A stretch of 64,000 bases of DNA from Amoebophrya sp. A120 (taxonomy: Eukaryota > Protista > Dinoflagellata), in the NCBI GenBank assembly GCA_905178155.1, contig CAJINV010000002.1, forward strand, positions 8,265,224-8,329,223, given 5' to 3'. This document shows, piece by piece, positions 1 to 64,000 of this stretch. The stretch's first letter is position 1. Each line of letters starts with the position of its first letter. The notes below the pieces were generated by a model. That model did not search any database, was not told where the DNA came from, and was given only the letters and a program-made list of their open reading frames with translations. The position numbers and the translations under genes are program-made.

Positions 1-1
1 C

Positions 2-607
2 TCGCTGGAAGAGGACGCGGCAATGTTTTATTGGATTTCTCGCGAAGAGTGGGAAAAAGAAAAAGACAGCGGAAAGCGCAACGGGAGCGGTTTAATAGAA
101 ACAGGTAACGTTGCAGTTGCTTGTAAAAATGAACGCATCAGGCTGTCGAGGATTACTACTGGCGGGCAACGGCTGCGAGAAGAAGATGAGCGTCGAGCAG
201 CTCCAATACCGAAATATTCTTGTACAAGCACTTCTCGTCCCACGACTACCACCTCCTTCGAGGAACAGACCAAAACCAGTGCGTTCTGGGAAGGAAAACT
301 GAAATCTTTGAGCCCGTACGCTGTGGTTCCCTTGAATGAAGATAGCGATACCGGAAAAAAGACCTGGCCAAGACCACAAACGCTCGAGAAGCTTCGCACA
401 CAAACACTGGCCCTCAAGTTGATGTCCTGCAACAATATTGAAACTCTGGACAACAGCAAGGTCGAATGCTTAACAGCTGGAACCGCTTCTACCACTGTGC
501 TCAATTCTGTGAAAATTTTTTCCCGCGGTGGCTACGGCAGAGGCTTTTTTGATTCGCACGGGGACCGGTGGCTGGATGGCCGGATTGTAGTCCCGGACTT
601 ACAATGA
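2..607 (+). CDS. Hypothetical protein, probably 5'-truncated by the window edge
   Basis: Frame is open from position 2 to TGA at 607, on the same strand as all other genes. No domain recognised. Confidence 0.45.
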   Translation, partial: SLEEDAAMFYWISREEWEKEKDSGKRNGSGLIETGNVAVACKNERIRLSRITTGGQRLREEDERRAAPIPKYSCTSTSRPTTTTSFEEQTKTSAFWEGKLKSLSPYAVVPLNEDSDTGKKTWPRPQTLEKLRTQTLALKLMSCNNIETLDNSKVECLTAGTASTTVLNSVKIFSRGGYGRGFFDSHGDRWLDGRIVVPDLQ

Positions 608-2097
608 CCTTCGGAATTATTATATACAGAGGAAAGGCGGGTAGTAGAAAAAACGCCTTCGGCACAATTTTTGCAGAATAGTGGTTTTTCGTTTCATCTT
701 CCAAGAACGATACGTGAGTGTTTTTGTTTCCGTCATCGGCAGTCGGTGGCTGCAAGGACGATCATGCGTTTTTTATATAGTTCTCGTGATATTTATCATA
801 CATAAAAAAGATGACGACATATTTGGCGAGCCGATGGTGCTTTTGTGTAAAGAAAACGCTGACCTGATGTCGAATGATAGTTGGTACGTCCTCCACTGCG
901 CGCTTGTTTATTCCCCCTCCGCCTTTATCGCACTCTGTGGGGCGCTGTTGCTCCAGTTTGTGGCCAGCTCGTAGATGGAGAAGTGTTAGAAGCACACAGA
1001 TTTACATGTCTACTATCAGCTCCACCATGCCCAGGACCTCGATTTTTAGTTTCAAATCAATACTTTAATATTAACACCCTTGAAGATGTTGATGGACGTC
1101 GAAACTACCTCTAATCAATGCCAATGCCAGGGAAGAACTAAGTGGGTCCGAAACGACCGACATGGTAGTCGAGGTGCGTATGCTCATGCACGCCATCAAA
1201 TTGAACTGCCTATGTATGAAGGACGAAGATCATGAATGTCATGTGATCTCTTATCGTGTTAGTACTTTTGTAGACAGTAGAAATACAAACATAGTTGCAG
1301 AGCTTGCCTGCAGCGGCCCGATCCACGTTTTAGATTTGCGATACATTGATCCGTCAGATATGAAGAAGAAGATCTATTTTCCGTTGCAACGACTTCGCCG
1401 AAGTCTAGACGAAGATCTGATGACCAGCTGCTACCTACTTCCGCACAGAGTAGCAGTCAAGTTGGGTAATTAGATGGTCAGACGTCTCCTGCCCCTAGCT
1501 GGTCCGAATTCTATTCTTGGTTCCCGTAGTCTTGGTTGTTGCATTTATTTGCGGATCTGAATCTTGCCTGCGGAAGCGCAATATTTTTTTGATAACAAAG
1601 TACTTACCATATGAATTGTAGAAATGATATCTTCATTTTGCTCCTTAAGGATAAAGGCCTGCTAAGATGTCGCGGGGTATGATCTAGTTGTCGCACGACT
1701 TGTACTTCTTCCGATACTAGCAAATGATACCTATTCGCGTAGAGCGACCTCGGCCTCCCTGAGACCGATAGGTACGTGCGGACTAATTTCTACTGCTGAC
1801 GGAACTTGATATAAAGGTAAAACCTCCACAATGTGCTCTTTTCAGTGCCGCTTTTCAAGAAAAGAAGAAGCTGCTTTCATCGATCTTTAAGGTTGAAGAT
1901 TACCACATAACATTGAGAACACGACAAACTCTAAATCTGTTTCATCGACGTTTTTTTTATTTTCCAAAGGACTACTAACAAAAGGTAAAGGACCACCACA
2001 TTTTAGCCTTATTCTCGCATGACGATTCTCTCACTCTACTATTTTTTCGCTCAAATAGCGAAAAACTTCTCGTGTCCATCCGTGTGATTTGTACAAG

Positions 2098-3690
2098 ATG
2101 AGGTTACTATCGCTTCTCACCCCGATATTTTGTGATCTTTCCGTCACCCCTTGGAGTTCCTCGGGATTTGGCGTTCACGCCGCGAAGTTTTTCGGAAAAG
2201 TACCTCCTGCTGTAGGAGGTACCAAAGACGATGATCTTCGTACGGAACAGGATGATGTGGAAACCATTTCGACACGGTCATCCTTTTCTCGGGCTGAGTC
2301 GTCACCGTCTGCCGTTGCTGCAAGCGGAGGAGGCCAGTACGCTGCAAGACTTGGAGGCCTACTGGAGCACGCAGACGCACAAATAGAGCACGAGGAGGTC
2401 GACCAACATAGTTTCCATGAACATGAGTGGTTTCTGGGAGACGAGGACGAAGAATTCTGTGCAGATGATGTCCTCGTCCGCCCGCACGCGCGCCGCAATC
2501 GGCAGCGCCAACAAGAACATCAAATCGGAGATGGTATTAATGATGATTTTGACCCCAGAAATAACGGCGCGGAGGTAGATGCCGATGCTGGAGAGGAGGG
2601 GCTAGACAACCACGGAAGATCGTACGACTCTGACGATGAAAGCACGACCGCATCCTATTCAGACGATGAGGACGAAACACCTCCACCTGTCGGGCGAGTG
2701 CAAGAAGAATCCGATACTGAAGAAGAACGTTGGCGAATAGAACAGCAGCTGCAGCTTCTACAACCTGCGGGCTTTGCGTTGAGGATGCCAGAACCTCCGA
2801 TTAGGCTGAGAGAGAGGGAAGAAGCTCTACAACTACCGGGACGAAATCACCTGTCTTTGGATTTTATTGGAGTAGAAGGTGCAGGAGCGGGCAAAGATGT
2901 TTTGACTTCCCACCACCTCCCGTACAAAGACAAAGAAATAACAAAATTTTTATCACCAGTGGTCCCCTGTATCAACATGATCGAAGCTGGTGAAGTGGAA
3001 CCGGCTCCTGTTCGGCTCCTTCACGACGAAGCTTTGAACAAAACGACCTTTGATCTACAACCACCTTCAAGTAGCCTGCTGACGAGGCGGCACGTGCTGT
3101 CACATCAAGCACGAGGAACAAGTCCACTAGAAGTACAGCAAGGCGAGCTAGACGACCAAGACGTTGTGCCATTTGACTACAAGAAGCTGTTTCTCCCCTT
3201 GCGGAGCCCGCACTTGGTGTTGGATGAACAAGCCGAGAAGAAAACGCAAATTGCCGTGGACCAAGGATGCTGGGCTAATCTTCCTGAGGCTCCATTGATG
3301 ACACCTCGGTTGACTCCAGAACAACTCCGAACTCTTCCTGCGAGCTACAAAAACTCCGTGCCCATGAGGCTGGAGCCAGAGACTGAAAACGGAAGACCGG
3401 TTCGAAGCGCTTTGTATCCAGAAGAGCTTTTATCACAGGATGGCGGCCGCGAAAGTGCCAGTAAGTGGGAAGTAGGACCGGCGAGCTTGCGCTTGCCCCG
3501 TGCTCCGAAGAGGACTAGACGCGCAAGTAGCTCCATTTCGAAGTCCCGGTCCCCGTCCCCGCTTAAAACGTACATGGGAGAACCTCTGGCACCGCGGCCG
3601 TCGCCAAAGAAGCGACGACAGACAGCCGTGCGCAGCCTCGTTAAAGGGAACGTCCAGGTTCTTCCCGGATGGAGTTCGACCCTTGGATAA
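2098..3690 (+). CDS. Orphan acidic/Pro-rich protein with signal-peptide-like N-terminus
   Basis: Long uninterrupted ORF (ATG 2098). Hydrophobic N-terminus MRLLSLLTPIFCDL...VHA, low-complexity body. Confidence 0.7.
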   Translation: MRLLSLLTPIFCDLSVTPWSSSGFGVHAAKFFGKVPPAVGGTKDDDLRTEQDDVETISTRSSFSRAESSPSAVAASGGGQYAARLGGLLEHADAQIEHEEVDQHSFHEHEWFLGDEDEEFCADDVLVRPHARRNRQRQQEHQIGDGINDDFDPRNNGAEVDADAGEEGLDNHGRSYDSDDESTTASYSDDEDETPPPVGRVQEESDTEEERWRIEQQLQLLQPAGFALRMPEPPIRLREREEALQLPGRNHLSLDFIGVEGAGAGKDVLTSHHLPYKDKEITKFLSPVVPCINMIEAGEVEPAPVRLLHDEALNKTTFDLQPPSSSLLTRRHVLSHQARGTSPLEVQQGELDDQDVVPFDYKKLFLPLRSPHLVLDEQAEKKTQIAVDQGCWANLPEAPLMTPRLTPEQLRTLPASYKNSVPMRLEPETENGRPVRSALYPEELLSQDGGRESASKWEVGPASLRLPRAPKRTRRASSSISKSRSPSPLKTYMGEPLAPRPSPKKRRQTAVRSLVKGNVQVLPGWSSTLG

Positions 3691-5578
3691 AATTGGCGTT
3701 TTGATTTATAAATATAGATATACTTTAAAAACACATTATTTTTACGCAGCACCTTTCAACTCGAGGTCGAGCGTAACGAATTTTTCGCATTCGTGTACGA
3801 TATATTTATTAGGCTGTTCTTATCCTCTTGTATTCCAAGAAAAAAATGAAGGGAAAGCAGTTCTGTTTGTCATTATGTTGTTCCAATATTCAAGTTCAGC
3901 CATCACATATCATATGATAGTCATACGCATTTTTAGGGTAGCACTAGAGAAACTGAAACTTCAATGGCAAGACCTTTTGAAGAAACAGAACGAAGGGCCA
4001 ATCACCAATGTTGGTGTTGTGCCCTGTTCAACTAGCAAAGCGCGCATCACTCTGTTTTTCATGAAGCCAGATCGTTTTACGGTACGTACAAAAGTTTCGA
4101 GGATGCTTTTTACATCAAGAAACAGAATAGAGCCGACGACAATATTTGACGTGTCGGCTCCACCTATGTAGGATTAGATAGAACTCAGGGCACTGAAAAA
4201 ATCTGCTCGCTACGGATCGATTAACAGAGCATCATGGAAAATATTGATGTACATATTTATCACATAGCAATGAATTACGATTGCCAGCACGAGGAGATTT
4301 TAGGTGAATATTGTGCCACCATTTTATGGTTTTGTCTTCCCACTGGACTACCAGTTGTGGCCACCGCGTCTAATTTATCAAAGTTTGATTTTTTTCCAAA
4401 CAAATACAACACCACCACCAGCACAAGCTTCAAAGATGTTGATACATTGATAGAGGAGAGAAGCAGCAGCTCCAGTAAAAATATATGTAGAGGCAGGCAC
4501 GTTAGTATATGATAGTTTTTGGTCGCGTCTAGTTGTGTATACAGACGGATACAAGTCCGGCACAAAATGTTTTTTAGCAGAGGACGCCCAGATGGATAAA
4601 AGGCCGTTTGAAGCGGAATCTGCAAAAAAAATATCTAGACGTTGTTTTAGCAGATGGATAAGTCCGACCTGCAAAAAAAATTCCATTTTTTCTCATACAT
4701 GCGCATGAGAAAGGAGGCGGAGTTTATTTCTGAAAATAGCCTGAACTACAATTTTTACGAATGGAGGGCACGCTGGCCACCACCGCCGCCACGTAGTGAT
4801 AAATTTACCGCAAGGCGAGACGCTTTTTAGATTTACCCCAGATCATGGATGTTGGTGTGAAGAAAAGATTATCCCTGGCAGTCGCAGTCGTTTGGTTCAA
4901 TTTTTTTTTGATGGTACAATCTTATGAAAATAATTTCTGATTTTTTTACAATTTTACTCAGTGAAAAACAATCGCTCTGCCAGATGCCCTTAGAAGAAGA
5001 GGCTATGGCTCGCTCAAAGAACGCTGATTTTCGACTGCTTTTCTTTCTTCGCTAATGTTCGAGCTCAGAACAAGGATCATCAGAACAAACGCAGCCTGTA
5101 CATGATGATCTGCGAAAGAGCCGGCCGAGACAAGATGCGGGCCATTTGTAGCAAGAGAACAAAAATATCATGTGGAGATCTAGCAACGTCAATGATGAGG
5201 ATCACAAAACAGGATCTATACCTGAATACCGATCCAAAAATCAAAGTTCACACTTCTGATCCGTAGTTTGTCTTCACAGATTATTTACAAAACCGCACAT
5301 GCATTCAATAAATCTTCAACCTGCAAATCATGAATGTTTTCTCCAGGACCGGAGGTGCAGCTTCCCCTCTTAGCTCTATCCCCTGAGCATTTCATCTTTC
5401 GTGTAGCTACCTCGTAGCGAAAGAATTGTGTAACGTGTAGCACAGATATCAAACTTGAACTGTTACATCACTTGCGACTTTATCTTTCTCTATCCCGACT
5501 TCTTATTGCTTCTTCCAAAAACAAATTCCGAGTTTATTTTCCATTTCTAAAGCGAAACCTTTACTAGCATCGAAAATC

Positions 5579-8500
5579 ATGACTCGCGAAAAGGCGTTGG
5601 AACACAAGGCCCTTGGCAACAAGGACTTCACGGCTGGAAACTTTGCGGAGGCTGTCACGCATTTCACGAATGCGATCGCGGAAGACGCGACGGACCACGT
5701 TTTTTACTCAAACCGATCGGCGTGCTACTCCTCCCTCACTCAGTATGACAAAGCGCTTGCCGACGGAACCAAATGCGTAGAGCTGAAGCCGGATTGGGCA
5801 AAAGGGTACCTGCGTTTCTTGATCTACGTTCTTATCTTTCCGGTGCATAATTCATACACTTTTGATGGACGATAAAGGAATTATAGTACTTGCAGTTGTA
5901 CCAGGCCGTTTGTTCTGTATGGAGAGGACACTAGAGTAAGTAGAAACACTTGCACTGGGCGCTTTGGGATGATAAATAGACAATAGCGCTTCGGGATCAC
6001 AGTCTCGTCCTCGTCTTCTCACCACAGGTACACGCGCAAGGGCCTCGCCGAATACTTCTTGAAGAAATACGACGAGGCTGAGGCTACCTATGCCGCCGGC
6101 CTGAAGCTCGCACCAGAAGACAAGGGGCTGCTCGAGGGCTTGGAAAAAGTGAAGAGCGCAAAAGCAAACGCTGCTGGGGGTACATGATTTTTTTGCTCAT
6201 TGGTTTGCGTTGTATCTCAACTTAGGTAGTGGTGGAATTGTGCATCATGACGAAAATCTTGCAGTGCGCGTGCGCACTTGTTTGCATCGCATCATCTTCC
6301 CGGTAAATCAATTCCCAATCTACAATGCGCACATCAGAGGTGGATTTGTTCAACTTTGATTTGCATGTCGAATGCAATAGTCGCTGAACAACACAGCAGG
6401 TGATGGCGGTAACCCGATGGCAGGCTTGGACATGAATGCGTTGATGCAGGCCATGCAGCGCAACCCGAAAATTGGCACGTATCTGCAGGACAAGGAGCTG
6501 ATGTCTAAGTTCAAGATGCTGTTGCAGGCCCAGCAAAACCCGCAATTGCTGCAAGCTATGAGCGGCGAGCTCATGAAAGACCAGCGACTATTGGAACTCT
6601 TCATGGCCATGCAAGGTACGTAAACGTATGTTCTTGATAATTATTTACTCATACATTACGCTAGTACATGATTTTTTTTTTGCATGCGTTTTGTGGACAT
6701 GGGCACCATCTCAAAAGAATTTAGAATGCATTCGCGGCGCTAGAAGGCTTGTAGTAAAGACAAAAACCCGCACAATTGCAAGTGCGATGAAAGCTCGACA
6801 AAAAACCGACAGGTATGGACATGCCGGAGCAGAAAGAACCTTTTGCGCCAGAAGAGCGAAAGCCCGCCGCCGCGGCCGCTGCAGCAGCGAAAAAGCCAAA
6901 GGTGGAGGAGAAAAAGGACGAGAGAACGCCTGAGCAAAAAGAAGCCGATGCGTTCAAAGACGAGGGCAACAAATTGTACTTACCTGCGATATTGATTATT
7001 GCTTTTGGATTTGGAAATTCGTTCATAACGCACGTCGTTCATAACGCAAAGCCACTACTTGCTGCATTTTTCCGCATCGCATAGGTATGTTTATTTCCCT
7101 GTGTAGTTTGCTTCGACGAAGGCGAAGCTGAGGCCTAAAGTCATAGAACTCGTCGTCCCACCTCTTTTCAGGTACAAAGCGAAGCAGTTCGACGAGGCTA
7201 TTGCGCAGTACGACAAGGCTTTGGAAAGTTTGGAGGACCTATGGATTGCAAATATGTCTGGGTCTGGAAGGTTTCAACTCGTCATACTAATTCTGGATCA
7301 TGTAAAAATCTGTGTTGCATGATTACCAAAAGCTGTCCACTTTCGACCAAGTTGGCAGGGATTTTCTCTCGCAGGATAGGCATGGTAGGGATCTCACAGA
7401 ATCTGTCATGCTAGGTGCTGCATTCCAGACGACATGGATCATGGAAAATCTGCATGACAAGTATCGGAATCTCCCAGACCCAGACATTTTTGCAGTTGAT
7501 AGGACCTCACCTATTACAACAACAAGGCTGCGGTGCTTCTCGAGCAGAAAAAGTTCGAGGAGTGCGTATCGAAAGGAAAAATCCCCCCTCCCCATATCAA
7601 GTCGAAATTTCTGATGCTGGATTTGCGTACACAAATCCGATTTGTCTTGCAGTAAGGCATTTCAGCCACATCATCGGCCTAGGTAGGGGCGCTGGGTCTA
7701 GTTGCTTAGCATTGCAAACGGCTGTCCCCTAGGCGCAACAGCATGCCAAGTCGCTTCCTGAATGGCGCGGAAGCCTCTGCACTTGTCTTCTTGCAAGACA
7801 GACGAGATTTGCGACCTCAAATCAGCAATACAAATTTGCAGAAACATTACCTTTTCGATATGGGGAGGGGGAGTTTTTCCTCTCGATAGTGCGAAACGCT
7901 GCTGAAGTCCGTCCTCGAGCGGCGGTACGACATCAACAGCGCCAACCCGGGCACCGCCAGCTTCGAGAAGGTCGGGAAAGTGCTGAACCGACTCGCGGTG
8001 TGCCACGCCAAGCAGAAGAAGTTCGACACGGCGATCGAGTACTACGAGAAGTCGCTCGCGGAGGACAACAACCGAACCACGCGGGCGGCGCTGGCAGACC
8101 TGAAGAAGGACAAGTTGAAGTTTGAGAAGGAAGCGTACGTGGACGTAGACAAGGCGGAGGAGCACAAGGAGAAGGGCAACGCTTTTTTCAAAGAGAACAA
8201 GTTTGTCGACGCAAAGAAAGAGTACGACGAGGCGTGCCGGCGGAACCCGAAGGACGCGAAACTGTTCTGCAACCGGGCGGCGGCCTTGACGAAGCTCATG
8301 GCACACCCGGACGCACTGAAGGACCTGGAGGAAGCGGTGAAACTGGACCCGAACTATGTGAAGGCCTACAGCAGAAAGGGAGCCTGCCACTTCTTCATGA
8401 AAGAGTACTGATATGCTGATTGATTTGCCATACTGCTGTTTTATTTAGGGTCTACCACACATAGCGCACATGCGTGATTTTGTCTTCACGTTGCAAGGTG

Positions 8501-8932
8501 AGGAGCCAGGTGGTTGTGTTTGCACGAGGCCTTGCAGTTAAGTTAAAGTACTAGCTCGTCAAGCGAACACCGTGAAAACCAAAACTATGAAAAAATTATT
8601 GTGACCACAACAGCTACAACAAGGCCCTGGCGGCCTACGAATCCGGTTTGAAACTGGATCCCAACGACGAGGGGTGTAAGAAGGGACGCATTGACGTTAT
8701 GATGAAAATCCAGTCGGCCTCGAGGGGTGGCGACGCCCCGGACCAGCAGCAGGTACAGGAGGCCATGAAGGACCCAGAAATTCAGGCGATTCTGAAGGAC
8801 CCACAAATGAACCTGATTCTCCAGGAAATGCAGGCGAACCCGGCCAGCGCCCAGGAAATGATCAACAAGGACCCAAAAATCGCCAACGCCATCCAGAAAC
8901 TCATGGGCGCAGGGATATTGAGGATGGGCTAA
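5579..8932 (+). CDS. STI1: Hsp70/Hsp90 organizing protein STI1/HOP (TPR1-DP1-TPR2A-TPR2B-DP2), 8 exons, ~571 aa
   Basis: Exons 5579-5805, 6028-6179, 6400-6615, 6813-6975, 7172-7239, 7507-7566, 7894-8404, 8614-8932 (sum 1716 nt). Motifs: YSNRSACY, WAKGYTRKG, YNNKAA, EEHKEKGNAFFK, AMKDPEIQAILKDP...KLMGAGIL. Five GT-AG introns and two TIR introns. Confidence 0.95.
7240..7501 (+). mobile_element. TIR introner, family A (262 bp), DR GGACC
   Basis: TATGGATTGCAAATATGTCTGGGTCTGG ... CCAGACCCAGACATTTTTGCAGTTGATA, with GGACC at 7235-7239 and 7502-7506. Removal gives LEDLTYYNNK. Confidence 0.93.
7567..7888 (+). mobile_element. TIR introner (322 bp), DR GTGCG
   Basis: TATCGAAAGGAAAAATCCCCCCTCCCCATATC ... 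GATATGGGGAGGGGGAGTTTTTCCTCTCGATA. Perfect 5-bp DR. Removal gives FEECETLLK. Confidence 0.92.
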
Positions 8933-10060
8933 AAACGGATCACATGCAAATGATAGATCACCTGCTGCAAGTTTGTGCCTGAGCAGCAGGAGGAGACGAT
9001 GCCATGGGGCGGCGCAGGAACATCATCAAATCTAACGACACGAGGAGTCCTCGAGCTGGGGTCGACGCGGCCTGGTGCATACGACCGCGGCGATATGAAT
9101 GCCGGGGGACGCAGTTCCAGTCTTTTTGACTAGTCTCGCCCCAAGGAGTAGCACTGCAGGCACAGGCAGAGATGTTGAAATGATGTCAATTTAAGTACTC
9201 ATATGAAGCATCATCGATCATGTAAGTGCAACTGAACACAAAAAAATCGTAATGTACCCGGCGTGTCCGTGTCCCGCCCACGCCTAGAGACCTTTGATAA
9301 AGTTTGATACCGCGACAAAGTTGAACGAATAGGAGTAGAGACGACTCTCGAGCTGTTGTATCTCGAGGAAACGGGAAGCAATGGGATTCTCTGCTTCGGA
9401 CGAAATAGATTTTATTGAGGTGGTGTTCTTACGATGATTCCATGCGACATTGTTTTGGATTTGGTATGGTACCAGGGGTTGATACATGCGGCATATCGTT
9501 CTTCTGGTTTAACATTCTCCCCTGTTTACAAATCGATCTGAGTAGACTTGGGCAAAAACTCTGTAATCTCTGGTGGGCAGTTACTGGGTATTTTTCGAGG
9601 TAGTTCTCCTTGGCCGCGAGACGACGAAGTATGAGTTGTATTAAAGTCACGTGTCAATATCATTGAGATTGTGTTGAACAAGGATCGGTACGGTACGGTC
9701 TTGACGTCTCGATTATTTTGTCCTGGTCTGGAGCTCTTGGTCTTGCCATACATGTCATCAATCTGTCACGAAAAGTCATCAACGTTGTGACTAGATAAGG
9801 AAACCTAAACCCTCGTGCCAGCAGTCTCTCTCCTCTCTCTACTTCGCCCCGATATCTGTAAGTCCACTCCTCCCCCCTTGTGCCTGTAGTACCTTTCTTC
9901 CCCAGGCTCCTCTGTAGTTGTTTATTTCCAGCAATCGCTAAGCTTAACTTACCTTTGGTCTTAGCGTAAAAGTAAAGCAGTATTTTTATCTCGATTTTCA
10001 TATTTCAAAAAAATATCATGCCATCAAGAAAAACATAAAACCAACACGAACATCAAAACC

Positions 10061-21130: not shown

Positions 21131-22387
21131 ATGAACAACGCGGCGGTTGGTTTTCTTCTTTGTTTGGGCGCCGGCAGTGCCACGGCCTTGGGCGCGTCGC
21201 TTGTCTTTCATAACAACGTGGTAAAATTGGCGAACAAGCGGGTTCTTGCAAGCGGGCTAGCCCTCGCCGCGGGCGTCATGCTCTACATCTCCTTCATCGA
21301 GATTTTCTACAAGGCGGTAGACGGGTTCCAGGAAGTGGAACTGGAACAGATGGGCACCCTGTCCAGTGAGGAAACTGCGAAGACCAATCAGGAAGACAAG
21401 GCGTACAAGCAGGCCGTCTGGCGGAGCTACCTGACCTTTTTGTCCGGGGTGGTGCTCATGATGCTTCTGGACAAACTGGTACATCGCTTAGCGGAGGGAA
21501 CCGTGCTGATGAGCAGCAGCCCCAGTAGTGGAGGTGCACCTGAGCAAGAACTACACGGAGTCGAAGAAGTGGGGGGCGTACAAATAGGGGAGCATCCGGC
21601 GCACAACGAAGATGATCTTCACGCTGGCGCCTTGGCCATGACCAGCTCTGAAGTTGTCATCACGCCAGAGCGAATGATGGCTGAAGATCAGGAGGATGTC
21701 GAGGACCATAATCGCATTCCTCAGAAAGAGACCACGATAGCAAGTTCCCTGAACAAGACGAAGAACGCGCCGGTCGTGGTTGCACACAAAGCAAGTGTGG
21801 ACGAACAAAACAAGGTTGACCTCGAACTGCAGGATCTGTCCGCCTCACAGGTGAACGAATCTGCGTCGTCCTCGACGGTAAATTCGACACAGAAACAAGT
21901 CCAAGAGCAGCTCCTCTCCACGATGGCACTAAAAACCGCGCTCGCGATCGCGCTGCACAATTTCCCCGAGGGATTGGCCACCTTCATCGCGACTCTGGAC
22001 TCCGTCGAAGTGGGCGCGGCGATGGCGTTTGGCATCGCGATTCACAACATTCCCGAGGGCTTGTGCGTCGCGATCCCGGTGTTTTACGCCACGAACAATC
22101 GGAGAAAAGCCTTTTTCTGGGGGTTGTTTTCCGGGTTGAGCGAACCGCTGGCGGCGCTACTCTGCTGGGCATTTCTCAAGTATGGCTTTGACGAAGTGAA
22201 TGGCACCATCTACGGGATCCTCTTCGCCTTGGTGGCGGGCATGATGGTCTACATTAGTTTGCACGAGCTGCTCCCAACGGCCTATCGCTACGACCCGAAG
22301 GACGCCGTCGTTACCATCAGCTGGCTTTTCGGCATGGCCATCATAGGAGCGAGTCTCCTGCTGCTACTGCCGGACGGGGAAAGATGA
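21131..22387 (+). CDS. ZIP family zinc/iron transporter (ZupT-like), intronless
   Basis: AAGVMLYISFIEI, AIALHNFPEG, IAIHNIPEG, SGLSEP, AGMMVYISLHELLP. Confidence 0.95.
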   Translation: MNNAAVGFLLCLGAGSATALGASLVFHNNVVKLANKRVLASGLALAAGVMLYISFIEIFYKAVDGFQEVELEQMGTLSSEETAKTNQEDKAYKQAVWRSYLTFLSGVVLMMLLDKLVHRLAEGTVLMSSSPSSGGAPEQELHGVEEVGGVQIGEHPAHNEDDLHAGALAMTSSEVVITPERMMAEDQEDVEDHNRIPQKETTIASSLNKTKNAPVVVAHKASVDEQNKVDLELQDLSASQVNESASSSTVNSTQKQVQEQLLSTMALKTALAIALHNFPEGLATFIATLDSVEVGAAMAFGIAIHNIPEGLCVAIPVFYATNNRRKAFFWGLFSGLSEPLAALLCWAFLKYGFDEVNGTIYGILFALVAGMMVYISLHELLPTAYRYDPKDAVVTISWLFGMAIIGASLLLLLPDGER

Positions 22388-23278
22388 AAGCTCCTGTGCC
22401 GATTGATGCAGTGCATGTGGATTCATAATCATATTGATGCACAGAACTTTTCGTAGGCATGCGCACCCAGGCTTACTACACCTGATAAATGAGGTCGTCG
22501 TTCTGGTGCAAGCATCTTCACGTCGATCTTCTCTTTTGGCATCGAGTGCTACCCCACGTTTTGAAGTAAGTACGTGTCTATCAAAAAATGTAGAGATTAA
22601 ATTTGTTTCATGAGAAGTTTGTCGTGGCTTTGTTGGATGTTTCTTTGTGAAACACCGAAAAATCAACAGTGCGACCACGTAGAAGCCGCGAAGAAGCGCC
22701 TGCTCGCGAGAACAGCATTTGATGTACAGCTTTGTGTAACACTACACCTGCTCTGCGAGCGTACTGCTCGCGGACATCACTAGCACCACATTGTTTCCGA
22801 ACAACTTCCGTCCGCTCTCAGATGTGCCGACGGTAGTTCTCTTGCTACTGTGCTGCTGTTGCTGTACGATTTTCAACATTTCGATGAATTTACTGTCAAC
22901 CTTTATTTTTTAACAGCAAGCTGACTTCTGACGCAGATGCTGATATGCGTTAAGCACCTCTACCGGGATTGAGGCACAAGCTCGCATGATGTTCAGATCA
23001 TTTGCTGAGCTGCAACATCAAGTGTATCTATGCGTTGTACTCTTCCCGTGATTGTTTTCAGCTTCGTTTTCGTCTTGTTCCGCTACCCGTCCCGTCGTCT
23101 GTTTGAGTTTGTTTCAGAGTTTTTCGTTCTTTTCGGCTTTCGGCAGTAGTTCACCGGTTTCACCAAGCCGACCGGAAATTACTTAATAAGATACCCTGCC
23201 TTATTGTTTTGCTTTTCTCATCCCAGCTTCGCGGTGGCCGCCGTGTATCTGCTTAGCTGAAGACAAGAAACGAAAACG

Positions 23279-25678
23279 ATGTCATCTCGGAATCCCTGCG
23301 AGGATTCTCGTTCGCATCCAGCAGAAAGGGTCCTCGCCCCACCAGAAACAAGAACATCTTCTCCTGCTTCTGAGATCATTAGGTCGAAAAGCCGCGCTGC
23401 GGTAGTTAGCACAGCTGCGGATGAAGCTCCTGTCGGGGCCCGCCCCGCTGGCGCGACAGCACCACCAGCGGATGTTGATCGTTCCTCTTTCTTGACGAAG
23501 CAATGGGAGTTTCTTTCCCAGATTTGCTCCTCGGCTCGAAACAGCCGGGCCCGCCTGCTGCCCCCGATGCTGGCCATTTGGGTGGCTTCCTTCGGCGGGG
23601 CACTGCATGAGCCGGTCACGACGTTTTTCCTCCTCCAGCTGAAGGCCACGATGCACGAACTGGGGAATTTCGGCGCTATCACGACCGTGGGCGGGTTATT
23701 TGTCACCCCGATCTACGGGTACTTCTTGGACAAGAACTCGGCCTACCTCCCCTGCGTTATCTCCGCGGGCTGCTGCGCCTTTGGCTGCCTGCTGCGTGGA
23801 TTCGCGCCAGTACGGATGGAGGAGGATTTATTCGCGCCGTCACATCAGCTCCACACTACAACTGCTGGAAACGTGATTTTAAGTGACACAGGCACGACTT
23901 CTGGATCGTCAGTTGTGCAACGGCCACTAGCTCAACGCGGAGATGTGGACCGCAGCATGGATCTTCATACCGGCTCGGCTTCCGCCCTCGCCGCGCACAA
24001 TGACGAGATGCTTTTGCGAAGGAGGTTTCTGCATCAAACACACGACTACAGTACCGGTGCCGAGACGTCCATCACCTCCTCTAGTCATTTCTGGCTCTAC
24101 CTGGCGCACGTTATTATGGGTCTTGGTGCAGTGAATTTTTGGACAGTCGTGCAGTCCTATGTCACGCTGGCCAGTGAGAAAAAAGATGTGGCGGTCAGCG
24201 GTTTCACAGTACAGGTGGCCACGTTGCGGCTTTTGGGAACCAGCTGCTACCCGGGTTTCGACTATTTCCTCCAGTGGGCGCAGCAGCACGGCTTTCTCGT
24301 TTCGCAGCACAGTTCTCTTCACAGAGATGGGGCACCAGTGACGAACCCGCAGTCAACATCTTCCTCGGAAGAACCAGCAAACCGCTTGCTGCGAGACCGA
24401 ATCCACATGGGCGTGTGCAGTGTGTTCTGCGTGTTCGGGTTTTTCTTCATGGTCGCACGATTTCAGCCGGAGGAAGGGGAACGAGGAGAATGTGAGGACC
24501 TCCAAGCGGCGTCGTCCCCCGTTGCGAAGAAAAATGAAGGCGGGGTGGATAATTCAGATTCAGACTCTTCACACACATCGGAGCAGATCGTGGAAGACGA
24601 GTTTGTCATGGTAAAAGGAGATAAAAGCCTCCTGCACGGGAAGAAGGCGAAGAAAACCACGATGAAGGGTGGGAATAAAAGTGACAAAGGTTGTCGCTAC
24701 GAGCCCGTCGCCTCGCAGGAATCTTGCACGCCGGAAAAAGCCGTAGTTTTCGGAGCTGCTAGTCGTGGAAAACAAGCCTATCAAGTAGCAGGGACAAGAA
24801 CATCTCGTGCCCGAATACTTGAAGAAAGTAAAACTACTTTTAAGAATAATTCTACGTCGCCACATGGACATGAAACGGAGCTGGATAGTTTTGCTTGCAG
24901 AGCTGACCTCGACAAAGCAGCCGACGTTGTGGTAAAAAGCAACGCACTGACAAGGCGTGAGTGCTCCGCGATTTGCCTCTTACTGCTCGGAATGGTGGTG
25001 CAAGCGTTCGGCGAGACAGTCGCGAAGGTTTTGTGGCCGCTGCACATCAAGAGCACCTTGAACTGGGACAGTCACGAGCTCGCGTATCTGCAGCTGGGTG
25101 GGCAGGTCGCCGTAATTTTGGCGACTTTGGTGTACCCCAGCCTAACGCAGCTACTCGGGGAGGCGAGGACCTCGGTTGTTTTGCCGGTCCTGTGCGGCCT
25201 CAGCTGCTGTCTCGCGTTTCTGGAATTCAGTGCACAACTCTCGGTACCGCTTGATTTTTCAACCACGACACCTGACGTTCACGTCGAACAGGGTACTGGC
25301 ACCTCTGCGGTATTTTTGTCGTGGTCCACCAGGGTGTCTACCTTCGGCGCTTTTCACACGGCTTTCATCCTTCTCTTCCTGGCGAACGGCGCTCTGCTGA
25401 AGGTTTGTTTCCAGCATTTGAGCACTGTTTACTGCCCGCAGCAGTACCAGGGAAGGCTGTTCTCCCTGCTGGCGGTCATGGCCAGCATTGGGGGCATTTT
25501 GGGGAACCTGTTCGGGACGCGCTTTGCGGAGCGCAAATACACCTTGGCCGACCTTTTAGTACCCTTTGACAACGTCGACCACACAGCCGGTGCGGTATCG
25601 CTGCTGCTGCCCTTCGTTTTGTCGAGCTTTCTGTTCATCCTGATCGGCATCGCAAATTCCGCTTTGTTGCGGAGGTAG
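23279..25678 (+). CDS. Major facilitator superfamily transporter
   Basis: 799-aa ORF with two TM bundles, PIYGYFLDK, QYQGRLFSLL..MASIGGILG. Long Ser-rich loop insertions. Confidence 0.82.
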   Translation: MSSRNPCEDSRSHPAERVLAPPETRTSSPASEIIRSKSRAAVVSTAADEAPVGARPAGATAPPADVDRSSFLTKQWEFLSQICSSARNSRARLLPPMLAIWVASFGGALHEPVTTFFLLQLKATMHELGNFGAITTVGGLFVTPIYGYFLDKNSAYLPCVISAGCCAFGCLLRGFAPVRMEEDLFAPSHQLHTTTAGNVILSDTGTTSGSSVVQRPLAQRGDVDRSMDLHTGSASALAAHNDEMLLRRRFLHQTHDYSTGAETSITSSSHFWLYLAHVIMGLGAVNFWTVVQSYVTLASEKKDVAVSGFTVQVATLRLLGTSCYPGFDYFLQWAQQHGFLVSQHSSLHRDGAPVTNPQSTSSSEEPANRLLRDRIHMGVCSVFCVFGFFFMVARFQPEEGERGECEDLQAASSPVAKKNEGGVDNSDSDSSHTSEQIVEDEFVMVKGDKSLLHGKKAKKTTMKGGNKSDKGCRYEPVASQESCTPEKAVVFGAASRGKQAYQVAGTRTSRARILEESKTTFKNNSTSPHGHETELDSFACRADLDKAADVVVKSNALTRRECSAICLLLLGMVVQAFGETVAKVLWPLHIKSTLNWDSHELAYLQLGGQVAVILATLVYPSLTQLLGEARTSVVLPVLCGLSCCLAFLEFSAQLSVPLDFSTTTPDVHVEQGTGTSAVFLSWSTRVSTFGAFHTAFILLFLANGALLKVCFQHLSTVYCPQQYQGRLFSLLAVMASIGGILGNLFGTRFAERKYTLADLLVPFDNVDHTAGAVSLLLPFVLSSFLFILIGIANSALLRR

Positions 25679-26845
25679 CTGGATGAACGGACGGATTGGA
25701 TGTGCAAATTGGGTAGTGGAAACAAGAGAAAAAAAAAGTCAGATCTTATATTTGTGTGAAGAAGAAGATTTCTTGGCACGGAAACGGAAAGCGATATTAG
25801 ACTCACTTGACTTTGTAAGTGGTATTCCAGCGACCGTGTGGCGCATAAATGTTCCTGTTGACTACAACTAAAGAATCATCATCATGAATCTATCATGCCG
25901 CGAGTGCGCGTGCGCCAAATATTTGATACTGCGAGTGGCTGCATGTGCACGTTAATCTAGATGGTATTCCGAGAATATTTTCCGTCTAAGTATCTTCTCG
26001 ATTCTTGAGATCGTTGATCATTGGTTTTGGTATTGAGTTCATCTGAAGTCGAGGAAATGAACTTAAGCCTGCTGTGGTGGTGGCCACGGCCTACGACAAA
26101 CCTGCCAAGACCCAAAGACCAGAAGTGCATTGCTACGGACCCAAAATGAAAATTCCGAGAATGAAAAACGCAGCAGCTAGCTGCGCCGATTATCACGTTT
26201 CGGCCAGACATGAAATACAAAGTTTCGTCGGGTGTGGGTGAAGAGAACCTACCAGGTGGTCAACCCGCGTTGGAGGACGTTACTTCTTTTGGAAAAACTA
26301 CAGAAACAGAACAGTGTCCAGTGTGCCTACTTCGGCATGAGCCGTCGTGCATACAGTTCGGGAGAAATCTGAATCTTTCGATGAGCCTTTTTCTTGCGTG
26401 CCTGCTCTTCCTTTCTTTCTCTTTGCCCACTTCGTTTGCAGACATCGCTTCATTTGCCGGGAGGCGCAAACGTTTTTCAAGCGAAGATCGCGTCGTACGC
26501 TCAGGATCATTTACATTTTACCTACTTAGCCGATTATCAGATCCATTGATTTCCTGTGCTCGATTTTGTCTTCTCTTTCTCTTTTGTTTTCCTTTATTTG
26601 GTCAAGTTGGCAACGGAGTCTGGCGATGCCTTGTCGTGCTGTACATATTAATAAATTGAAGCCGCTGCTGCACTTTTTAAAATTAACTTATTCGTCGTCT
26701 CTTGCTTGCAGAGGAATCAAATCTTCACGGGATCTGCGTCAGCATCTCTCGATCTACTTGCTCTCTCTGCCATGTTGCAGCAAGGAAGTTTTTTTGCTTT
26801 TTTATCATTTTCTTTCCACTATAACTACCAGTTGTTCTTGTTACC

Positions 26846-28063
26846 ATGACGGAGACGCGGACCAGGCCCAGAAGGCGATCCGGTTTTTCTTTTCAGCGGT
26901 GTGGTTGGTCTCCACCGTCTGCCATGGGTTTTTTCTCGTCGCGCTCGATGTTCTTGGTCGTGAATGTTTTTCATCATCTCGGCAGCCAAGTTGAGTTTTT
27001 GCCCGGCGTCGTCGCGGCGTCCAAATCTACAAAAACAGACAAGAGTCAAAAGGGCACAGGAAAGGCTAAATCAGGTACAACGTCGACGGCCAAAAAAGCC
27101 AGCGGTAGCAGTGCCTCGCCCTCAAAATCACCTCCTGGCGCAGCTGATGAAAGTGATCATATCACCGGGGTCGCAGCAAGAAATACAAATAAACCTTTGC
27201 AGCCGAAAGTCACCTGGCAGCAGAATTCCGATACACTTTTCCTCACGATCCACACGCCGGGCTGCAAGCAGCAGGCCGAGAACAAAAACTACGCTGCTCT
27301 GTCCGCCACAGACAGGGGAAAGATAAACTTTGCGCGCATGCCACAAATTACCGACACGCGCATCCAGTACCAGTGTGATAGAGTGGCGGCCCAGGTATCA
27401 AGTGAGGAAGACTTTCATGGAGCAGGCAAAAAGGGGAAAGACAATGAAGTTGATGCAGCAGCTACAACATCTACTGCCGTGTCGTCCTCTACGCCTGCCA
27501 CGACAACTCCACCTCCGCGCACCTACAGTCTTGACTTGAAACTACTACGGAAGATTGCCCCGGCTTCGGCACGAGTTCAAGTGTTCGACAATAAGGTGCA
27601 GATCAACGTGGACAAACTCGCCAAGGAACCGTGCTGGAAGCACTTGCTCAAGGCTGGCATTGTCGTCGAAAAAGTTTTGACCGAGAAGAAAAAAAAGCAG
27701 GACAAAACGAAAAGTAAAAAGTCGCAAAACAACCAAGCTCCTGGAGGTCGGGTGACCACGAAAATCAAGAACCCACCGTGGTTGCAGTTCGAGTTTGACC
27801 AGTTGTATGCGGATGATTGTCAGCTCCAAAAGGAGCTCTGGCGAGAGACGTATTTCAAGGAAAAGTATAAGCACGGTGCGGAGGACGAGATCAGGAAGTT
27901 GCACAAGCACTTTGCGACAGACATGGAAAAGCTGCCCGTCGACCAGCAAGTCAAATTTGCCACGTGGAACGCGGCGATCCAGAAGATGCGGGATCGGGCG
28001 GTGCCCTATGATGAGGTGAAGCCGTTCACGATTTCTGGTTCTTCTGGAGCTAGTTCTACATAA
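26846..28063 (+). CDS. CS (p23/HSP20-like) domain protein
   Basis: PKVTWQQNSDTLFLTI, YSLDLKLLRKI, W..LL, PPWLQFEFD resemble the p23 fold. The true start may be a later ATG. Confidence 0.7.
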   Translation: MTETRTRPRRRSGFSFQRCGWSPPSAMGFFSSRSMFLVVNVFHHLGSQVEFLPGVVAASKSTKTDKSQKGTGKAKSGTTSTAKKASGSSASPSKSPPGAADESDHITGVAARNTNKPLQPKVTWQQNSDTLFLTIHTPGCKQQAENKNYAALSATDRGKINFARMPQITDTRIQYQCDRVAAQVSSEEDFHGAGKKGKDNEVDAAATTSTAVSSSTPATTTPPPRTYSLDLKLLRKIAPASARVQVFDNKVQINVDKLAKEPCWKHLLKAGIVVEKVLTEKKKKQDKTKSKKSQNNQAPGGRVTTKIKNPPWLQFEFDQLYADDCQLQKELWRETYFKEKYKHGAEDEIRKLHKHFATDMEKLPVDQQVKFATWNAAIQKMRDRAVPYDEVKPFTISGSSGASST

Positions 28064-28790
28064 GGATGAGTTCAGTGCCATGTTGATGTTCAAAAGACGT
28101 CTCATCTTCGTCTTCCTTGACGTAAATCTGCAGACCGCACCTTGTAAGTACTTCCAAAAGGAGACAATCTGCTCGATAGACGAGCAGCGCCAGTAGTACG
28201 GCTATGAGCCATACTGCACGACATTCGTGTGGTAATACATGGGCTTTTATTTTTTGGGGTTTTTAATAGTTGGGGTTTGTTTGCACGAGCTCCATCGATC
28301 ATCTTGGCCGAGTAGCTACAAGTAGCTATTCCTTCGACGTCGAAGCTTGTGTATGGCTATGATCCATCTGAGAGACTCATCGTGAGGAAGATTGTGAGCC
28401 GGAGAGTTCTTTTTTCTCAAGGCTTTTTGTTTTTTCAGTTATCGCCTCTTCGCTGACCGCGATGGCGAGCGGAGTGGAGCAGGAGGAGTTGTAGGTACCG
28501 AGCCACTACCATCGTTTGACTCGTGTACAACTCTACTTTGTTTCATTCTGATTTATCCGCAGCCAGGACCTAACTCTTGCTACATTACTTCGAAGCTTCG
28601 GGTAGAAGCCCTTTCTTCTGAGAAAACGACGAGTAGAACATCATCTCTGGTTCTGAATTGCCGCACAACGATGATAAATTGAATATACGAGATAAGAGAG
28701 GCAGTGGCAGAGGCTACGGCCAGCGAGGTACGTCCTAGTCTAAGTACTGCAGCAGCTTATCCAAGGTTCTTGTTTCAGTCAAGAAAAACC

Positions 28791-31700
28791 ATGTCTCGAC
28801 GTGGAACAAGTTCCAAGGACGACAACTCTGTCGACAAGGACCGAGCCTTTATTTCACGACCACCCTGTGCTTCCGGCGACAGAGTGGAAGAGTCTGTACC
28901 TCGACCTAATGTCACTTCTTTCTGCGCATCTGCTTCAGCAATTTGCTCCACTCAAGAAGAAGCGAAAAAAACAGATCAAGAAACAACGAATACGAAATTC
29001 AATGGAGAGAAACCTACGATCACGCTAGATGAAGTCGCCGCTGAGCGAGTCGGGATTATGAAGAGGAATAGTAGAACCGCTATTGCAGCAAGTTCTGCTG
29101 TTGAGGAAGAGAAAAATTTTCTGTCACAGGGCGAGCACGAGTGGCGGACTCCCAAAGATACAATTTCCGCGTTTGGCGTCACGTTTACCGTCGACTGCAA
29201 ACCGGATAATCCAGAGGAGGCCGTGGTGGTTCAGCCCTGGAGTGGCCTGCCGCAGTCCGGAGTCGCCGAGTACCAGGTGCCGCACCGGTCGCCGGAGATG
29301 AAAAGTAGCAGTTGTAGCAGTAGGGAGGGAGCAAAAACTACGTCAGGTTCGTCCTCACCTTCATCTTCCGCACCGTCTGTGGGACGAGCAAGCGGAGATG
29401 ACTCAGCAGAGCTGGATGAACAATCTTTGGTAAATTCCTTAAACCACGACAACTCGACCGAACAAGTACCTAACGCGTTGCGCAGTAGTAGACGGGTAGA
29501 AGATTCAACATCTTTTCAGAGAAAAAACTCCCGAACAAGAAACTCCTCTCCGTCCTCCCGGGCAGCATGGCAGCACCAGCGGCAGCTTTCCTCTCGTTTC
29601 TATGTGGATTCCAACACGGACCATTTGATTCTTCCGTTGGCCAAGGACGAGATGTGGGGCATTTCGAGGTACGAGAAGCTTCTGCTCTCCCTGCCGGTCT
29701 TCCAGCACCTCCCGCAACTCGCGTACGTGTTGCTCCTGTGCGTGCACTTGGGTTTTGCGCCGTTTTTTTTGTTTTACAAAACCGCGAAGACCTTCCCCCC
29801 GAGTGTGGCGAGTTTCATCTTCATGGCCTACCTGCAGTCGCTGAACCCGAAGCAACAAATCTACGCAGACGGGGCCGACGTGTTTCGCACGGTCCTGCAA
29901 AAATTTCGCCTGGACAAATTGTGCCGGAGCGTACCGGTTCTGATCAACCCACTAAAGGTACGCAACGAGAGTGCACAACAAAAAGGACTCCCCCCCGATG
30001 TTCACTTATTTGCAATATCGACGCAAGCACTTGTTAGCTACAACTTTCGCGACGCTGACACGCTCTGACACCACTACGATCCGAAACAGCAGTACAGTCT
30101 AGACGTGCATTTGGATTTGTAAAGTTTCGTGTTTTATGCTCTTGCTACAACCCGCCAGCACTTGACCACAGGCTCGGAACAACGTCAAGGGGCCGGATAC
30201 CTACTAGTTTTGCACTCTCATAAAACGTGATCGGCTACCTCAGCGGGGACCACCCGCCGGCCGCGGTCGTGTCGAAGGCGCTGCTGGCCGGGGCGGGCAA
30301 AGAAGGTACGAAGGCCGGTGCAAGAGCGGCTGCATATCCGGAAGAACAGGCACGGCCATCTTCCGGTTCCTCTGCTCCGTATTCAAATATGATCAGCACC
30401 AGTAGCACAACTACATCCGCCTCATCCCTGCAGCTAAAGAAGAACGGGCACACGATCGTGTTCACGTCGCGCGACCTGCTCCTGACCGGCGCGGAGCGGA
30501 ACTTCGTGTTTGGCTGCCACCCGCACGGGGTCTTGAACCTCTGCAACGGGACCGCGTTTGTGCTCTCCGGGTATTTGTTGAAGGACGTTTTGGGCAAAAA
30601 CTTCCGATCCAGGCTATTACAGGGAAAAATGCAGCCACCCCGAAGTTTGCAAAAGTTTCTCATGCAAAGTTTCCAAATGAAAGACTTTTGTCTTGCATGA
30701 AAGGAGCACGAGGATTTCTGATGCAGAATCTAGGCACGAAAGGTATCTTTTGCATAAGAGATCCGCCTTCTGTTCGGCTCCTTTGCATCACAGATTTGCA
30801 CTATTCAGCATGGAAAATTTGTGATGCTGATAGATGCAAGACGGAGAATGTTTTCATTGGAAAGATTTGCAACACAAATGCTGCCAAGTGAAGGGGCGGC
30901 GGCATTTTTCGCTGTAATACAGGCTCGGCGGCATCGAGTCGGTGTTTCAAGTCCCAGTTTTGCGCGAGTTCTTGCTCAACGTGTACGGTGTGTGTTCCGC
31001 GAGCGAGAAGCCACTGTTGGAGCAATTGAACCGGAAAAACCGTTCGGTCGCACTGGTGGTCGGTGGCGCCTTAGTATCCATTGCAAGAAAAGTAGTTGTG
31101 TTTTCTCACTCATGGAAATTTGCGCATTTCAAATTTTCATAAAACATGATGAGAAATGGAATTTGATGAAATTCTGACGAGCGTACAGCACCGAATATAG
31201 GCCTGTCAAAATGATCCATTCATGATTGCAATGAATTTACGCGAAGTTGTGCGATAGTACTTCTACTTTTGAACAGGATAGTTGGAGGCTCTCTTTACCG
31301 AGTTCAAATTCGACAACAATACGACTTCTGCACCAGACGAAGGTCACATGGAAGTGCAAAAACAAGACGAAAAAGAGCATCAAAGCCACCTACTAGACGG
31401 TCAACCTCAGCGCCCGCGCAACAAAATGCGGCTGGTGCTCAAAGACCGAAAGGGTTTCGTCCGCATTGCGTTGTTGGCACAGAAACCGCTGGTTCCGGTG
31501 CTCGGCTTCGGGGAGAATTCGCTCTACCAACAAAAAGCGGTGTCGGTCGCGTGGAGAAGTCGCCAGCTGCAGTTGCAAAGGCTCACGGGCGTGAGCTTCC
31601 CCGCGGTGCGAAGCAAGGCTTCGACTCTGTTCCCCTTGATCCCGCGCCGGGACGTGCCTTTGACGTCGGTCTTCGGCCGCATGGTCGATGTCAAGGTGAG

Positions 31701-32121
31701 GCGAAGCGACGTGGCAGGCGGGATCATGATGTTCGGGGGGAACAAGAAAAGCGAAAGCAAAGGCACGCCGGCTTCGCCTGAACTGCAGGACGATGATAAG
31801 AGGATGACCACCTACAACAGCGACGAGGATTTGTACCTAACGCAGGAGGAGGTGAACTGCCTCCCGAAGCGGGAAATCGACCGGCTAGTGGACAAGATTC
31901 ACGCGGCGTACATTCTGGAGGTGCGGCGGCTGCACGCGGAGGCAGCGCCCTTGTATGGGACGGAATGCGACCAGGTACTGGAGATAATTTCCTCCAGGGA
32001 CGCGCGGGACCTAGAATACTACAAGCGAAGTGTGCTAGGAATGGAGAATTCTACAACAGCACCGGCTTCTGGTTCTTCCTCGGCGGACGATCTTGGTACA
32101 GGTACAAGGTCGAAGTTGTGA
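28791..32121 (+). CDS. Diacylglycerol acyltransferase 2 (DGAT2/MGAT family), 4 exons, ~846 aa
   Basis: FGCHPHG, VFQVPVLREF, LVVGGALEAL, RKGFVRIAL, LVPVLGFGEN. Exons 28791-29958, 30228-30614, 30925-31074, 31286-32121 (sum 2541 nt). Confidence 0.88.
29959..30222 (+). mobile_element. Decayed TIR introner, family E (264 bp), DR AAAGG/AAACG
   Basis: TACGCAACGAGAGTGCACAAC ... GTTTTGCACTCTCATA. Element + 5 removal gives PLKVIGYL. Confidence 0.72.
30615..30919 (+). mobile_element. TIR introner (305 bp), DR CAGGC (GC-AG register possible)
   Basis: TATTACAGGGAAAAATGCAGCCACCCC ... GGGGCGGCGGCATTTTTCGCTGTAATA. Perfect DR, gives RSRLGGIESVF. Confidence 0.92.
31075..31280 (+). mobile_element. Decayed TIR introner (206 bp), DR CTTAG/GTTGG
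   Basis: TATCCATTGCAAGAAAAGTAG ... CTACTTTTGAACAGGATA. Restores the DGAT2 motif GGALEAL. Confidence 0.82.
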
Positions 32122-32905
32122 TGAACAACTTGAGGCAGTCGTACAGTTTCTCTTCCTGTCTCGTGAATTTGATCCTACTGCTATATTAAACATGTCTCTG
32201 CTGTTGATATTTCTCGGTTTTACGAGAACATAAGATGTAGCAGCAGGTAGTAGAAGTGAGTAAGCGGTTCTTGTTTTATTCGAGTGCATCGAAGAGTCAA
32301 CCGTGTAAAATTAATACCTTCAAATCTTTTCGCATGATCGGATACCACTTTTTGAAGAATGTCGCATAATTTCTCTTCCTGTATTCAAAGCGAAAGCTCA
32401 AGCTAACTTCTCTGCCTGTAAAAAGCTTTTTTGCTCGAGAAGGATAAAGAAGGAAAACCAGAAACAAGAATAAACGTATCAACAGAAGAATTCTGCGGTG
32501 AGTTGAATGATGTTGATGAATCGATGAAGACGACAGGAAGAGAGTCGGAGACGAACGGAATCAAACGACTAAAGCACCGACTTCGCATACAGTTGTATCG
32601 GTGACAAGGCACAGCTCCTCCATTTCCTCTCGCGGCAGCAACGATGACTACGCATCGATGTTCTTTCGAGCCTCTATGCTTTTTCGATCCTCAGTTGTTT
32701 CTCCTATCGATTACTTCCAGCAACGCTTTTATTTTTATATTTTTTTCCGAGATTTTTGACATTGATCACTTTAGGCAATCGTAGTGCTATGATCGCGAGG
32801 TCTGCGCCCCTCCTCAGGCGTCGACGATTAAGTACGGTAACGATCTACAAAAGTCTGTTCGTCAAGTAGAACTTTAACTTTTCAATTTACTTATCCACGA
32901 TCACG

Positions 32906-33867
32906 ATGCCTATGCCGCCAGCGCCAGCAGCCTCCCTCGTGGAGAACGCTGAAGGCAGACACTGTGACTCAGTATCGGCCCCCTCGGGCGGGGACGCAGC
33001 GGCGAAGATAAATACCAGCACAGCTGCTACCCAGGCCGGTGAAGTAGCACTCGAAGATGAAGAGGCTGTCGGTGAATCTCAATCTTCTGAAATAAAGGCG
33101 AAACGACCTCGTCCAACCTCAAGAGACGAGGAGAACAAGGATGATGAAGCGGGAACATCAATGGACCTGACCAAGGACAAAATTTTCATTCCATTGGAAT
33201 TTGGATGGGACCAGAACGACTCGCACGTCAAAATTTATGTTGATTTCAAGGCGGTTAGAAGGGACCACGACAATCCAGCAGCCGCGCCACTGCAGATACG
33301 TTTCCACTGTCCCGACGAGTGGACCGCGATCCTGACCGTGAGCGACCGATTTGCGTGTAAAATTCCGAATTTGTGTCATCGCATCGACACTAGCGAGTCG
33401 TATATGAAGGAGAAGAAACCGGTGCTGGACAAGGGGGTGGTGCTGTATCTGAGAAAAAAGTTACCCAAAACAAAAAAGATTGTGCTTAGTGGATGATCTC
33501 AATCTGTAGTACGTTGCAGAACATAGATTAGAAGACGACAATCAATTTGCACATCTGGCATGCCATGCGACTTCTAGTACTAGTTCCTCACATTATGCCA
33601 CTGTTTGACGCTACTTACACAGGGACGCCCTTCCCTTAGAGTCTCAACATGGCAGTTTTCTTTTTTCGGGTAAGTCCAGGCCGTCCCGCACGGGTGCACG
33701 CCCGGTGCGTGTACTTAAATACGTAGAAAAAGATTGTCATGCGGTCAGTCCAAGACCAAGAGAAAAAGGAAGGAGGAACAGGAGAGGAATTCCAGTAGCA
33801 CAGTTTTTTTCTTGGACAAAAGGAGTTCAAAAACCACTGGTTTAATTTGCAACAGAAGCGGGGATGA
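32906..33867 (+). CDS. CS-domain protein (CacyBP/SGT1-like)
   Basis: FGWDQNDSHVKIYV...NLCHRID...VVLYLRKK, joined across an intron to EFKNHWFNLQQKRG* (33823-33867). Confidence 0.75.
33462..33818 (+). mobile_element. Decayed, possibly composite TIR introner (357 bp), DR AAAGT/AAAGG
   Basis: TACCCAAAACAAAAAAGATTGTGCT ... AGCACAGTTTTTTTCTTGGACA. Extra TIR-like ends lie inside at ~33651-33672 and ~33720. Confidence 0.65.
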
Positions 33868-34996
33868 CGAAGAACAGCGCAGCATTTCTACGACCGGAGA
33901 AAGCTGCTCTTCTGCCAGCAAAAGGAACGAATAAATCTATTGTGTACAACTAGATGATCGCACATTTGCAACATATTAAGCGATTTTTTGAAGATCGCAG
34001 ACGAGTTTGTCAAAGCCCTAGCAAGGAAAATATACGTGAACAGCAAAATAAAAGAAAGAGAAACCGAAGCGTCGCAGAGTCGATAATCCTACTACGATGT
34101 CGGCACTTATGCCTGGATACTGAGGATATTGTCGTTGTGTTCGAAGACATTAGCTGCGTCTCAGTCTTTGTATAAATAGGAACCTGGGTGACAGCTAGTG
34201 GACAACAAGGAAGTGGATCGGTTTTTATTCATCTCCACCCCAAGAAAGGCTGAAAACTCTCGAAGTGATCATGTGCCACATAGTCGCTGTCGGTTCAAAC
34301 GATTCGGCCGTGTATGCACAACGAGCAAAGAACGCGCGGTAGCGGTTCTGGTATTTGATGGTGGTATTGCAGTAGAAGCTCGAAACTTTGTGTCGTTCGG
34401 AAATCGGTCATTTTCCAAAATGATAAATTATTTCTCTCCACATTTTTTTGAATTTTTTCGTGACGATTCCTCGAGTCGTGCCCTTCCTACCACCTAGTCT
34501 AGTCACTGTCGACATCGTCGTTATAATCCGAAGAGCCATGGTACCATCGTTTCTATTGGCATTGACCACAGGCAAGTAGTTGCTCAATTTGCAACGCCTT
34601 TCCCTTACGTTCTTTATCTCCCATTCATGAACTAGTTTCACTCCCCCCCAGCTATTTTTAGCCCACTGGTGATTGTTTTTTTACAAAAGGGATAAGCTAG
34701 CAAATTGCCAATTTTGTGTAACCAAATTCGTAGATGCTGAGCCTCCTTTAACACTTTCAAGTATAGTAGTCAGTACTTCTAAGCTGCCAACCCTTTTTGC
34801 GTTATACACTTTTTTTTTTTGATCATACCCACTGACGAGCACAGGCAGCGCGAATCAGGGTATAACTTTAATTTGTCCACGAATCGAAGAGAATCCAAAA
34901 TAAGTTTTCGTTTTGAATATAATTTGTTTATTTTTTGCCCCGCCATGATTTCCCGGCGTCGGCAATAGAAGTACCATCTTATCAGCTCCCGGAAGG

Positions 34997-36273
34997 ATGT
35001 TCTCTCACCTCGATAACTTGGCGGGGCACGTGGACCTGCAGAAGCTACAGCTGGGGTTCGCGGAAGTGCTCAAGGTCACGCTGGGTTCGCTACTCATTAC
35101 CATTGTCCTGGAGCTGCTCAGCTACCGAACGGTGCGGAAGGTGCCGAAAGATCTGTACAAGACCGCGGTCTTGTATAATGTCATCAACGTCCTCTTTCTG
35201 GCTCCACTCTCCTTCCTCTATGTCATGTACAACATGGTCATGGTTAACTACGAGTGCAACTTCAGCTCCAGCACAGGCGGTGGTCGTAGCCCCATCTTGG
35301 ACAACGTATTCTCCTTGAACGCTGATGATTTCGCAGCTGCCAAGAATTTCTGGCTGGACATGTCGGTGTCCTACTGCAAAAACAGCGGCACGGTGTACTC
35401 CGTGACGCGCAATATCGTCGGCATTCTGGTGATCCAGGCCTTCGGCTACTACACGGCACACCGATTGATGCATACGCGGCGGCTGTACTGGATGCACAGT
35501 TTCCACCACAAGTTCCACAACGACGTGGTGCCAATGGCGGCGAATGCGGTCAGCCCTGCGGAGTACCTGTTCGCCTACTTGCTTCCGATCCTGGTCGGCA
35601 CAGTCGTAGTCAACCCGGCGCCGGTGGAGCTCCTCACCGCGGGTTGGATGATCTCGCTCACGAACTTGTTGATTCATTTCCCACTGCTAGAGTCCTTCTC
35701 CGAGGCCTACTTCCCAGAAATTTTCGTCTCCGCCTTCAAGCACGGCGAGCATCACCGGAAGGTCTCCGTGAATTTCGCGGCGCCAATTTTCGATGTGGAC
35801 TGGTTTTTGTACGATTTACTAAAACTGCCGATCTTTCCCGACAAAAAGCGCCAGTACTACTTGGAGCTAGCGACGTATGCGGAGGAAAAAGGCGTTTCAC
35901 AGATTTCCAGCACAATGATCTCGTGTTGCAGTACATTCAGCACAGTAGAAATGAAGCTCTGGTGCCATTCGGGAAAGACTCAGGAGGCTAGTAGTCGATG
36001 TGCATGTAGTTTTTATCCCTTGACCGTGCGTTTTCCGCATTGCAGATTTCTCTTGTCGTGCATATCAAATTTGTGACTGTGATGCTTAACAAAGCGGTGT
36101 GCAAAAGTGTGCACGTAAAAACTGTGACACTTTTTTCCTACGATACGGCTGCAGCAAAACGCAAGAAGACGGAGGCAGACGGAGAAGATACGAGAACTTT
36201 TGAACCTCCTCCGATTGGAGACGGTTCCGCTGCCGTTTCGCAGTCCACGAATATTACTTCACCGGTAGAGTGA
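34997..36273 (+). CDS. Fatty acid hydroxylase / sterol desaturase superfamily protein, ~333 aa
   Basis: His boxes HRLMH, HSFHH, HGEHH. Exons 34997-35875 and 36151-36273. Confidence 0.88.
35876..36145 (+). mobile_element. Decayed TIR introner (270 bp), DR CGACG/CGGCT
   Basis: TATGCGGAGGAAAAAGGCGTTTCACAG ... CTGTGACACTTTTTTCCTACGATA. In-frame join LATAAKRKK. Confidence 0.8.
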
Positions 36274-37222
36274 AGAAGCACGGTGATCGTGACGTTGACT
36301 ATAAGAAATACACCAGTTCCAGCCGGATAAACGGCGCCACGAACACTTTATAGAAAAAGAAGATTTAGTTTTTTTTTCTATTCTTCTCGAATGAAATTTC
36401 AATAATGATGTACTGTCACATGTCGGGGGTTTCACCAACGATGTCACCTTTTGCAGGTGTAACCAAAATTGTGCTGACATCCTCTTTTGATGTTTTGTGA
36501 CCGACTCCTTCAGTATTGAGCTCTAGGAGCAGCTTCTCTACATGGTTGCTGCCACAGGGACAGGGTTTTTACAACTAGATGTACGATCTGGTCGTGCTTG
36601 CTTCCGAGATGCTAGGAACAACCCCGATCTAGTGCCTACCCTCAATATGGTTTTTTCTACAACTCGTAAAGAAAGTAGAACTCCTTCCCCTCGTTAAGAA
36701 TATTGAGGTTAGTAGAATTTTCTCCCACAGAAGATGGGCCTCGATGTTACAATACGAACAAGTAGCTACCTCCGTCTACCTCGACTGCTCATGTGATGCA
36801 GATGTAACATAGCTCGAATGCAGTCACGGCGTTTTTCAGCCTGTTTGAAAAAAATGAAAAAACAACGAACAAAAAATGGCATCAAATGATTTTCAGGATT
36901 TCATTCTTGTTCACACAGTTTCGGTTTGAACTTGAAGCATTTTGAGGCTGAAGTGCTACAAGTACAGCTCGTGTTTATTCTCTTCGCTGTTTCCTTCTCG
37001 GCACATTTGCATTACACAGCTTTGAGTTTTGAATCATCCAACTGACGACCAGCAGATAAAATGTCAGCTATGTTGAAAAAGATGGCTCTCGCATCCAACG
37101 TCTGAAATTGTTGAGGCCGATTGACCACCTCAGATGCCCGGAGAAACCTAGTTCATCCACTATTCCCCGGTGAGGGCGACCATACTTATATTGCAAGCGA
37201 AACTTCTTGTGCAGCAGCTATC

Positions 37223-39994
37223 ATGGGTAGTAGCAGAGGTGCTCTAATTCGACTCTGCTGCTGCAGCGCGAGGCTCTTTGCTCTTGCCTCATGGCCGGCC
37301 GTGGAAGGGCTCCGATTGGGAAAGCTCGGCAGAGCAGCGCCACCGCAAAGCTACCTGCCCAGTCCTCGTTCCACAGCGCCGTCCTCGTCAGCGGACCAGC
37401 GCTCCTCACAATGTTGTTTCATCCCACAAAGCCGATCCCCGTACATGCGTGCGATTCTCGAAAGAGCGAATGGTGCGACGATTCCGGCAAGCTCAACAGA
37501 CGAGGATTTTACAGAAGTTCTTACTGCTGGTGAGCAACAAGCTTGTGCGACGGAACCACACGAAACTTTTCCAGATCTGCAAAATATAATTGACGAGCTG
37601 CAGCAGCAGCACGAGCACCAGCTTCCTGACTGGGGAGCCACTTGGCCCAGAATAGCAGGCGCAAGCGATTCTGCCAGTTCTGCAGCAACGCCTACTGGTG
37701 GTACCGCAGTCGCAGCGGCGGCAGATCGACCTCCTTCCAGTACAGCAGGATCGACTTCCTGCCCTTCGACGTTGTTTCTTGGCCCACAGAATGCAGTGTC
37801 GCTATCGGTTCCGATGTCCCGCAGCTCGACCTCTTCTTCCCCCCGACGAGCTTCCACGCCTCACCCATCGGCCGGCCGAGGCTCGTGCGAAGGTGCAACG
37901 ACCCTCACCACCGGCGTTTGCGCCGGAGCGAGCGCTCCTGGTGTCGTCGCACCGGCAGCTTCTGCGTCTGTAAATAGAACATCGCCTCGCACAACGCTTC
38001 AATCAGCTGCAGCCCGCGTCTTGGCGCAGACTCGGACTGTGAATAACCTCGTTGGTGGCGGGAAAACTACAGGCGCTTCTAGCAGAGGCTACTTCCGCGC
38101 AAAGATGAATAGTGGGGCGTCATCATCTGCTAGCCGTGGTTGTAGTACTTCAGGGACGTCGTCCACGTCGCACATGGACAACATGCAGCAAGTTCGTCCT
38201 CCTCCTCCTCCAGCTCACCAGCAACATCCGGAGCAGTGTTATACCGCGGACCTGCCAGCACCACCCACGAGTCGGGACATCATTAGTGCGGCCAGGTGTC
38301 CTGCCGTGCAATATCATACTCTCGTGCCGCAACCCCCGTCGGCGCGTGGAGGTAGTAGTTCTTTACTGGGCCGACCTCAACATGCAACATCAGCCAACGG
38401 CAACGGCTACGAAGAAGTAGACGGTAGTGCCACTTATCGACACGGTGACGCGCGAGCACCTGGCCTAGGGAGGACACTTCTGGAGGCCGCGAATCCGCAA
38501 GACGGGGGTGAGCATCATGAGGAACGACCGTTTTTTGCGCCACGTCCTGCTCAAATTTCCCCCCTTCATCTTTCTCCCCACCGCCACATTAACCATTCTG
38601 AAGACCAAGAAGGCGGCCGTGGCTCTAGTACAACCATGCCCCTCGTCGTCTCACCAGGAGAAGCACACACCCACGAGGACACCGTCAACGGCGCCACAGT
38701 TTCTGCCACAACCAGCAGCCCGCCTGTCGCCATGCGCATCCCGCGAATTCTGATCCTTACAGAGGACGAGCAACAGGACCCCGCTTCACCTCGAAGCTTT
38801 AGCAGAAGTGCGCGGCAGTGGCCGCGGGCAGGTTACTCGACCGAAATGAATGCAGGTCATCCACCGACGACACATAGTGGTGCAGCAGCATCTTGTTCTT
38901 CTTATGGAGGAGCAGCTTCGTCTGCAGCCAGTAGAGCAGCAGCTGCGGTGGTTCTTGGCGCAGCCTCATCTTCATCAACAGCCACACCTCGTCCTGATGC
39001 TCAAAAAACGAGTCCTGATCCTTTTGAAGCCGTGCCCGCCAGAAGTTCGCAGTCAGTAGCAGTCTCGACCGGTTATACCGACTGCGGCGCCGGCGCCCCG
39101 CACCCGCACGAAGGCCACCGGCAGCGAAGTGGGTCGCTTTTGAGCCCTGGCAGGGTCGTGCCCCCGAAGCACGATGCGCCGCCAGAAGACCTCCAGGGGA
39201 CCGCGAGACTACGGGTAGAAGAAACAGCTCCGTCCCTGCTTCCAGAGGTGGTTGTATTTCCACCGGAGGTGAATGCGTTTTATTCCATCGCGAAGAAACG
39301 CCTGGTGGCACAAGAACAGCTCGAGGCGAAAAGGCAACTTGCTGCTAGCAGGACGGCACGGAATTTAGACGCCGGAGCGAGCAGCGGGGCACCGTCGGCC
39401 GACAATTCGCCACGGTTGCCTGTGCCGGACGCTCCGCGCGGAGTCGCATCCTCGCAGCAGCCTCGGGCGGTACGGTTACACGATAGTAGTACAATTACGA
39501 CCCCAGTCGATGTACAAATACGTGCCCCCGCTATACTACATCGGGACGACGATGCCGAATACGGCAGTGCTGCGATGGCTCTACCGCCCGCGCGTCGAGC
39601 CGCGCGAGACCAGCAGCAGTGTGTCTGGTCATCGCGAGCGCGGGGGCAAGAGGAATCCCTTGAAACTGCTGATGTAAAAATTCGCCACGACGAAAGCATT
39701 TCGATTTCCCACGCAGAACATCAAAAAACTGGGAGTATGGACTGCTTGGCGATAGCGCAAGAAGCAGAGGAGCCCCTGTCCCCTGGTGTCGCCTCGTCCT
39801 TGTCGCCTGCAAGAGTTCGAAGCCCGCCCATTGGCCACTTGGATGCGACCTGGTTGATGACGACGCTGCAAGACGTCGAGAACGGCATCCCCATCGTCCC
39901 CGAGGCCGACATTCTGCGTCAGGCGGAGTCGCAGCTTCTGAACCGACGTAGGCGCCGGACATCGCTGGAGCAAGCTGGTGGGCGACTGTCATGA
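37223..39994 (+). CDS. Orphan Ser/Ala/Pro-rich protein with signal-like N-terminus
   Basis: ORF of more than 900 aa (first ATG 37223). LFALASWPAVEG followed by LRL. Confidence 0.68.
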   Translation: MGSSRGALIRLCCCSARLFALASWPAVEGLRLGKLGRAAPPQSYLPSPRSTAPSSSADQRSSQCCFIPQSRSPYMRAILERANGATIPASSTDEDFTEVLTAGEQQACATEPHETFPDLQNIIDELQQQHEHQLPDWGATWPRIAGASDSASSAATPTGGTAVAAAADRPPSSTAGSTSCPSTLFLGPQNAVSLSVPMSRSSTSSSPRRASTPHPSAGRGSCEGATTLTTGVCAGASAPGVVAPAASASVNRTSPRTTLQSAAARVLAQTRTVNNLVGGGKTTGASSRGYFRAKMNSGASSSASRGCSTSGTSSTSHMDNMQQVRPPPPPAHQQHPEQCYTADLPAPPTSRDIISAARCPAVQYHTLVPQPPSARGGSSSLLGRPQHATSANGNGYEEVDGSATYRHGDARAPGLGRTLLEAANPQDGGEHHEERPFFAPRPAQISPLHLSPHRHINHSEDQEGGRGSSTTMPLVVSPGEAHTHEDTVNGATVSATTSSPPVAMRIPRILILTEDEQQDPASPRSFSRSARQWPRAGYSTEMNAGHPPTTHSGAAASCSSYGGAASSAASRAAAAVVLGAASSSSTATPRPDAQKTSPDPFEAVPARSSQSVAVSTGYTDCGAGAPHPHEGHRQRSGSLLSPGRVVPPKHDAPPEDLQGTARLRVEETAPSLLPEVVVFPPEVNAFYSIAKKRLVAQEQLEAKRQLAASRTARNLDAGASSGAPSADNSPRLPVPDAPRGVASSQQPRAVRLHDSSTITTPVDVQIRAPAILHRDDDAEYGSAAMALPPARRAARDQQQCVWSSRARGQEESLETADVKIRHDESISISHAEHQKTGSMDCLAIAQEAEEPLSPGVASSLSPARVRSPPIGHLDATWLMTTLQDVENGIPIVPEADILRQAESQLLNRRRRRTSLEQAGGRLS

Positions 39995-40652
39995 GGAAAT
40001 GTATATACTAATCCAATTTCTGCAATTTCTGCTTGATGTTTGTCAGTTTGTGTGATATTGTCGGGTGAAGATCTTTCCCTCGTGGTATTTCGCCTCATGG
40101 GCTCCAGACGCGTTTGCGTTGCAAGAATAGCACTAGCGCATTGTTCAATTAGACTCTCATCCACCTCCATGTCTGATCGTATGAGATTCAGGTTAATGAA
40201 TGAATTACGGAGCTTCTCGTGCTCCATTTTTACGACATATGTTGGGAGAAACAAGAATACAGAAACGGACGAAAAAAATTGCACAAAATTTCTTCATCGG
40301 ATATCACTCTTACAACACTCTGTCGTGCTTTCTTATTTTTTGCCCCGGAATGGGAGGGGTAGCGAAGTGGATCTCTGCAGACACTTTCGCATCTTGTACT
40401 AAAATCGAAGCTGATAGTGAAGACCATGTCGATTGTACTGCTTTCTTCAAGTAGTCTGTGTCGGAAAAATGAGACCCGGCTTGTGCCTGAATGATGTGGT
40501 GTGAGCAATGCAAAGGCCACCAGTTGTGTTGTGGACACATTTTACAGGTCAATATACTTGGTTGTACTACAGGTATCTCAACTGTGCTTGTGGATCTCAA
40601 CGTTGAGACCTCACAGCTCAACGTTGAGAAATATATCTCAACGGCCAGCAGT

Positions 40653-40702
40653 GGTTTAGGGTTTCGGGTTTAGGATTTGGGGTTTAGGATTTGGGGTTTA
40701 GG
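40653..40702 (+). repeat. Interstitial telomere-like repeat, ~7 degenerate TTTAGGG units
   Basis: GG TTTAGGG TTTCGGG TTTAGGA TTTGGGG TTTAGGA TTTGGGG TTTAGG. Confidence 0.85.
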
Positions 40703-40763
40703 TCGTCGGGCAGGGCAGCCGCCGCCGGCCGGCCGGCCGGCGGCGGCTGCCCTGCCCGACGAC
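40702..40763. repeat. Perfect 62-bp GC-rich palindrome with no spacer
   Basis: GTCGTCGGGCAGGGCAGCCGCCGCCGGCCGG followed directly by its exact reverse complement; checked base by base. Confidence 0.97.
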
Positions 40764-41222
40764 TCTCTTGTCGCTCTCCTGTGCTCTTCATTGTTGCCCG
40801 GCCCGTTTTGCGCGCCCCGTAGTTGGCTTGTGTGCATTGTGTCTCACTATGCGCGCAGCCTCTGTGCGTTTTTCTAACTATCTATGAGCCCGCTCGCCGG
40901 CATTCGTGTTGGCGGGACCTCTGAGAGGTTTGTTGCCCGGGCTTGATGCGCACCTTCACGCCACGGAGTTCTTCTGTGCGCAGACCGTTGAGACCAGTCG
41001 TTGAGCTCTTCGCGAATCCGTTGAGGCGTCTCAAAGCGTTGGGGCGCAACCGTTGAGATTCACTCGTTTTTTTTGCCATTTTCCATATGAAGGCCATCCG
41101 GCCGGCCTGTGTTGCCCGCCGTGGTTGAGGACCTCGGCACCTTGGGCGCGTTTTTGTATGTTTCCCTAGCTCGGTCACAGGTTTATCCAAAAGTTGGTCA
41201 TGACCCTTTCCTCTTTTTCGAA

Positions 41223-41279
41223 CTAGGATGAGATCGCCCCCATTGATTCACTCTAGGAGATGATCGCCCCCATTGATTC
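41223..41279. repeat. Tandem direct repeat, period 30
   Basis: GATCGCCCCCATTGATTC at 41232-41249 and 41262-41279, each preceded by CTAGGA. Confidence 0.9.
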
Positions 41280-41293
41280 CAAGCGACGGATCA

Positions 41294-41384
41294 GCCCCTG
41301 ACAAATTACCCCAGCGCTCTTCGGAGCCCGGTCCTTCGGGACATATCGGCTACAACGTGGTAGTTGATAGGTGAAATGTCGGGC
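41294..41384 (+). ncRNA. Candidate structured RNA (four-way junction, two cUUCGg tetraloops)
   Basis: Closing stems CCUGACA/UGUCGGG and UUACC/GGUGA. Hairpins GCUC-UUCG-GAGC, GUCC-UUCG-GGAC, UAUCGGCUAC/GUAGUUGAUA. The G-U pairs work only on the + strand. Confidence 0.5.
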
Positions 41385-42613
41385 CCCCACACGGATTCGC
41401 GCTTTTAACATGAGAGACTTCGCAAGATTTCCTTCGTGTTTTAGCATAAGGCCGTGCATAGTATTGAGATTCACTCGTTGAGATTCCTGTATAACAACCA
41501 ATATACTTACATGATCATGTGTGTGAAAGATGATACGTGTTTTATGCAACCTTCAGCGACGAAGAAGACGAAGAGCATTGTTCTGGGTTCGTTCACGCTA
41601 CCAAAAATAACGTCATATAATCCTCGGTTACCATTCGTCGTAACAGCAATTCATAAATCCATTTCCATTTGCACCTTCGGTTGTTAAGTATGTGGTCCAG
41701 GTTTCTTGCAATATTATCGGTGATGCCCATTAATTTACCATGTCTAGACTTGGTTTTTTCGGTTGTTTGCCATTTTGAGAATGCATCGAAAAAGCCTTTG
41801 ACATATATTTTCAAGACGCACTCGGTCGTGTTTGTTATTGTTTCGGGTTTCTTCCGGGAGAAGTAAAAAAGCAAAACATGCTCGAGGTATAATGTGGAGT
41901 GGACTGTTGAGCGCATCCGGGGGGGCAAGCGTTAGTATTTGCTTCGTTCCGAAAATGAAGCCGAAAATCTAATGAAGCACTACTTAGGCGCTCCTAGGGC
42001 TAGGCCTGGGCCTAGCACATTCACTTTGTTGCGATGAACAAGCATTTACGATTTTGATTTTAGACCCTCGGGGACGTAGTCAACGTGGCTGTTGCTACTA
42101 GTACCAGAATCGGTTCCGCATTTTTTTTCAATGGCATCGCATTGATCGGTGCGCCCTTGCGCCAGTATTTTTTATTTTCGATCCAAGATGCGCTTTTTTT
42201 TTGGTAAAGATAAGTGCCGTGCATCTTATGATCCCTTCTCTGATTGCGGTAACTTATTGTGCAAACCACTATCTATCAGCATCAACAAAGCTGTCAAAGA
42301 TCATCCATAGCGCTAGAACTCGTTGCACTACCCTTCCCGTGAATGAAAAGCAAAAGAGTTGTCACACCCCTGTAATTTTTTGTCTTGATCTTTCCCTATT
42401 CTGCATGTAATTTCGCATCTACTATCTATATCACACATTACTTACCCTTATCATGTTCCATTCCTGATGGCCCGCTTCGGTTGAAAGGGTAGTGGTACTA
42501 GACTACGGTAGTCGTGAAGAAAATGAGAGCGCATCAAGAAGTGATGAAAATTCAAATCGAGGTTTTATTGAAACAACTACTTCAAGAACTCTGAGTAGAA
42601 GCATCTTCAAATT

Positions 42614-45600
42614 ATGTCGGAGCTGATTGGATCCCCCTTCGTATCCCCAGAGGATCTGAACATCCCGCAGCTGGTGTTTTTAGGCCTGGTCTATGCGTAC
42701 GTTCTGTGCAAGGCCAGCGATACCATCTCGGATGGCTCAGAACTTCTTCTCCTAGTGCCGGCCTTCGCCAATGTAGTAGGGTCCGTGGTTCTACCGGTGC
42801 TGGGCGCAGTTCCGGACGGAGTTATGGTAGATATTCAATTCGTTTAATATGCTGGATTCACTTGAACTTGAAGTTCGAACATTTTTCACCAGCATACCAG
42901 AACACAGGTTGTTACTCACGCGCAAGATGGCATCTTCAGCGTCTGTGTCACGAAGTTGCTTTGCGCAGAAGCAAGTCTTTGTTGTTGATCCTGCAGCTAG
43001 GAGATATCGATGTCACAACGAACTTTGACTTTGTAAAAGTCGCTGGGGTTCTTCTTGTACTCAATATTTATTAGCGCAGGATCATGTAAGTGGGATTTTC
43101 ACATTCCCATTTTCGGCTCGAAACTACAGGTTCTCGTTTCCGGGGTCGGTCCGAGTGCTGCGGAAGAAATTTACGTAGGTGTGGGTACCCTTGCGGGGTC
43201 AACCGTGATGCTTCTCACGATTGCATGGTGGGTTTCCGTGCTGGGCGGCAGAGTAGACTTCGTCGACAAGGAGAATGGAATTCTCAACTACAAGAAGCCC
43301 GCTATGAGAATGCACAACGAAGACCCCCGCTTTATTTTCCCCTCACTTGAAGGTGGGCATGAGCATGAGCAGCAGCGCCAGGAGCCGTGGCAGACACAGA
43401 AGTGTTGCTTTTGCATGACACAACAGGCTCTCCATGCGCAAATTTGGTCGAGCTTGTCACGCAATTTTGCATTTGAAGCGGAAGCAAATAGGAAGAAGAG
43501 CAAATGAGTTGTGTGAAGAGAGGGGGGGAGAATTGTGCACTCTGATACGCGCAGGCGTGAGCAGTGACAACTGGGAAAAGTTTACCGGAACCACCCTCTT
43601 CGACGGGGCCGTCGGCTGCTATGGCGTTCTCAAATGTTACATTCTCAACTGTTACATGATTTGTCATGCAAAAGCACCATGATCATCTACACGATCAAGC
43701 TGTTCTGCATGACAAATCCTGGAAGGGCCAAACAGGATGACAATCTCTGCCAAATCTGTTATGCAAGACGCGTAATGCCCCCCCTCTCACTTTTCCCATT
43801 CTTGCATCACAACTCCATGTAAGTAACAGTTGAGAGTGTAACAGTTGAGAACGCCATAGCTGCAAGCCCACAATTAAGGAAAACTGCATGTACATGTTCG
43901 GAACCTTGGTACCGGCAATTCTAGTCCAGGTACAGAAATCGACCGCGTTATTTCAACTTTTGTTTGTTCTTTTATTTCTGCTGTGGAATGGTCGTTTTTC
44001 TTTTTCTACAATTTAGCGACTTTGATGGCATGGAGAAATATTATAGCCAGTACATGTTTTTTTGTCGACGTTGATGTTGATTGTGGTTGCATTTTCTAGC
44101 CATGTAGTAAAAGTCAGCAAGTACCTATGATTCTAGCCACGTACTAGAAGATAACAAAACAACCTCTACAACAGTGCGCCGCGTTCGCGCGCAATTACTA
44201 CGAGGAAAAGGGCATTATAGACTACGAGCAAGGACAGCAGCTGCAGGACTACGCAGTCTTGGTGGCTTTTTGTCTCGCCGTGTGCGGGTTCGCGTGGTAT
44301 CTTTATGGACAGTACCAGGGAGCCCAGGAGAACGACGTGGTCGAGGCGAATATCCTCTGTAAAAACATGCCCACGGCCCCGTAGTCATTGTACCAAACAA
44401 ATCAAGAAGTTCAAGTTTTGCTTGCTCTCGGTTCTCTCGCGGCAGTGTGGTCCTCGTGGTTCTTAGCTAGTGCAGCCGAAGAATCGCATCAAGTAGGCCA
44501 TCGTATCCTGATTACAGCATGACACAAAATTATGGGGAACAACATTAGAAACTACTCCTAATGGCGCTATGCATGAGAGGCATCCATCTGGGTATGATTC
44601 AGATTCGCATGTTAGATACAGGGTGGGAGGTTTTTATTCACCATAGCGAAGCAGGTCGACGCCATCTCCACCGCGATCAAAACCAACACACTCACACTGG
44701 AAGGCGCGTTAGGGGAGGTAGCGCGACTCACGAAGGCGCACAACAAGTCCCTGCAGGCAACCTTTTCGATAAGAAGCACCGAGCCGTTATTGATGGAGCA
44801 GGAGATATCGCAGAAAAAGACTTTGTAGGTGTAGTCACAAAGATCATTCAAATTGTTTTCCGCTAGTTGTACCCGCAGCACGACGTGCAAATATTCTCTG
44901 CGTGACCACTTGTCGATGACATAGATTTAGTTGTGCGTGATGAAATTATCTTCAATCGCGGGAGCAGATGGAGACCACCATCATTCTCATCATCGTCATC
45001 GTTCTTGTCTGGCATATTGCGGAGGACCTGTCGTGCAGCTATGCAACATTTTCATCCGCATCATTGACTTACAGACGGCACCACACTGTTTTTTTCTTCG
45101 ATGCGGGACTGCGAAGCACCAGGAACAACTGTATGATAGGCTGAAAAGGGTTTTGAGGCCCTACTTATCAAATGTAAAAATGTCTGGGTCTGGAAGAATG
45201 CAACTTGTCATTCTGAATCTGAAGCAGGCAGGAATCTGCGTTGCATGATTACCATAAGTCGTCCAGTTTTGACCAAGTCGGGAGGGAGTTTCTCATGCAG
45301 GATAGACATGAGAGAGATCGCACAGAATCTGTCATGCTAGGTCCTGCATTCCAGACCTCATGGGTCAGGGAAAAGCTGCATGACAAATCGCGCATTCTTC
45401 CAGACCCAGACATTTTTGCATTTGATACTACTTCCGAAAATACGACACGAATGGCGACGATAAGCTAGACTTCGACGAATTCCGAGTCATTTGCTCGGAG
45501 GTAGAAAAATAATAAAAGCGTTCAAAGGACTGATAGCTTATTTTTCTTTGATGAAGATATAATCAAGTAGAACGCTGAACTACGTGAGCTGAGCCTAGTA

Positions 45601-47834
45601 ATTACTTCGTTTCATCATCTAGTACTTTCAACCTGTTGCGTCTTCAAGTTGAATGACAAAAATCTGCTATACTACACATCAATCAGGTGTCGTCTTCTGC
45701 CACGAAAGAGGCCCAGCACGCAATATTTACTAGGATGGACTCCGACAACAATGGCTACCTCTGCTTCGGCGAGTTCATAGATTGCATGCTGACGCTGACG
45801 AAAAAAGCCCAGCAATACAACATCGTGAAACAGGCGGCTGCCGTATCACAGTACACAACTTCCCCGCCCGCCCCTCATTTATAGGTATGCATCAAGGTGC
45901 AGCTAAGAAATCCTGGTTTGGATGCGTTTTCCTGCCTGTAGGTGCATGTTCACATGTTCATCATGATCCGGAAGCCCAAACTGCACTACAACATCCGTGT
46001 GTGAGCTTGATATTCATAAATTCGTGCGCCGTTCGGGACGTGGTTTTTGTTGCTAGAAATGCCAATAAATCATGAGGGAGAGCGGGCGTTGCGCACTCTC
46101 ATACGCGGGGACCCTTCCCCTCGGGCAACCTGGGGTCGGCTCCTTCCCCATGGGCGCGCCGGGCAACACGTTTGGCATAAACGTTATGACCGACAATAGT
46201 AGCGCGAATACCAGTGACGTGGGGGATCTGGACAACATGAGCGTAGATGGTGGGGGTGGGAACAAATCCGACGCCGGAAGTATCCCTTGTAAAACAGTGC
46301 CGCACGTACTAGAAATTGCATTTATTCATTTTCGGAAAGAAAATATGGAATTTAGATTTTTCGTCCATTTTTTAGGACGATTCTAAAGAGCAAATAAAAG
46401 GAAAGCAGATCTGTCTTGCATAGCTGCAATTGGTACGAGTGCGATACTTTTGCAGATGATAGGAAGCTCGGAGAGCGATGACAAGTCCGACGATGGGGAG
46501 GATGTATCATTCTTGAAATGCTTCATTTGTCACGTAAATGAGCGGCAGAGCTTTTCTGTGAAATGAATAATTAAATGACTTTCCCAGCACTGTTGATGCA
46601 AATAAAATCACTCATCCAAAAATCAGGAGGATATTCCGGAAGAATTAGCTCACCTCTCTCCGGAGCAGCAGCAGAGAAGAATCAAAATAAAAGCCGCATG
46701 GATGTTATGCATGATATGTCTCCTCCTGGGTCTGGGTCTGGGAACGCCTCATGCGAAGTTGTGGATGCAGATCGTAGAATTAAAAAATCTCTAGCCACGA
46801 CGCATGAAAAGTTGAAGTTTTCGTGTTCATCTCATTCTCACCGAAGATCGCGCTCGGCCAGGCGACGTTGTTCCAAGTTTTGCAATCTTCCAGACCACCG
46901 GGACGACATATTTGCAATGCATAGATGTGCTGCGTCGGGACAATATTCGTCGTCGCGTTTTCGGACCCAATGGTAAGTGCAACTTTCTCACTTTTGTGCG
47001 GAGAAGATCTACACTCAAAAAGTGTCCTGCTCGAAGCAGTAAAAAGAACAACTCGCTGGCCTCCTCCAAGTTTAATACTTGACAGCCAATATCCTGTACA
47101 GCCAATATCTCTACGCGGTTGTACCACTTTCTCAACGAAAATAAAAAATTCAAAATCACCAAGGTCGACGTCTTCAACGAGCTTGCCAAGCGGTCCGGCG
47201 TGAATCCCTTTTTCGTGTCCTTCATTCTCTCCCTATCAAATGCAAAAATGTCTGGGTCTGGAAGGATCCGAACTTGTGATGCGCATTTTAGAACACAGAA
47301 AAATCTCTCATGCATAGTTAGCAAAAGCTGTCGCTGTCCACCTTCTGTCACGAAAATGGGGGATTTCTCATGCGGGTTCGGCATTGCGGAAGCTTCTCGA
47401 AACCTGTGATGCTAGAGCTCTCATGCCAGACCTTCTGCGTCATGCAAAGACAGCATGACTCTTCCAGACCCAGACATTTTTACATGTGATACTCCCCGCT
47501 CGTGTCCAACGCCTCCGAGCTCGTGGCCGCCTACAACTACGCGAAAAAGAAGACGCTCCGGTCCGCCACGATTTCCCTGTCCACCCTCGAGGGCGCCGCC
47601 TGCATGAACAACACCTTCTGTTTGGGGTGTTTTCTCTTCGTGCTCTACTTTTCCCATTTGCGGTGGGAGTTCACCTGTGAAATTGCGACCATGGTTATCG
47701 CAGAGGTGCTGGTGGGGTACGTAGCCTACACACGGAAAATCCATACCATGAGGGATGCGCATTTTATCGCCATGCTGTTCCCCCTGTCGCTCGTCTTTGT
47801 CTACATTGGCACCCACGTTCTGGGTTTCAGCTAG
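42614..47834 (+). CDS. EF-hand-containing Ca2+/cation exchanger (NCL-like), 15 exons, ~647 aa
   Basis: ISDGSELLL, LPVLGAVPDG, GVGTLAGSTVMLLT, EF-hands DTNGDDKLDFDEF and DSDNNGYLCFGEF, FSDPMVDV, PLVSNASE, MNNTFCL. Exons 42614-42826, 43130-43302, 43553-43619, 43864-43929, 44175-44350, 44651-44805, 45109-45165, 45433-45500, 45687-45879, 46073-46280, 46467-46503, 46627-46705, 46929-46972, 47164-47233, 47497-47834 (sum 1944 nt). Confidence 0.9.
43303..43547 (+). mobile_element. TIR introner, family E (245 bp), DR CCCGC/CGCGC
   Basis: TATGAGAATGCACAA ... TTGTGCACTCTGATA. In-frame YKKPAGVS. Confidence 0.85.
43620..43858 (+). mobile_element. TIR introner, family C (239 bp), DR GCTGC
   Basis: TATGGCGTTCTCAAATGTTACATTCTCAACTGTTAC ... 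GTAACAGTTGAGAGTGTAACAGTTGAGAACGCCATA. Perfect DR. Confidence 0.93.
44351..44645 (+). mobile_element. TIR introner (295 bp), DR GCGAA
   Basis: TATCCTCTGTAAAAACATGCCCAC ... GTGGGAGGTTTTTATTCACCATA. Perfect DR, in-frame VEAKQVDA. Confidence 0.85.
44806..45103 (+). mobile_element. Decayed TIR introner (298 bp), DR GGAGA/CGGGA
   Basis: TATCGCAGAAAAAGAC ... GTTTTTTTCTTCGATG. In-frame EQETAKHQ. Confidence 0.68.
45166..45427 (+). mobile_element. TIR introner, family A (262 bp), DR CTACT
   Basis: Near-identical to 12575-12836. Perfect DR. Restores LRPYFRKYDTNGD. Confidence 0.95.
45880..46067 (+). mobile_element. Heavily decayed TIR-type intron (188 bp)
   Basis: TATAGGTAT ... ATGCCAATA. The DR is poor (TCATT/AATCA), but element + 5 removal joins the two open frames. 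Confidence 0.5.
46281..46461 (+). mobile_element. TIR introner, family B-like (181 bp), DR GGAAG
   Basis: TATCCCTTGTAAAACAGTGCCGCAC ... GTGCGATACTTTTGCAGATGATA. Perfect DR. Confidence 0.85.
46706..46923 (+). mobile_element. TIR introner, family A-related (218 bp), DR GATGT
   Basis: TATGCATGATATGTC..TGGGTCTGG ... CCAGACC..GACATATTTGCAATGCATA. Perfect DR, in-frame AAWMCCVGT. Confidence 0.88.
47234..47491 (+). mobile_element. TIR introner, family A (258 bp), DR CTCCC
   Basis: Family A TIRs and perfect DR. Restores FILSPLVSNASE. Confidence 0.95.
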
Positions 47835-49042
47835 GGGCCTTCTGGAACCATGGTACTGAATTAAAAACTACATCGGAACGACACGACTAAAGCCAAATCT
47901 TCTGATAGTATTCAACAAACAAAACGTATAGTAGCATCTTCAACCCCACTTCCTGGTCACTGATCTTCGTGTCAATAGTACCATCTGTCAGCACTTCTCC
48001 GTTATCTTCCCTATATCGTTATCGGAACATCAAAATATGCGAGTAGCTGTAGTTATTCAGGTGAGGTGTCGTATACCTCTCATGGCGCACCTACTTGCAA
48101 TGTGAATGTACTTTGAGCAACAGCAAGTACGCTGCGACAGTGGAGGAATGCCCGGGAGGTGTCTCGACGTCGCCAGCAGCACCGTTGCGTGTGTGAGTGG
48201 TACTAGTATGTTTCAACTTCGGTCAACATGCATCATTTTTTATCTTCAGGTCAATAGTATACATCTAAAACAACCTCTATCATGATTTATGCATCTTTCG
48301 CCGTGTCGGACCGAGAACAACCTTTTTGTACACCATTACGCAAGACAAGCGCGCCTGCACCTTTTTCAATGTATCATCATTGGACATAATTTTTACTTCA
48401 GCAACAATTTCATACGCATCTGATCATTTCTATTCACGCATGTAAACCACTTGGGGCGAGCTTTTCGTTTTTTGTCATAATAAATCGGTGATGACGGTGT
48501 GTGACCTCCACGCAGCACATGCACACCATGTACAATTGTCAGTTTTTCCGGGGCGGCGCACGTCAAAATCAAAGGAAACATTTCATCGCAGTGGCGAGAG
48601 ATTGGGGCATCCAGAAAAAACTTGTTCGCCCTTTGGTAAAAATGGTAGGTTGACGACAGTTGAAAAATTCGTTTTTTTTTGAAATAGATCTTCGCAGACG
48701 AAACCAAGATTGATAGATGCTCCATAGCGCTGTTGGAAACAAAATCGTTGATGTTGAAGTCGGAAGTCGTAGCAATGCGTATTTGTTCCCGTCGCGTGAG
48801 ATATGATAGTAAAGAAGATCAAGTGACGAGGTAAGAAGTAAGTGAGTAGAAGATGATGTAGAGCTAAACAGCAAATTGCGTTTAGTGAGTTTTTCAGTAA
48901 ACAGGTGATAGCCGACGTTTTTATGGTTTCAGCTTAGTTTTCGCTTTTGATTATAATCGACCTGACGGTGACGGCACACACATAAATTACGCTTTATTGC
49001 AAGCGCAGTGAACACACCCTTTCTTTCTTTCTTGACAGAAAC

Positions 49043-52000
49043 ATGCTCTTCACTCCTTCCAATTCCGGTGTCGAGGTGGCCGCGAGTATTGCAAAGTCCT
49101 CGTCTGCAAGCCACGCAGCACCGCGCTTGGTCGCGTTTCGCAACGCCCGGGTGCTGACGTGCAGAGCGAGGAGTTATTTGGACGCGCCGGTGGACACAGA
49201 GGACGGAGATGACGGTGAAAAAGGAAATGCAAAACACGAGGACGAAAACGAGGCGTTGCTGCACTACAGTGGCTTCATTGTGGACCTGAACGACAATGGA
49301 CGCATTGTGGAAATGATACCTGCATCTTCCGGTGCGAAAGTATCAGAATCCTTGTCGTCACCGTCGGACTGTACCGCCAATGAAAAGTCGCGTGTGGAAG
49401 AAGTCCTCCGCGTCGAAAAGGAGATCGACCTTGAGAACAAGATCGTCCTGCCCGGGCTCTGGGACAGCCACTGTCACGCGTACAGCCTGGCGCACCAGCA
49501 GAAGGTCGCGAACTTGCGAAACTGCGGCGGCATTGAAACCTTCCAGCAAAGACTCCAGGAGAAGTACGACGCCGACCCCGTGGCCGTGCGGAAACGGTTT
49601 CTGGAAGGCTCCGGGTGGGACGAAGCAGACCTGGGAAACCAGTTGCCGAACCGCTACGAGCTGGACAAAATTACCACCGAGTACCCGATTATTTGCTGGC
49701 GCCGGTGCTGGCACATCGTGGTGTGCAATTCGAAGGCGCTGGAAATCGCCGGCATCTCCGCGGACACCTATCTGGATCGGAAGGACATCGATAGGTTCGG
49801 GGGAAAAAACGAAGAGCCGACGGGCATACTCCGCGAAAATGCCACGGAGTTGCTGTCCGACATTTTGTATGCATAGTTGCAAAATTTAAATTATCGTAGT
49901 AGAGACAAATTTTTGCATTAGAAAATTTTCATCAGAAAGACAAAGTGAACGAATTGAATTTGTGCTGCTGATTCAGGTGACAAATGCAAAATCAATCATG
50001 TACTATCGCAAAAATTGCATAATCCTACTACGACATCACTTTTGCAGGGTATATCTTGTCGAAGGAGGACGCCTTCGAGGAGAAAGTGAAGTTGTTGTCC
50101 AATGTCTTGCACGAGCTGCCGAAAGCGGGAATAACTGGGATTCAGTCAAACGATACGACGTTGCTCGGACAGGTGTCGGACGCCTGGCAGGTCTACAATG
50201 CCATCGAGAACCGCTTTGACAAGGGGGGTCCACCAGCTCCACGACCCGGAGTAGATTCTCGTCGTGTTAGGGAAGTAGAAGATGAAAATTTGTCAAGTCA
50301 AATTGCATCGAAAAATCACGGTCGTGTTGAAGCTGCAGCAAGGAGTACATCATCTTCACTGCCGATCCGTGTCCACTGGGTGAGCTTTTGGGATACTCTG
50401 CACCCTACTGGAAAAATAAAGGCGGGCGCAGAAGGAGCAGAGTGCTCTTTGACGACGACGTCAAGCCTATCACGACAAGCGAAAGACCACGAAGTTGCAC
50501 ATCAATCAGGTGGTCGGCTTCCTGTAAGACCGTCCCAAGAACTACCATATAAAAGCCCCCTTTTCCTGTGGAACAAGCGAACCAAGATTGTCCTCGACGG
50601 CTCTCTCGGGGCCGGTACTGCCGCGCTGCTCGCACCCTATGCGGACGATGAGAAAAAGAAGAACCGCGGGCTGTTGTCCGTCACGGAGCAGGAGCTGGAG
50701 GATGCACTGGAACGCTGCGCCGCGAACGACATGACACTCGAAGCCCACTCCATCGGCGACCGCGCGTTTGATTTGATCCTCACACTGTTGGAGAAAAAAA
50801 GCAAAGCCGTTCCGTCGAAGTGGCTTGACCGGTTGGTCATTACGCATTGTCAGATCGTAAACCAAGATCTGATCGCCCGCATGAAGCGGCTAATCAACTT
50901 CAACAGAATAATTACGTGCGGCGCGACGACCTCCAGCACATCCACTCTATCGTGTCAGACGCGAAGTGGATCCTCCGTGGAAGCTGGGTGTAGTTCTGGT
51001 GAAACTTCTCTGGCGGGCAGCACTTTGGAGAGCAGGGAAACTACAACAGCGTCGTCCGTCTTCTCCGCCATCGCAGACAAATCGTTCTCTGCTACAGGCG
51101 CGCCGATCACTGAAAGCACTGCTGCAGCAGGAAATGACGTAAAAATCCAAGCGCAGCCAGCGGACGCCGCTTGTTCCGTTGATATCAGTGAACAGAGTCA
51201 CCTATCAGCATCAACATCAAATCGCTGTACAAGGAATCGAACAATCTGTATTCAAGAAGAAACGTGTTTACAGTTATACAGTATTTTTTCGTGCTAAATT
51301 CAGCAGCAGAAAAAAAACCATTTGCCGGGAGTGACAGTTGAAGCTCGTAATGCAGAGATCATATAGGATAACATCGAGGGAAAAGGAAAGCACGCATGAA
51401 AAACGAAGGAGCGCGCAGGCATTCGCAGCCTCGGGCTTCGCGACGCTGTGTGTCTTGCGTGTCCGGCATAGAAGATCATTATGTGTTGCGTATGAATACA
51501 CTGTAGCACTTTTTTCCTGTCACACTCTTCGCGTCGATCCAGCCTCAGTTCACGAACTCCGACCTCCCGATCATTGAGAAGAAGCTCGGCGCAGAGCGCA
51601 CAAAGACCGCGTACGTGTGGAAGCAGCTGAAAGATAAGGCGCGAATGACCATCATCGGCGGATCCGATGCCCCGGTGGAGCGGATGAGCTCTCTGTGCGG
51701 CATGAGGGATCTGATGCAGAACTGCTTGCACGAACAGGAGTCCTTCTCGCTCACGGACACTGTGGCGGCCTACACGCGGGATCCCGCCTTCGCGGCGTTT
51801 CGGGAAAACGACCTCGGCCGGCTGGCGGTTGGGTTTCTGGCAGACTTCGTGGTTCTGGATGTTTTGGATGTAGCAGATGAAGAACGTGTACGTGCGCAAG
51901 AAAAAAACCTCCGCCATCCACGTCGCCTTCCAGACTCTCCCTCCGAGTTGGAAGCAGTCTTCGCTCAGAAACTTTCCCGCGTTCCGGGTTCCGTTCGGGT

Positions 52001-52199
52001 GTACGCGACGTACGTCGGCGGCATGCTCCGCTATGAGCGGAAAAATGAAGACTTCGATTCTGGTGCCAGCTGTCAGGAAGTCGGTGCAGAGGAAGATGCA
52101 AAAAAAGCTGTAGATAATAACGTTTTACAGTTCTGTTTGGATAGCAACGCACCGGGGCGCGGTGGCTTGCCGATTTGGCGTTGCCCGTGCTGCATGTGA
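49043..52199 (+). CDS. Amidohydrolase 3 family (YtcJ-like) metal-dependent hydrolase, 3 exons
   Basis: PGLWDSHCH, EPTGILRE, KIVLDGSLG, AHSIGDRA, ITHCQ, ASIQPQF, GSDAP, GFLADFVVLD. Intron 1 is 49868-50058. Intron 2 is non-canonical with ambiguous ends (~51203-51269 to ~51510). Confidence 0.9.
49868..50053 (+). mobile_element. Decayed TIR introner, family B-like (186 bp), DR TTTTG/TCTTG
   Basis: TATGCATAGTTGCAAAA ... TTTTGCAGGGTATA. In-frame DILSKEDAF. Confidence 0.78.
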
Positions 52200-53160
52200 A
52201 GACGAAGGTCGCGGCTATGCTAGTACTAGGTATCATCGTGAAAAGTTAGATTTAAAATACTTACATACATGCTTCTTTTCTATGAGCAATTCGTTTTCCG
52301 TTTCCAATTTTGATAGCCTAGTGGGATGTTGACCCAGAACCTACTCATTTTTCCCCTGTGCTTGTTTTCTGATGCGGCTGACGCAGACATAGTGGAACAA
52401 CAACAAGCGCAAGCTCATGACTTCTACTGTGCGAGAAAAACTAGGTGTTGTTCTCCCTCAGTGGCCGCTATATCACGCTGCTGTGTTCCACTTCCACTCA
52501 CGAGGTACTCCTGCCACGAATTACTGCATTGGATTACAGCAAGCGTAAGTGAGGACACACAATTTGTCTGAAGACAGAAGACTGCGGTCCTGCAAAAAGA
52601 ACATTTCATGTGCTAATTAGTAATAAAGTGAAGTGGATAGAAGTCAAGGTGTAAAAAAATATACAACAAAGTCGAGAGAGAGTGAACAGGCACGACCAAT
52701 AAAGCAGAAGATGCTAGTACCTAGAAACATATTGCAGACGGAATATGGTGAGCCTGAATATTTCTTGGTGTTGATCTTCTTGTAATATTGATACTTTCTG
52801 GATGAACTTTACAACTTGTGTTGAGATCAAAATTTCATGGGCATTACACACATGCTCACGAAAATTTTTTGTTTTTCTGCGTCATGACGCGGCGAGCCCG
52901 GCTCTGTTTCGTCCAGTTGAGTTAACTTGAAAAAAACAAAAAAAACATAGAAAGAAAGCTGTGACAGTAAGTTTTTAAGAATCAAATTGTAATTGACTAA
53001 GCGACATTTTATTTTATGTAATTTTTTTCAATTTATGAACGGTTCGATAATCATCTGACTTTTAATCGTCTTATCTTCATTTGGATCTCGCAGCAATTTT
53101 GCTTGCGCCTCGCCGTTTCGCTCTTCTCCTACCTTTTCTTCCGACACGACTCCACCGAGC

Positions 53161-56100
53161 ATGCCTTCCGCTAGTAAGGGCCGTGCTGCTGCCACTCCGT
53201 CCCGTTCGCGCGGACGTTCGGTAGGAACCCCTGTCAAGAAGCCAAGGGCTCAGAAGCAGTCGCCAGCAGTCGCAAAGAACAAGAGTAATAAGAAACAACG
53301 GGCAGCGTCAGCGACGACACCCCGGAACAAGATTCCCAGTCGGGAATCTGCGGAGCTGTATGGTTTGTGGAAGGGCATAGAAGAAAAGAAGTCCGACATC
53401 GCGGACGGAATACTCGATGTGGGCAAACGGGATTTCAAGGAGGCGCAGAGGTGCTTTTCTTTTTTTTCCAACCCGTTTCTCGGCGGTGTGGCTGATGAAT
53501 ACGACAAAGCGCAAAGAGAAAAAGACGCAGCTCCTGCCTTAGACTGTTGCAGCAAGAAAATAAACGACACTTGCATGATGATGAATGAAGACGGGAGGTC
53601 TAGAAGTCTACATCATGTATCTTCGGCTCCAACTCAAATGACAAACTCAAACTTTCTTTAGACAAACATAAAAGTTGTCCACCCAACCCCGATGTTTATA
53701 TCAAAATCAGGTTCTGCATTCTGTTCAAGCGGATAGCCGAAGAAGGTCTGAGCAGTGTGACGAAAGCCAAAAAAAGCGGGAAGGCTTCAGATCTTCATTT
53801 GAAATGGTCGCGGATGAAGGACAACTCTGCGGACGAACAGATCGAAGCGGAGGAAGACCAAGACGAGGATGGCGGTATTAACTACAGTGATAGCGAACGT
53901 CAAGCCAAGCACGGCAAAAAGATGAACAAGGTGGACCGAGCTCTGAAGCCGATCCGGGAGGTTGGCAACTATGCCTGGAACACCGTGATGGACGAAATTG
54001 TAATCGTCGAGAAAGAGAAGGTTTTGCAACTGGGGAACGCCATCCCAGACACGTCCTTTGCGGCGGCGTGCCTTCGCATGTTGGACGCGGCGGGCAGTGA
54101 ATTACTCGAAAAGATCAGAGCATTTCTTGATGAACTACAAACCAAAACCGATAATAGAGCAGGAGCTTCTGCTTCTTCAACCAGTGTCGTGCAGAACAAG
54201 CGGAATGTCAAGAATCAAGAAGAACATGAGCACGACTTGATGAATAAGCACAAAAACCATGGGAAGAAGACTCCCAAGAGGGACCACGAAGACCTCCTCT
54301 CCTCCCCTGCCACGCGGAAAATGTTGCTCATTGCAGAAATACGGGAGCAAGCGGATTCCGCCGCCGCAGCAGTTCGAAAAATCCAGGACGCCCTGATGAA
54401 TGGCGACGAGGACAACAATAACGACAGTGGAGACTTTTCGATTGCCGAATTGGAGGGCGTCCGGGATAAATTCGGCGCGATTTTGCTGCAAATCCAGAAG
54501 CACAGCCGCACAGCAAGCACGAAAGCCGCAAAATCGTCTACAGCCCACGACCAGCAACCACTTTCTGTGATGGAAGCCGCAGCTCCTGGAGCTTCTTCTT
54601 CTTCTGCTTCCGCGGCCTTTTCTTTGAGTACGAAGCAAAAACTTAAGCAAGACCAGCAGGAGGAGGCGGACGACACCAGCAAACGTGGTCGCTCCTTCTC
54701 CCGCAAAAGAAGCCGAAACGTCTTCGAAGATGAATCTGAAACGAAGATGAACAACGAGACGACCATGAGTCAAAAACAAGCTGCAGGCACTAGTCGACCG
54801 CGACTGAATAGTAAAGAAACGGTACTGTCCAACACCACCACCGAGTTTTTACCAAACAGCAGAAGTCAGTCAAAGCATGCAGCTTGCTCTGGTGCGGCGG
54901 GCACGTCATTGTCAACTAATCGCGTTATTTCGCAGCTGCAGAAAAACTTGAGTATCACATCTGCGACCGCAAACCACAATAATCCTTACAATCCGCTGGG
55001 GAAGCCGCCGCGCATACCGACCGCGAATAAATCGGCCTCAACTTCTATTGCAGGAAAACCGATCATGATGTTGAACGACTTTTCGAAGCTCGAGCTCAAC
55101 GAAACGCTTCTTCCGACTCTGGAGCAGGAGGAGGAGCTAAACATGCTGAAGAGCAAGAAAACCTTGTACGCCAAGGATGAACAAAGCGATATGTTGAAAA
55201 AGGATGATAATTCGCTTTCGCAAGAGATGAATTTATTCTATTCGAGAGACGAAAAGAAGAAGAAGAAGAACTATGAAATCGAAAGCAACCACGAAGACGA
55301 CACAAGCAGACGGGAAGTAGATCTGAAGAAGCAAAAGCAGATTATGACTCCCCTGTCGCAGTCCGAGCTTGAGAAGGAAATTTTTGGCGACGTCGACGAT
55401 CTTCTGAGCAACTATAGCAAGGCGAAAGCGGAGGACAAAGATTCCTCGTCGTTTGCTGACGATCGAGAAGATCATCTTCGTGTGGAGACTCCTTTTGATG
55501 AAATTGATTCCGACAGCAAGTCGTCGGTACAAGAAGAAAATATTCAAGAAGGTCAACTAATGACGCTGAACAAAACTACTACATCAAGTGCAGCAGCATC
55601 GTCGATGCAGCAGCACCACCAACTACCCGGTCGCTTGCAGGTGGTCCATGAAGAAAATGAAGCAGAACTGCAGTCGAACAGTGATGAAAATCTTCAACCA
55701 AGCTCGAGCAACATCCTGATCGAGAACGAGAAGAACGAAAGTGCAGCTGCTGTCGTGTCTACCACCGCACCAGAAAATAAACGGGCCGAGGAGAAAAAAA
55801 AGAAGAAGCCAGCAGAAGAATTATACGAAAGCAGATTGATGCTCCATCTCGCGCATCAAGGAAATACGAGTACTAAAATGCGTAAGGCCCCCGCAGGACC
55901 ACTTGACGCAGAGGCGGAAGGGACCGAGGACCAGGAGGTCTTTGACTCGGAGGACGAGGGTGATGCCGGCAGCAGTGCGGACGACGGCGAGGACAAGAAG
56001 AAACCCATCCTCGATAAGGGTACCATGGCGAAAAACAAATCGTACGACTACGCGAAGGCGATCAGACGGGCGAAACAGGAGCAGACGACCCGACGCTCCT

Positions 56101-59100
56101 TCAGCAAGAAGATTGAAGCCGCGATCCGCGAAGCGGCCGGGCCGGACTACGAGAACTTTACGGCGACCAAGGCGCTGGTGAAAGAGTTGACGCAAAAAGA
56201 GCGCTATCCTCTGCAGCAAAAGTATAATCGCACTCGTGGTATGTAAGTTCTGGTAGTAACCTTCCCAAGCCACCATGCGTGACAAATCTAATTTTCCAAA
56301 CGTGAAGATCTATGAAATGACGACAAATTTGTTACCTGTTTGAGAAGAGTTTAAATTTGTTATTGTACTGCATGGCATTGATCAGATACTAGAACTAGTG
56401 CGATTATAGCGATACTTTTACGATGCATAAGCGTGTGACATTCTTGCGTGAGGTGGTTCGCGAAATCGAGTACAAGCGAACGTCATCCCGGCACGCGCAG
56501 TTCCATTCCGACAACTTCGAGAACAGCTCCTCCGCCGACACCGGCAAAAACTGTTTTTTCACACTGGGGCTGGTAAACTGCCGTCGGGCCGGGCTGTTTG
56601 GCGCGGACGCCAAGAAGGAGGGTGCGCTTATCGAAATGAAATTTGTTACCGTGTTCTAATATCTTCATCTTGACGTACTACAAATGGAATCTTCAATGCA
56701 GCGCAAAACTTCGTTTCAACTTCAAGATGAACCAGCTTTGTGCAGTATGACAAAAAGTAGAAGTCCGCCTCTCATGGTGTTCTCCTGGGAGGTTGACAGC
56801 AAACAAATTTGTAACTACATGGCTTTTGTCCAGAATTCAACATGCACGGTAAGAAATTCGTGTTGCATAGCGGCATTCCTGATGCTACTGGTCAACGCTA
56901 TTACCTCGCTGCACGCGGATGCGGAGAAAAAACCGGGAAAGTGGATCGCGGAGGAAGATTCTGACTTCGAAATCGACGACAACGAAGAGGGGACTTGGTG
57001 GTGGACCAGCATCACTGCGAACAAAAATTCCCTTACCTCCCTGCACGTCGACGGTGGCAACCTCGGGCCATCGTTGCTGTTTGCCGTTGGCGACTTCATC
57101 GGGGGCGAGACGCTCACCCTGCGAAGAGACTTCCACCCCGACGACCACTACTCCAAAACATTATGGGTGGAAGTGACGAACGAAAAATGCCGGAAGGCGG
57201 CGAAAAAATATGGGAGCTACTGCCGAACGGAGCCGGTCGACCGCATGGCGAAGAAGCAGAGCCCGCGGAAGTACGACCACAAGTATGGGGCCCCGTTCTT
57301 GTTGCACGCCGGATTTCAAGAAGAAAAGGCGGGGCGCATGTTTCTCCCCATGGAGCGCACGCCGGTCAAGGACATGGTCGCAGAATACGATGGCCGCATC
57401 CCGTATCTACATGATAAAACTTCCGACACGCAGACGGGTTGCGCCCTTAGTAAAAGTAGAAACTCCAGCACAGCAGGGTCGTATTTCTGTGCTGCCGTAC
57501 TATTACGGTTTCGGTTACCAGTGCAGGGATTCAGTTTCTTTAGGTTGCTTGGTAGGATCTATTTGTCATGCCTTTTCTAGTACGTCTACGTGTCAGAGAA
57601 AGTTGTGTTGCATATTTCGCACTGCACCGCGCCGTTCTTCCGCAGCGACTTCATTTCTTCCGGAAAGATCGACAAATCTCCTCTATCAACTGCATCCGTG
57701 TCTGGGTCTGGAACTGGATGAACAGCATTCGACGTCGTAGGTTCGTGTCTGCAAACATTGCATGTCCGGCAAAGGCTGCGCAGCTTTCTCGTTTTCCATG
57801 TGCAAAAACCAAAACGCAGCTTGTAGTTTAACGCGCACGCGCGCAGATATGCACCATTAGTGAACAGCACCAAAAAAAGTTTTTACGTTTTGCTGCTGCT
57901 CTTGACGAAAGCATCAGAATCAGCAACATTTGATGTGCATCAGTGAGTAAATTTTGGCTTCCAGGCCCAGGCACTTTTGTTACAGTGCATATTCCTTGAA
58001 GGGGATCGATGTGACCCGATGGATGAGCATATCCGAGATTGAAAAGGCGTACGAGTACTGCACCAAAATGCACACTATGCGATGCAAACGTGTCTGGGTC
58101 TAGAAAATTTGCATTGTAATCATGCTTCGTCGGGAGCACGCAAAAGTCTCTAATTGTGTTGCATGACCGCCAAAGTGTTTTCGCTTATTTGTGCAACGAG
58201 AATATGAGTAAGCGTTTTTGTCACATAAGACAGGCATGAGAAATGCATGAGCCTTTCTCCTTTACGAAACCTGCAGTGCTTTTCTTGTGCGCAGAATTTC
58301 ACCAGAGGACCCATCTTGCAGTGTGATGCAGAGGACGCATGACACTCTTTCAGACCAAGACATTTTTGCTTTGCATAGACACAGGCGACGCGGCGGCAGA
58401 TTCCGGTGCGGACCGGTATGTTTTTGTGCTGTACGGCCATTCGATGTGGAACCACAAGGGTCTCGGGACGGCTAAACTGCTACGCATTGCAAAATTATCG
58501 CAGTGGGATAATAAACAGCTGTATTCTGAAATGACGCTTGAGTTTTGCAACAGAAAAAAAGAAAAAATGTCATGTCTGGTGTCGTATCGCGTTTTCTTTT
58601 TCATACAGAGGATCTTCTGCATTTTACTTCTAGTTCATCTAGGTGTAGCTACTCAAGAAAACGCAAAGAGCAGGTCATCTTTAATTCAAATCCTTATCCT
58701 ACGAGTGCGATATTTTTGAAAAGGATAGCAGCTCCAAAGCTATGGCTTCGACCGTTGCGGCGAGAAGTGGGGACCTGCGCAGCGATGGTGGATGAGGCAG
58801 TTGGCGGAAAAGAGAAAACTGGCGGTGGCGTATAAGGGGGTGAAGATGTACTTGAAGCAGCAGCAGACCAGCGACTCCCAGGCCTGGGTGAAGAAGCAAA
58901 TCGCAGACAGGTACACAGATGAATCCCGCGTGACCATCGAAATGATCTGTGAGGAGCTTGGGCTATTAGAGTTGTGCCGGAAGGCGCAGGCCGCGGCGAT
59001 TCGCCAGGGCACACCGTTCAGATGGAAAGAGGTCAAGGAAAACACGAAGCCGGGCTCGCTGGGAAAGGCGGGGACCTTGAAAACGCCTCTAGAAATGTTT

Positions 59101-61246
59101 GATGACTACATCCGCGGAATCCACCAGGCGTTACGGGTTTGCGAAGGCCGGCATCTGCCGACGTTTTGTGACGTCTTTTCTGAAAAGTTTCGCGAGACCT
59201 TTGGGATCAGTAGTGTGATGGAGTACGCGGAGCATTTTGGCTGCTTTCGAGACCAGCAACGGAAAAAACTGATCGACCAGAGTCTCCGCCTCCCGCATGC
59301 AGATAGAAAAAAAGTGAAGGAGTTCCGCGGCTTACACAACCACAAATTGCTATTAGACGTCTGCTACGCATTACAAGAAGGGCACTGCGCTCTCACAAGT
59401 ACTAGCAACTTTTGCATGGCTTGCACTTTACTGCGACTTCGGGAATTCGTCATGTGTGTCTTTTGTGAATTAGTACGAGCGCAATGCCCCTTTTGCGTAG
59501 CATATCGACGATTCGTTTGACTCGGAAACTAACAGCGCAAAGGACGACTTCAAGGCCGTTGTCCCATGGCGATGGGACGGGCAGCACTGGTTTTGGCCGC
59601 GCAGCAAGGACGTCCTCGGGGAATTGTTGCCAGTGCAAAACTTGTTGAGGTACTGCATCTTCATCAAGGACAGCAGAATTCATGATTTGGGCCAGGGGGT
59701 GCACGTTCCAAGATTACCTTCCTGGAATACGACTTGTCAATATCATGTGGGGAAGTGGCCCGATTTGGAGGAACTGCTCGGCTGCCCAGAGGACAAACTA
59801 TTGCGGAAGGACTCGAAAGAGGAACTGGAGCAGCGCAGTCGCCGGATCGCCAATCGTATCACGTGCAAAAGTGAAACACTAGCAGGCCGAGCCAGCTCGT
59901 AGATGCATCCTGTTTTGCATGATAACAGCGGCAATTTGATCGCTGCCCCCTCCTTCTGTAGCCCAGTGCTATCTGCTTCCGCATTAGAAGTTGCGCCTCG
60001 CTTCTTGCGGATAAATATTATACATCAGCATACTCAACATACTCTAGAGCAATCCAATTCCTTTGTAGGAGTACTGTGCGAGTAGTACAACAACTTTTGC
60101 AATGCATGAATCGCAACAAGATTTTCGAGGGAGCAGACCATGAGGCTGTAGATGGTAGATCGAAGGGAGCGGATAAGAAAAAGCGGAACCCCGCTTCCTC
60201 CTCCTCCAGAAGTAAAAACTCCACGAGTGCCGCAGGGTGTGAAACCAAGCTGACCTCCGACCGTTCAAACAGCGCAACTGCTGGCGTCCGAAAATTCGAG
60301 AAGAAATACGATCGCTAGGCATCGCAAAAGTAAGTATTCTACTCGTACTGATGAAAATTGCCGCACCGCCTGACAGACCTGCTTCTTTATTGACCTGAAT
60401 TATGCACAAGCAGAAGCACGATGATCAATAGCATTTTCGTTCTGGAACAGTTACGTGGACATTGGTAAACGCAAGTGCCAATGTAACTATTGCGAGTACG
60501 ATACTTTTGCAATGCATAATCAAAAACGGGAAACAACCAGTTTGAACTCGTGGATAAATGTCTGTAGGCGGCCGTTTGCAGAGTATGTCTCAGACGAAAC
60601 TGCGCGGAAGATCATGTTGGACGGCATGAAAGGTAAATACCGGTTGGATGACGAACGCAGATACATAATCAACTCCTTGAACCAGGAAAAAGCCGAGAAA
60701 GAGGACAAAGAGGGCCCATTGGGAGGAACAACGAGGACGATTCACTACAAGCATGTCGCAAATGTAGCATCGCGCAAAGAGGTGTTGAAGTTGCTCGGCG
60801 GAGACCCCAAGGTGGCAGAGACGAACTGGGAGGGTATGCATTGCGTGCAAAAGTAACGCACCAGAGTGCAGGTTGGTTGCGTAATATTTTCTACTTCAGA
60901 ATATTGAAAGTTTTTCGCGAAGAGAATTGGCATGGATTTCTTTGTGAAAATTCAGGTAGCAGAAGCAGCTTCAATAGAGCTACGACAAGCAGACCACCGC
61001 ATTGTTCATGCATGATTGTAATTCTTTCTCTTCCGTATCCCTGTGTGATAAGTACTTTTGCAATGCATAGAAGGCACCATTAATGCAATCTTCGAGAAGT
61101 GGTGGAGGAACAACAAGAAATCTCAATCGTCCCACGTCCTCGACAGCACCAAGGCCAAACGAGCTGGCGCTGGAAGCAAGATGAATAAAGGTCGAAGCCC
61201 TTCCGTCACGATCCGCGGCAAATCCGTTACTAAGAAGAAGAAGTAA
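53161..61246 (+). CDS. ~1,803-aa protein with central TET/JBP-like 2OG-Fe(II) dioxygenase domain, 12 exons
   Basis: Exons 53161-53450, 53711-56204, 56435-56628, 56875-57403, 57620-57683, 57997-58075, 58383-58480, 58733-59364, 59510-59856, 60114-60315, 60524-60834, 61075-61246 (sum 5412 nt, no internal stop). Motifs FTLGLV, TSITANKN..LHVDGGNLGPS..GDFIGGE, YDGRIPHCTAPF, DRYVFVLY. Confidence 0.78.
56205..56429 (+). mobile_element. TIR introner, family B (225 bp), DR AGCGC/AGCGT
   Basis: TATCCTCTGCAGCAAAAGTATAATCGCAC ... GTGCGATTATAGCGATACTTTTACGATGCATA. In-frame KERVTFLR. Confidence 0.85.
56629..56869 (+). mobile_element. TIR introner (241 bp), DR GCGCT/GCGGC
   Basis: TATCGAAATGAAATTTGTTACCGTG ... 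CACGGTAAGAAATTCGTGTTGCATA. In-frame join. Confidence 0.82.
57404..57614 (+). mobile_element. Decayed TIR introner (211 bp), DR TCCCG/TTTCG
   Basis: TATCTACATGATAAAACTTCCGACACGCAGACG ... CGTCTACGTGTCAGAGAAAGTTGTGTTGCATA. Restores GRIPHCTAPF. Confidence 0.82.
57684..57991 (+). mobile_element. Decayed family A introner (308 bp), DR TCCTC/TTCCT
   Basis: TATCAACTGCATCCGTGTCTGGGTCTGGAA ... TTCCAGGCCCAGGCACTTTTGTTACAGTGCATA. In-frame KSPLKG. Confidence 0.82.
58076..58377 (+). mobile_element. Decayed family A introner (302 bp), DR CACAC/GACAC
   Basis: TATGCGATGCAAACGTGTCTGGGTCTAG ... CAGACCAAGACATTTTTGCTTTGCATA. In-frame KMHTGDA. Confidence 0.87.
58481..58727 (+). mobile_element. TIR introner, family B (247 bp), DR ACTGC/GCAGC
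   Basis: TACGCATTGCAAAATTATCGCAGT ... AGTGCGATATTTTTGAAAAGGATA. In-frame KLLQSYGF. Confidence 0.8.
59365..59504 (+). mobile_element. TIR introner (140 bp), DR TCTGC/TCGAC
   Basis: TACGCATTACAAGAAGGGCACTGCGCTC ... GAGCGCAATGCCCCTTTTGCGTAGCATA. In-frame join. Confidence 0.8.
59857..60108 (+). mobile_element. TIR introner, family B (252 bp), DR AATCG
   Basis: TATCACGTGCAAAAGT ... ACTTTTGCAATGCATG. Perfect DR, in-frame IANRNKIF. Confidence 0.85.
60316..60518 (+). mobile_element. TIR introner, family B (203 bp), DR ATCGC/ATCAA
   Basis: TAGGCATCGCAAAAGTA ... TACTTTTGCAATGCATA. In-frame join. Confidence 0.83.
60835..61069 (+). mobile_element. TIR introner, family B (235 bp), DR GAGGG/GAAGG
   Basis: TATGCATTGCGTGCAAAAGTA ... 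TACTTTTGCAATGCATA. In-frame NWEGTINA. Confidence 0.87.
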
Positions 61247-61870
61247 AGGCTCTTCAACATGAAAAAATTCGTTTTTTTTTGAATTTTGAAAAGTGAAAAA
61301 AAAAGATGAATAAAACTTCCACGACCGAGCACGGGGGTGCACCGGCGGGCCTGTTCCCGGCAGCCAGGCGAACAGCGTTTCTGTTGCAGTGCGTATTCGT
61401 AGTCGATGGTTGTTCTGGCAGGATGTTCCTCTCTTAAAGAAAACAGGTCGTGTGTCTGTGGTGTCGAGCTCCCCAAGATGATCAGATCTAGATCTCGCTT
61501 CGACTGCCTGCGGCAAGTGCTTTCCAACCTCTGCAAAAGGATCGCGTTTTCTCCTTTCTACTTGTGACGACTTACTCAAGTACATAGTAAGTACATGCTC
61601 TTATTCTGGTGCTGATTTCGTTCTTGGTTGTTCTTTTCAATGATCTGAGAGCAAGAAATCTCTTTTTTCAACAAGTGATCAAAAGAATTGCGTAGTCGGA
61701 GAAGTACACTGAAGTAGAAGTTTCTTTTTCTGCTGATCCTAGTAGACCATCTTCTGTAGTTGCGAATCAGGATCAGCAGTCCTTCCGTGGCTTCGAAGGG
61801 ACCTTTACTGATTGTGAGGCTCGGCGCCGCCTGTAGTGAAGATATACGCATAGCTTGTCGCAGTAGAAAA

Positions 61871-64000
61871 ATGATAAGTTTGGATCACTCGCCGGCGGCT
61901 CCTCGCGGGCCGAATTTACAACGAGAACTTCTAGCAGGCGCTGGAAGCTTGGAGTTCCCACGACCATCGCCGACACAAAGGAACTCTCGGCCCGCAGCTG
62001 CAGCATCGGCTGCCATGCAGCTGACAGCAACGAGGACGCCATCCAAAGCATTTCTGCTGACTTTTCTCGTGTCAGCGCTGGCGGGTCCGGCATGGGAATG
62101 GCAGGGGTGTCACGCAGCCGGAACCGCATCGGCTCCCCAAGAACGCGAAGACAGCTTCAGCGACGAAGATGAGGGCTTCGTGTTCGTTCCAGAGGCCGTC
62201 TCTGAAGCGACGACCGTGAGTAAGACTACAGACGTTCTGGGACCCACCGGCGCCGGGGACAGTGGAAGGTAATTTCAAGTTCGTAAGTGAGAAGTACTCA
62301 CGCAAATTTCAACTGTTTTTTATGTGTAGTTGACAGTATCAAGACCTCTGGCTCCGGCTTCCTAGTCAGCGTAAAAGAGGCAAGTCGTAATGGAATTCGG
62401 ATGACAATAATTTCTTTTGTTGTCGTTGTTCTGATGAACTTACCGTTGAAGTAGAAATTTGTCCTTACCCACTGAATTTCAGTTCCATCACCCCATTGAA
62501 TTGCTCCTCTCCGGGAGGTGCATCGATCGGCACGACATGTGCGCCGTCTACGCCTGCTTCCGGGACAGCATACAACAACCTGGATAATATCAAGCATCAG
62601 ACCACTCCTGTTGCGGACGACGACCAGGATGAGGATCCGCTCAAGGACGTCTTTTACATCTACGAGGAACCTGTCACGACACCTACCTCGTCGCGCGATC
62701 AATTACATGCAAGTAGGACCGCGAGCAGCGACACGACCCCGATGGATGTTGATACGAATGAAGCAGCTGGTGAAAGTGGAACGATGGAACAACCGACTCA
62801 TCAATCAGTTGCTACAAGTAGCGCCCAAGATGAACAAACTCCTCCTGTCAACAAGTACTACACCCGTGCCCATCGCCTTGGTGGAGAAAGTGACGACCAG
62901 TTCTTTGCGAGCGAGATGAAGACTACAGGCGGCAGTTTATGGGACTCTCAATTGTTACATTCTTAACTGTTACATGAATTTGTGATGCAAGAGGGGCAAA
63001 AGCGAAAGGAAGGACCTTGCGCATATTGCATGACAGACTTGGCACAGATTCTCGGCCTGTTTGGCCTTCTGGGAATTTGTCACGCGAAGCAGCTTGATGG
63101 TGTCGGTAGTCAAGGCACTTTTGCATGAGAAATCATGTATTAACAGTTGAGAATGTAACGCTTGAGAATGCCATACAGTTCCGATCAGGACGAGGAGGAG
63201 TGGCAGCTGTTGATGTGCGAGTCCGAGGTTGCCGAAACGCTTGCAATATCAACTGTAAAAATGTCTGGGTCTGGAAGAATTCATGTTTGTCATGCTTGTC
63301 TGCCATGACTCTGAAATCTGTCATGCGCGTTACCCAAGAGCTCCGTTTTTCTGTGATGCAGAAGCGCATTTTGTCATGCAGAATAGGCAACGCCTAGGAG
63401 CTCAGAAACTTGTCATGCTGAGCCAGCATTTGCAGCCTCATCATGAGACGCCACCCAGCATCACAAGTTTCCAGACCCAGACATTTTTACTTTTGATATG
63501 CAACCGAAGCGGAGCAGGAAGCGAGGCAGACGGCAGCCGACTTGTGGAAGGACTTCACGCGGGCGGTTCTGCGGCAGACGTACCGGAAAGTTTTGGAGAA
63601 AACCATCCAAGACGCGCAGGCCCGGCACTTCCAAGAACACGGAAAGACGGAACCGCCGACCGCTCTGGACGTGGCGGTCGCGAAAAAAATTGTAAAAAGC
63701 GCGCTCCTGAAAGGAGCGGCCCTTGCGTCGAGGTCTTCGGGTGGAGAGGACCACGGTCGTGCCCAAAGCGCTCCTGATGAAGATGCGGAAGATTATTTCT
63801 CCCTGCTCTCTTCGGGTGCTGGCACGAAACTTAACAAGCCGCTCCGCTACTTCGACAAAGTTATGGCCGCGAGGAGTCGTAGTTCGTCTTCCTCGGCGGA
63901 GGAGGACCACGATGAACACGGCGGAGATTTTCTTCTCAAGCAGAAATGGAGTCTGGCGCCGTTGGGTCTGAACCTGAGCGAAGATCCAGTATTGGAGAGA
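61871..64000 (+). CDS. Orphan secreted-type protein, 3'-truncated by the window edge
   Basis: Exons 61871 (or 62015)-62268, 62483-62937, 63181-63246, 63504-64000+. One GT-AG intron and two TIR introns. Signal-like FLLTFLVSALAG. Frame stays open to the window end. Confidence 0.7.
62938..63175 (+). mobile_element. TIR introner, family C (238 bp), DR CAGTT
   Basis: TATGGGACTCTCAATTGTTACATTCTTAACTGTTA ... TAACAGTTGAGAATGTAACGCTTGAGAATGCCATA. Perfect DR. Confidence 0.92.
63247..63498 (+). mobile_element. TIR introner, family A (252 bp), DR TGCAA
   Basis: TATCAACTGTAAAAATGTCTGGGTCTGGAA ... TTCCAGACCCAGACATTTTTACTTTTGATA. Perfect DR, in-frame ETLATEAEQ. Confidence 0.94.

What the first reader, a model, noticed from the sequence alone, without database searches (positions are those of the whole stretch)
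7235..63503. One excision rule (TA-TIR element + 5 nt) explains 31 non-canonical introns from many unrelated families
Seen: 31 elements of 140-360 bp interrupt conserved coding sequence in 9 genes. They have TIRs beginning TA(T) and a 5-bp flanking DR of arbitrary sequence. Removing element + 5 nt restores frame and conserved motifs, even where the DR has decayed to 3/5 or fewer matches. Established: non-canonical introners with inverted and direct repeats are reported in Amoebophrya, so the phenomenon itself is known. Inference: the splice position is measured from the base of the TIR stem rather than from GT/AG or the DR. That would be structure-guided splicing of MITE-like DNA transposons that make a 5-bp TSD. 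No transposase is visible in the window.
Basis: partly seen in the sequence, partly recalled or inferred. Interest (0 to 1): 0.85.

Follow-up and report, generated by a model that had tools for sequence, protein, structure and literature searches.

The report
Fixed cut rule for transposon introns
In a marine parasite whose introns seemed to have no splice signal, small transposons sitting inside genes are removed from the transcript together with exactly one 5-base target copy, and where the cut can be placed it falls 1 base before and 4 bases after the transposon's TA ends, a simple code that is likely read by a modified spliceosome.

Summary
Observation confirmed; interpretation partly. The window matches Amoebophrya sp. 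A120 (STI1 model identical to an A120 protein). I find 31 TA..TA inverted-repeat elements (140-322 bp) in 8 genes. Transcript-like contigs of one sample show element + 5 nt removed at 14 of 14 element joints; 8 more fit by length sums; 9 rest on reading frame. New: one register fits all 14 joints, intron = N + TA..TA + NNNN (three joints unambiguous, all in one gene). A second assembly gives perfect 5-bp duplications in 91 of 111 copies, 11 families, both orientations. This geometry plus GT-AG-seeking annotation reproduces the published splice-site 'diversity'. 'Measured from the stem base' is not shown: the outermost pair is predicted weak in 9 of 14, while +2U/+3A is invariant and equals the canonical donor here. 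Introners, TAT ends and one '5-bp TSD, TA/TA' family are published; the fixed register was not found in print. The scan noted a similar unspliced-signal hairpin intron in Prorocentrum (e1-7693921).

The parts
5580..8933 (+). STI1/HOP gene; 5 GT-AG introns and 2 element introns
   Evidence: spliced model identical to P0001, named Amoebophrya sp. A120
7240..7501 (+). element, repeat GGACC 5/5; predicted intron 7239-7505
   Evidence: frame and identity to annotated protein; no RNA laid here
7567..7888 (+). element, repeat GTGCG 5/5
   Evidence: no indel against homologue P0002 at the site; no RNA laid here
12266..12531 (+). element in Mem_trans (PF03547) gene, repeat 5/5
   Evidence: frame only
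12575..12836 (+). element in same gene, repeat 5/5
   Evidence: frame only
29959..30222 (+). decayed element in DGAT2-like gene (label recalled from motifs), repeat 4/5
   Evidence: frame only; terminal stem not predicted
30615..30919 (+). element, repeat 5/5
   Evidence: frame only
31075..31280 (+). decayed element, repeat 3/5
   Evidence: frame only
35876..36145 (+). candidate element near end of fatty-acid hydroxylase gene, repeat 3/5; weakest case
   Evidence: unspliced frame also open
42614..47835 (+). EF-hand cation-exchanger-like gene (label recalled); 9 element introns, 5 GT-AG introns
   Evidence: model gives one ORF and a 2576-nt transcript, equal to the X1 contig length
43303..43547 (+). 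element; joint 43299>43550, 250 nt = 245+5
43620..43858 (+). element; joint 43614>43859, 244 nt = 239+5; same family as 62938 in opposite orientation
44351..44645 (+). element; joint 44345>44646, 300 nt = 295+5
44806..45103 (+). element, repeat 3/5, 3' end TG
   Evidence: length sum 2007 nt
45166..45427 (+). young element of the main family, repeat 5/5
   Evidence: length sum
45844..46103 (+). element, repeat 3/5
   Evidence: length sum
46281..46461 (+). element, repeat 5/5
   Evidence: length sum
46706..46923 (+). element, repeat 5/5
   Evidence: length sum
47234..47491 (+). element, repeat 5/5; contigs resume at 47492
49868..50053 (+). decayed element in amidohydrolase-like gene (label recalled), repeat 4/5
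   Evidence: frame only
51249..51524 (+). strongly decayed element (3' end CA); joint 51244>51526, 281 nt = 276+5
   Evidence: pieces of X1 and X4 contigs
53161..61246 (+). long gene of unknown family with 10 element introns and one GT-AG intron (53451-53710)
   Evidence: ORF opens with element+5 removal; no Pfam hit in 3 segments
56205..56429 (+). element; joint 56199>56430, 230 nt
56629..56869 (+). element; unambiguous joint 56627>56874, 246 nt: cut 1 before, 4 after
57404..57614 (+). element; joint 57401>57618, 216 nt
57684..57991 (+). element, repeat 2/5; unambiguous joint 57682>57996, 313 nt: cut 1 + 4
58076..58377 (+). element; joint 58071>58379, 307 nt
58481..58727 (+). element; joint 58478>58731, 252 nt
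59365..59504 (+). shortest element; joint 59363>59509, 145 nt
59857..60108 (+). element (3' end TG); joint 59851>60109, 257 nt
60316..60518 (+). element; unambiguous joint 60314>60523, 208 nt: cut 1 + 4
60835..61069 (+). element whose 1+4 cut happens to read GT..AG; joint 60832>61073, 240 nt
62938..63175 (+). element, repeat 5/5
   Evidence: length sum 714 nt = 214+243+257
63247..63498 (+). element, repeat 5/5; contig resumes at 63499

Best explanation
These are miniature DNA transposons with TA..TA inverted ends and 5-bp target duplications that are missing from transcript-like contigs as element + 5 nt, with one cut register (1 nt before the 5' TA, 4 nt after the 3' TA) fitting every joint seen, and they are likely removed by a modified spliceosome that reads the end motif instead of GT/AG. 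Shown: geometry, 5-nt rule, register, orientation independence. Inferred, insertion: a cut-and-paste enzyme acting in trans on shared ends (TAT-S-N6-AAAA) makes a 5-nt staggered cut; an integrase-like transposase is the likeliest, from a published A120 family. Inferred, splicing: the element's first two bases land at intron +2U/+3A, as in the GUA donors of canonical introns here; the hairpin holds the ends together where U1 (reported undetected in A120) and an AG-binding factor would normally act; the 3' cut is set by distance, 4 nt past the terminal UA, possibly 7 nt from an adenosine at -7 used as branch point (speculative). The mRNA keeps bases 1-4 of the upstream copy and base 5 of the downstream copy, so the pre-insertion exon is restored at any site and in either orientation. 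Odds: element+5 rule about 0.95; 1+4 register general about 0.8; spliceosome reading the motif about 0.55.
For: 14 of 14 element joints among 16 joints seen equal element+5; only d5=1 is allowed by all 14, three with zero overlap; TA at both expected places is about 0.0014 per joint by chance. 4 of 7 lengths written down beforehand were met directly, 2 by sum, 1 wrong. Models reproduce contig lengths 2576 and 1580 exactly. The X5 contig runs 47464-62982 without gaps. Second assembly: 91 of 111 copies perfect 5-bp repeat, lengths 3,4,6-10 at most 1; 203 of 296 in 21 clusters; anchored on the repeat alone, 225 of 241 start and end with TA; 52 of 56 coding-flanked copies need +2 mod 3 and families occur in both orientations (10:9, 6:4, 4:3). 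11 of 12 canonical introns begin GTA. 5' TA intact in 79 of 79 sense-oriented copies. A at -7 in 14 of 14 verified introns. Hairpin retained in 13 of 14. Farhat 2021: U2/U4/U5/U6 found in A120, U1 not; an Amoebophrya with canonical introns has U1 (PMC12005148).
Against: RNA evidence is Logan contigs of one sample (X1, X4), labelled RNA by guess; 12 of 27 joints were not displayed; all three unambiguous joints lie in one gene, and joints in two other genes only narrow the cut to 1-3. Raw-read run X9 laid 5 reads and tested nothing. Nothing here shows lariats or spliceosome involvement; +1, -2 and -1 are free, which the known catalytic core normally constrains (established knowledge). TA conservation may also reflect transposase needs; the 5'/3' asymmetry rests on 6 events, 4 of them in loci without RNA. 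A at -7 is also a TIR base, one oriented copy lacks it, and -7 vs +4 asymmetry is not significant (p 0.125). No autonomous element or empty DNA site was found.
Confidence: 0.55

Rival explanations
1. One reading: structure alone sets the cut. A hairpin-recognising machine (possibly non-spliceosomal, as suspected for Euglena) cuts 1 nt before and 4 nt after the base of the stem.
For: End-to-end duplex stronger than shuffles in 13 of 14 verified introns, 0 of 12 canonical; both orientations spliced; two 3' TA>TG changes keep a G-U pair; intron ends carry no fixed base at +1, -2, -1.
Against: Outermost pair predicted under 0.25 in 9 of 14; pair 4 is Watson-Crick in only 44 of 79 copies; bulges shift the main helix while the register stays tied to TA; 44351 has little end pairing yet is cut correctly.
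Confidence: 0.28
2. Element + 5 holds but the register varies inside the duplication; 1 + 4 is a local accident.
For: Farhat 2021 Fig. 3 legend calls the sites variable; published tables show A at -2 as often as T at +2 (68% vs 69%), as a 4+1 cut would give.
Against: 4+1 is excluded at 8 of 14 joints, and none requires it; placing cuts to mimic GT-AG inside perfect repeats reproduces both published excesses (0.74, 0.72).
Confidence: 0.12
3. Joints are reverse-transcriptase template switches across hairpins at direct repeats.
For: Hairpin plus short repeat is the classic setting (established knowledge); only cDNA-derived contigs were seen.
Against: Three joints have no shared base; 9 of 14 intron lengths are not multiples of 3, and the genes read as full ORFs only after removal; STI1 aligns with homologues at both sites.
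Confidence: 0.03
4. Elements are removed from DNA (IES-like TA-bounded excision) rather than spliced.
For: TA ends recall ciliate IESs (recalled).
Against: X5 holds 12 of the elements intact on one 15,519-nt contig; both TAs are removed; canonical introns are skipped in the same contigs. Contigs drop rare variants and 206 joint rows were not shown.
Confidence: 0.02

Closest known systems
Amoebophrya A120/A25 introner elements (Farhat et al. 2021, PMC7789003; read: abstract, results sections 10-12, discussion 16, supplement part 2 and Tables S4/S5/S7 passages; figures not visible)
   Same: Same organism and elements: IRs starting TAT then N7 then AAA, DRs at the boundaries (a 5-bp example in Fig. 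S19), hairpins, no transposase found in A120.
   Different: Paper reports DRs of 3-5 nt varying in length and position, IRs 1-5 nt from splice sites, sites 'variable', 'no clear splicing signature'. Here one 5-bp duplication and one register fit all.
A120 introner families of Gozashti et al. 2025 (PMC12130899; read: passages and all 58 A120 rows of dataset sd07; files 13-14 not searched)
   Same: fam38 is annotated 'Ginger; 5-bp TSD, TA/TA Termini' and has integrase-like ORF homology.
   Different: Automated TSD column gives 2-11 bp or none across families (5 in six, by my reading of the columns); mechanisms listed as mixed co-opt/carry classes; no common rule or register.
Euglena nonconventional intron code 5'-N3CDG...CH'GN5-6|R (Nomura et al. 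2025, PMC12501133; read: abstract, sections 7-8)
   Same: Short inverted motif at fixed spacer lengths from both junctions, free terminal bases, MITE origin proposed.
   Different: Motif CAG/CTG with spacers 3 and 5 versus TA/TA with 1 and 4; unrelated lineage; tested genetically there, not here; here the motif coincides with canonical donor +2/+3.
Micromonas/Aureococcus introners and Fritillaria non-canonical introns (seen only through review PMC11282704, passages)
   Same: MITE-derived introns that remove one TSD copy and restore the exon; Fritillaria uses an adapted U2 spliceosome.
   Different: They keep or co-opt fixed splice dinucleotides (GY-AG; AG-AC/AT); here +1, -2, -1 are free.
Fixed branch-point position in Entamoeba invadens and other reduced spliceosomes (10.1101/2022.06.08.495308, passages)
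   Same: Precedent for a branch adenosine about 8 nt from the 3' end at a fixed distance.
   Different: Those introns end in AG and carry a clear AYURAY motif; no such motif is universal here.

Membership tests
Amoebophrya A120 introner elements | Host is A120-type Amoebophrya | tested here: met
   STI1 model identical to P0001
Amoebophrya A120 introner elements | IR begins TAT, N7, then AAA | tested here: met
   T 31/31, A 31/31, T 27/31; A-rich 11-14 (partly imposed by the scan for 17 of 31)
Amoebophrya A120 introner elements | Repeated, non-canonical, absent from transcripts | tested here: met
MITE / non-autonomous TIR transposon | TIRs, short, no coding, constant-length TSD, many copies | tested here: met
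MITE / non-autonomous TIR transposon | Empty orthologous site with one target copy | tested here: inconclusive
   No orthologous DNA found; homologous proteins have no extra residues at two STI1 sites
MITE / non-autonomous TIR transposon | Autonomous partner with the same ends | tested here: inconclusive
   11 long TA..TA spans in 557 kb plus window; the two read in detail gave no transposase; whole genome not held
Ginger-like (integrase-type) DNA transposons | LTR-integrase-related transposase; Ginger termini and TSD | not testable with these tools
   No coding copy found; PMC12130899 itself says fam38 lacks Ginger termini and TSDs
U2-type spliceosomal introns | GT..AG ends | tested here: not met
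   1 of 31 under the 1+4 cut
U2-type spliceosomal introns | +2U/+3A of the donor | tested here: met
   14 of 14 verified element introns; 11 of 12 canonical introns start GTA
U2-type spliceosomal introns | Lariat with 2'-5' branch; snRNP dependence | not testable with these tools
   needs lariat sequencing or knock-down
Euglena-type nonconventional introns | CAG/CTG at +4..6 and -8..-6 | tested here: not met
   ends are N-TA and TA-NNNN
Euglena-type nonconventional introns | Paired ends, fixed spacers to junctions | tested here: met
   (works like it; not a member)

The most novel reading that the evidence does not exclude
Amoebophrya A120 has a second, universal splicing code, N|UA...UA NNNN|, in which the spliceosome has dropped U1, G+1 and the 3' AG and uses a transposon end as donor motif, cross-intron clamp and branch-point ruler; tens of thousands of 'highly variable' splice sites are one rule seen through target duplications, making any insertion of this transposon superfamily scarless in either orientation.
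Probability: 0.4. Interest if true: 0.85.

Novelty: new variant of a known kind. Interest (0 to 1): 0.62.

Why it matters
How more than 60% of Amoebophrya introns are spliced without GT-AG and without a detected U1 has been open since 2021. A fixed 1+4 register turns that into sharp tests (which base branches, whether UA is read as sequence or as a pair), allows correct annotation of about 40,000 introns, explains the reported splice-site diversity as an alignment effect, and gives a convergent parallel to the Euglena code. It also explains why these transposons can spread through exons at little cost.

Tried and rejected
Laying X5 with the RNA runs swamped the joint table. My guess 56223-56408 (191 nt) was an inner stem; the real element is 56205-56429. 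42827-43129 and 43930-44174 were tested as elements and kept as canonical (3' TA absent at -6/-5, no end pairing). Published Table S4 (9 of 9 top A120 sites have T second) first looked like support for 1+4, but simulation shows GT-AG-seeking placement yields it: it supports element+5 geometry, not the register. The C-C/G-G mismatch at pair 4 is not selection evidence: young copies carry mixed end types. L048 4208-bp span is two elements around a host exon. L067 2459-bp element holds a nested 415-aa ORF with no Pfam hit and only a self match; the Atlas did not answer. No TIR match in viral contigs; no Rfam hit. Short-window stop count could not discriminate offsets. hAT5 as source (recalled, 5-bp TSD) was searched (listing only) and not pursued. 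A five-term search for fixed branch distance returned nothing.
Full report
Source. An STI1/HOP exon from the window matched at 100% a 572-aa protein named Amoebophrya sp. A120, and my spliced model is identical to it.

Observation. A scan for TA..TA inverted repeats that ignores flanks gave 73 hits, of which 11 distinct elements score 16 or more; three shuffled windows gave 277 hits with top score 13 and no perfect 5-bp flank. Ten of the 11 have a perfect 5-bp direct repeat. Adding decayed copies from a relaxed scan, RNA joints and gene models gives 31 elements of 140-322 bp in 8 genes; repeat matches are 14 x 5/5, 6 x 4/5, 10 x 3/5, 1 x 2/5. Twelve GT-AG introns lie in the same genes.

Transcript test. 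Runs X1-X4 (one sample, RNA by guess) hold half the words of a test stretch, X5-X6 97%. X1 behaves as RNA: it skips GT-AG introns, while an X5 contig runs 47464-62982 without gaps. I noted 7 predicted lengths before the second lay. One search showed 15 of 27 joints, and the piece table one more. Of these 16, 14 are element introns and all equal element + 5 nt; 2 are canonical. Four predictions were met directly, two by sum, one was wrong. The exchanger-like gene model has one ORF and a 2576-nt transcript, the contig's exact length; it needs six unseen element introns at +5 and three GT-AG introns whose ends I chose. The last gene's model gives 1580 nt as observed. X4 repeats the 51244>51526 joint and the 241-nt spacing, but is the same sample. 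Nine elements rest on frame alone.

Register. Decayed repeats pin the cut. Three joints with no overlap (56627>56874, 57682>57996, 60314>60523) cut 1 nt before the 5' TA and 4 nt after the 3' TA; this is the only value allowed by all 14; 12 of the 14 have TA at both places, two have TG or CA at the 3' end. The intron is N-TA...TA-NNNN; 31 introns give 25 different end pairs and one GT..AG. Limits: the three lie in one gene; two other genes narrow the 5' offset to 1-3.

Generality. Of 140 motif hits, 111 distinct copies had a partner end and 29 had none; 91 of 111 have a perfect 5-bp repeat of arbitrary sequence, lengths 3, 4 and 6-10 at most 1. An unanchored scan gave 341 stems, 45 without a TA anchor dropped; 203 of 296 have a perfect 5-bp repeat, in 11 multi-copy clusters and 10 singletons. 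Anchoring on the repeat only, 225 of 241 perfect cases begin and end with TA. A coding model trained on the window implies +2 mod 3 in 133 of 214 tested, 52 of 56 with clearly coding flanks, and families sit in both orientations. In the window, 43620 and 62938 are 78% alike in opposite orientation and both are removed. These loci have no RNA check.

Structure or sequence. First and last 35 nt pair better than shuffles in 13 of 14 verified introns and 0 of 12 canonical ones, so the hairpin persists, by history or selection. But the outermost pair is predicted below 0.25 in 9 of 14, pair 4 is often mismatched (44 of 79 paired), and bulges shift the main helix while the cut follows the TA. The 5' TA is intact in 79 of 79 oriented copies and 14 of 14 verified introns; the 3' TA is altered 6 times (p 0.03). 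The register puts the element's TA at +2/+3, matching 11 of 12 canonical donors here (GTA). A at -7 is kept in 14 of 14; a branch role is speculative, with precedent in fixed -8 branch points of Entamoeba invadens. I therefore favour a spliceosome that reads the end motif with help from the hairpin (0.55) over pure structure (0.28). No step of the chemistry was tested.

Transposition. The constant 5-bp duplication of arbitrary sequence, shared ends and high copy number indicate one cut-and-paste superfamily. No transposase was seen in 19 window ORFs or in the long spans examined. Gozashti 2025 list A120 fam38 as '5-bp TSD, TA/TA Termini' with integrase-like homology, the best lead.

What is known. 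Farhat 2021 describe these introners, TAT-starting IRs, 3-5 nt DRs, variable sites, missing U1. Their top A120 sites all have T second, and Gozashti's fam2 (9,716 introns) has 69% NT starts and 68% AN ends. Placing cuts to resemble GT-AG within 197 real perfect-repeat elements (both orientations) gives 74% and 72% with a similar per-dinucleotide profile, versus 35%/34% for random and 100%/26% for true 1+4. So the published diversity is what element+5 geometry looks like through an annotator; it supports the rule genome-wide indirectly but cannot test the register. Searches found no paper stating a fixed register or a uniform 5-bp rule; figures of Farhat (Fig. 3, S19-S25), two Gozashti files, bioRxiv supplements and subscription papers (Roy 2023, Henriet 2019, Huff 2016, not read) could hold more. 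The Euglena code with fixed spacers 3 and 5 is the closest working analogue, not the same family.

Verdict. Interest 0.62; new variant of a known kind.

Noticed in passing
window 40558-41501: 944-bp intergenic element with non-TA inverted ends and a 5-bp direct repeat; contains telomere-like repeats (40653-40702) and a perfect 62-bp palindrome (40702-40763).
   Followed up: partly
window about 16000-18400: GC-rich block (66% in 16001-18000) with overlapping ORFs on both strands; 6 scanned, no Pfam hit; possibly an inserted element.
   Followed up: partly
L067 476-2934: 2459-bp element with a perfect 5-bp duplication between apparently in-frame coding flanks; carries a nested 415-aa ORF with no family and only a self match. 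Would test whether the code works over 2.4 kb.
   Followed up: partly
L042 5001-5972; L038 5001-6031; L027 3862-4492: Longer copies (631-1031 bp) of the main family with intact ends and 5-bp repeats, no long ORF.
   Followed up: partly
L001-L134 and window elements: The outer 10 bases of the inverted repeats come from a small shared pool and often differ between the two ends of young copies with perfect duplications (pair 4 matched in 44 of 79).
   Followed up: partly
window 56205-61069: Several decayed elements in one gene share the same end type (56205, 60316, 60835 cluster), hinting at local hopping.
   Followed up: no
window canonical introns: 11 of 12 start GTA and end in A/C-rich tails mostly without a pyrimidine tract.
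   Followed up: partly
window 56926: X1 contig has one extra A in an A run; X4 and X5 do not; likely an assembly error.
   Followed up: no

What the first reader, a model, noticed from the sequence alone, without database searches (positions are those of the whole stretch)
53161..61246. Hidden ~1,800-aa TET/JBP-like dioxygenase whose catalytic residues are split across non-canonical introns
Seen: after removing 10 TIR introns and one GT-AG intron, a single 5412-nt ORF appears. It has HxD (HVD, 57044-57052), a distal His (57620-57622) and an Arg in DRYVFVLY (58414-58416) on three different exons. A basic/acidic disordered N-terminus, an uncharacterised ~550-aa C-terminal region and a KKKK tail flank the domain. 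Established: HxD...H...R is the 2OG-Fe(II) signature, TET/JBP enzymes oxidise 5mC or thymine in DNA, and dinoflagellate DNA is rich in 5-hydroxymethyluracil. Inference: a nuclear nucleic-acid-modifying enzyme with novel accessory domains, likely fragmented in automated annotations. The subfamily call rests on motif resemblance only.
Basis: partly seen in the sequence, partly recalled or inferred. Interest (0 to 1): 0.8.

Follow-up and report, generated by a model that had tools for sequence, protein, structure and literature searches.

The report
TET-like dioxygenase of a parasitic dinoflagellate
A parasitic marine dinoflagellate splices eleven introns out of this gene to give a 1,803-residue protein that is already in the public database whole but unnamed, and it is likely an enzyme that oxidises methylated bases in DNA, predicted to prefer methylcytosine as animal TET enzymes do.

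Summary
The gene is real as described. RNA-type contigs join 12 exons over 11 introns into a 5,412-nt ORF of 1,803 aa, with HxD, His and Arg at the stated places on exons 4, 5 and 7. It is not hidden: the identical protein is in NCBI as an unnamed Amoebophrya A120 product, and the introns are the published A120 introners.

The TET/JBP call now has support, but indirect. No family library hits the protein. Its compact relatives match Tet_JBP weakly (15 of 30), their profile finds NgTET1 first in PDB (E 4e-6), and a homologue's model ranks TET2 and NgTET1 first, tied with AlkB by Z.

New: it belongs to an Amoebophrya-type clade with two large inserts in the beta-helix and a TET2-like Asn/Tyr/His base pocket (His in 5 of 5 complete members, 1 of 26 compact relatives). 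TET/JBP enzymes of core dinoflagellates were published in 2024.

Side finding: 15 of 15 introner introns fit one fixed cut register, which the genome paper called variable.

Verdict: new variant of a known kind.

The parts
52987..61295 (+). Spliced transcript, 12 exons, 5,635 nt (another contig starts at 52949)
53161..61246 (+). Coding sequence, 5,412 nt, 1,803 aa; identical to NCBI CAD7935144.1 (P0003)
53161..56030 (+). aa 1-870: low-complexity basic/acidic/Ser-rich region, several K/R clusters; no homologue among the proteins fetched
53451..53710 (+). Intron 1, canonical GT-AG, 260 nt, no inverted repeat
56151..58478 (+). aa about 911-1249 (exons 2-7): TET/JBP-type double-stranded beta-helix domain with N-terminal helices and two inserts
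56204..56433 (+). Intron 2, introner (element 56205-56429)
56489..56491 (+). R947, conserved Arg upstream of the beta-helix; position compatible with TET2 R1261 (inferred from alignment range only)
56628..56873 (+). Intron 3, introner (element 56629-56869); pins the cut register uniquely
57044..57061 (+). H1050-x-D1052 iron ligands and N1055 (column of NgTET1 D234 / TET2 N1387)
57113..57385 (+). Insert 1, between the HxD half and the distal His (His-to-His 120 aa against 45-60 in compact relatives)
57403..57618 (+). Intron 4, introner (element 57404-57614)
57620..57622 (+). H1170, distal iron ligand
57641..58410 (+). Insert 2, between distal His and the 2OG Arg (58 aa against 9-12 in compact relatives); spans introns 5 and 6
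57683..57995 (+). Intron 5, introner (element 57684-57991); pins the register uniquely
58075..58381 (+). Intron 6, introner (element 58076-58377)
58414..58440 (+). R1228 (2OG), Y1234 and H1236 (columns of NgTET1 R289, F295, H297; TET2 R1896, Y1902, H1904)
58480..58731 (+). Intron 7, introner (element 58481-58727)
58732..60832 (+). aa 1250-1746: C-terminal region of no known family; conserved in the AT5.2 orthologue (to aa 1746) and in P0006 (to about aa 1394); mostly helical in the homologue's model
59364..59508 (+). Intron 8, introner (element 59365-59504)
59856..60112 (+). Intron 9, introner (element 59857-60108), perfect 5-bp target duplication
60315..60522 (+). Intron 10, introner (element 60316-60518); pins the register uniquely
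60834..61073 (+). Intron 11, introner (element 60835-61069) that also reads GT-AG
61232..61243 (+). C-terminal four-lysine tail, possible nuclear signal (inferred)

Best explanation
This is a spliced Amoebophrya gene for a 1,803-aa protein that is likely an iron/2-oxoglutarate dioxygenase of the TET/JBP type, predicted to oxidise the 5-methyl group of a DNA pyrimidine and more likely 5-methylcytosine than thymine. Shown: the transcript, the ORF, the conserved residues and the clade. Inferred from TET2 and NgTET1 chemistry: H1050, D1052 and H1170 hold Fe(II); R1228 (with R947) holds 2-oxoglutarate; a flipped base stacks on Y1234 and is read by N1055 (N4) and H1236 (N3); O2 is split to give succinate, CO2 and the hydroxymethyl base. 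The two inserts loop out of the beta-helix; they, the helical C-terminal region and the basic tail would supply DNA/chromatin binding and nuclear import (untested). The ten introners are later transposon insertions that splicing removes cleanly and have no bearing on catalysis. Odds: TET/JBP-type fold and chemistry about 0.8; the full statement with 5mC in DNA 0.45.
For: Exon 4 alone retrieves 16 other proteins at E<=1e-3 among 1.84 billion; all but P0017 carry the HxD strand. A profile of the compact ones gave 28 hits, 7 with precomputed PF12851; 15 of 30 compact members match Tet_JBP at E<=0.01, 5 of 30 match 2OG-FeII_Oxy_3. The compact profile ranks NgTET1 first in PDB (E 3.9e-6), CcTET 0.011, PiuC 0.018 and scores P0003 at 49.7 bits over the HxD strand. 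A model of homologue P0006 (25% identical to P0003 over aa 911-1394; core blocks pLDDT 75-92) gives TET2 first by Foldseek (E 2.5e-4), NgTET1 first by VIA (Z 10.1, rmsd 3.4, 167 aligned; Z 10.0 among 48,161 chains) and phage JBP1/TET proteins first among viral models (E 1.8e-5). Atlas features: 0.94 to Fe2OG clusters, 0.88 to a cluster with 27% Tet_JBP. All four catalytic residues are kept in 5 of 5 complete long members, and so is R-x5-Y-x-H; these columns are NgTET1 R289/F295/H297 and D234 in the printed alignment (numbering offset 6), which PMC4678852 and PMC11804724 name as the base pocket, Asn/Tyr/His in TET2.
Against: P0003 itself hits no Pfam, PHROG, NCBIfam or PDB sequence; the long-clade profile finds nothing in PDB; all Tet_JBP matches of relatives shown are below the gathering score, so the link is transitive. 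The window's own domain was not folded; the model is of a homologue and its alignment was dominated by 34 compact relatives. NgTET1 (Z 10.1) and AlkB (Z 9.8) are tied. Asn at His+5 is in all 34 compact relatives too, so only the His is clade-specific. The triad does not fix substrate: NgTET1 D234N oxidises thymine better, and Drosophila TET, with the mammalian residues, is reported to act on 6mA (PMC11804724). The only tested dinoflagellate members make 5hmU (PMC11572971). I found no report of 5mC in Amoebophrya, could not look for a methyltransferase (no genome held), and the window shows no CpG depletion (observed/expected 1.05).
Confidence: 0.45

Rival explanations
1. Same fold, but a JBP-like thymine hydroxylase that makes 5hmU in the parasite's DNA.
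For: CryTJ1 and AmpTJ1 of core dinoflagellates make 5hmU, and purified CryTJ1 no 5hmC (PMC11572971 section 7); Asn at the D234 position can favour thymine in NgTET1; thymine needs no methyltransferase, and the window has no CpG depletion.
Against: Asn/Tyr/His is the set of mammalian TETs, and changing N1387 or H1904 is what turns TET2 towards thymine; no passage I saw reports 5hmU in Amoebophrya; relation to CryTJ1 could not be tested (supplement unreadable).
Confidence: 0.27
2. A nucleic-acid oxygenase on another substrate: m5C in RNA, 6mA, or an AlkB-like N-demethylation.
For: AlkB, ALKBH1, NMAD-1 and FTO tie with NgTET1 by Z; TET-family enzymes have reported side or main activity on 6mA and RNA m5C.
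Against: No AlkB chain appears in any profile search of PDB; the last strand has Tyr and His where AlkB has its second Arg (AlkB motif recalled, not from a call).
Confidence: 0.15
3. A 2OG oxygenase for a protein or small molecule (PiuC/prolyl-hydroxylase type), or a dead scaffold.
For: PiuC (E 0.018) and EGLN1 (E 0.11) appear weakly in profile searches; Z 8.3; 5 of 30 relatives touch 2OG-FeII_Oxy_3.
Against: NgTET1 beats them by three orders of magnitude in E; top 9 VIA rows in the wide search are all nucleic-acid enzymes; catalytic and pocket residues are invariant across a clade of about 25-40% identity, which argues against a dead enzyme.
Confidence: 0.13

Closest known systems
NgTET1 (Naegleria Tet-like dioxygenase; PDB 4LT5, 5CG8, 5CG9)
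   Same: Best PDB match by profile and by VIA on the homologue model; same spacing H, D+2, base reader +5 and R, aromatic +6, His +8.
   Different: NgTET1 is compact with Asp at the base-reader position; this protein has Asn, two large inserts, an 870-aa low-complexity N-terminus and about 570 aa after the domain; identity 15-16%.
Human TET2 (PDB 5D9Y, 4NM6)
   Same: Top Foldseek hit; Asn/Tyr/His pocket with identical spacing to H1382/D1384/N1387 and R1896/Y1902/H1904 (numbers); beta-helix split by an insert between HxD and the distal His (TET2's split described); long low-complexity N-terminus.
   Different: A second insert between His and Arg (58 aa against 15 by TET2 numbering); no Pfam match for Cys-rich or CXXC parts; the sequence relatives are compact algal/viral-type proteins, so the likeness to TET2 may be convergent (inference).
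Dinoflagellate CryTJ1 / AmpTJ1 (Li et al. 2024, PMC11572971)
   Same: TET/JBP homologues with HxD and H...R in dinoflagellates; shows the family is already known in the lineage.
   Different: From core dinoflagellates, found with PF12851, CryTJ1 about 59.5 kDa with HRD and thymine activity; this protein has HVD, escapes PF12851 and is 1,803 aa. Sequences not available to compare; Amoebophrya is not named in the main text, the supplement tree was not seen.
Compact TET/JBP-like proteins of marine protists and viruses (unnamed; P0007-P0051)
   Same: Nearest sequence relatives; invariant N-x7-H-x-D-x-x-N strand, distal His and Arg.
   Different: 100-350 aa, no inserts, His at Arg+8 in only 1 of 26; the six long proteins separate from them with UFBoot 100.
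Amoebophrya A120 introner elements (Farhat et al. 2021, PMC7789003)
   Same: Inverted repeats starting TAT and ending in As, 3-5 nt direct repeats, about 240 nt; the ten elements here are 140-308 nt with that consensus.
   Different: The paper calls splice sites variable relative to the hairpin (Fig. 3 and S23 legends); here one fixed register fits 15 of 15.

Membership tests
2OG-Fe(II) dioxygenase superfamily | HxD...H iron triad and 2OG-binding Arg | tested here: met
   H1050, D1052, H1170, R1228; kept in 5 of 5 complete long members and in the matching columns of compact relatives
2OG-Fe(II) dioxygenase superfamily | Double-stranded beta-helix fold | tested here: met
   On homologue P0006 only: VIA Z 10.1, rmsd 3.4, 167 aligned; the window's own domain was not folded
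TET/JBP (Pfam PF12851) | Match to the Tet_JBP profile above the gathering score | tested here: not met
   P0003 and P0004 give no Tet_JBP hit at E<=10; relatives match below the cut-off, 7 of 28 carry it in precomputed tables
TET/JBP (Pfam PF12851) | Nearest solved relatives are TET/JBP enzymes by sequence profile | tested here: met
   NgTET1 E 3.9e-6 and CcTET 0.011 for the compact profile; NgTET1 E 1.5e-4 for the profile that includes P0003; transitive
TET/JBP (Pfam PF12851) | Closer in fold to TET/JBP than to AlkB | tested here: inconclusive
   TET2 first by Foldseek; NgTET1 10.1 against AlkB 9.8, a tie
TET/JBP (Pfam PF12851) | Pyrimidine pocket: Asn/Asp at His+5, aromatic at Arg+6, His at Arg+8 | tested here: met
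   N1055, Y1234, H1236
TET/JBP (Pfam PF12851) | Oxidises 5mC or T in DNA | not testable with these tools
   needs an assay
Dinoflagellate 5hmU synthases (CryTJ1/AmpTJ1) | Orthology with CryTJ1/AmpTJ1 | not testable with these tools
   sequences are in a supplement that could not be read
AlkB family | Second Arg six residues after the first on the last strand (recalled) | tested here: not met
   that position is Tyr in 5 of 5 complete members; no AlkB chain in profile searches
Amoebophrya A120 introners | TAT-start inverted repeats with 3-5 nt direct repeats at the borders | tested here: met
   27 of 30 ends start TAT; 5-bp duplication 2-5 of 5 letters alike (PMC7789003 section 11)
Amoebophrya A120 introners | Repeated elsewhere in the genome | tested here: inconclusive
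   ends shared with other elements in the window and raised DNA depth at some intron ends; no genome held to count copies

The most novel reading that the evidence does not exclude
Early-branching parasitic dinoflagellates carry their own clade of large TET-like enzymes, at least two paralogues in A120, that grew out of a compact algal/viral TET/JBP-like protein and arrived at a TET2-style split domain and Asn/Tyr/His pocket: the missing 5mC-to-5hmC oxidase of the dinoflagellate lineage, which the 2024 5hmU paper left open, in a genome overrun by introner transposons.
Probability: 0.3. Interest if true: 0.65.

Novelty: new variant of a known kind. Interest (0 to 1): 0.45.

Why it matters
Dinoflagellate DNA carries 5hmU, 5mC and 5hmC, and the 5hmC-forming enzyme is unknown (PMC11572971 discussion). 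A TET/JBP-type clade in Amoebophrya that profile searches miss gives a concrete candidate and a reason to measure modified bases in Syndiniales, which would help date when base oxidation arose relative to the dinokaryon. The side finding may matter as much: if a fixed 1-nt / 4-nt ruler from the TA ends holds genome-wide, it turns 'no splice signature' into a rule, improves gene prediction and narrows how introns are recognised in a genome where U1 was not detected. Against high interest: the protein is already annotated whole, the family is known in dinoflagellates, and substrate is unproven.

Tried and rejected
Family scans of exon pieces and whole proteins: nothing significant (Pfam; PHROGs 54; NCBIfam 55; PDB sequences 27, 78). 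Word-seeded search with aa 960-1260 among shorter proteins: 0 of 2,316 candidates. Viral contigs and phage records with exon 4: nothing. First fold (P0004, 2 sequences) failed, pLDDT 30, and was not searched. Raw-read runs X9-X11 laid 0 reads: no test. No run is on record as RNA; X3-X6 are the tool's guess, supported by intron-free contigs and zero depth in flanks. Atlas look-up of the C-terminal region did not complete, so that region has no fold or family test beyond Pfam; the fold searches barely test it. Homology of the C-terminal region between the two sub-lineages: a few shared motif columns, but not above shuffles (best real 5.8 bits, one of 200 shuffles 9.5). aa 1-870: no hit among the proteins fetched. 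No spliced-leader relic in the window (recalled motif). T1040 sits ten residues before H1050 as TET2 T1372 does before H1382, but the NgTET1 alignment does not place A212 there, so I do not count it. Transposon or viral cargo context rejected: neighbours are transporters and metabolic enzymes on the same strand. Secreted host-directed effector considered and set aside: the N-terminus is basic with no hydrophobic stretch (read from the sequence). Rows left out: P0017 (no motif) from all alignments; P0015 replaced by its cluster mate P0026; two-domain P0012/P0014 from A3 and A5-A7; 6 short rows from the tree; 4 GT-AG introns without inverted repeats from the register count. Earlier scan notes: none on this genome or sequence; the 8 of 16 word hits shown concern other genomes and did not bear on this. 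Two Iyer/Aravind TET/JBP papers were not held and Roy et al. 2023 was seen only as a reference.

Full report
1. Observation. The region reads as a eukaryotic gene on the + strand. A run search found 6 runs holding half or more of the words; four guessed to be RNA hold 61-65%. Laying X3 and X6 gave the same 11 joints in both; the 12 exons sum to 5,635 nt, the exact length of the X3 contig. A DNA-type contig spans 47463-62982 without a gap. These RNA-type runs are 2 samples of 1 study, and three raw-read runs gave no reads, so there is no read-level or independent confirmation.

2. Not hidden. A search with exon 4 returned a 1,803-aa 'unnamed protein product [Amoebophrya sp. A120]', letter-identical to the spliced ORF, accession CAD7935144.1. 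It probably derives from the same genome project, so it is not independent evidence of expression, but it refutes 'fragmented in annotations'. In this genome more than 60% of introns are non-canonical, and introners with TAT-start inverted repeats are described (PMC7789003 sections 10, 11, 16).

3. Relatives. phmmer with exon 4 over 1.84 billion representatives gave 17 proteins at E<=1e-3, the query's own protein included. Five are long proteins of the same build: AT5.2 g14703 (P0004; 42% over aa 1034-1402 and 31% over 1440-1746), A25 CAD7956385 (P0005), a second A120 gene CAD7963023 (P0009), and unnamed P0006 and P0008. The rest are compact or two-domain proteins from environmental assemblies, and one is spurious. 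A profile of 9 compact ones gave 28 hits at E<=1e-10. In a 157-column tree of 34 of 40 rows the six long proteins separate with UFBoot 100 and split into P0003/P0004 (98) and P0005/P0009/P0008 (100), with P0006 outside both (unrooted, no known TET/JBP included, some insert columns may be misaligned).

4. Family. P0003 matches no library directly. The compact relatives match Tet_JBP in 15 of 30 cases at E<=0.01 (best 5e-8) and 2OG-FeII_Oxy_3 in 5 of 30. Their profile finds NgTET1 at E 3.9e-6, CcTET 0.011 and PiuC 0.018 in PDB; with the long proteins included NgTET1 is still first (E 1.5e-4), next EGLN1 0.11. The same compact profile scores P0003 at 49.7 bits, over the HxD strand only, because the inserts break the match. 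That explains why automatic annotation left it unnamed. A model of P0006 on a 40-row alignment has a confident core (mean pLDDT 56.6 overall). Foldseek ranks TET2 first (E 2.5e-4), VIA ranks NgTET1 first but tied with AlkB (Z 10.1 and 9.8; 10.0 and 9.3 among 48,161 chains), and the viral library ranks a phage JBP1/TET protein first. The window's own domain was not folded: the whole protein is over the tool's length limit.

5. Active site. In alignment A6 the long proteins keep His, Asp, His and Arg, Asn at His+5, Tyr at Arg+6 and His at Arg+8 in 5 of 5 complete members (P0008 ends early). Among 34 compact rows Asn is in 34, Tyr/Phe in 26 of 26 with a residue, His at Arg+8 in 1 of 26. The printed NgTET1 alignment puts D234, R289, F295 and H297 in these columns. 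PMC4678852 (passages) names F295, H297 and D234 as the base pocket; PMC11804724 (passages) equates them with TET2 Y1902, H1904 and N1387, the 5mC-reading set, and also shows that these residues do not fix substrate. His-to-His spacing is 106-126 aa in the long clade against 45-60, and His-to-Arg 56-81 against 9-12: two inserts.

6. Mechanism. Shown: gene, transcript, conserved residues, clade. Inferred: Fe(II)/2OG-dependent hydroxylation of the 5-methyl group of a flipped pyrimidine; 5mC somewhat more likely than thymine (0.45 against 0.27), other nucleic-acid substrates 0.15, other 0.13. Nuclear location rests on K/R clusters. The C-terminal 570 aa are conserved in the AT5.2 orthologue and partly in P0006 but have no known family; the N-terminal 870 aa are low-complexity with no relatives found.

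7. What is known. TET/JBP homologues that make 5hmU in core dinoflagellates were described in 2024 (PMC11572971: abstract, sections 7 and 10; preprint passages). Its main text does not name Amoebophrya; its supplement, with the tree and sequences, could not be read and may bear on novelty. Searches for Amoebophrya with TET, methylation, dioxygenase or hydroxymethyluracil terms (listings only, plus passages of PMC11071213, PMC6313786, PMC11453091, PMC12344493, PMC12005148, PMC13229309, PMC12730594, PMC6244454) showed no description of this clade; subscription papers are not covered.

8. Intron ruler (side finding). All 10 introner introns here, and 5 of 5 in the upstream gene (joints), can be cut 1 nt before the element's 5' TA and 4 nt after its 3' TA/TG, removing the element plus exactly 5 nt. 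That is the only register common to all 15; three introns with decayed duplications allow no other. Five have a perfect 5-bp duplication and are uninformative on register. PMC7789003 shows a 5-bp example but calls the sites variable at 1-5 nt (legends only, figures not seen). Two searches and passages of PMC12130899 and PMC11282704 gave no such rule for Amoebophrya, though euglenid introns have a fixed-position stem. Limits: 15 introns, two genes, contig-level joints, rule derived from ten of them.

9. Verdict. Observation confirmed; interpretation partly supported. A new, insert-bearing, lineage-specific variant of the TET/JBP kind; it works like a TET, fails the formal PF12851 test, and has no measured substrate. 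Interest 0.45.

Noticed in passing
window 45161-47491 and 56204-61073: Fixed splice register for introner introns: 1 nt before the 5' TA, 4 nt after the 3' TA/TG; fits 15 of 15, unique in 3. The genome paper calls these sites variable.
   Followed up: partly
P0009 (A120, CAD7963023.1), P0005 (A25, CAD7956385.1): A second sub-lineage of the same enzyme clade; A120 has at least two paralogues, all unnamed. No A25 orthologue of this window's gene turned up.
   Followed up: partly
window 7240-7501, 12266-12531, 12575-12836, 63247-63498: Further TA-ended elements with perfect 5-bp duplications, likely young introners; another inverted-repeat pair at 62930-63183.
   Followed up: no
P0012, P0014: Long environmental proteins with two tandem TET/JBP-like domains.
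   Followed up: no
P0051: Compact TET/JBP-like domain fused to an FkbM-type methyltransferase.
   Followed up: no
window 48986-52196: Amidohydrolase_3 gene in three ORFs directly upstream, low RNA-contig depth; breaks not resolved.
   Followed up: no
window 55793: One extra A in an A-run in contigs of X5 and X6 but not X3 or X4; would shift the frame; probably an assembly or slippage artefact.
   Followed up: no
window 9965-36073: Same-strand housekeeping neighbours: Mem_trans, ZIP, MFS, DAGAT, CS domain, fatty acid hydroxylase.
   Followed up: no
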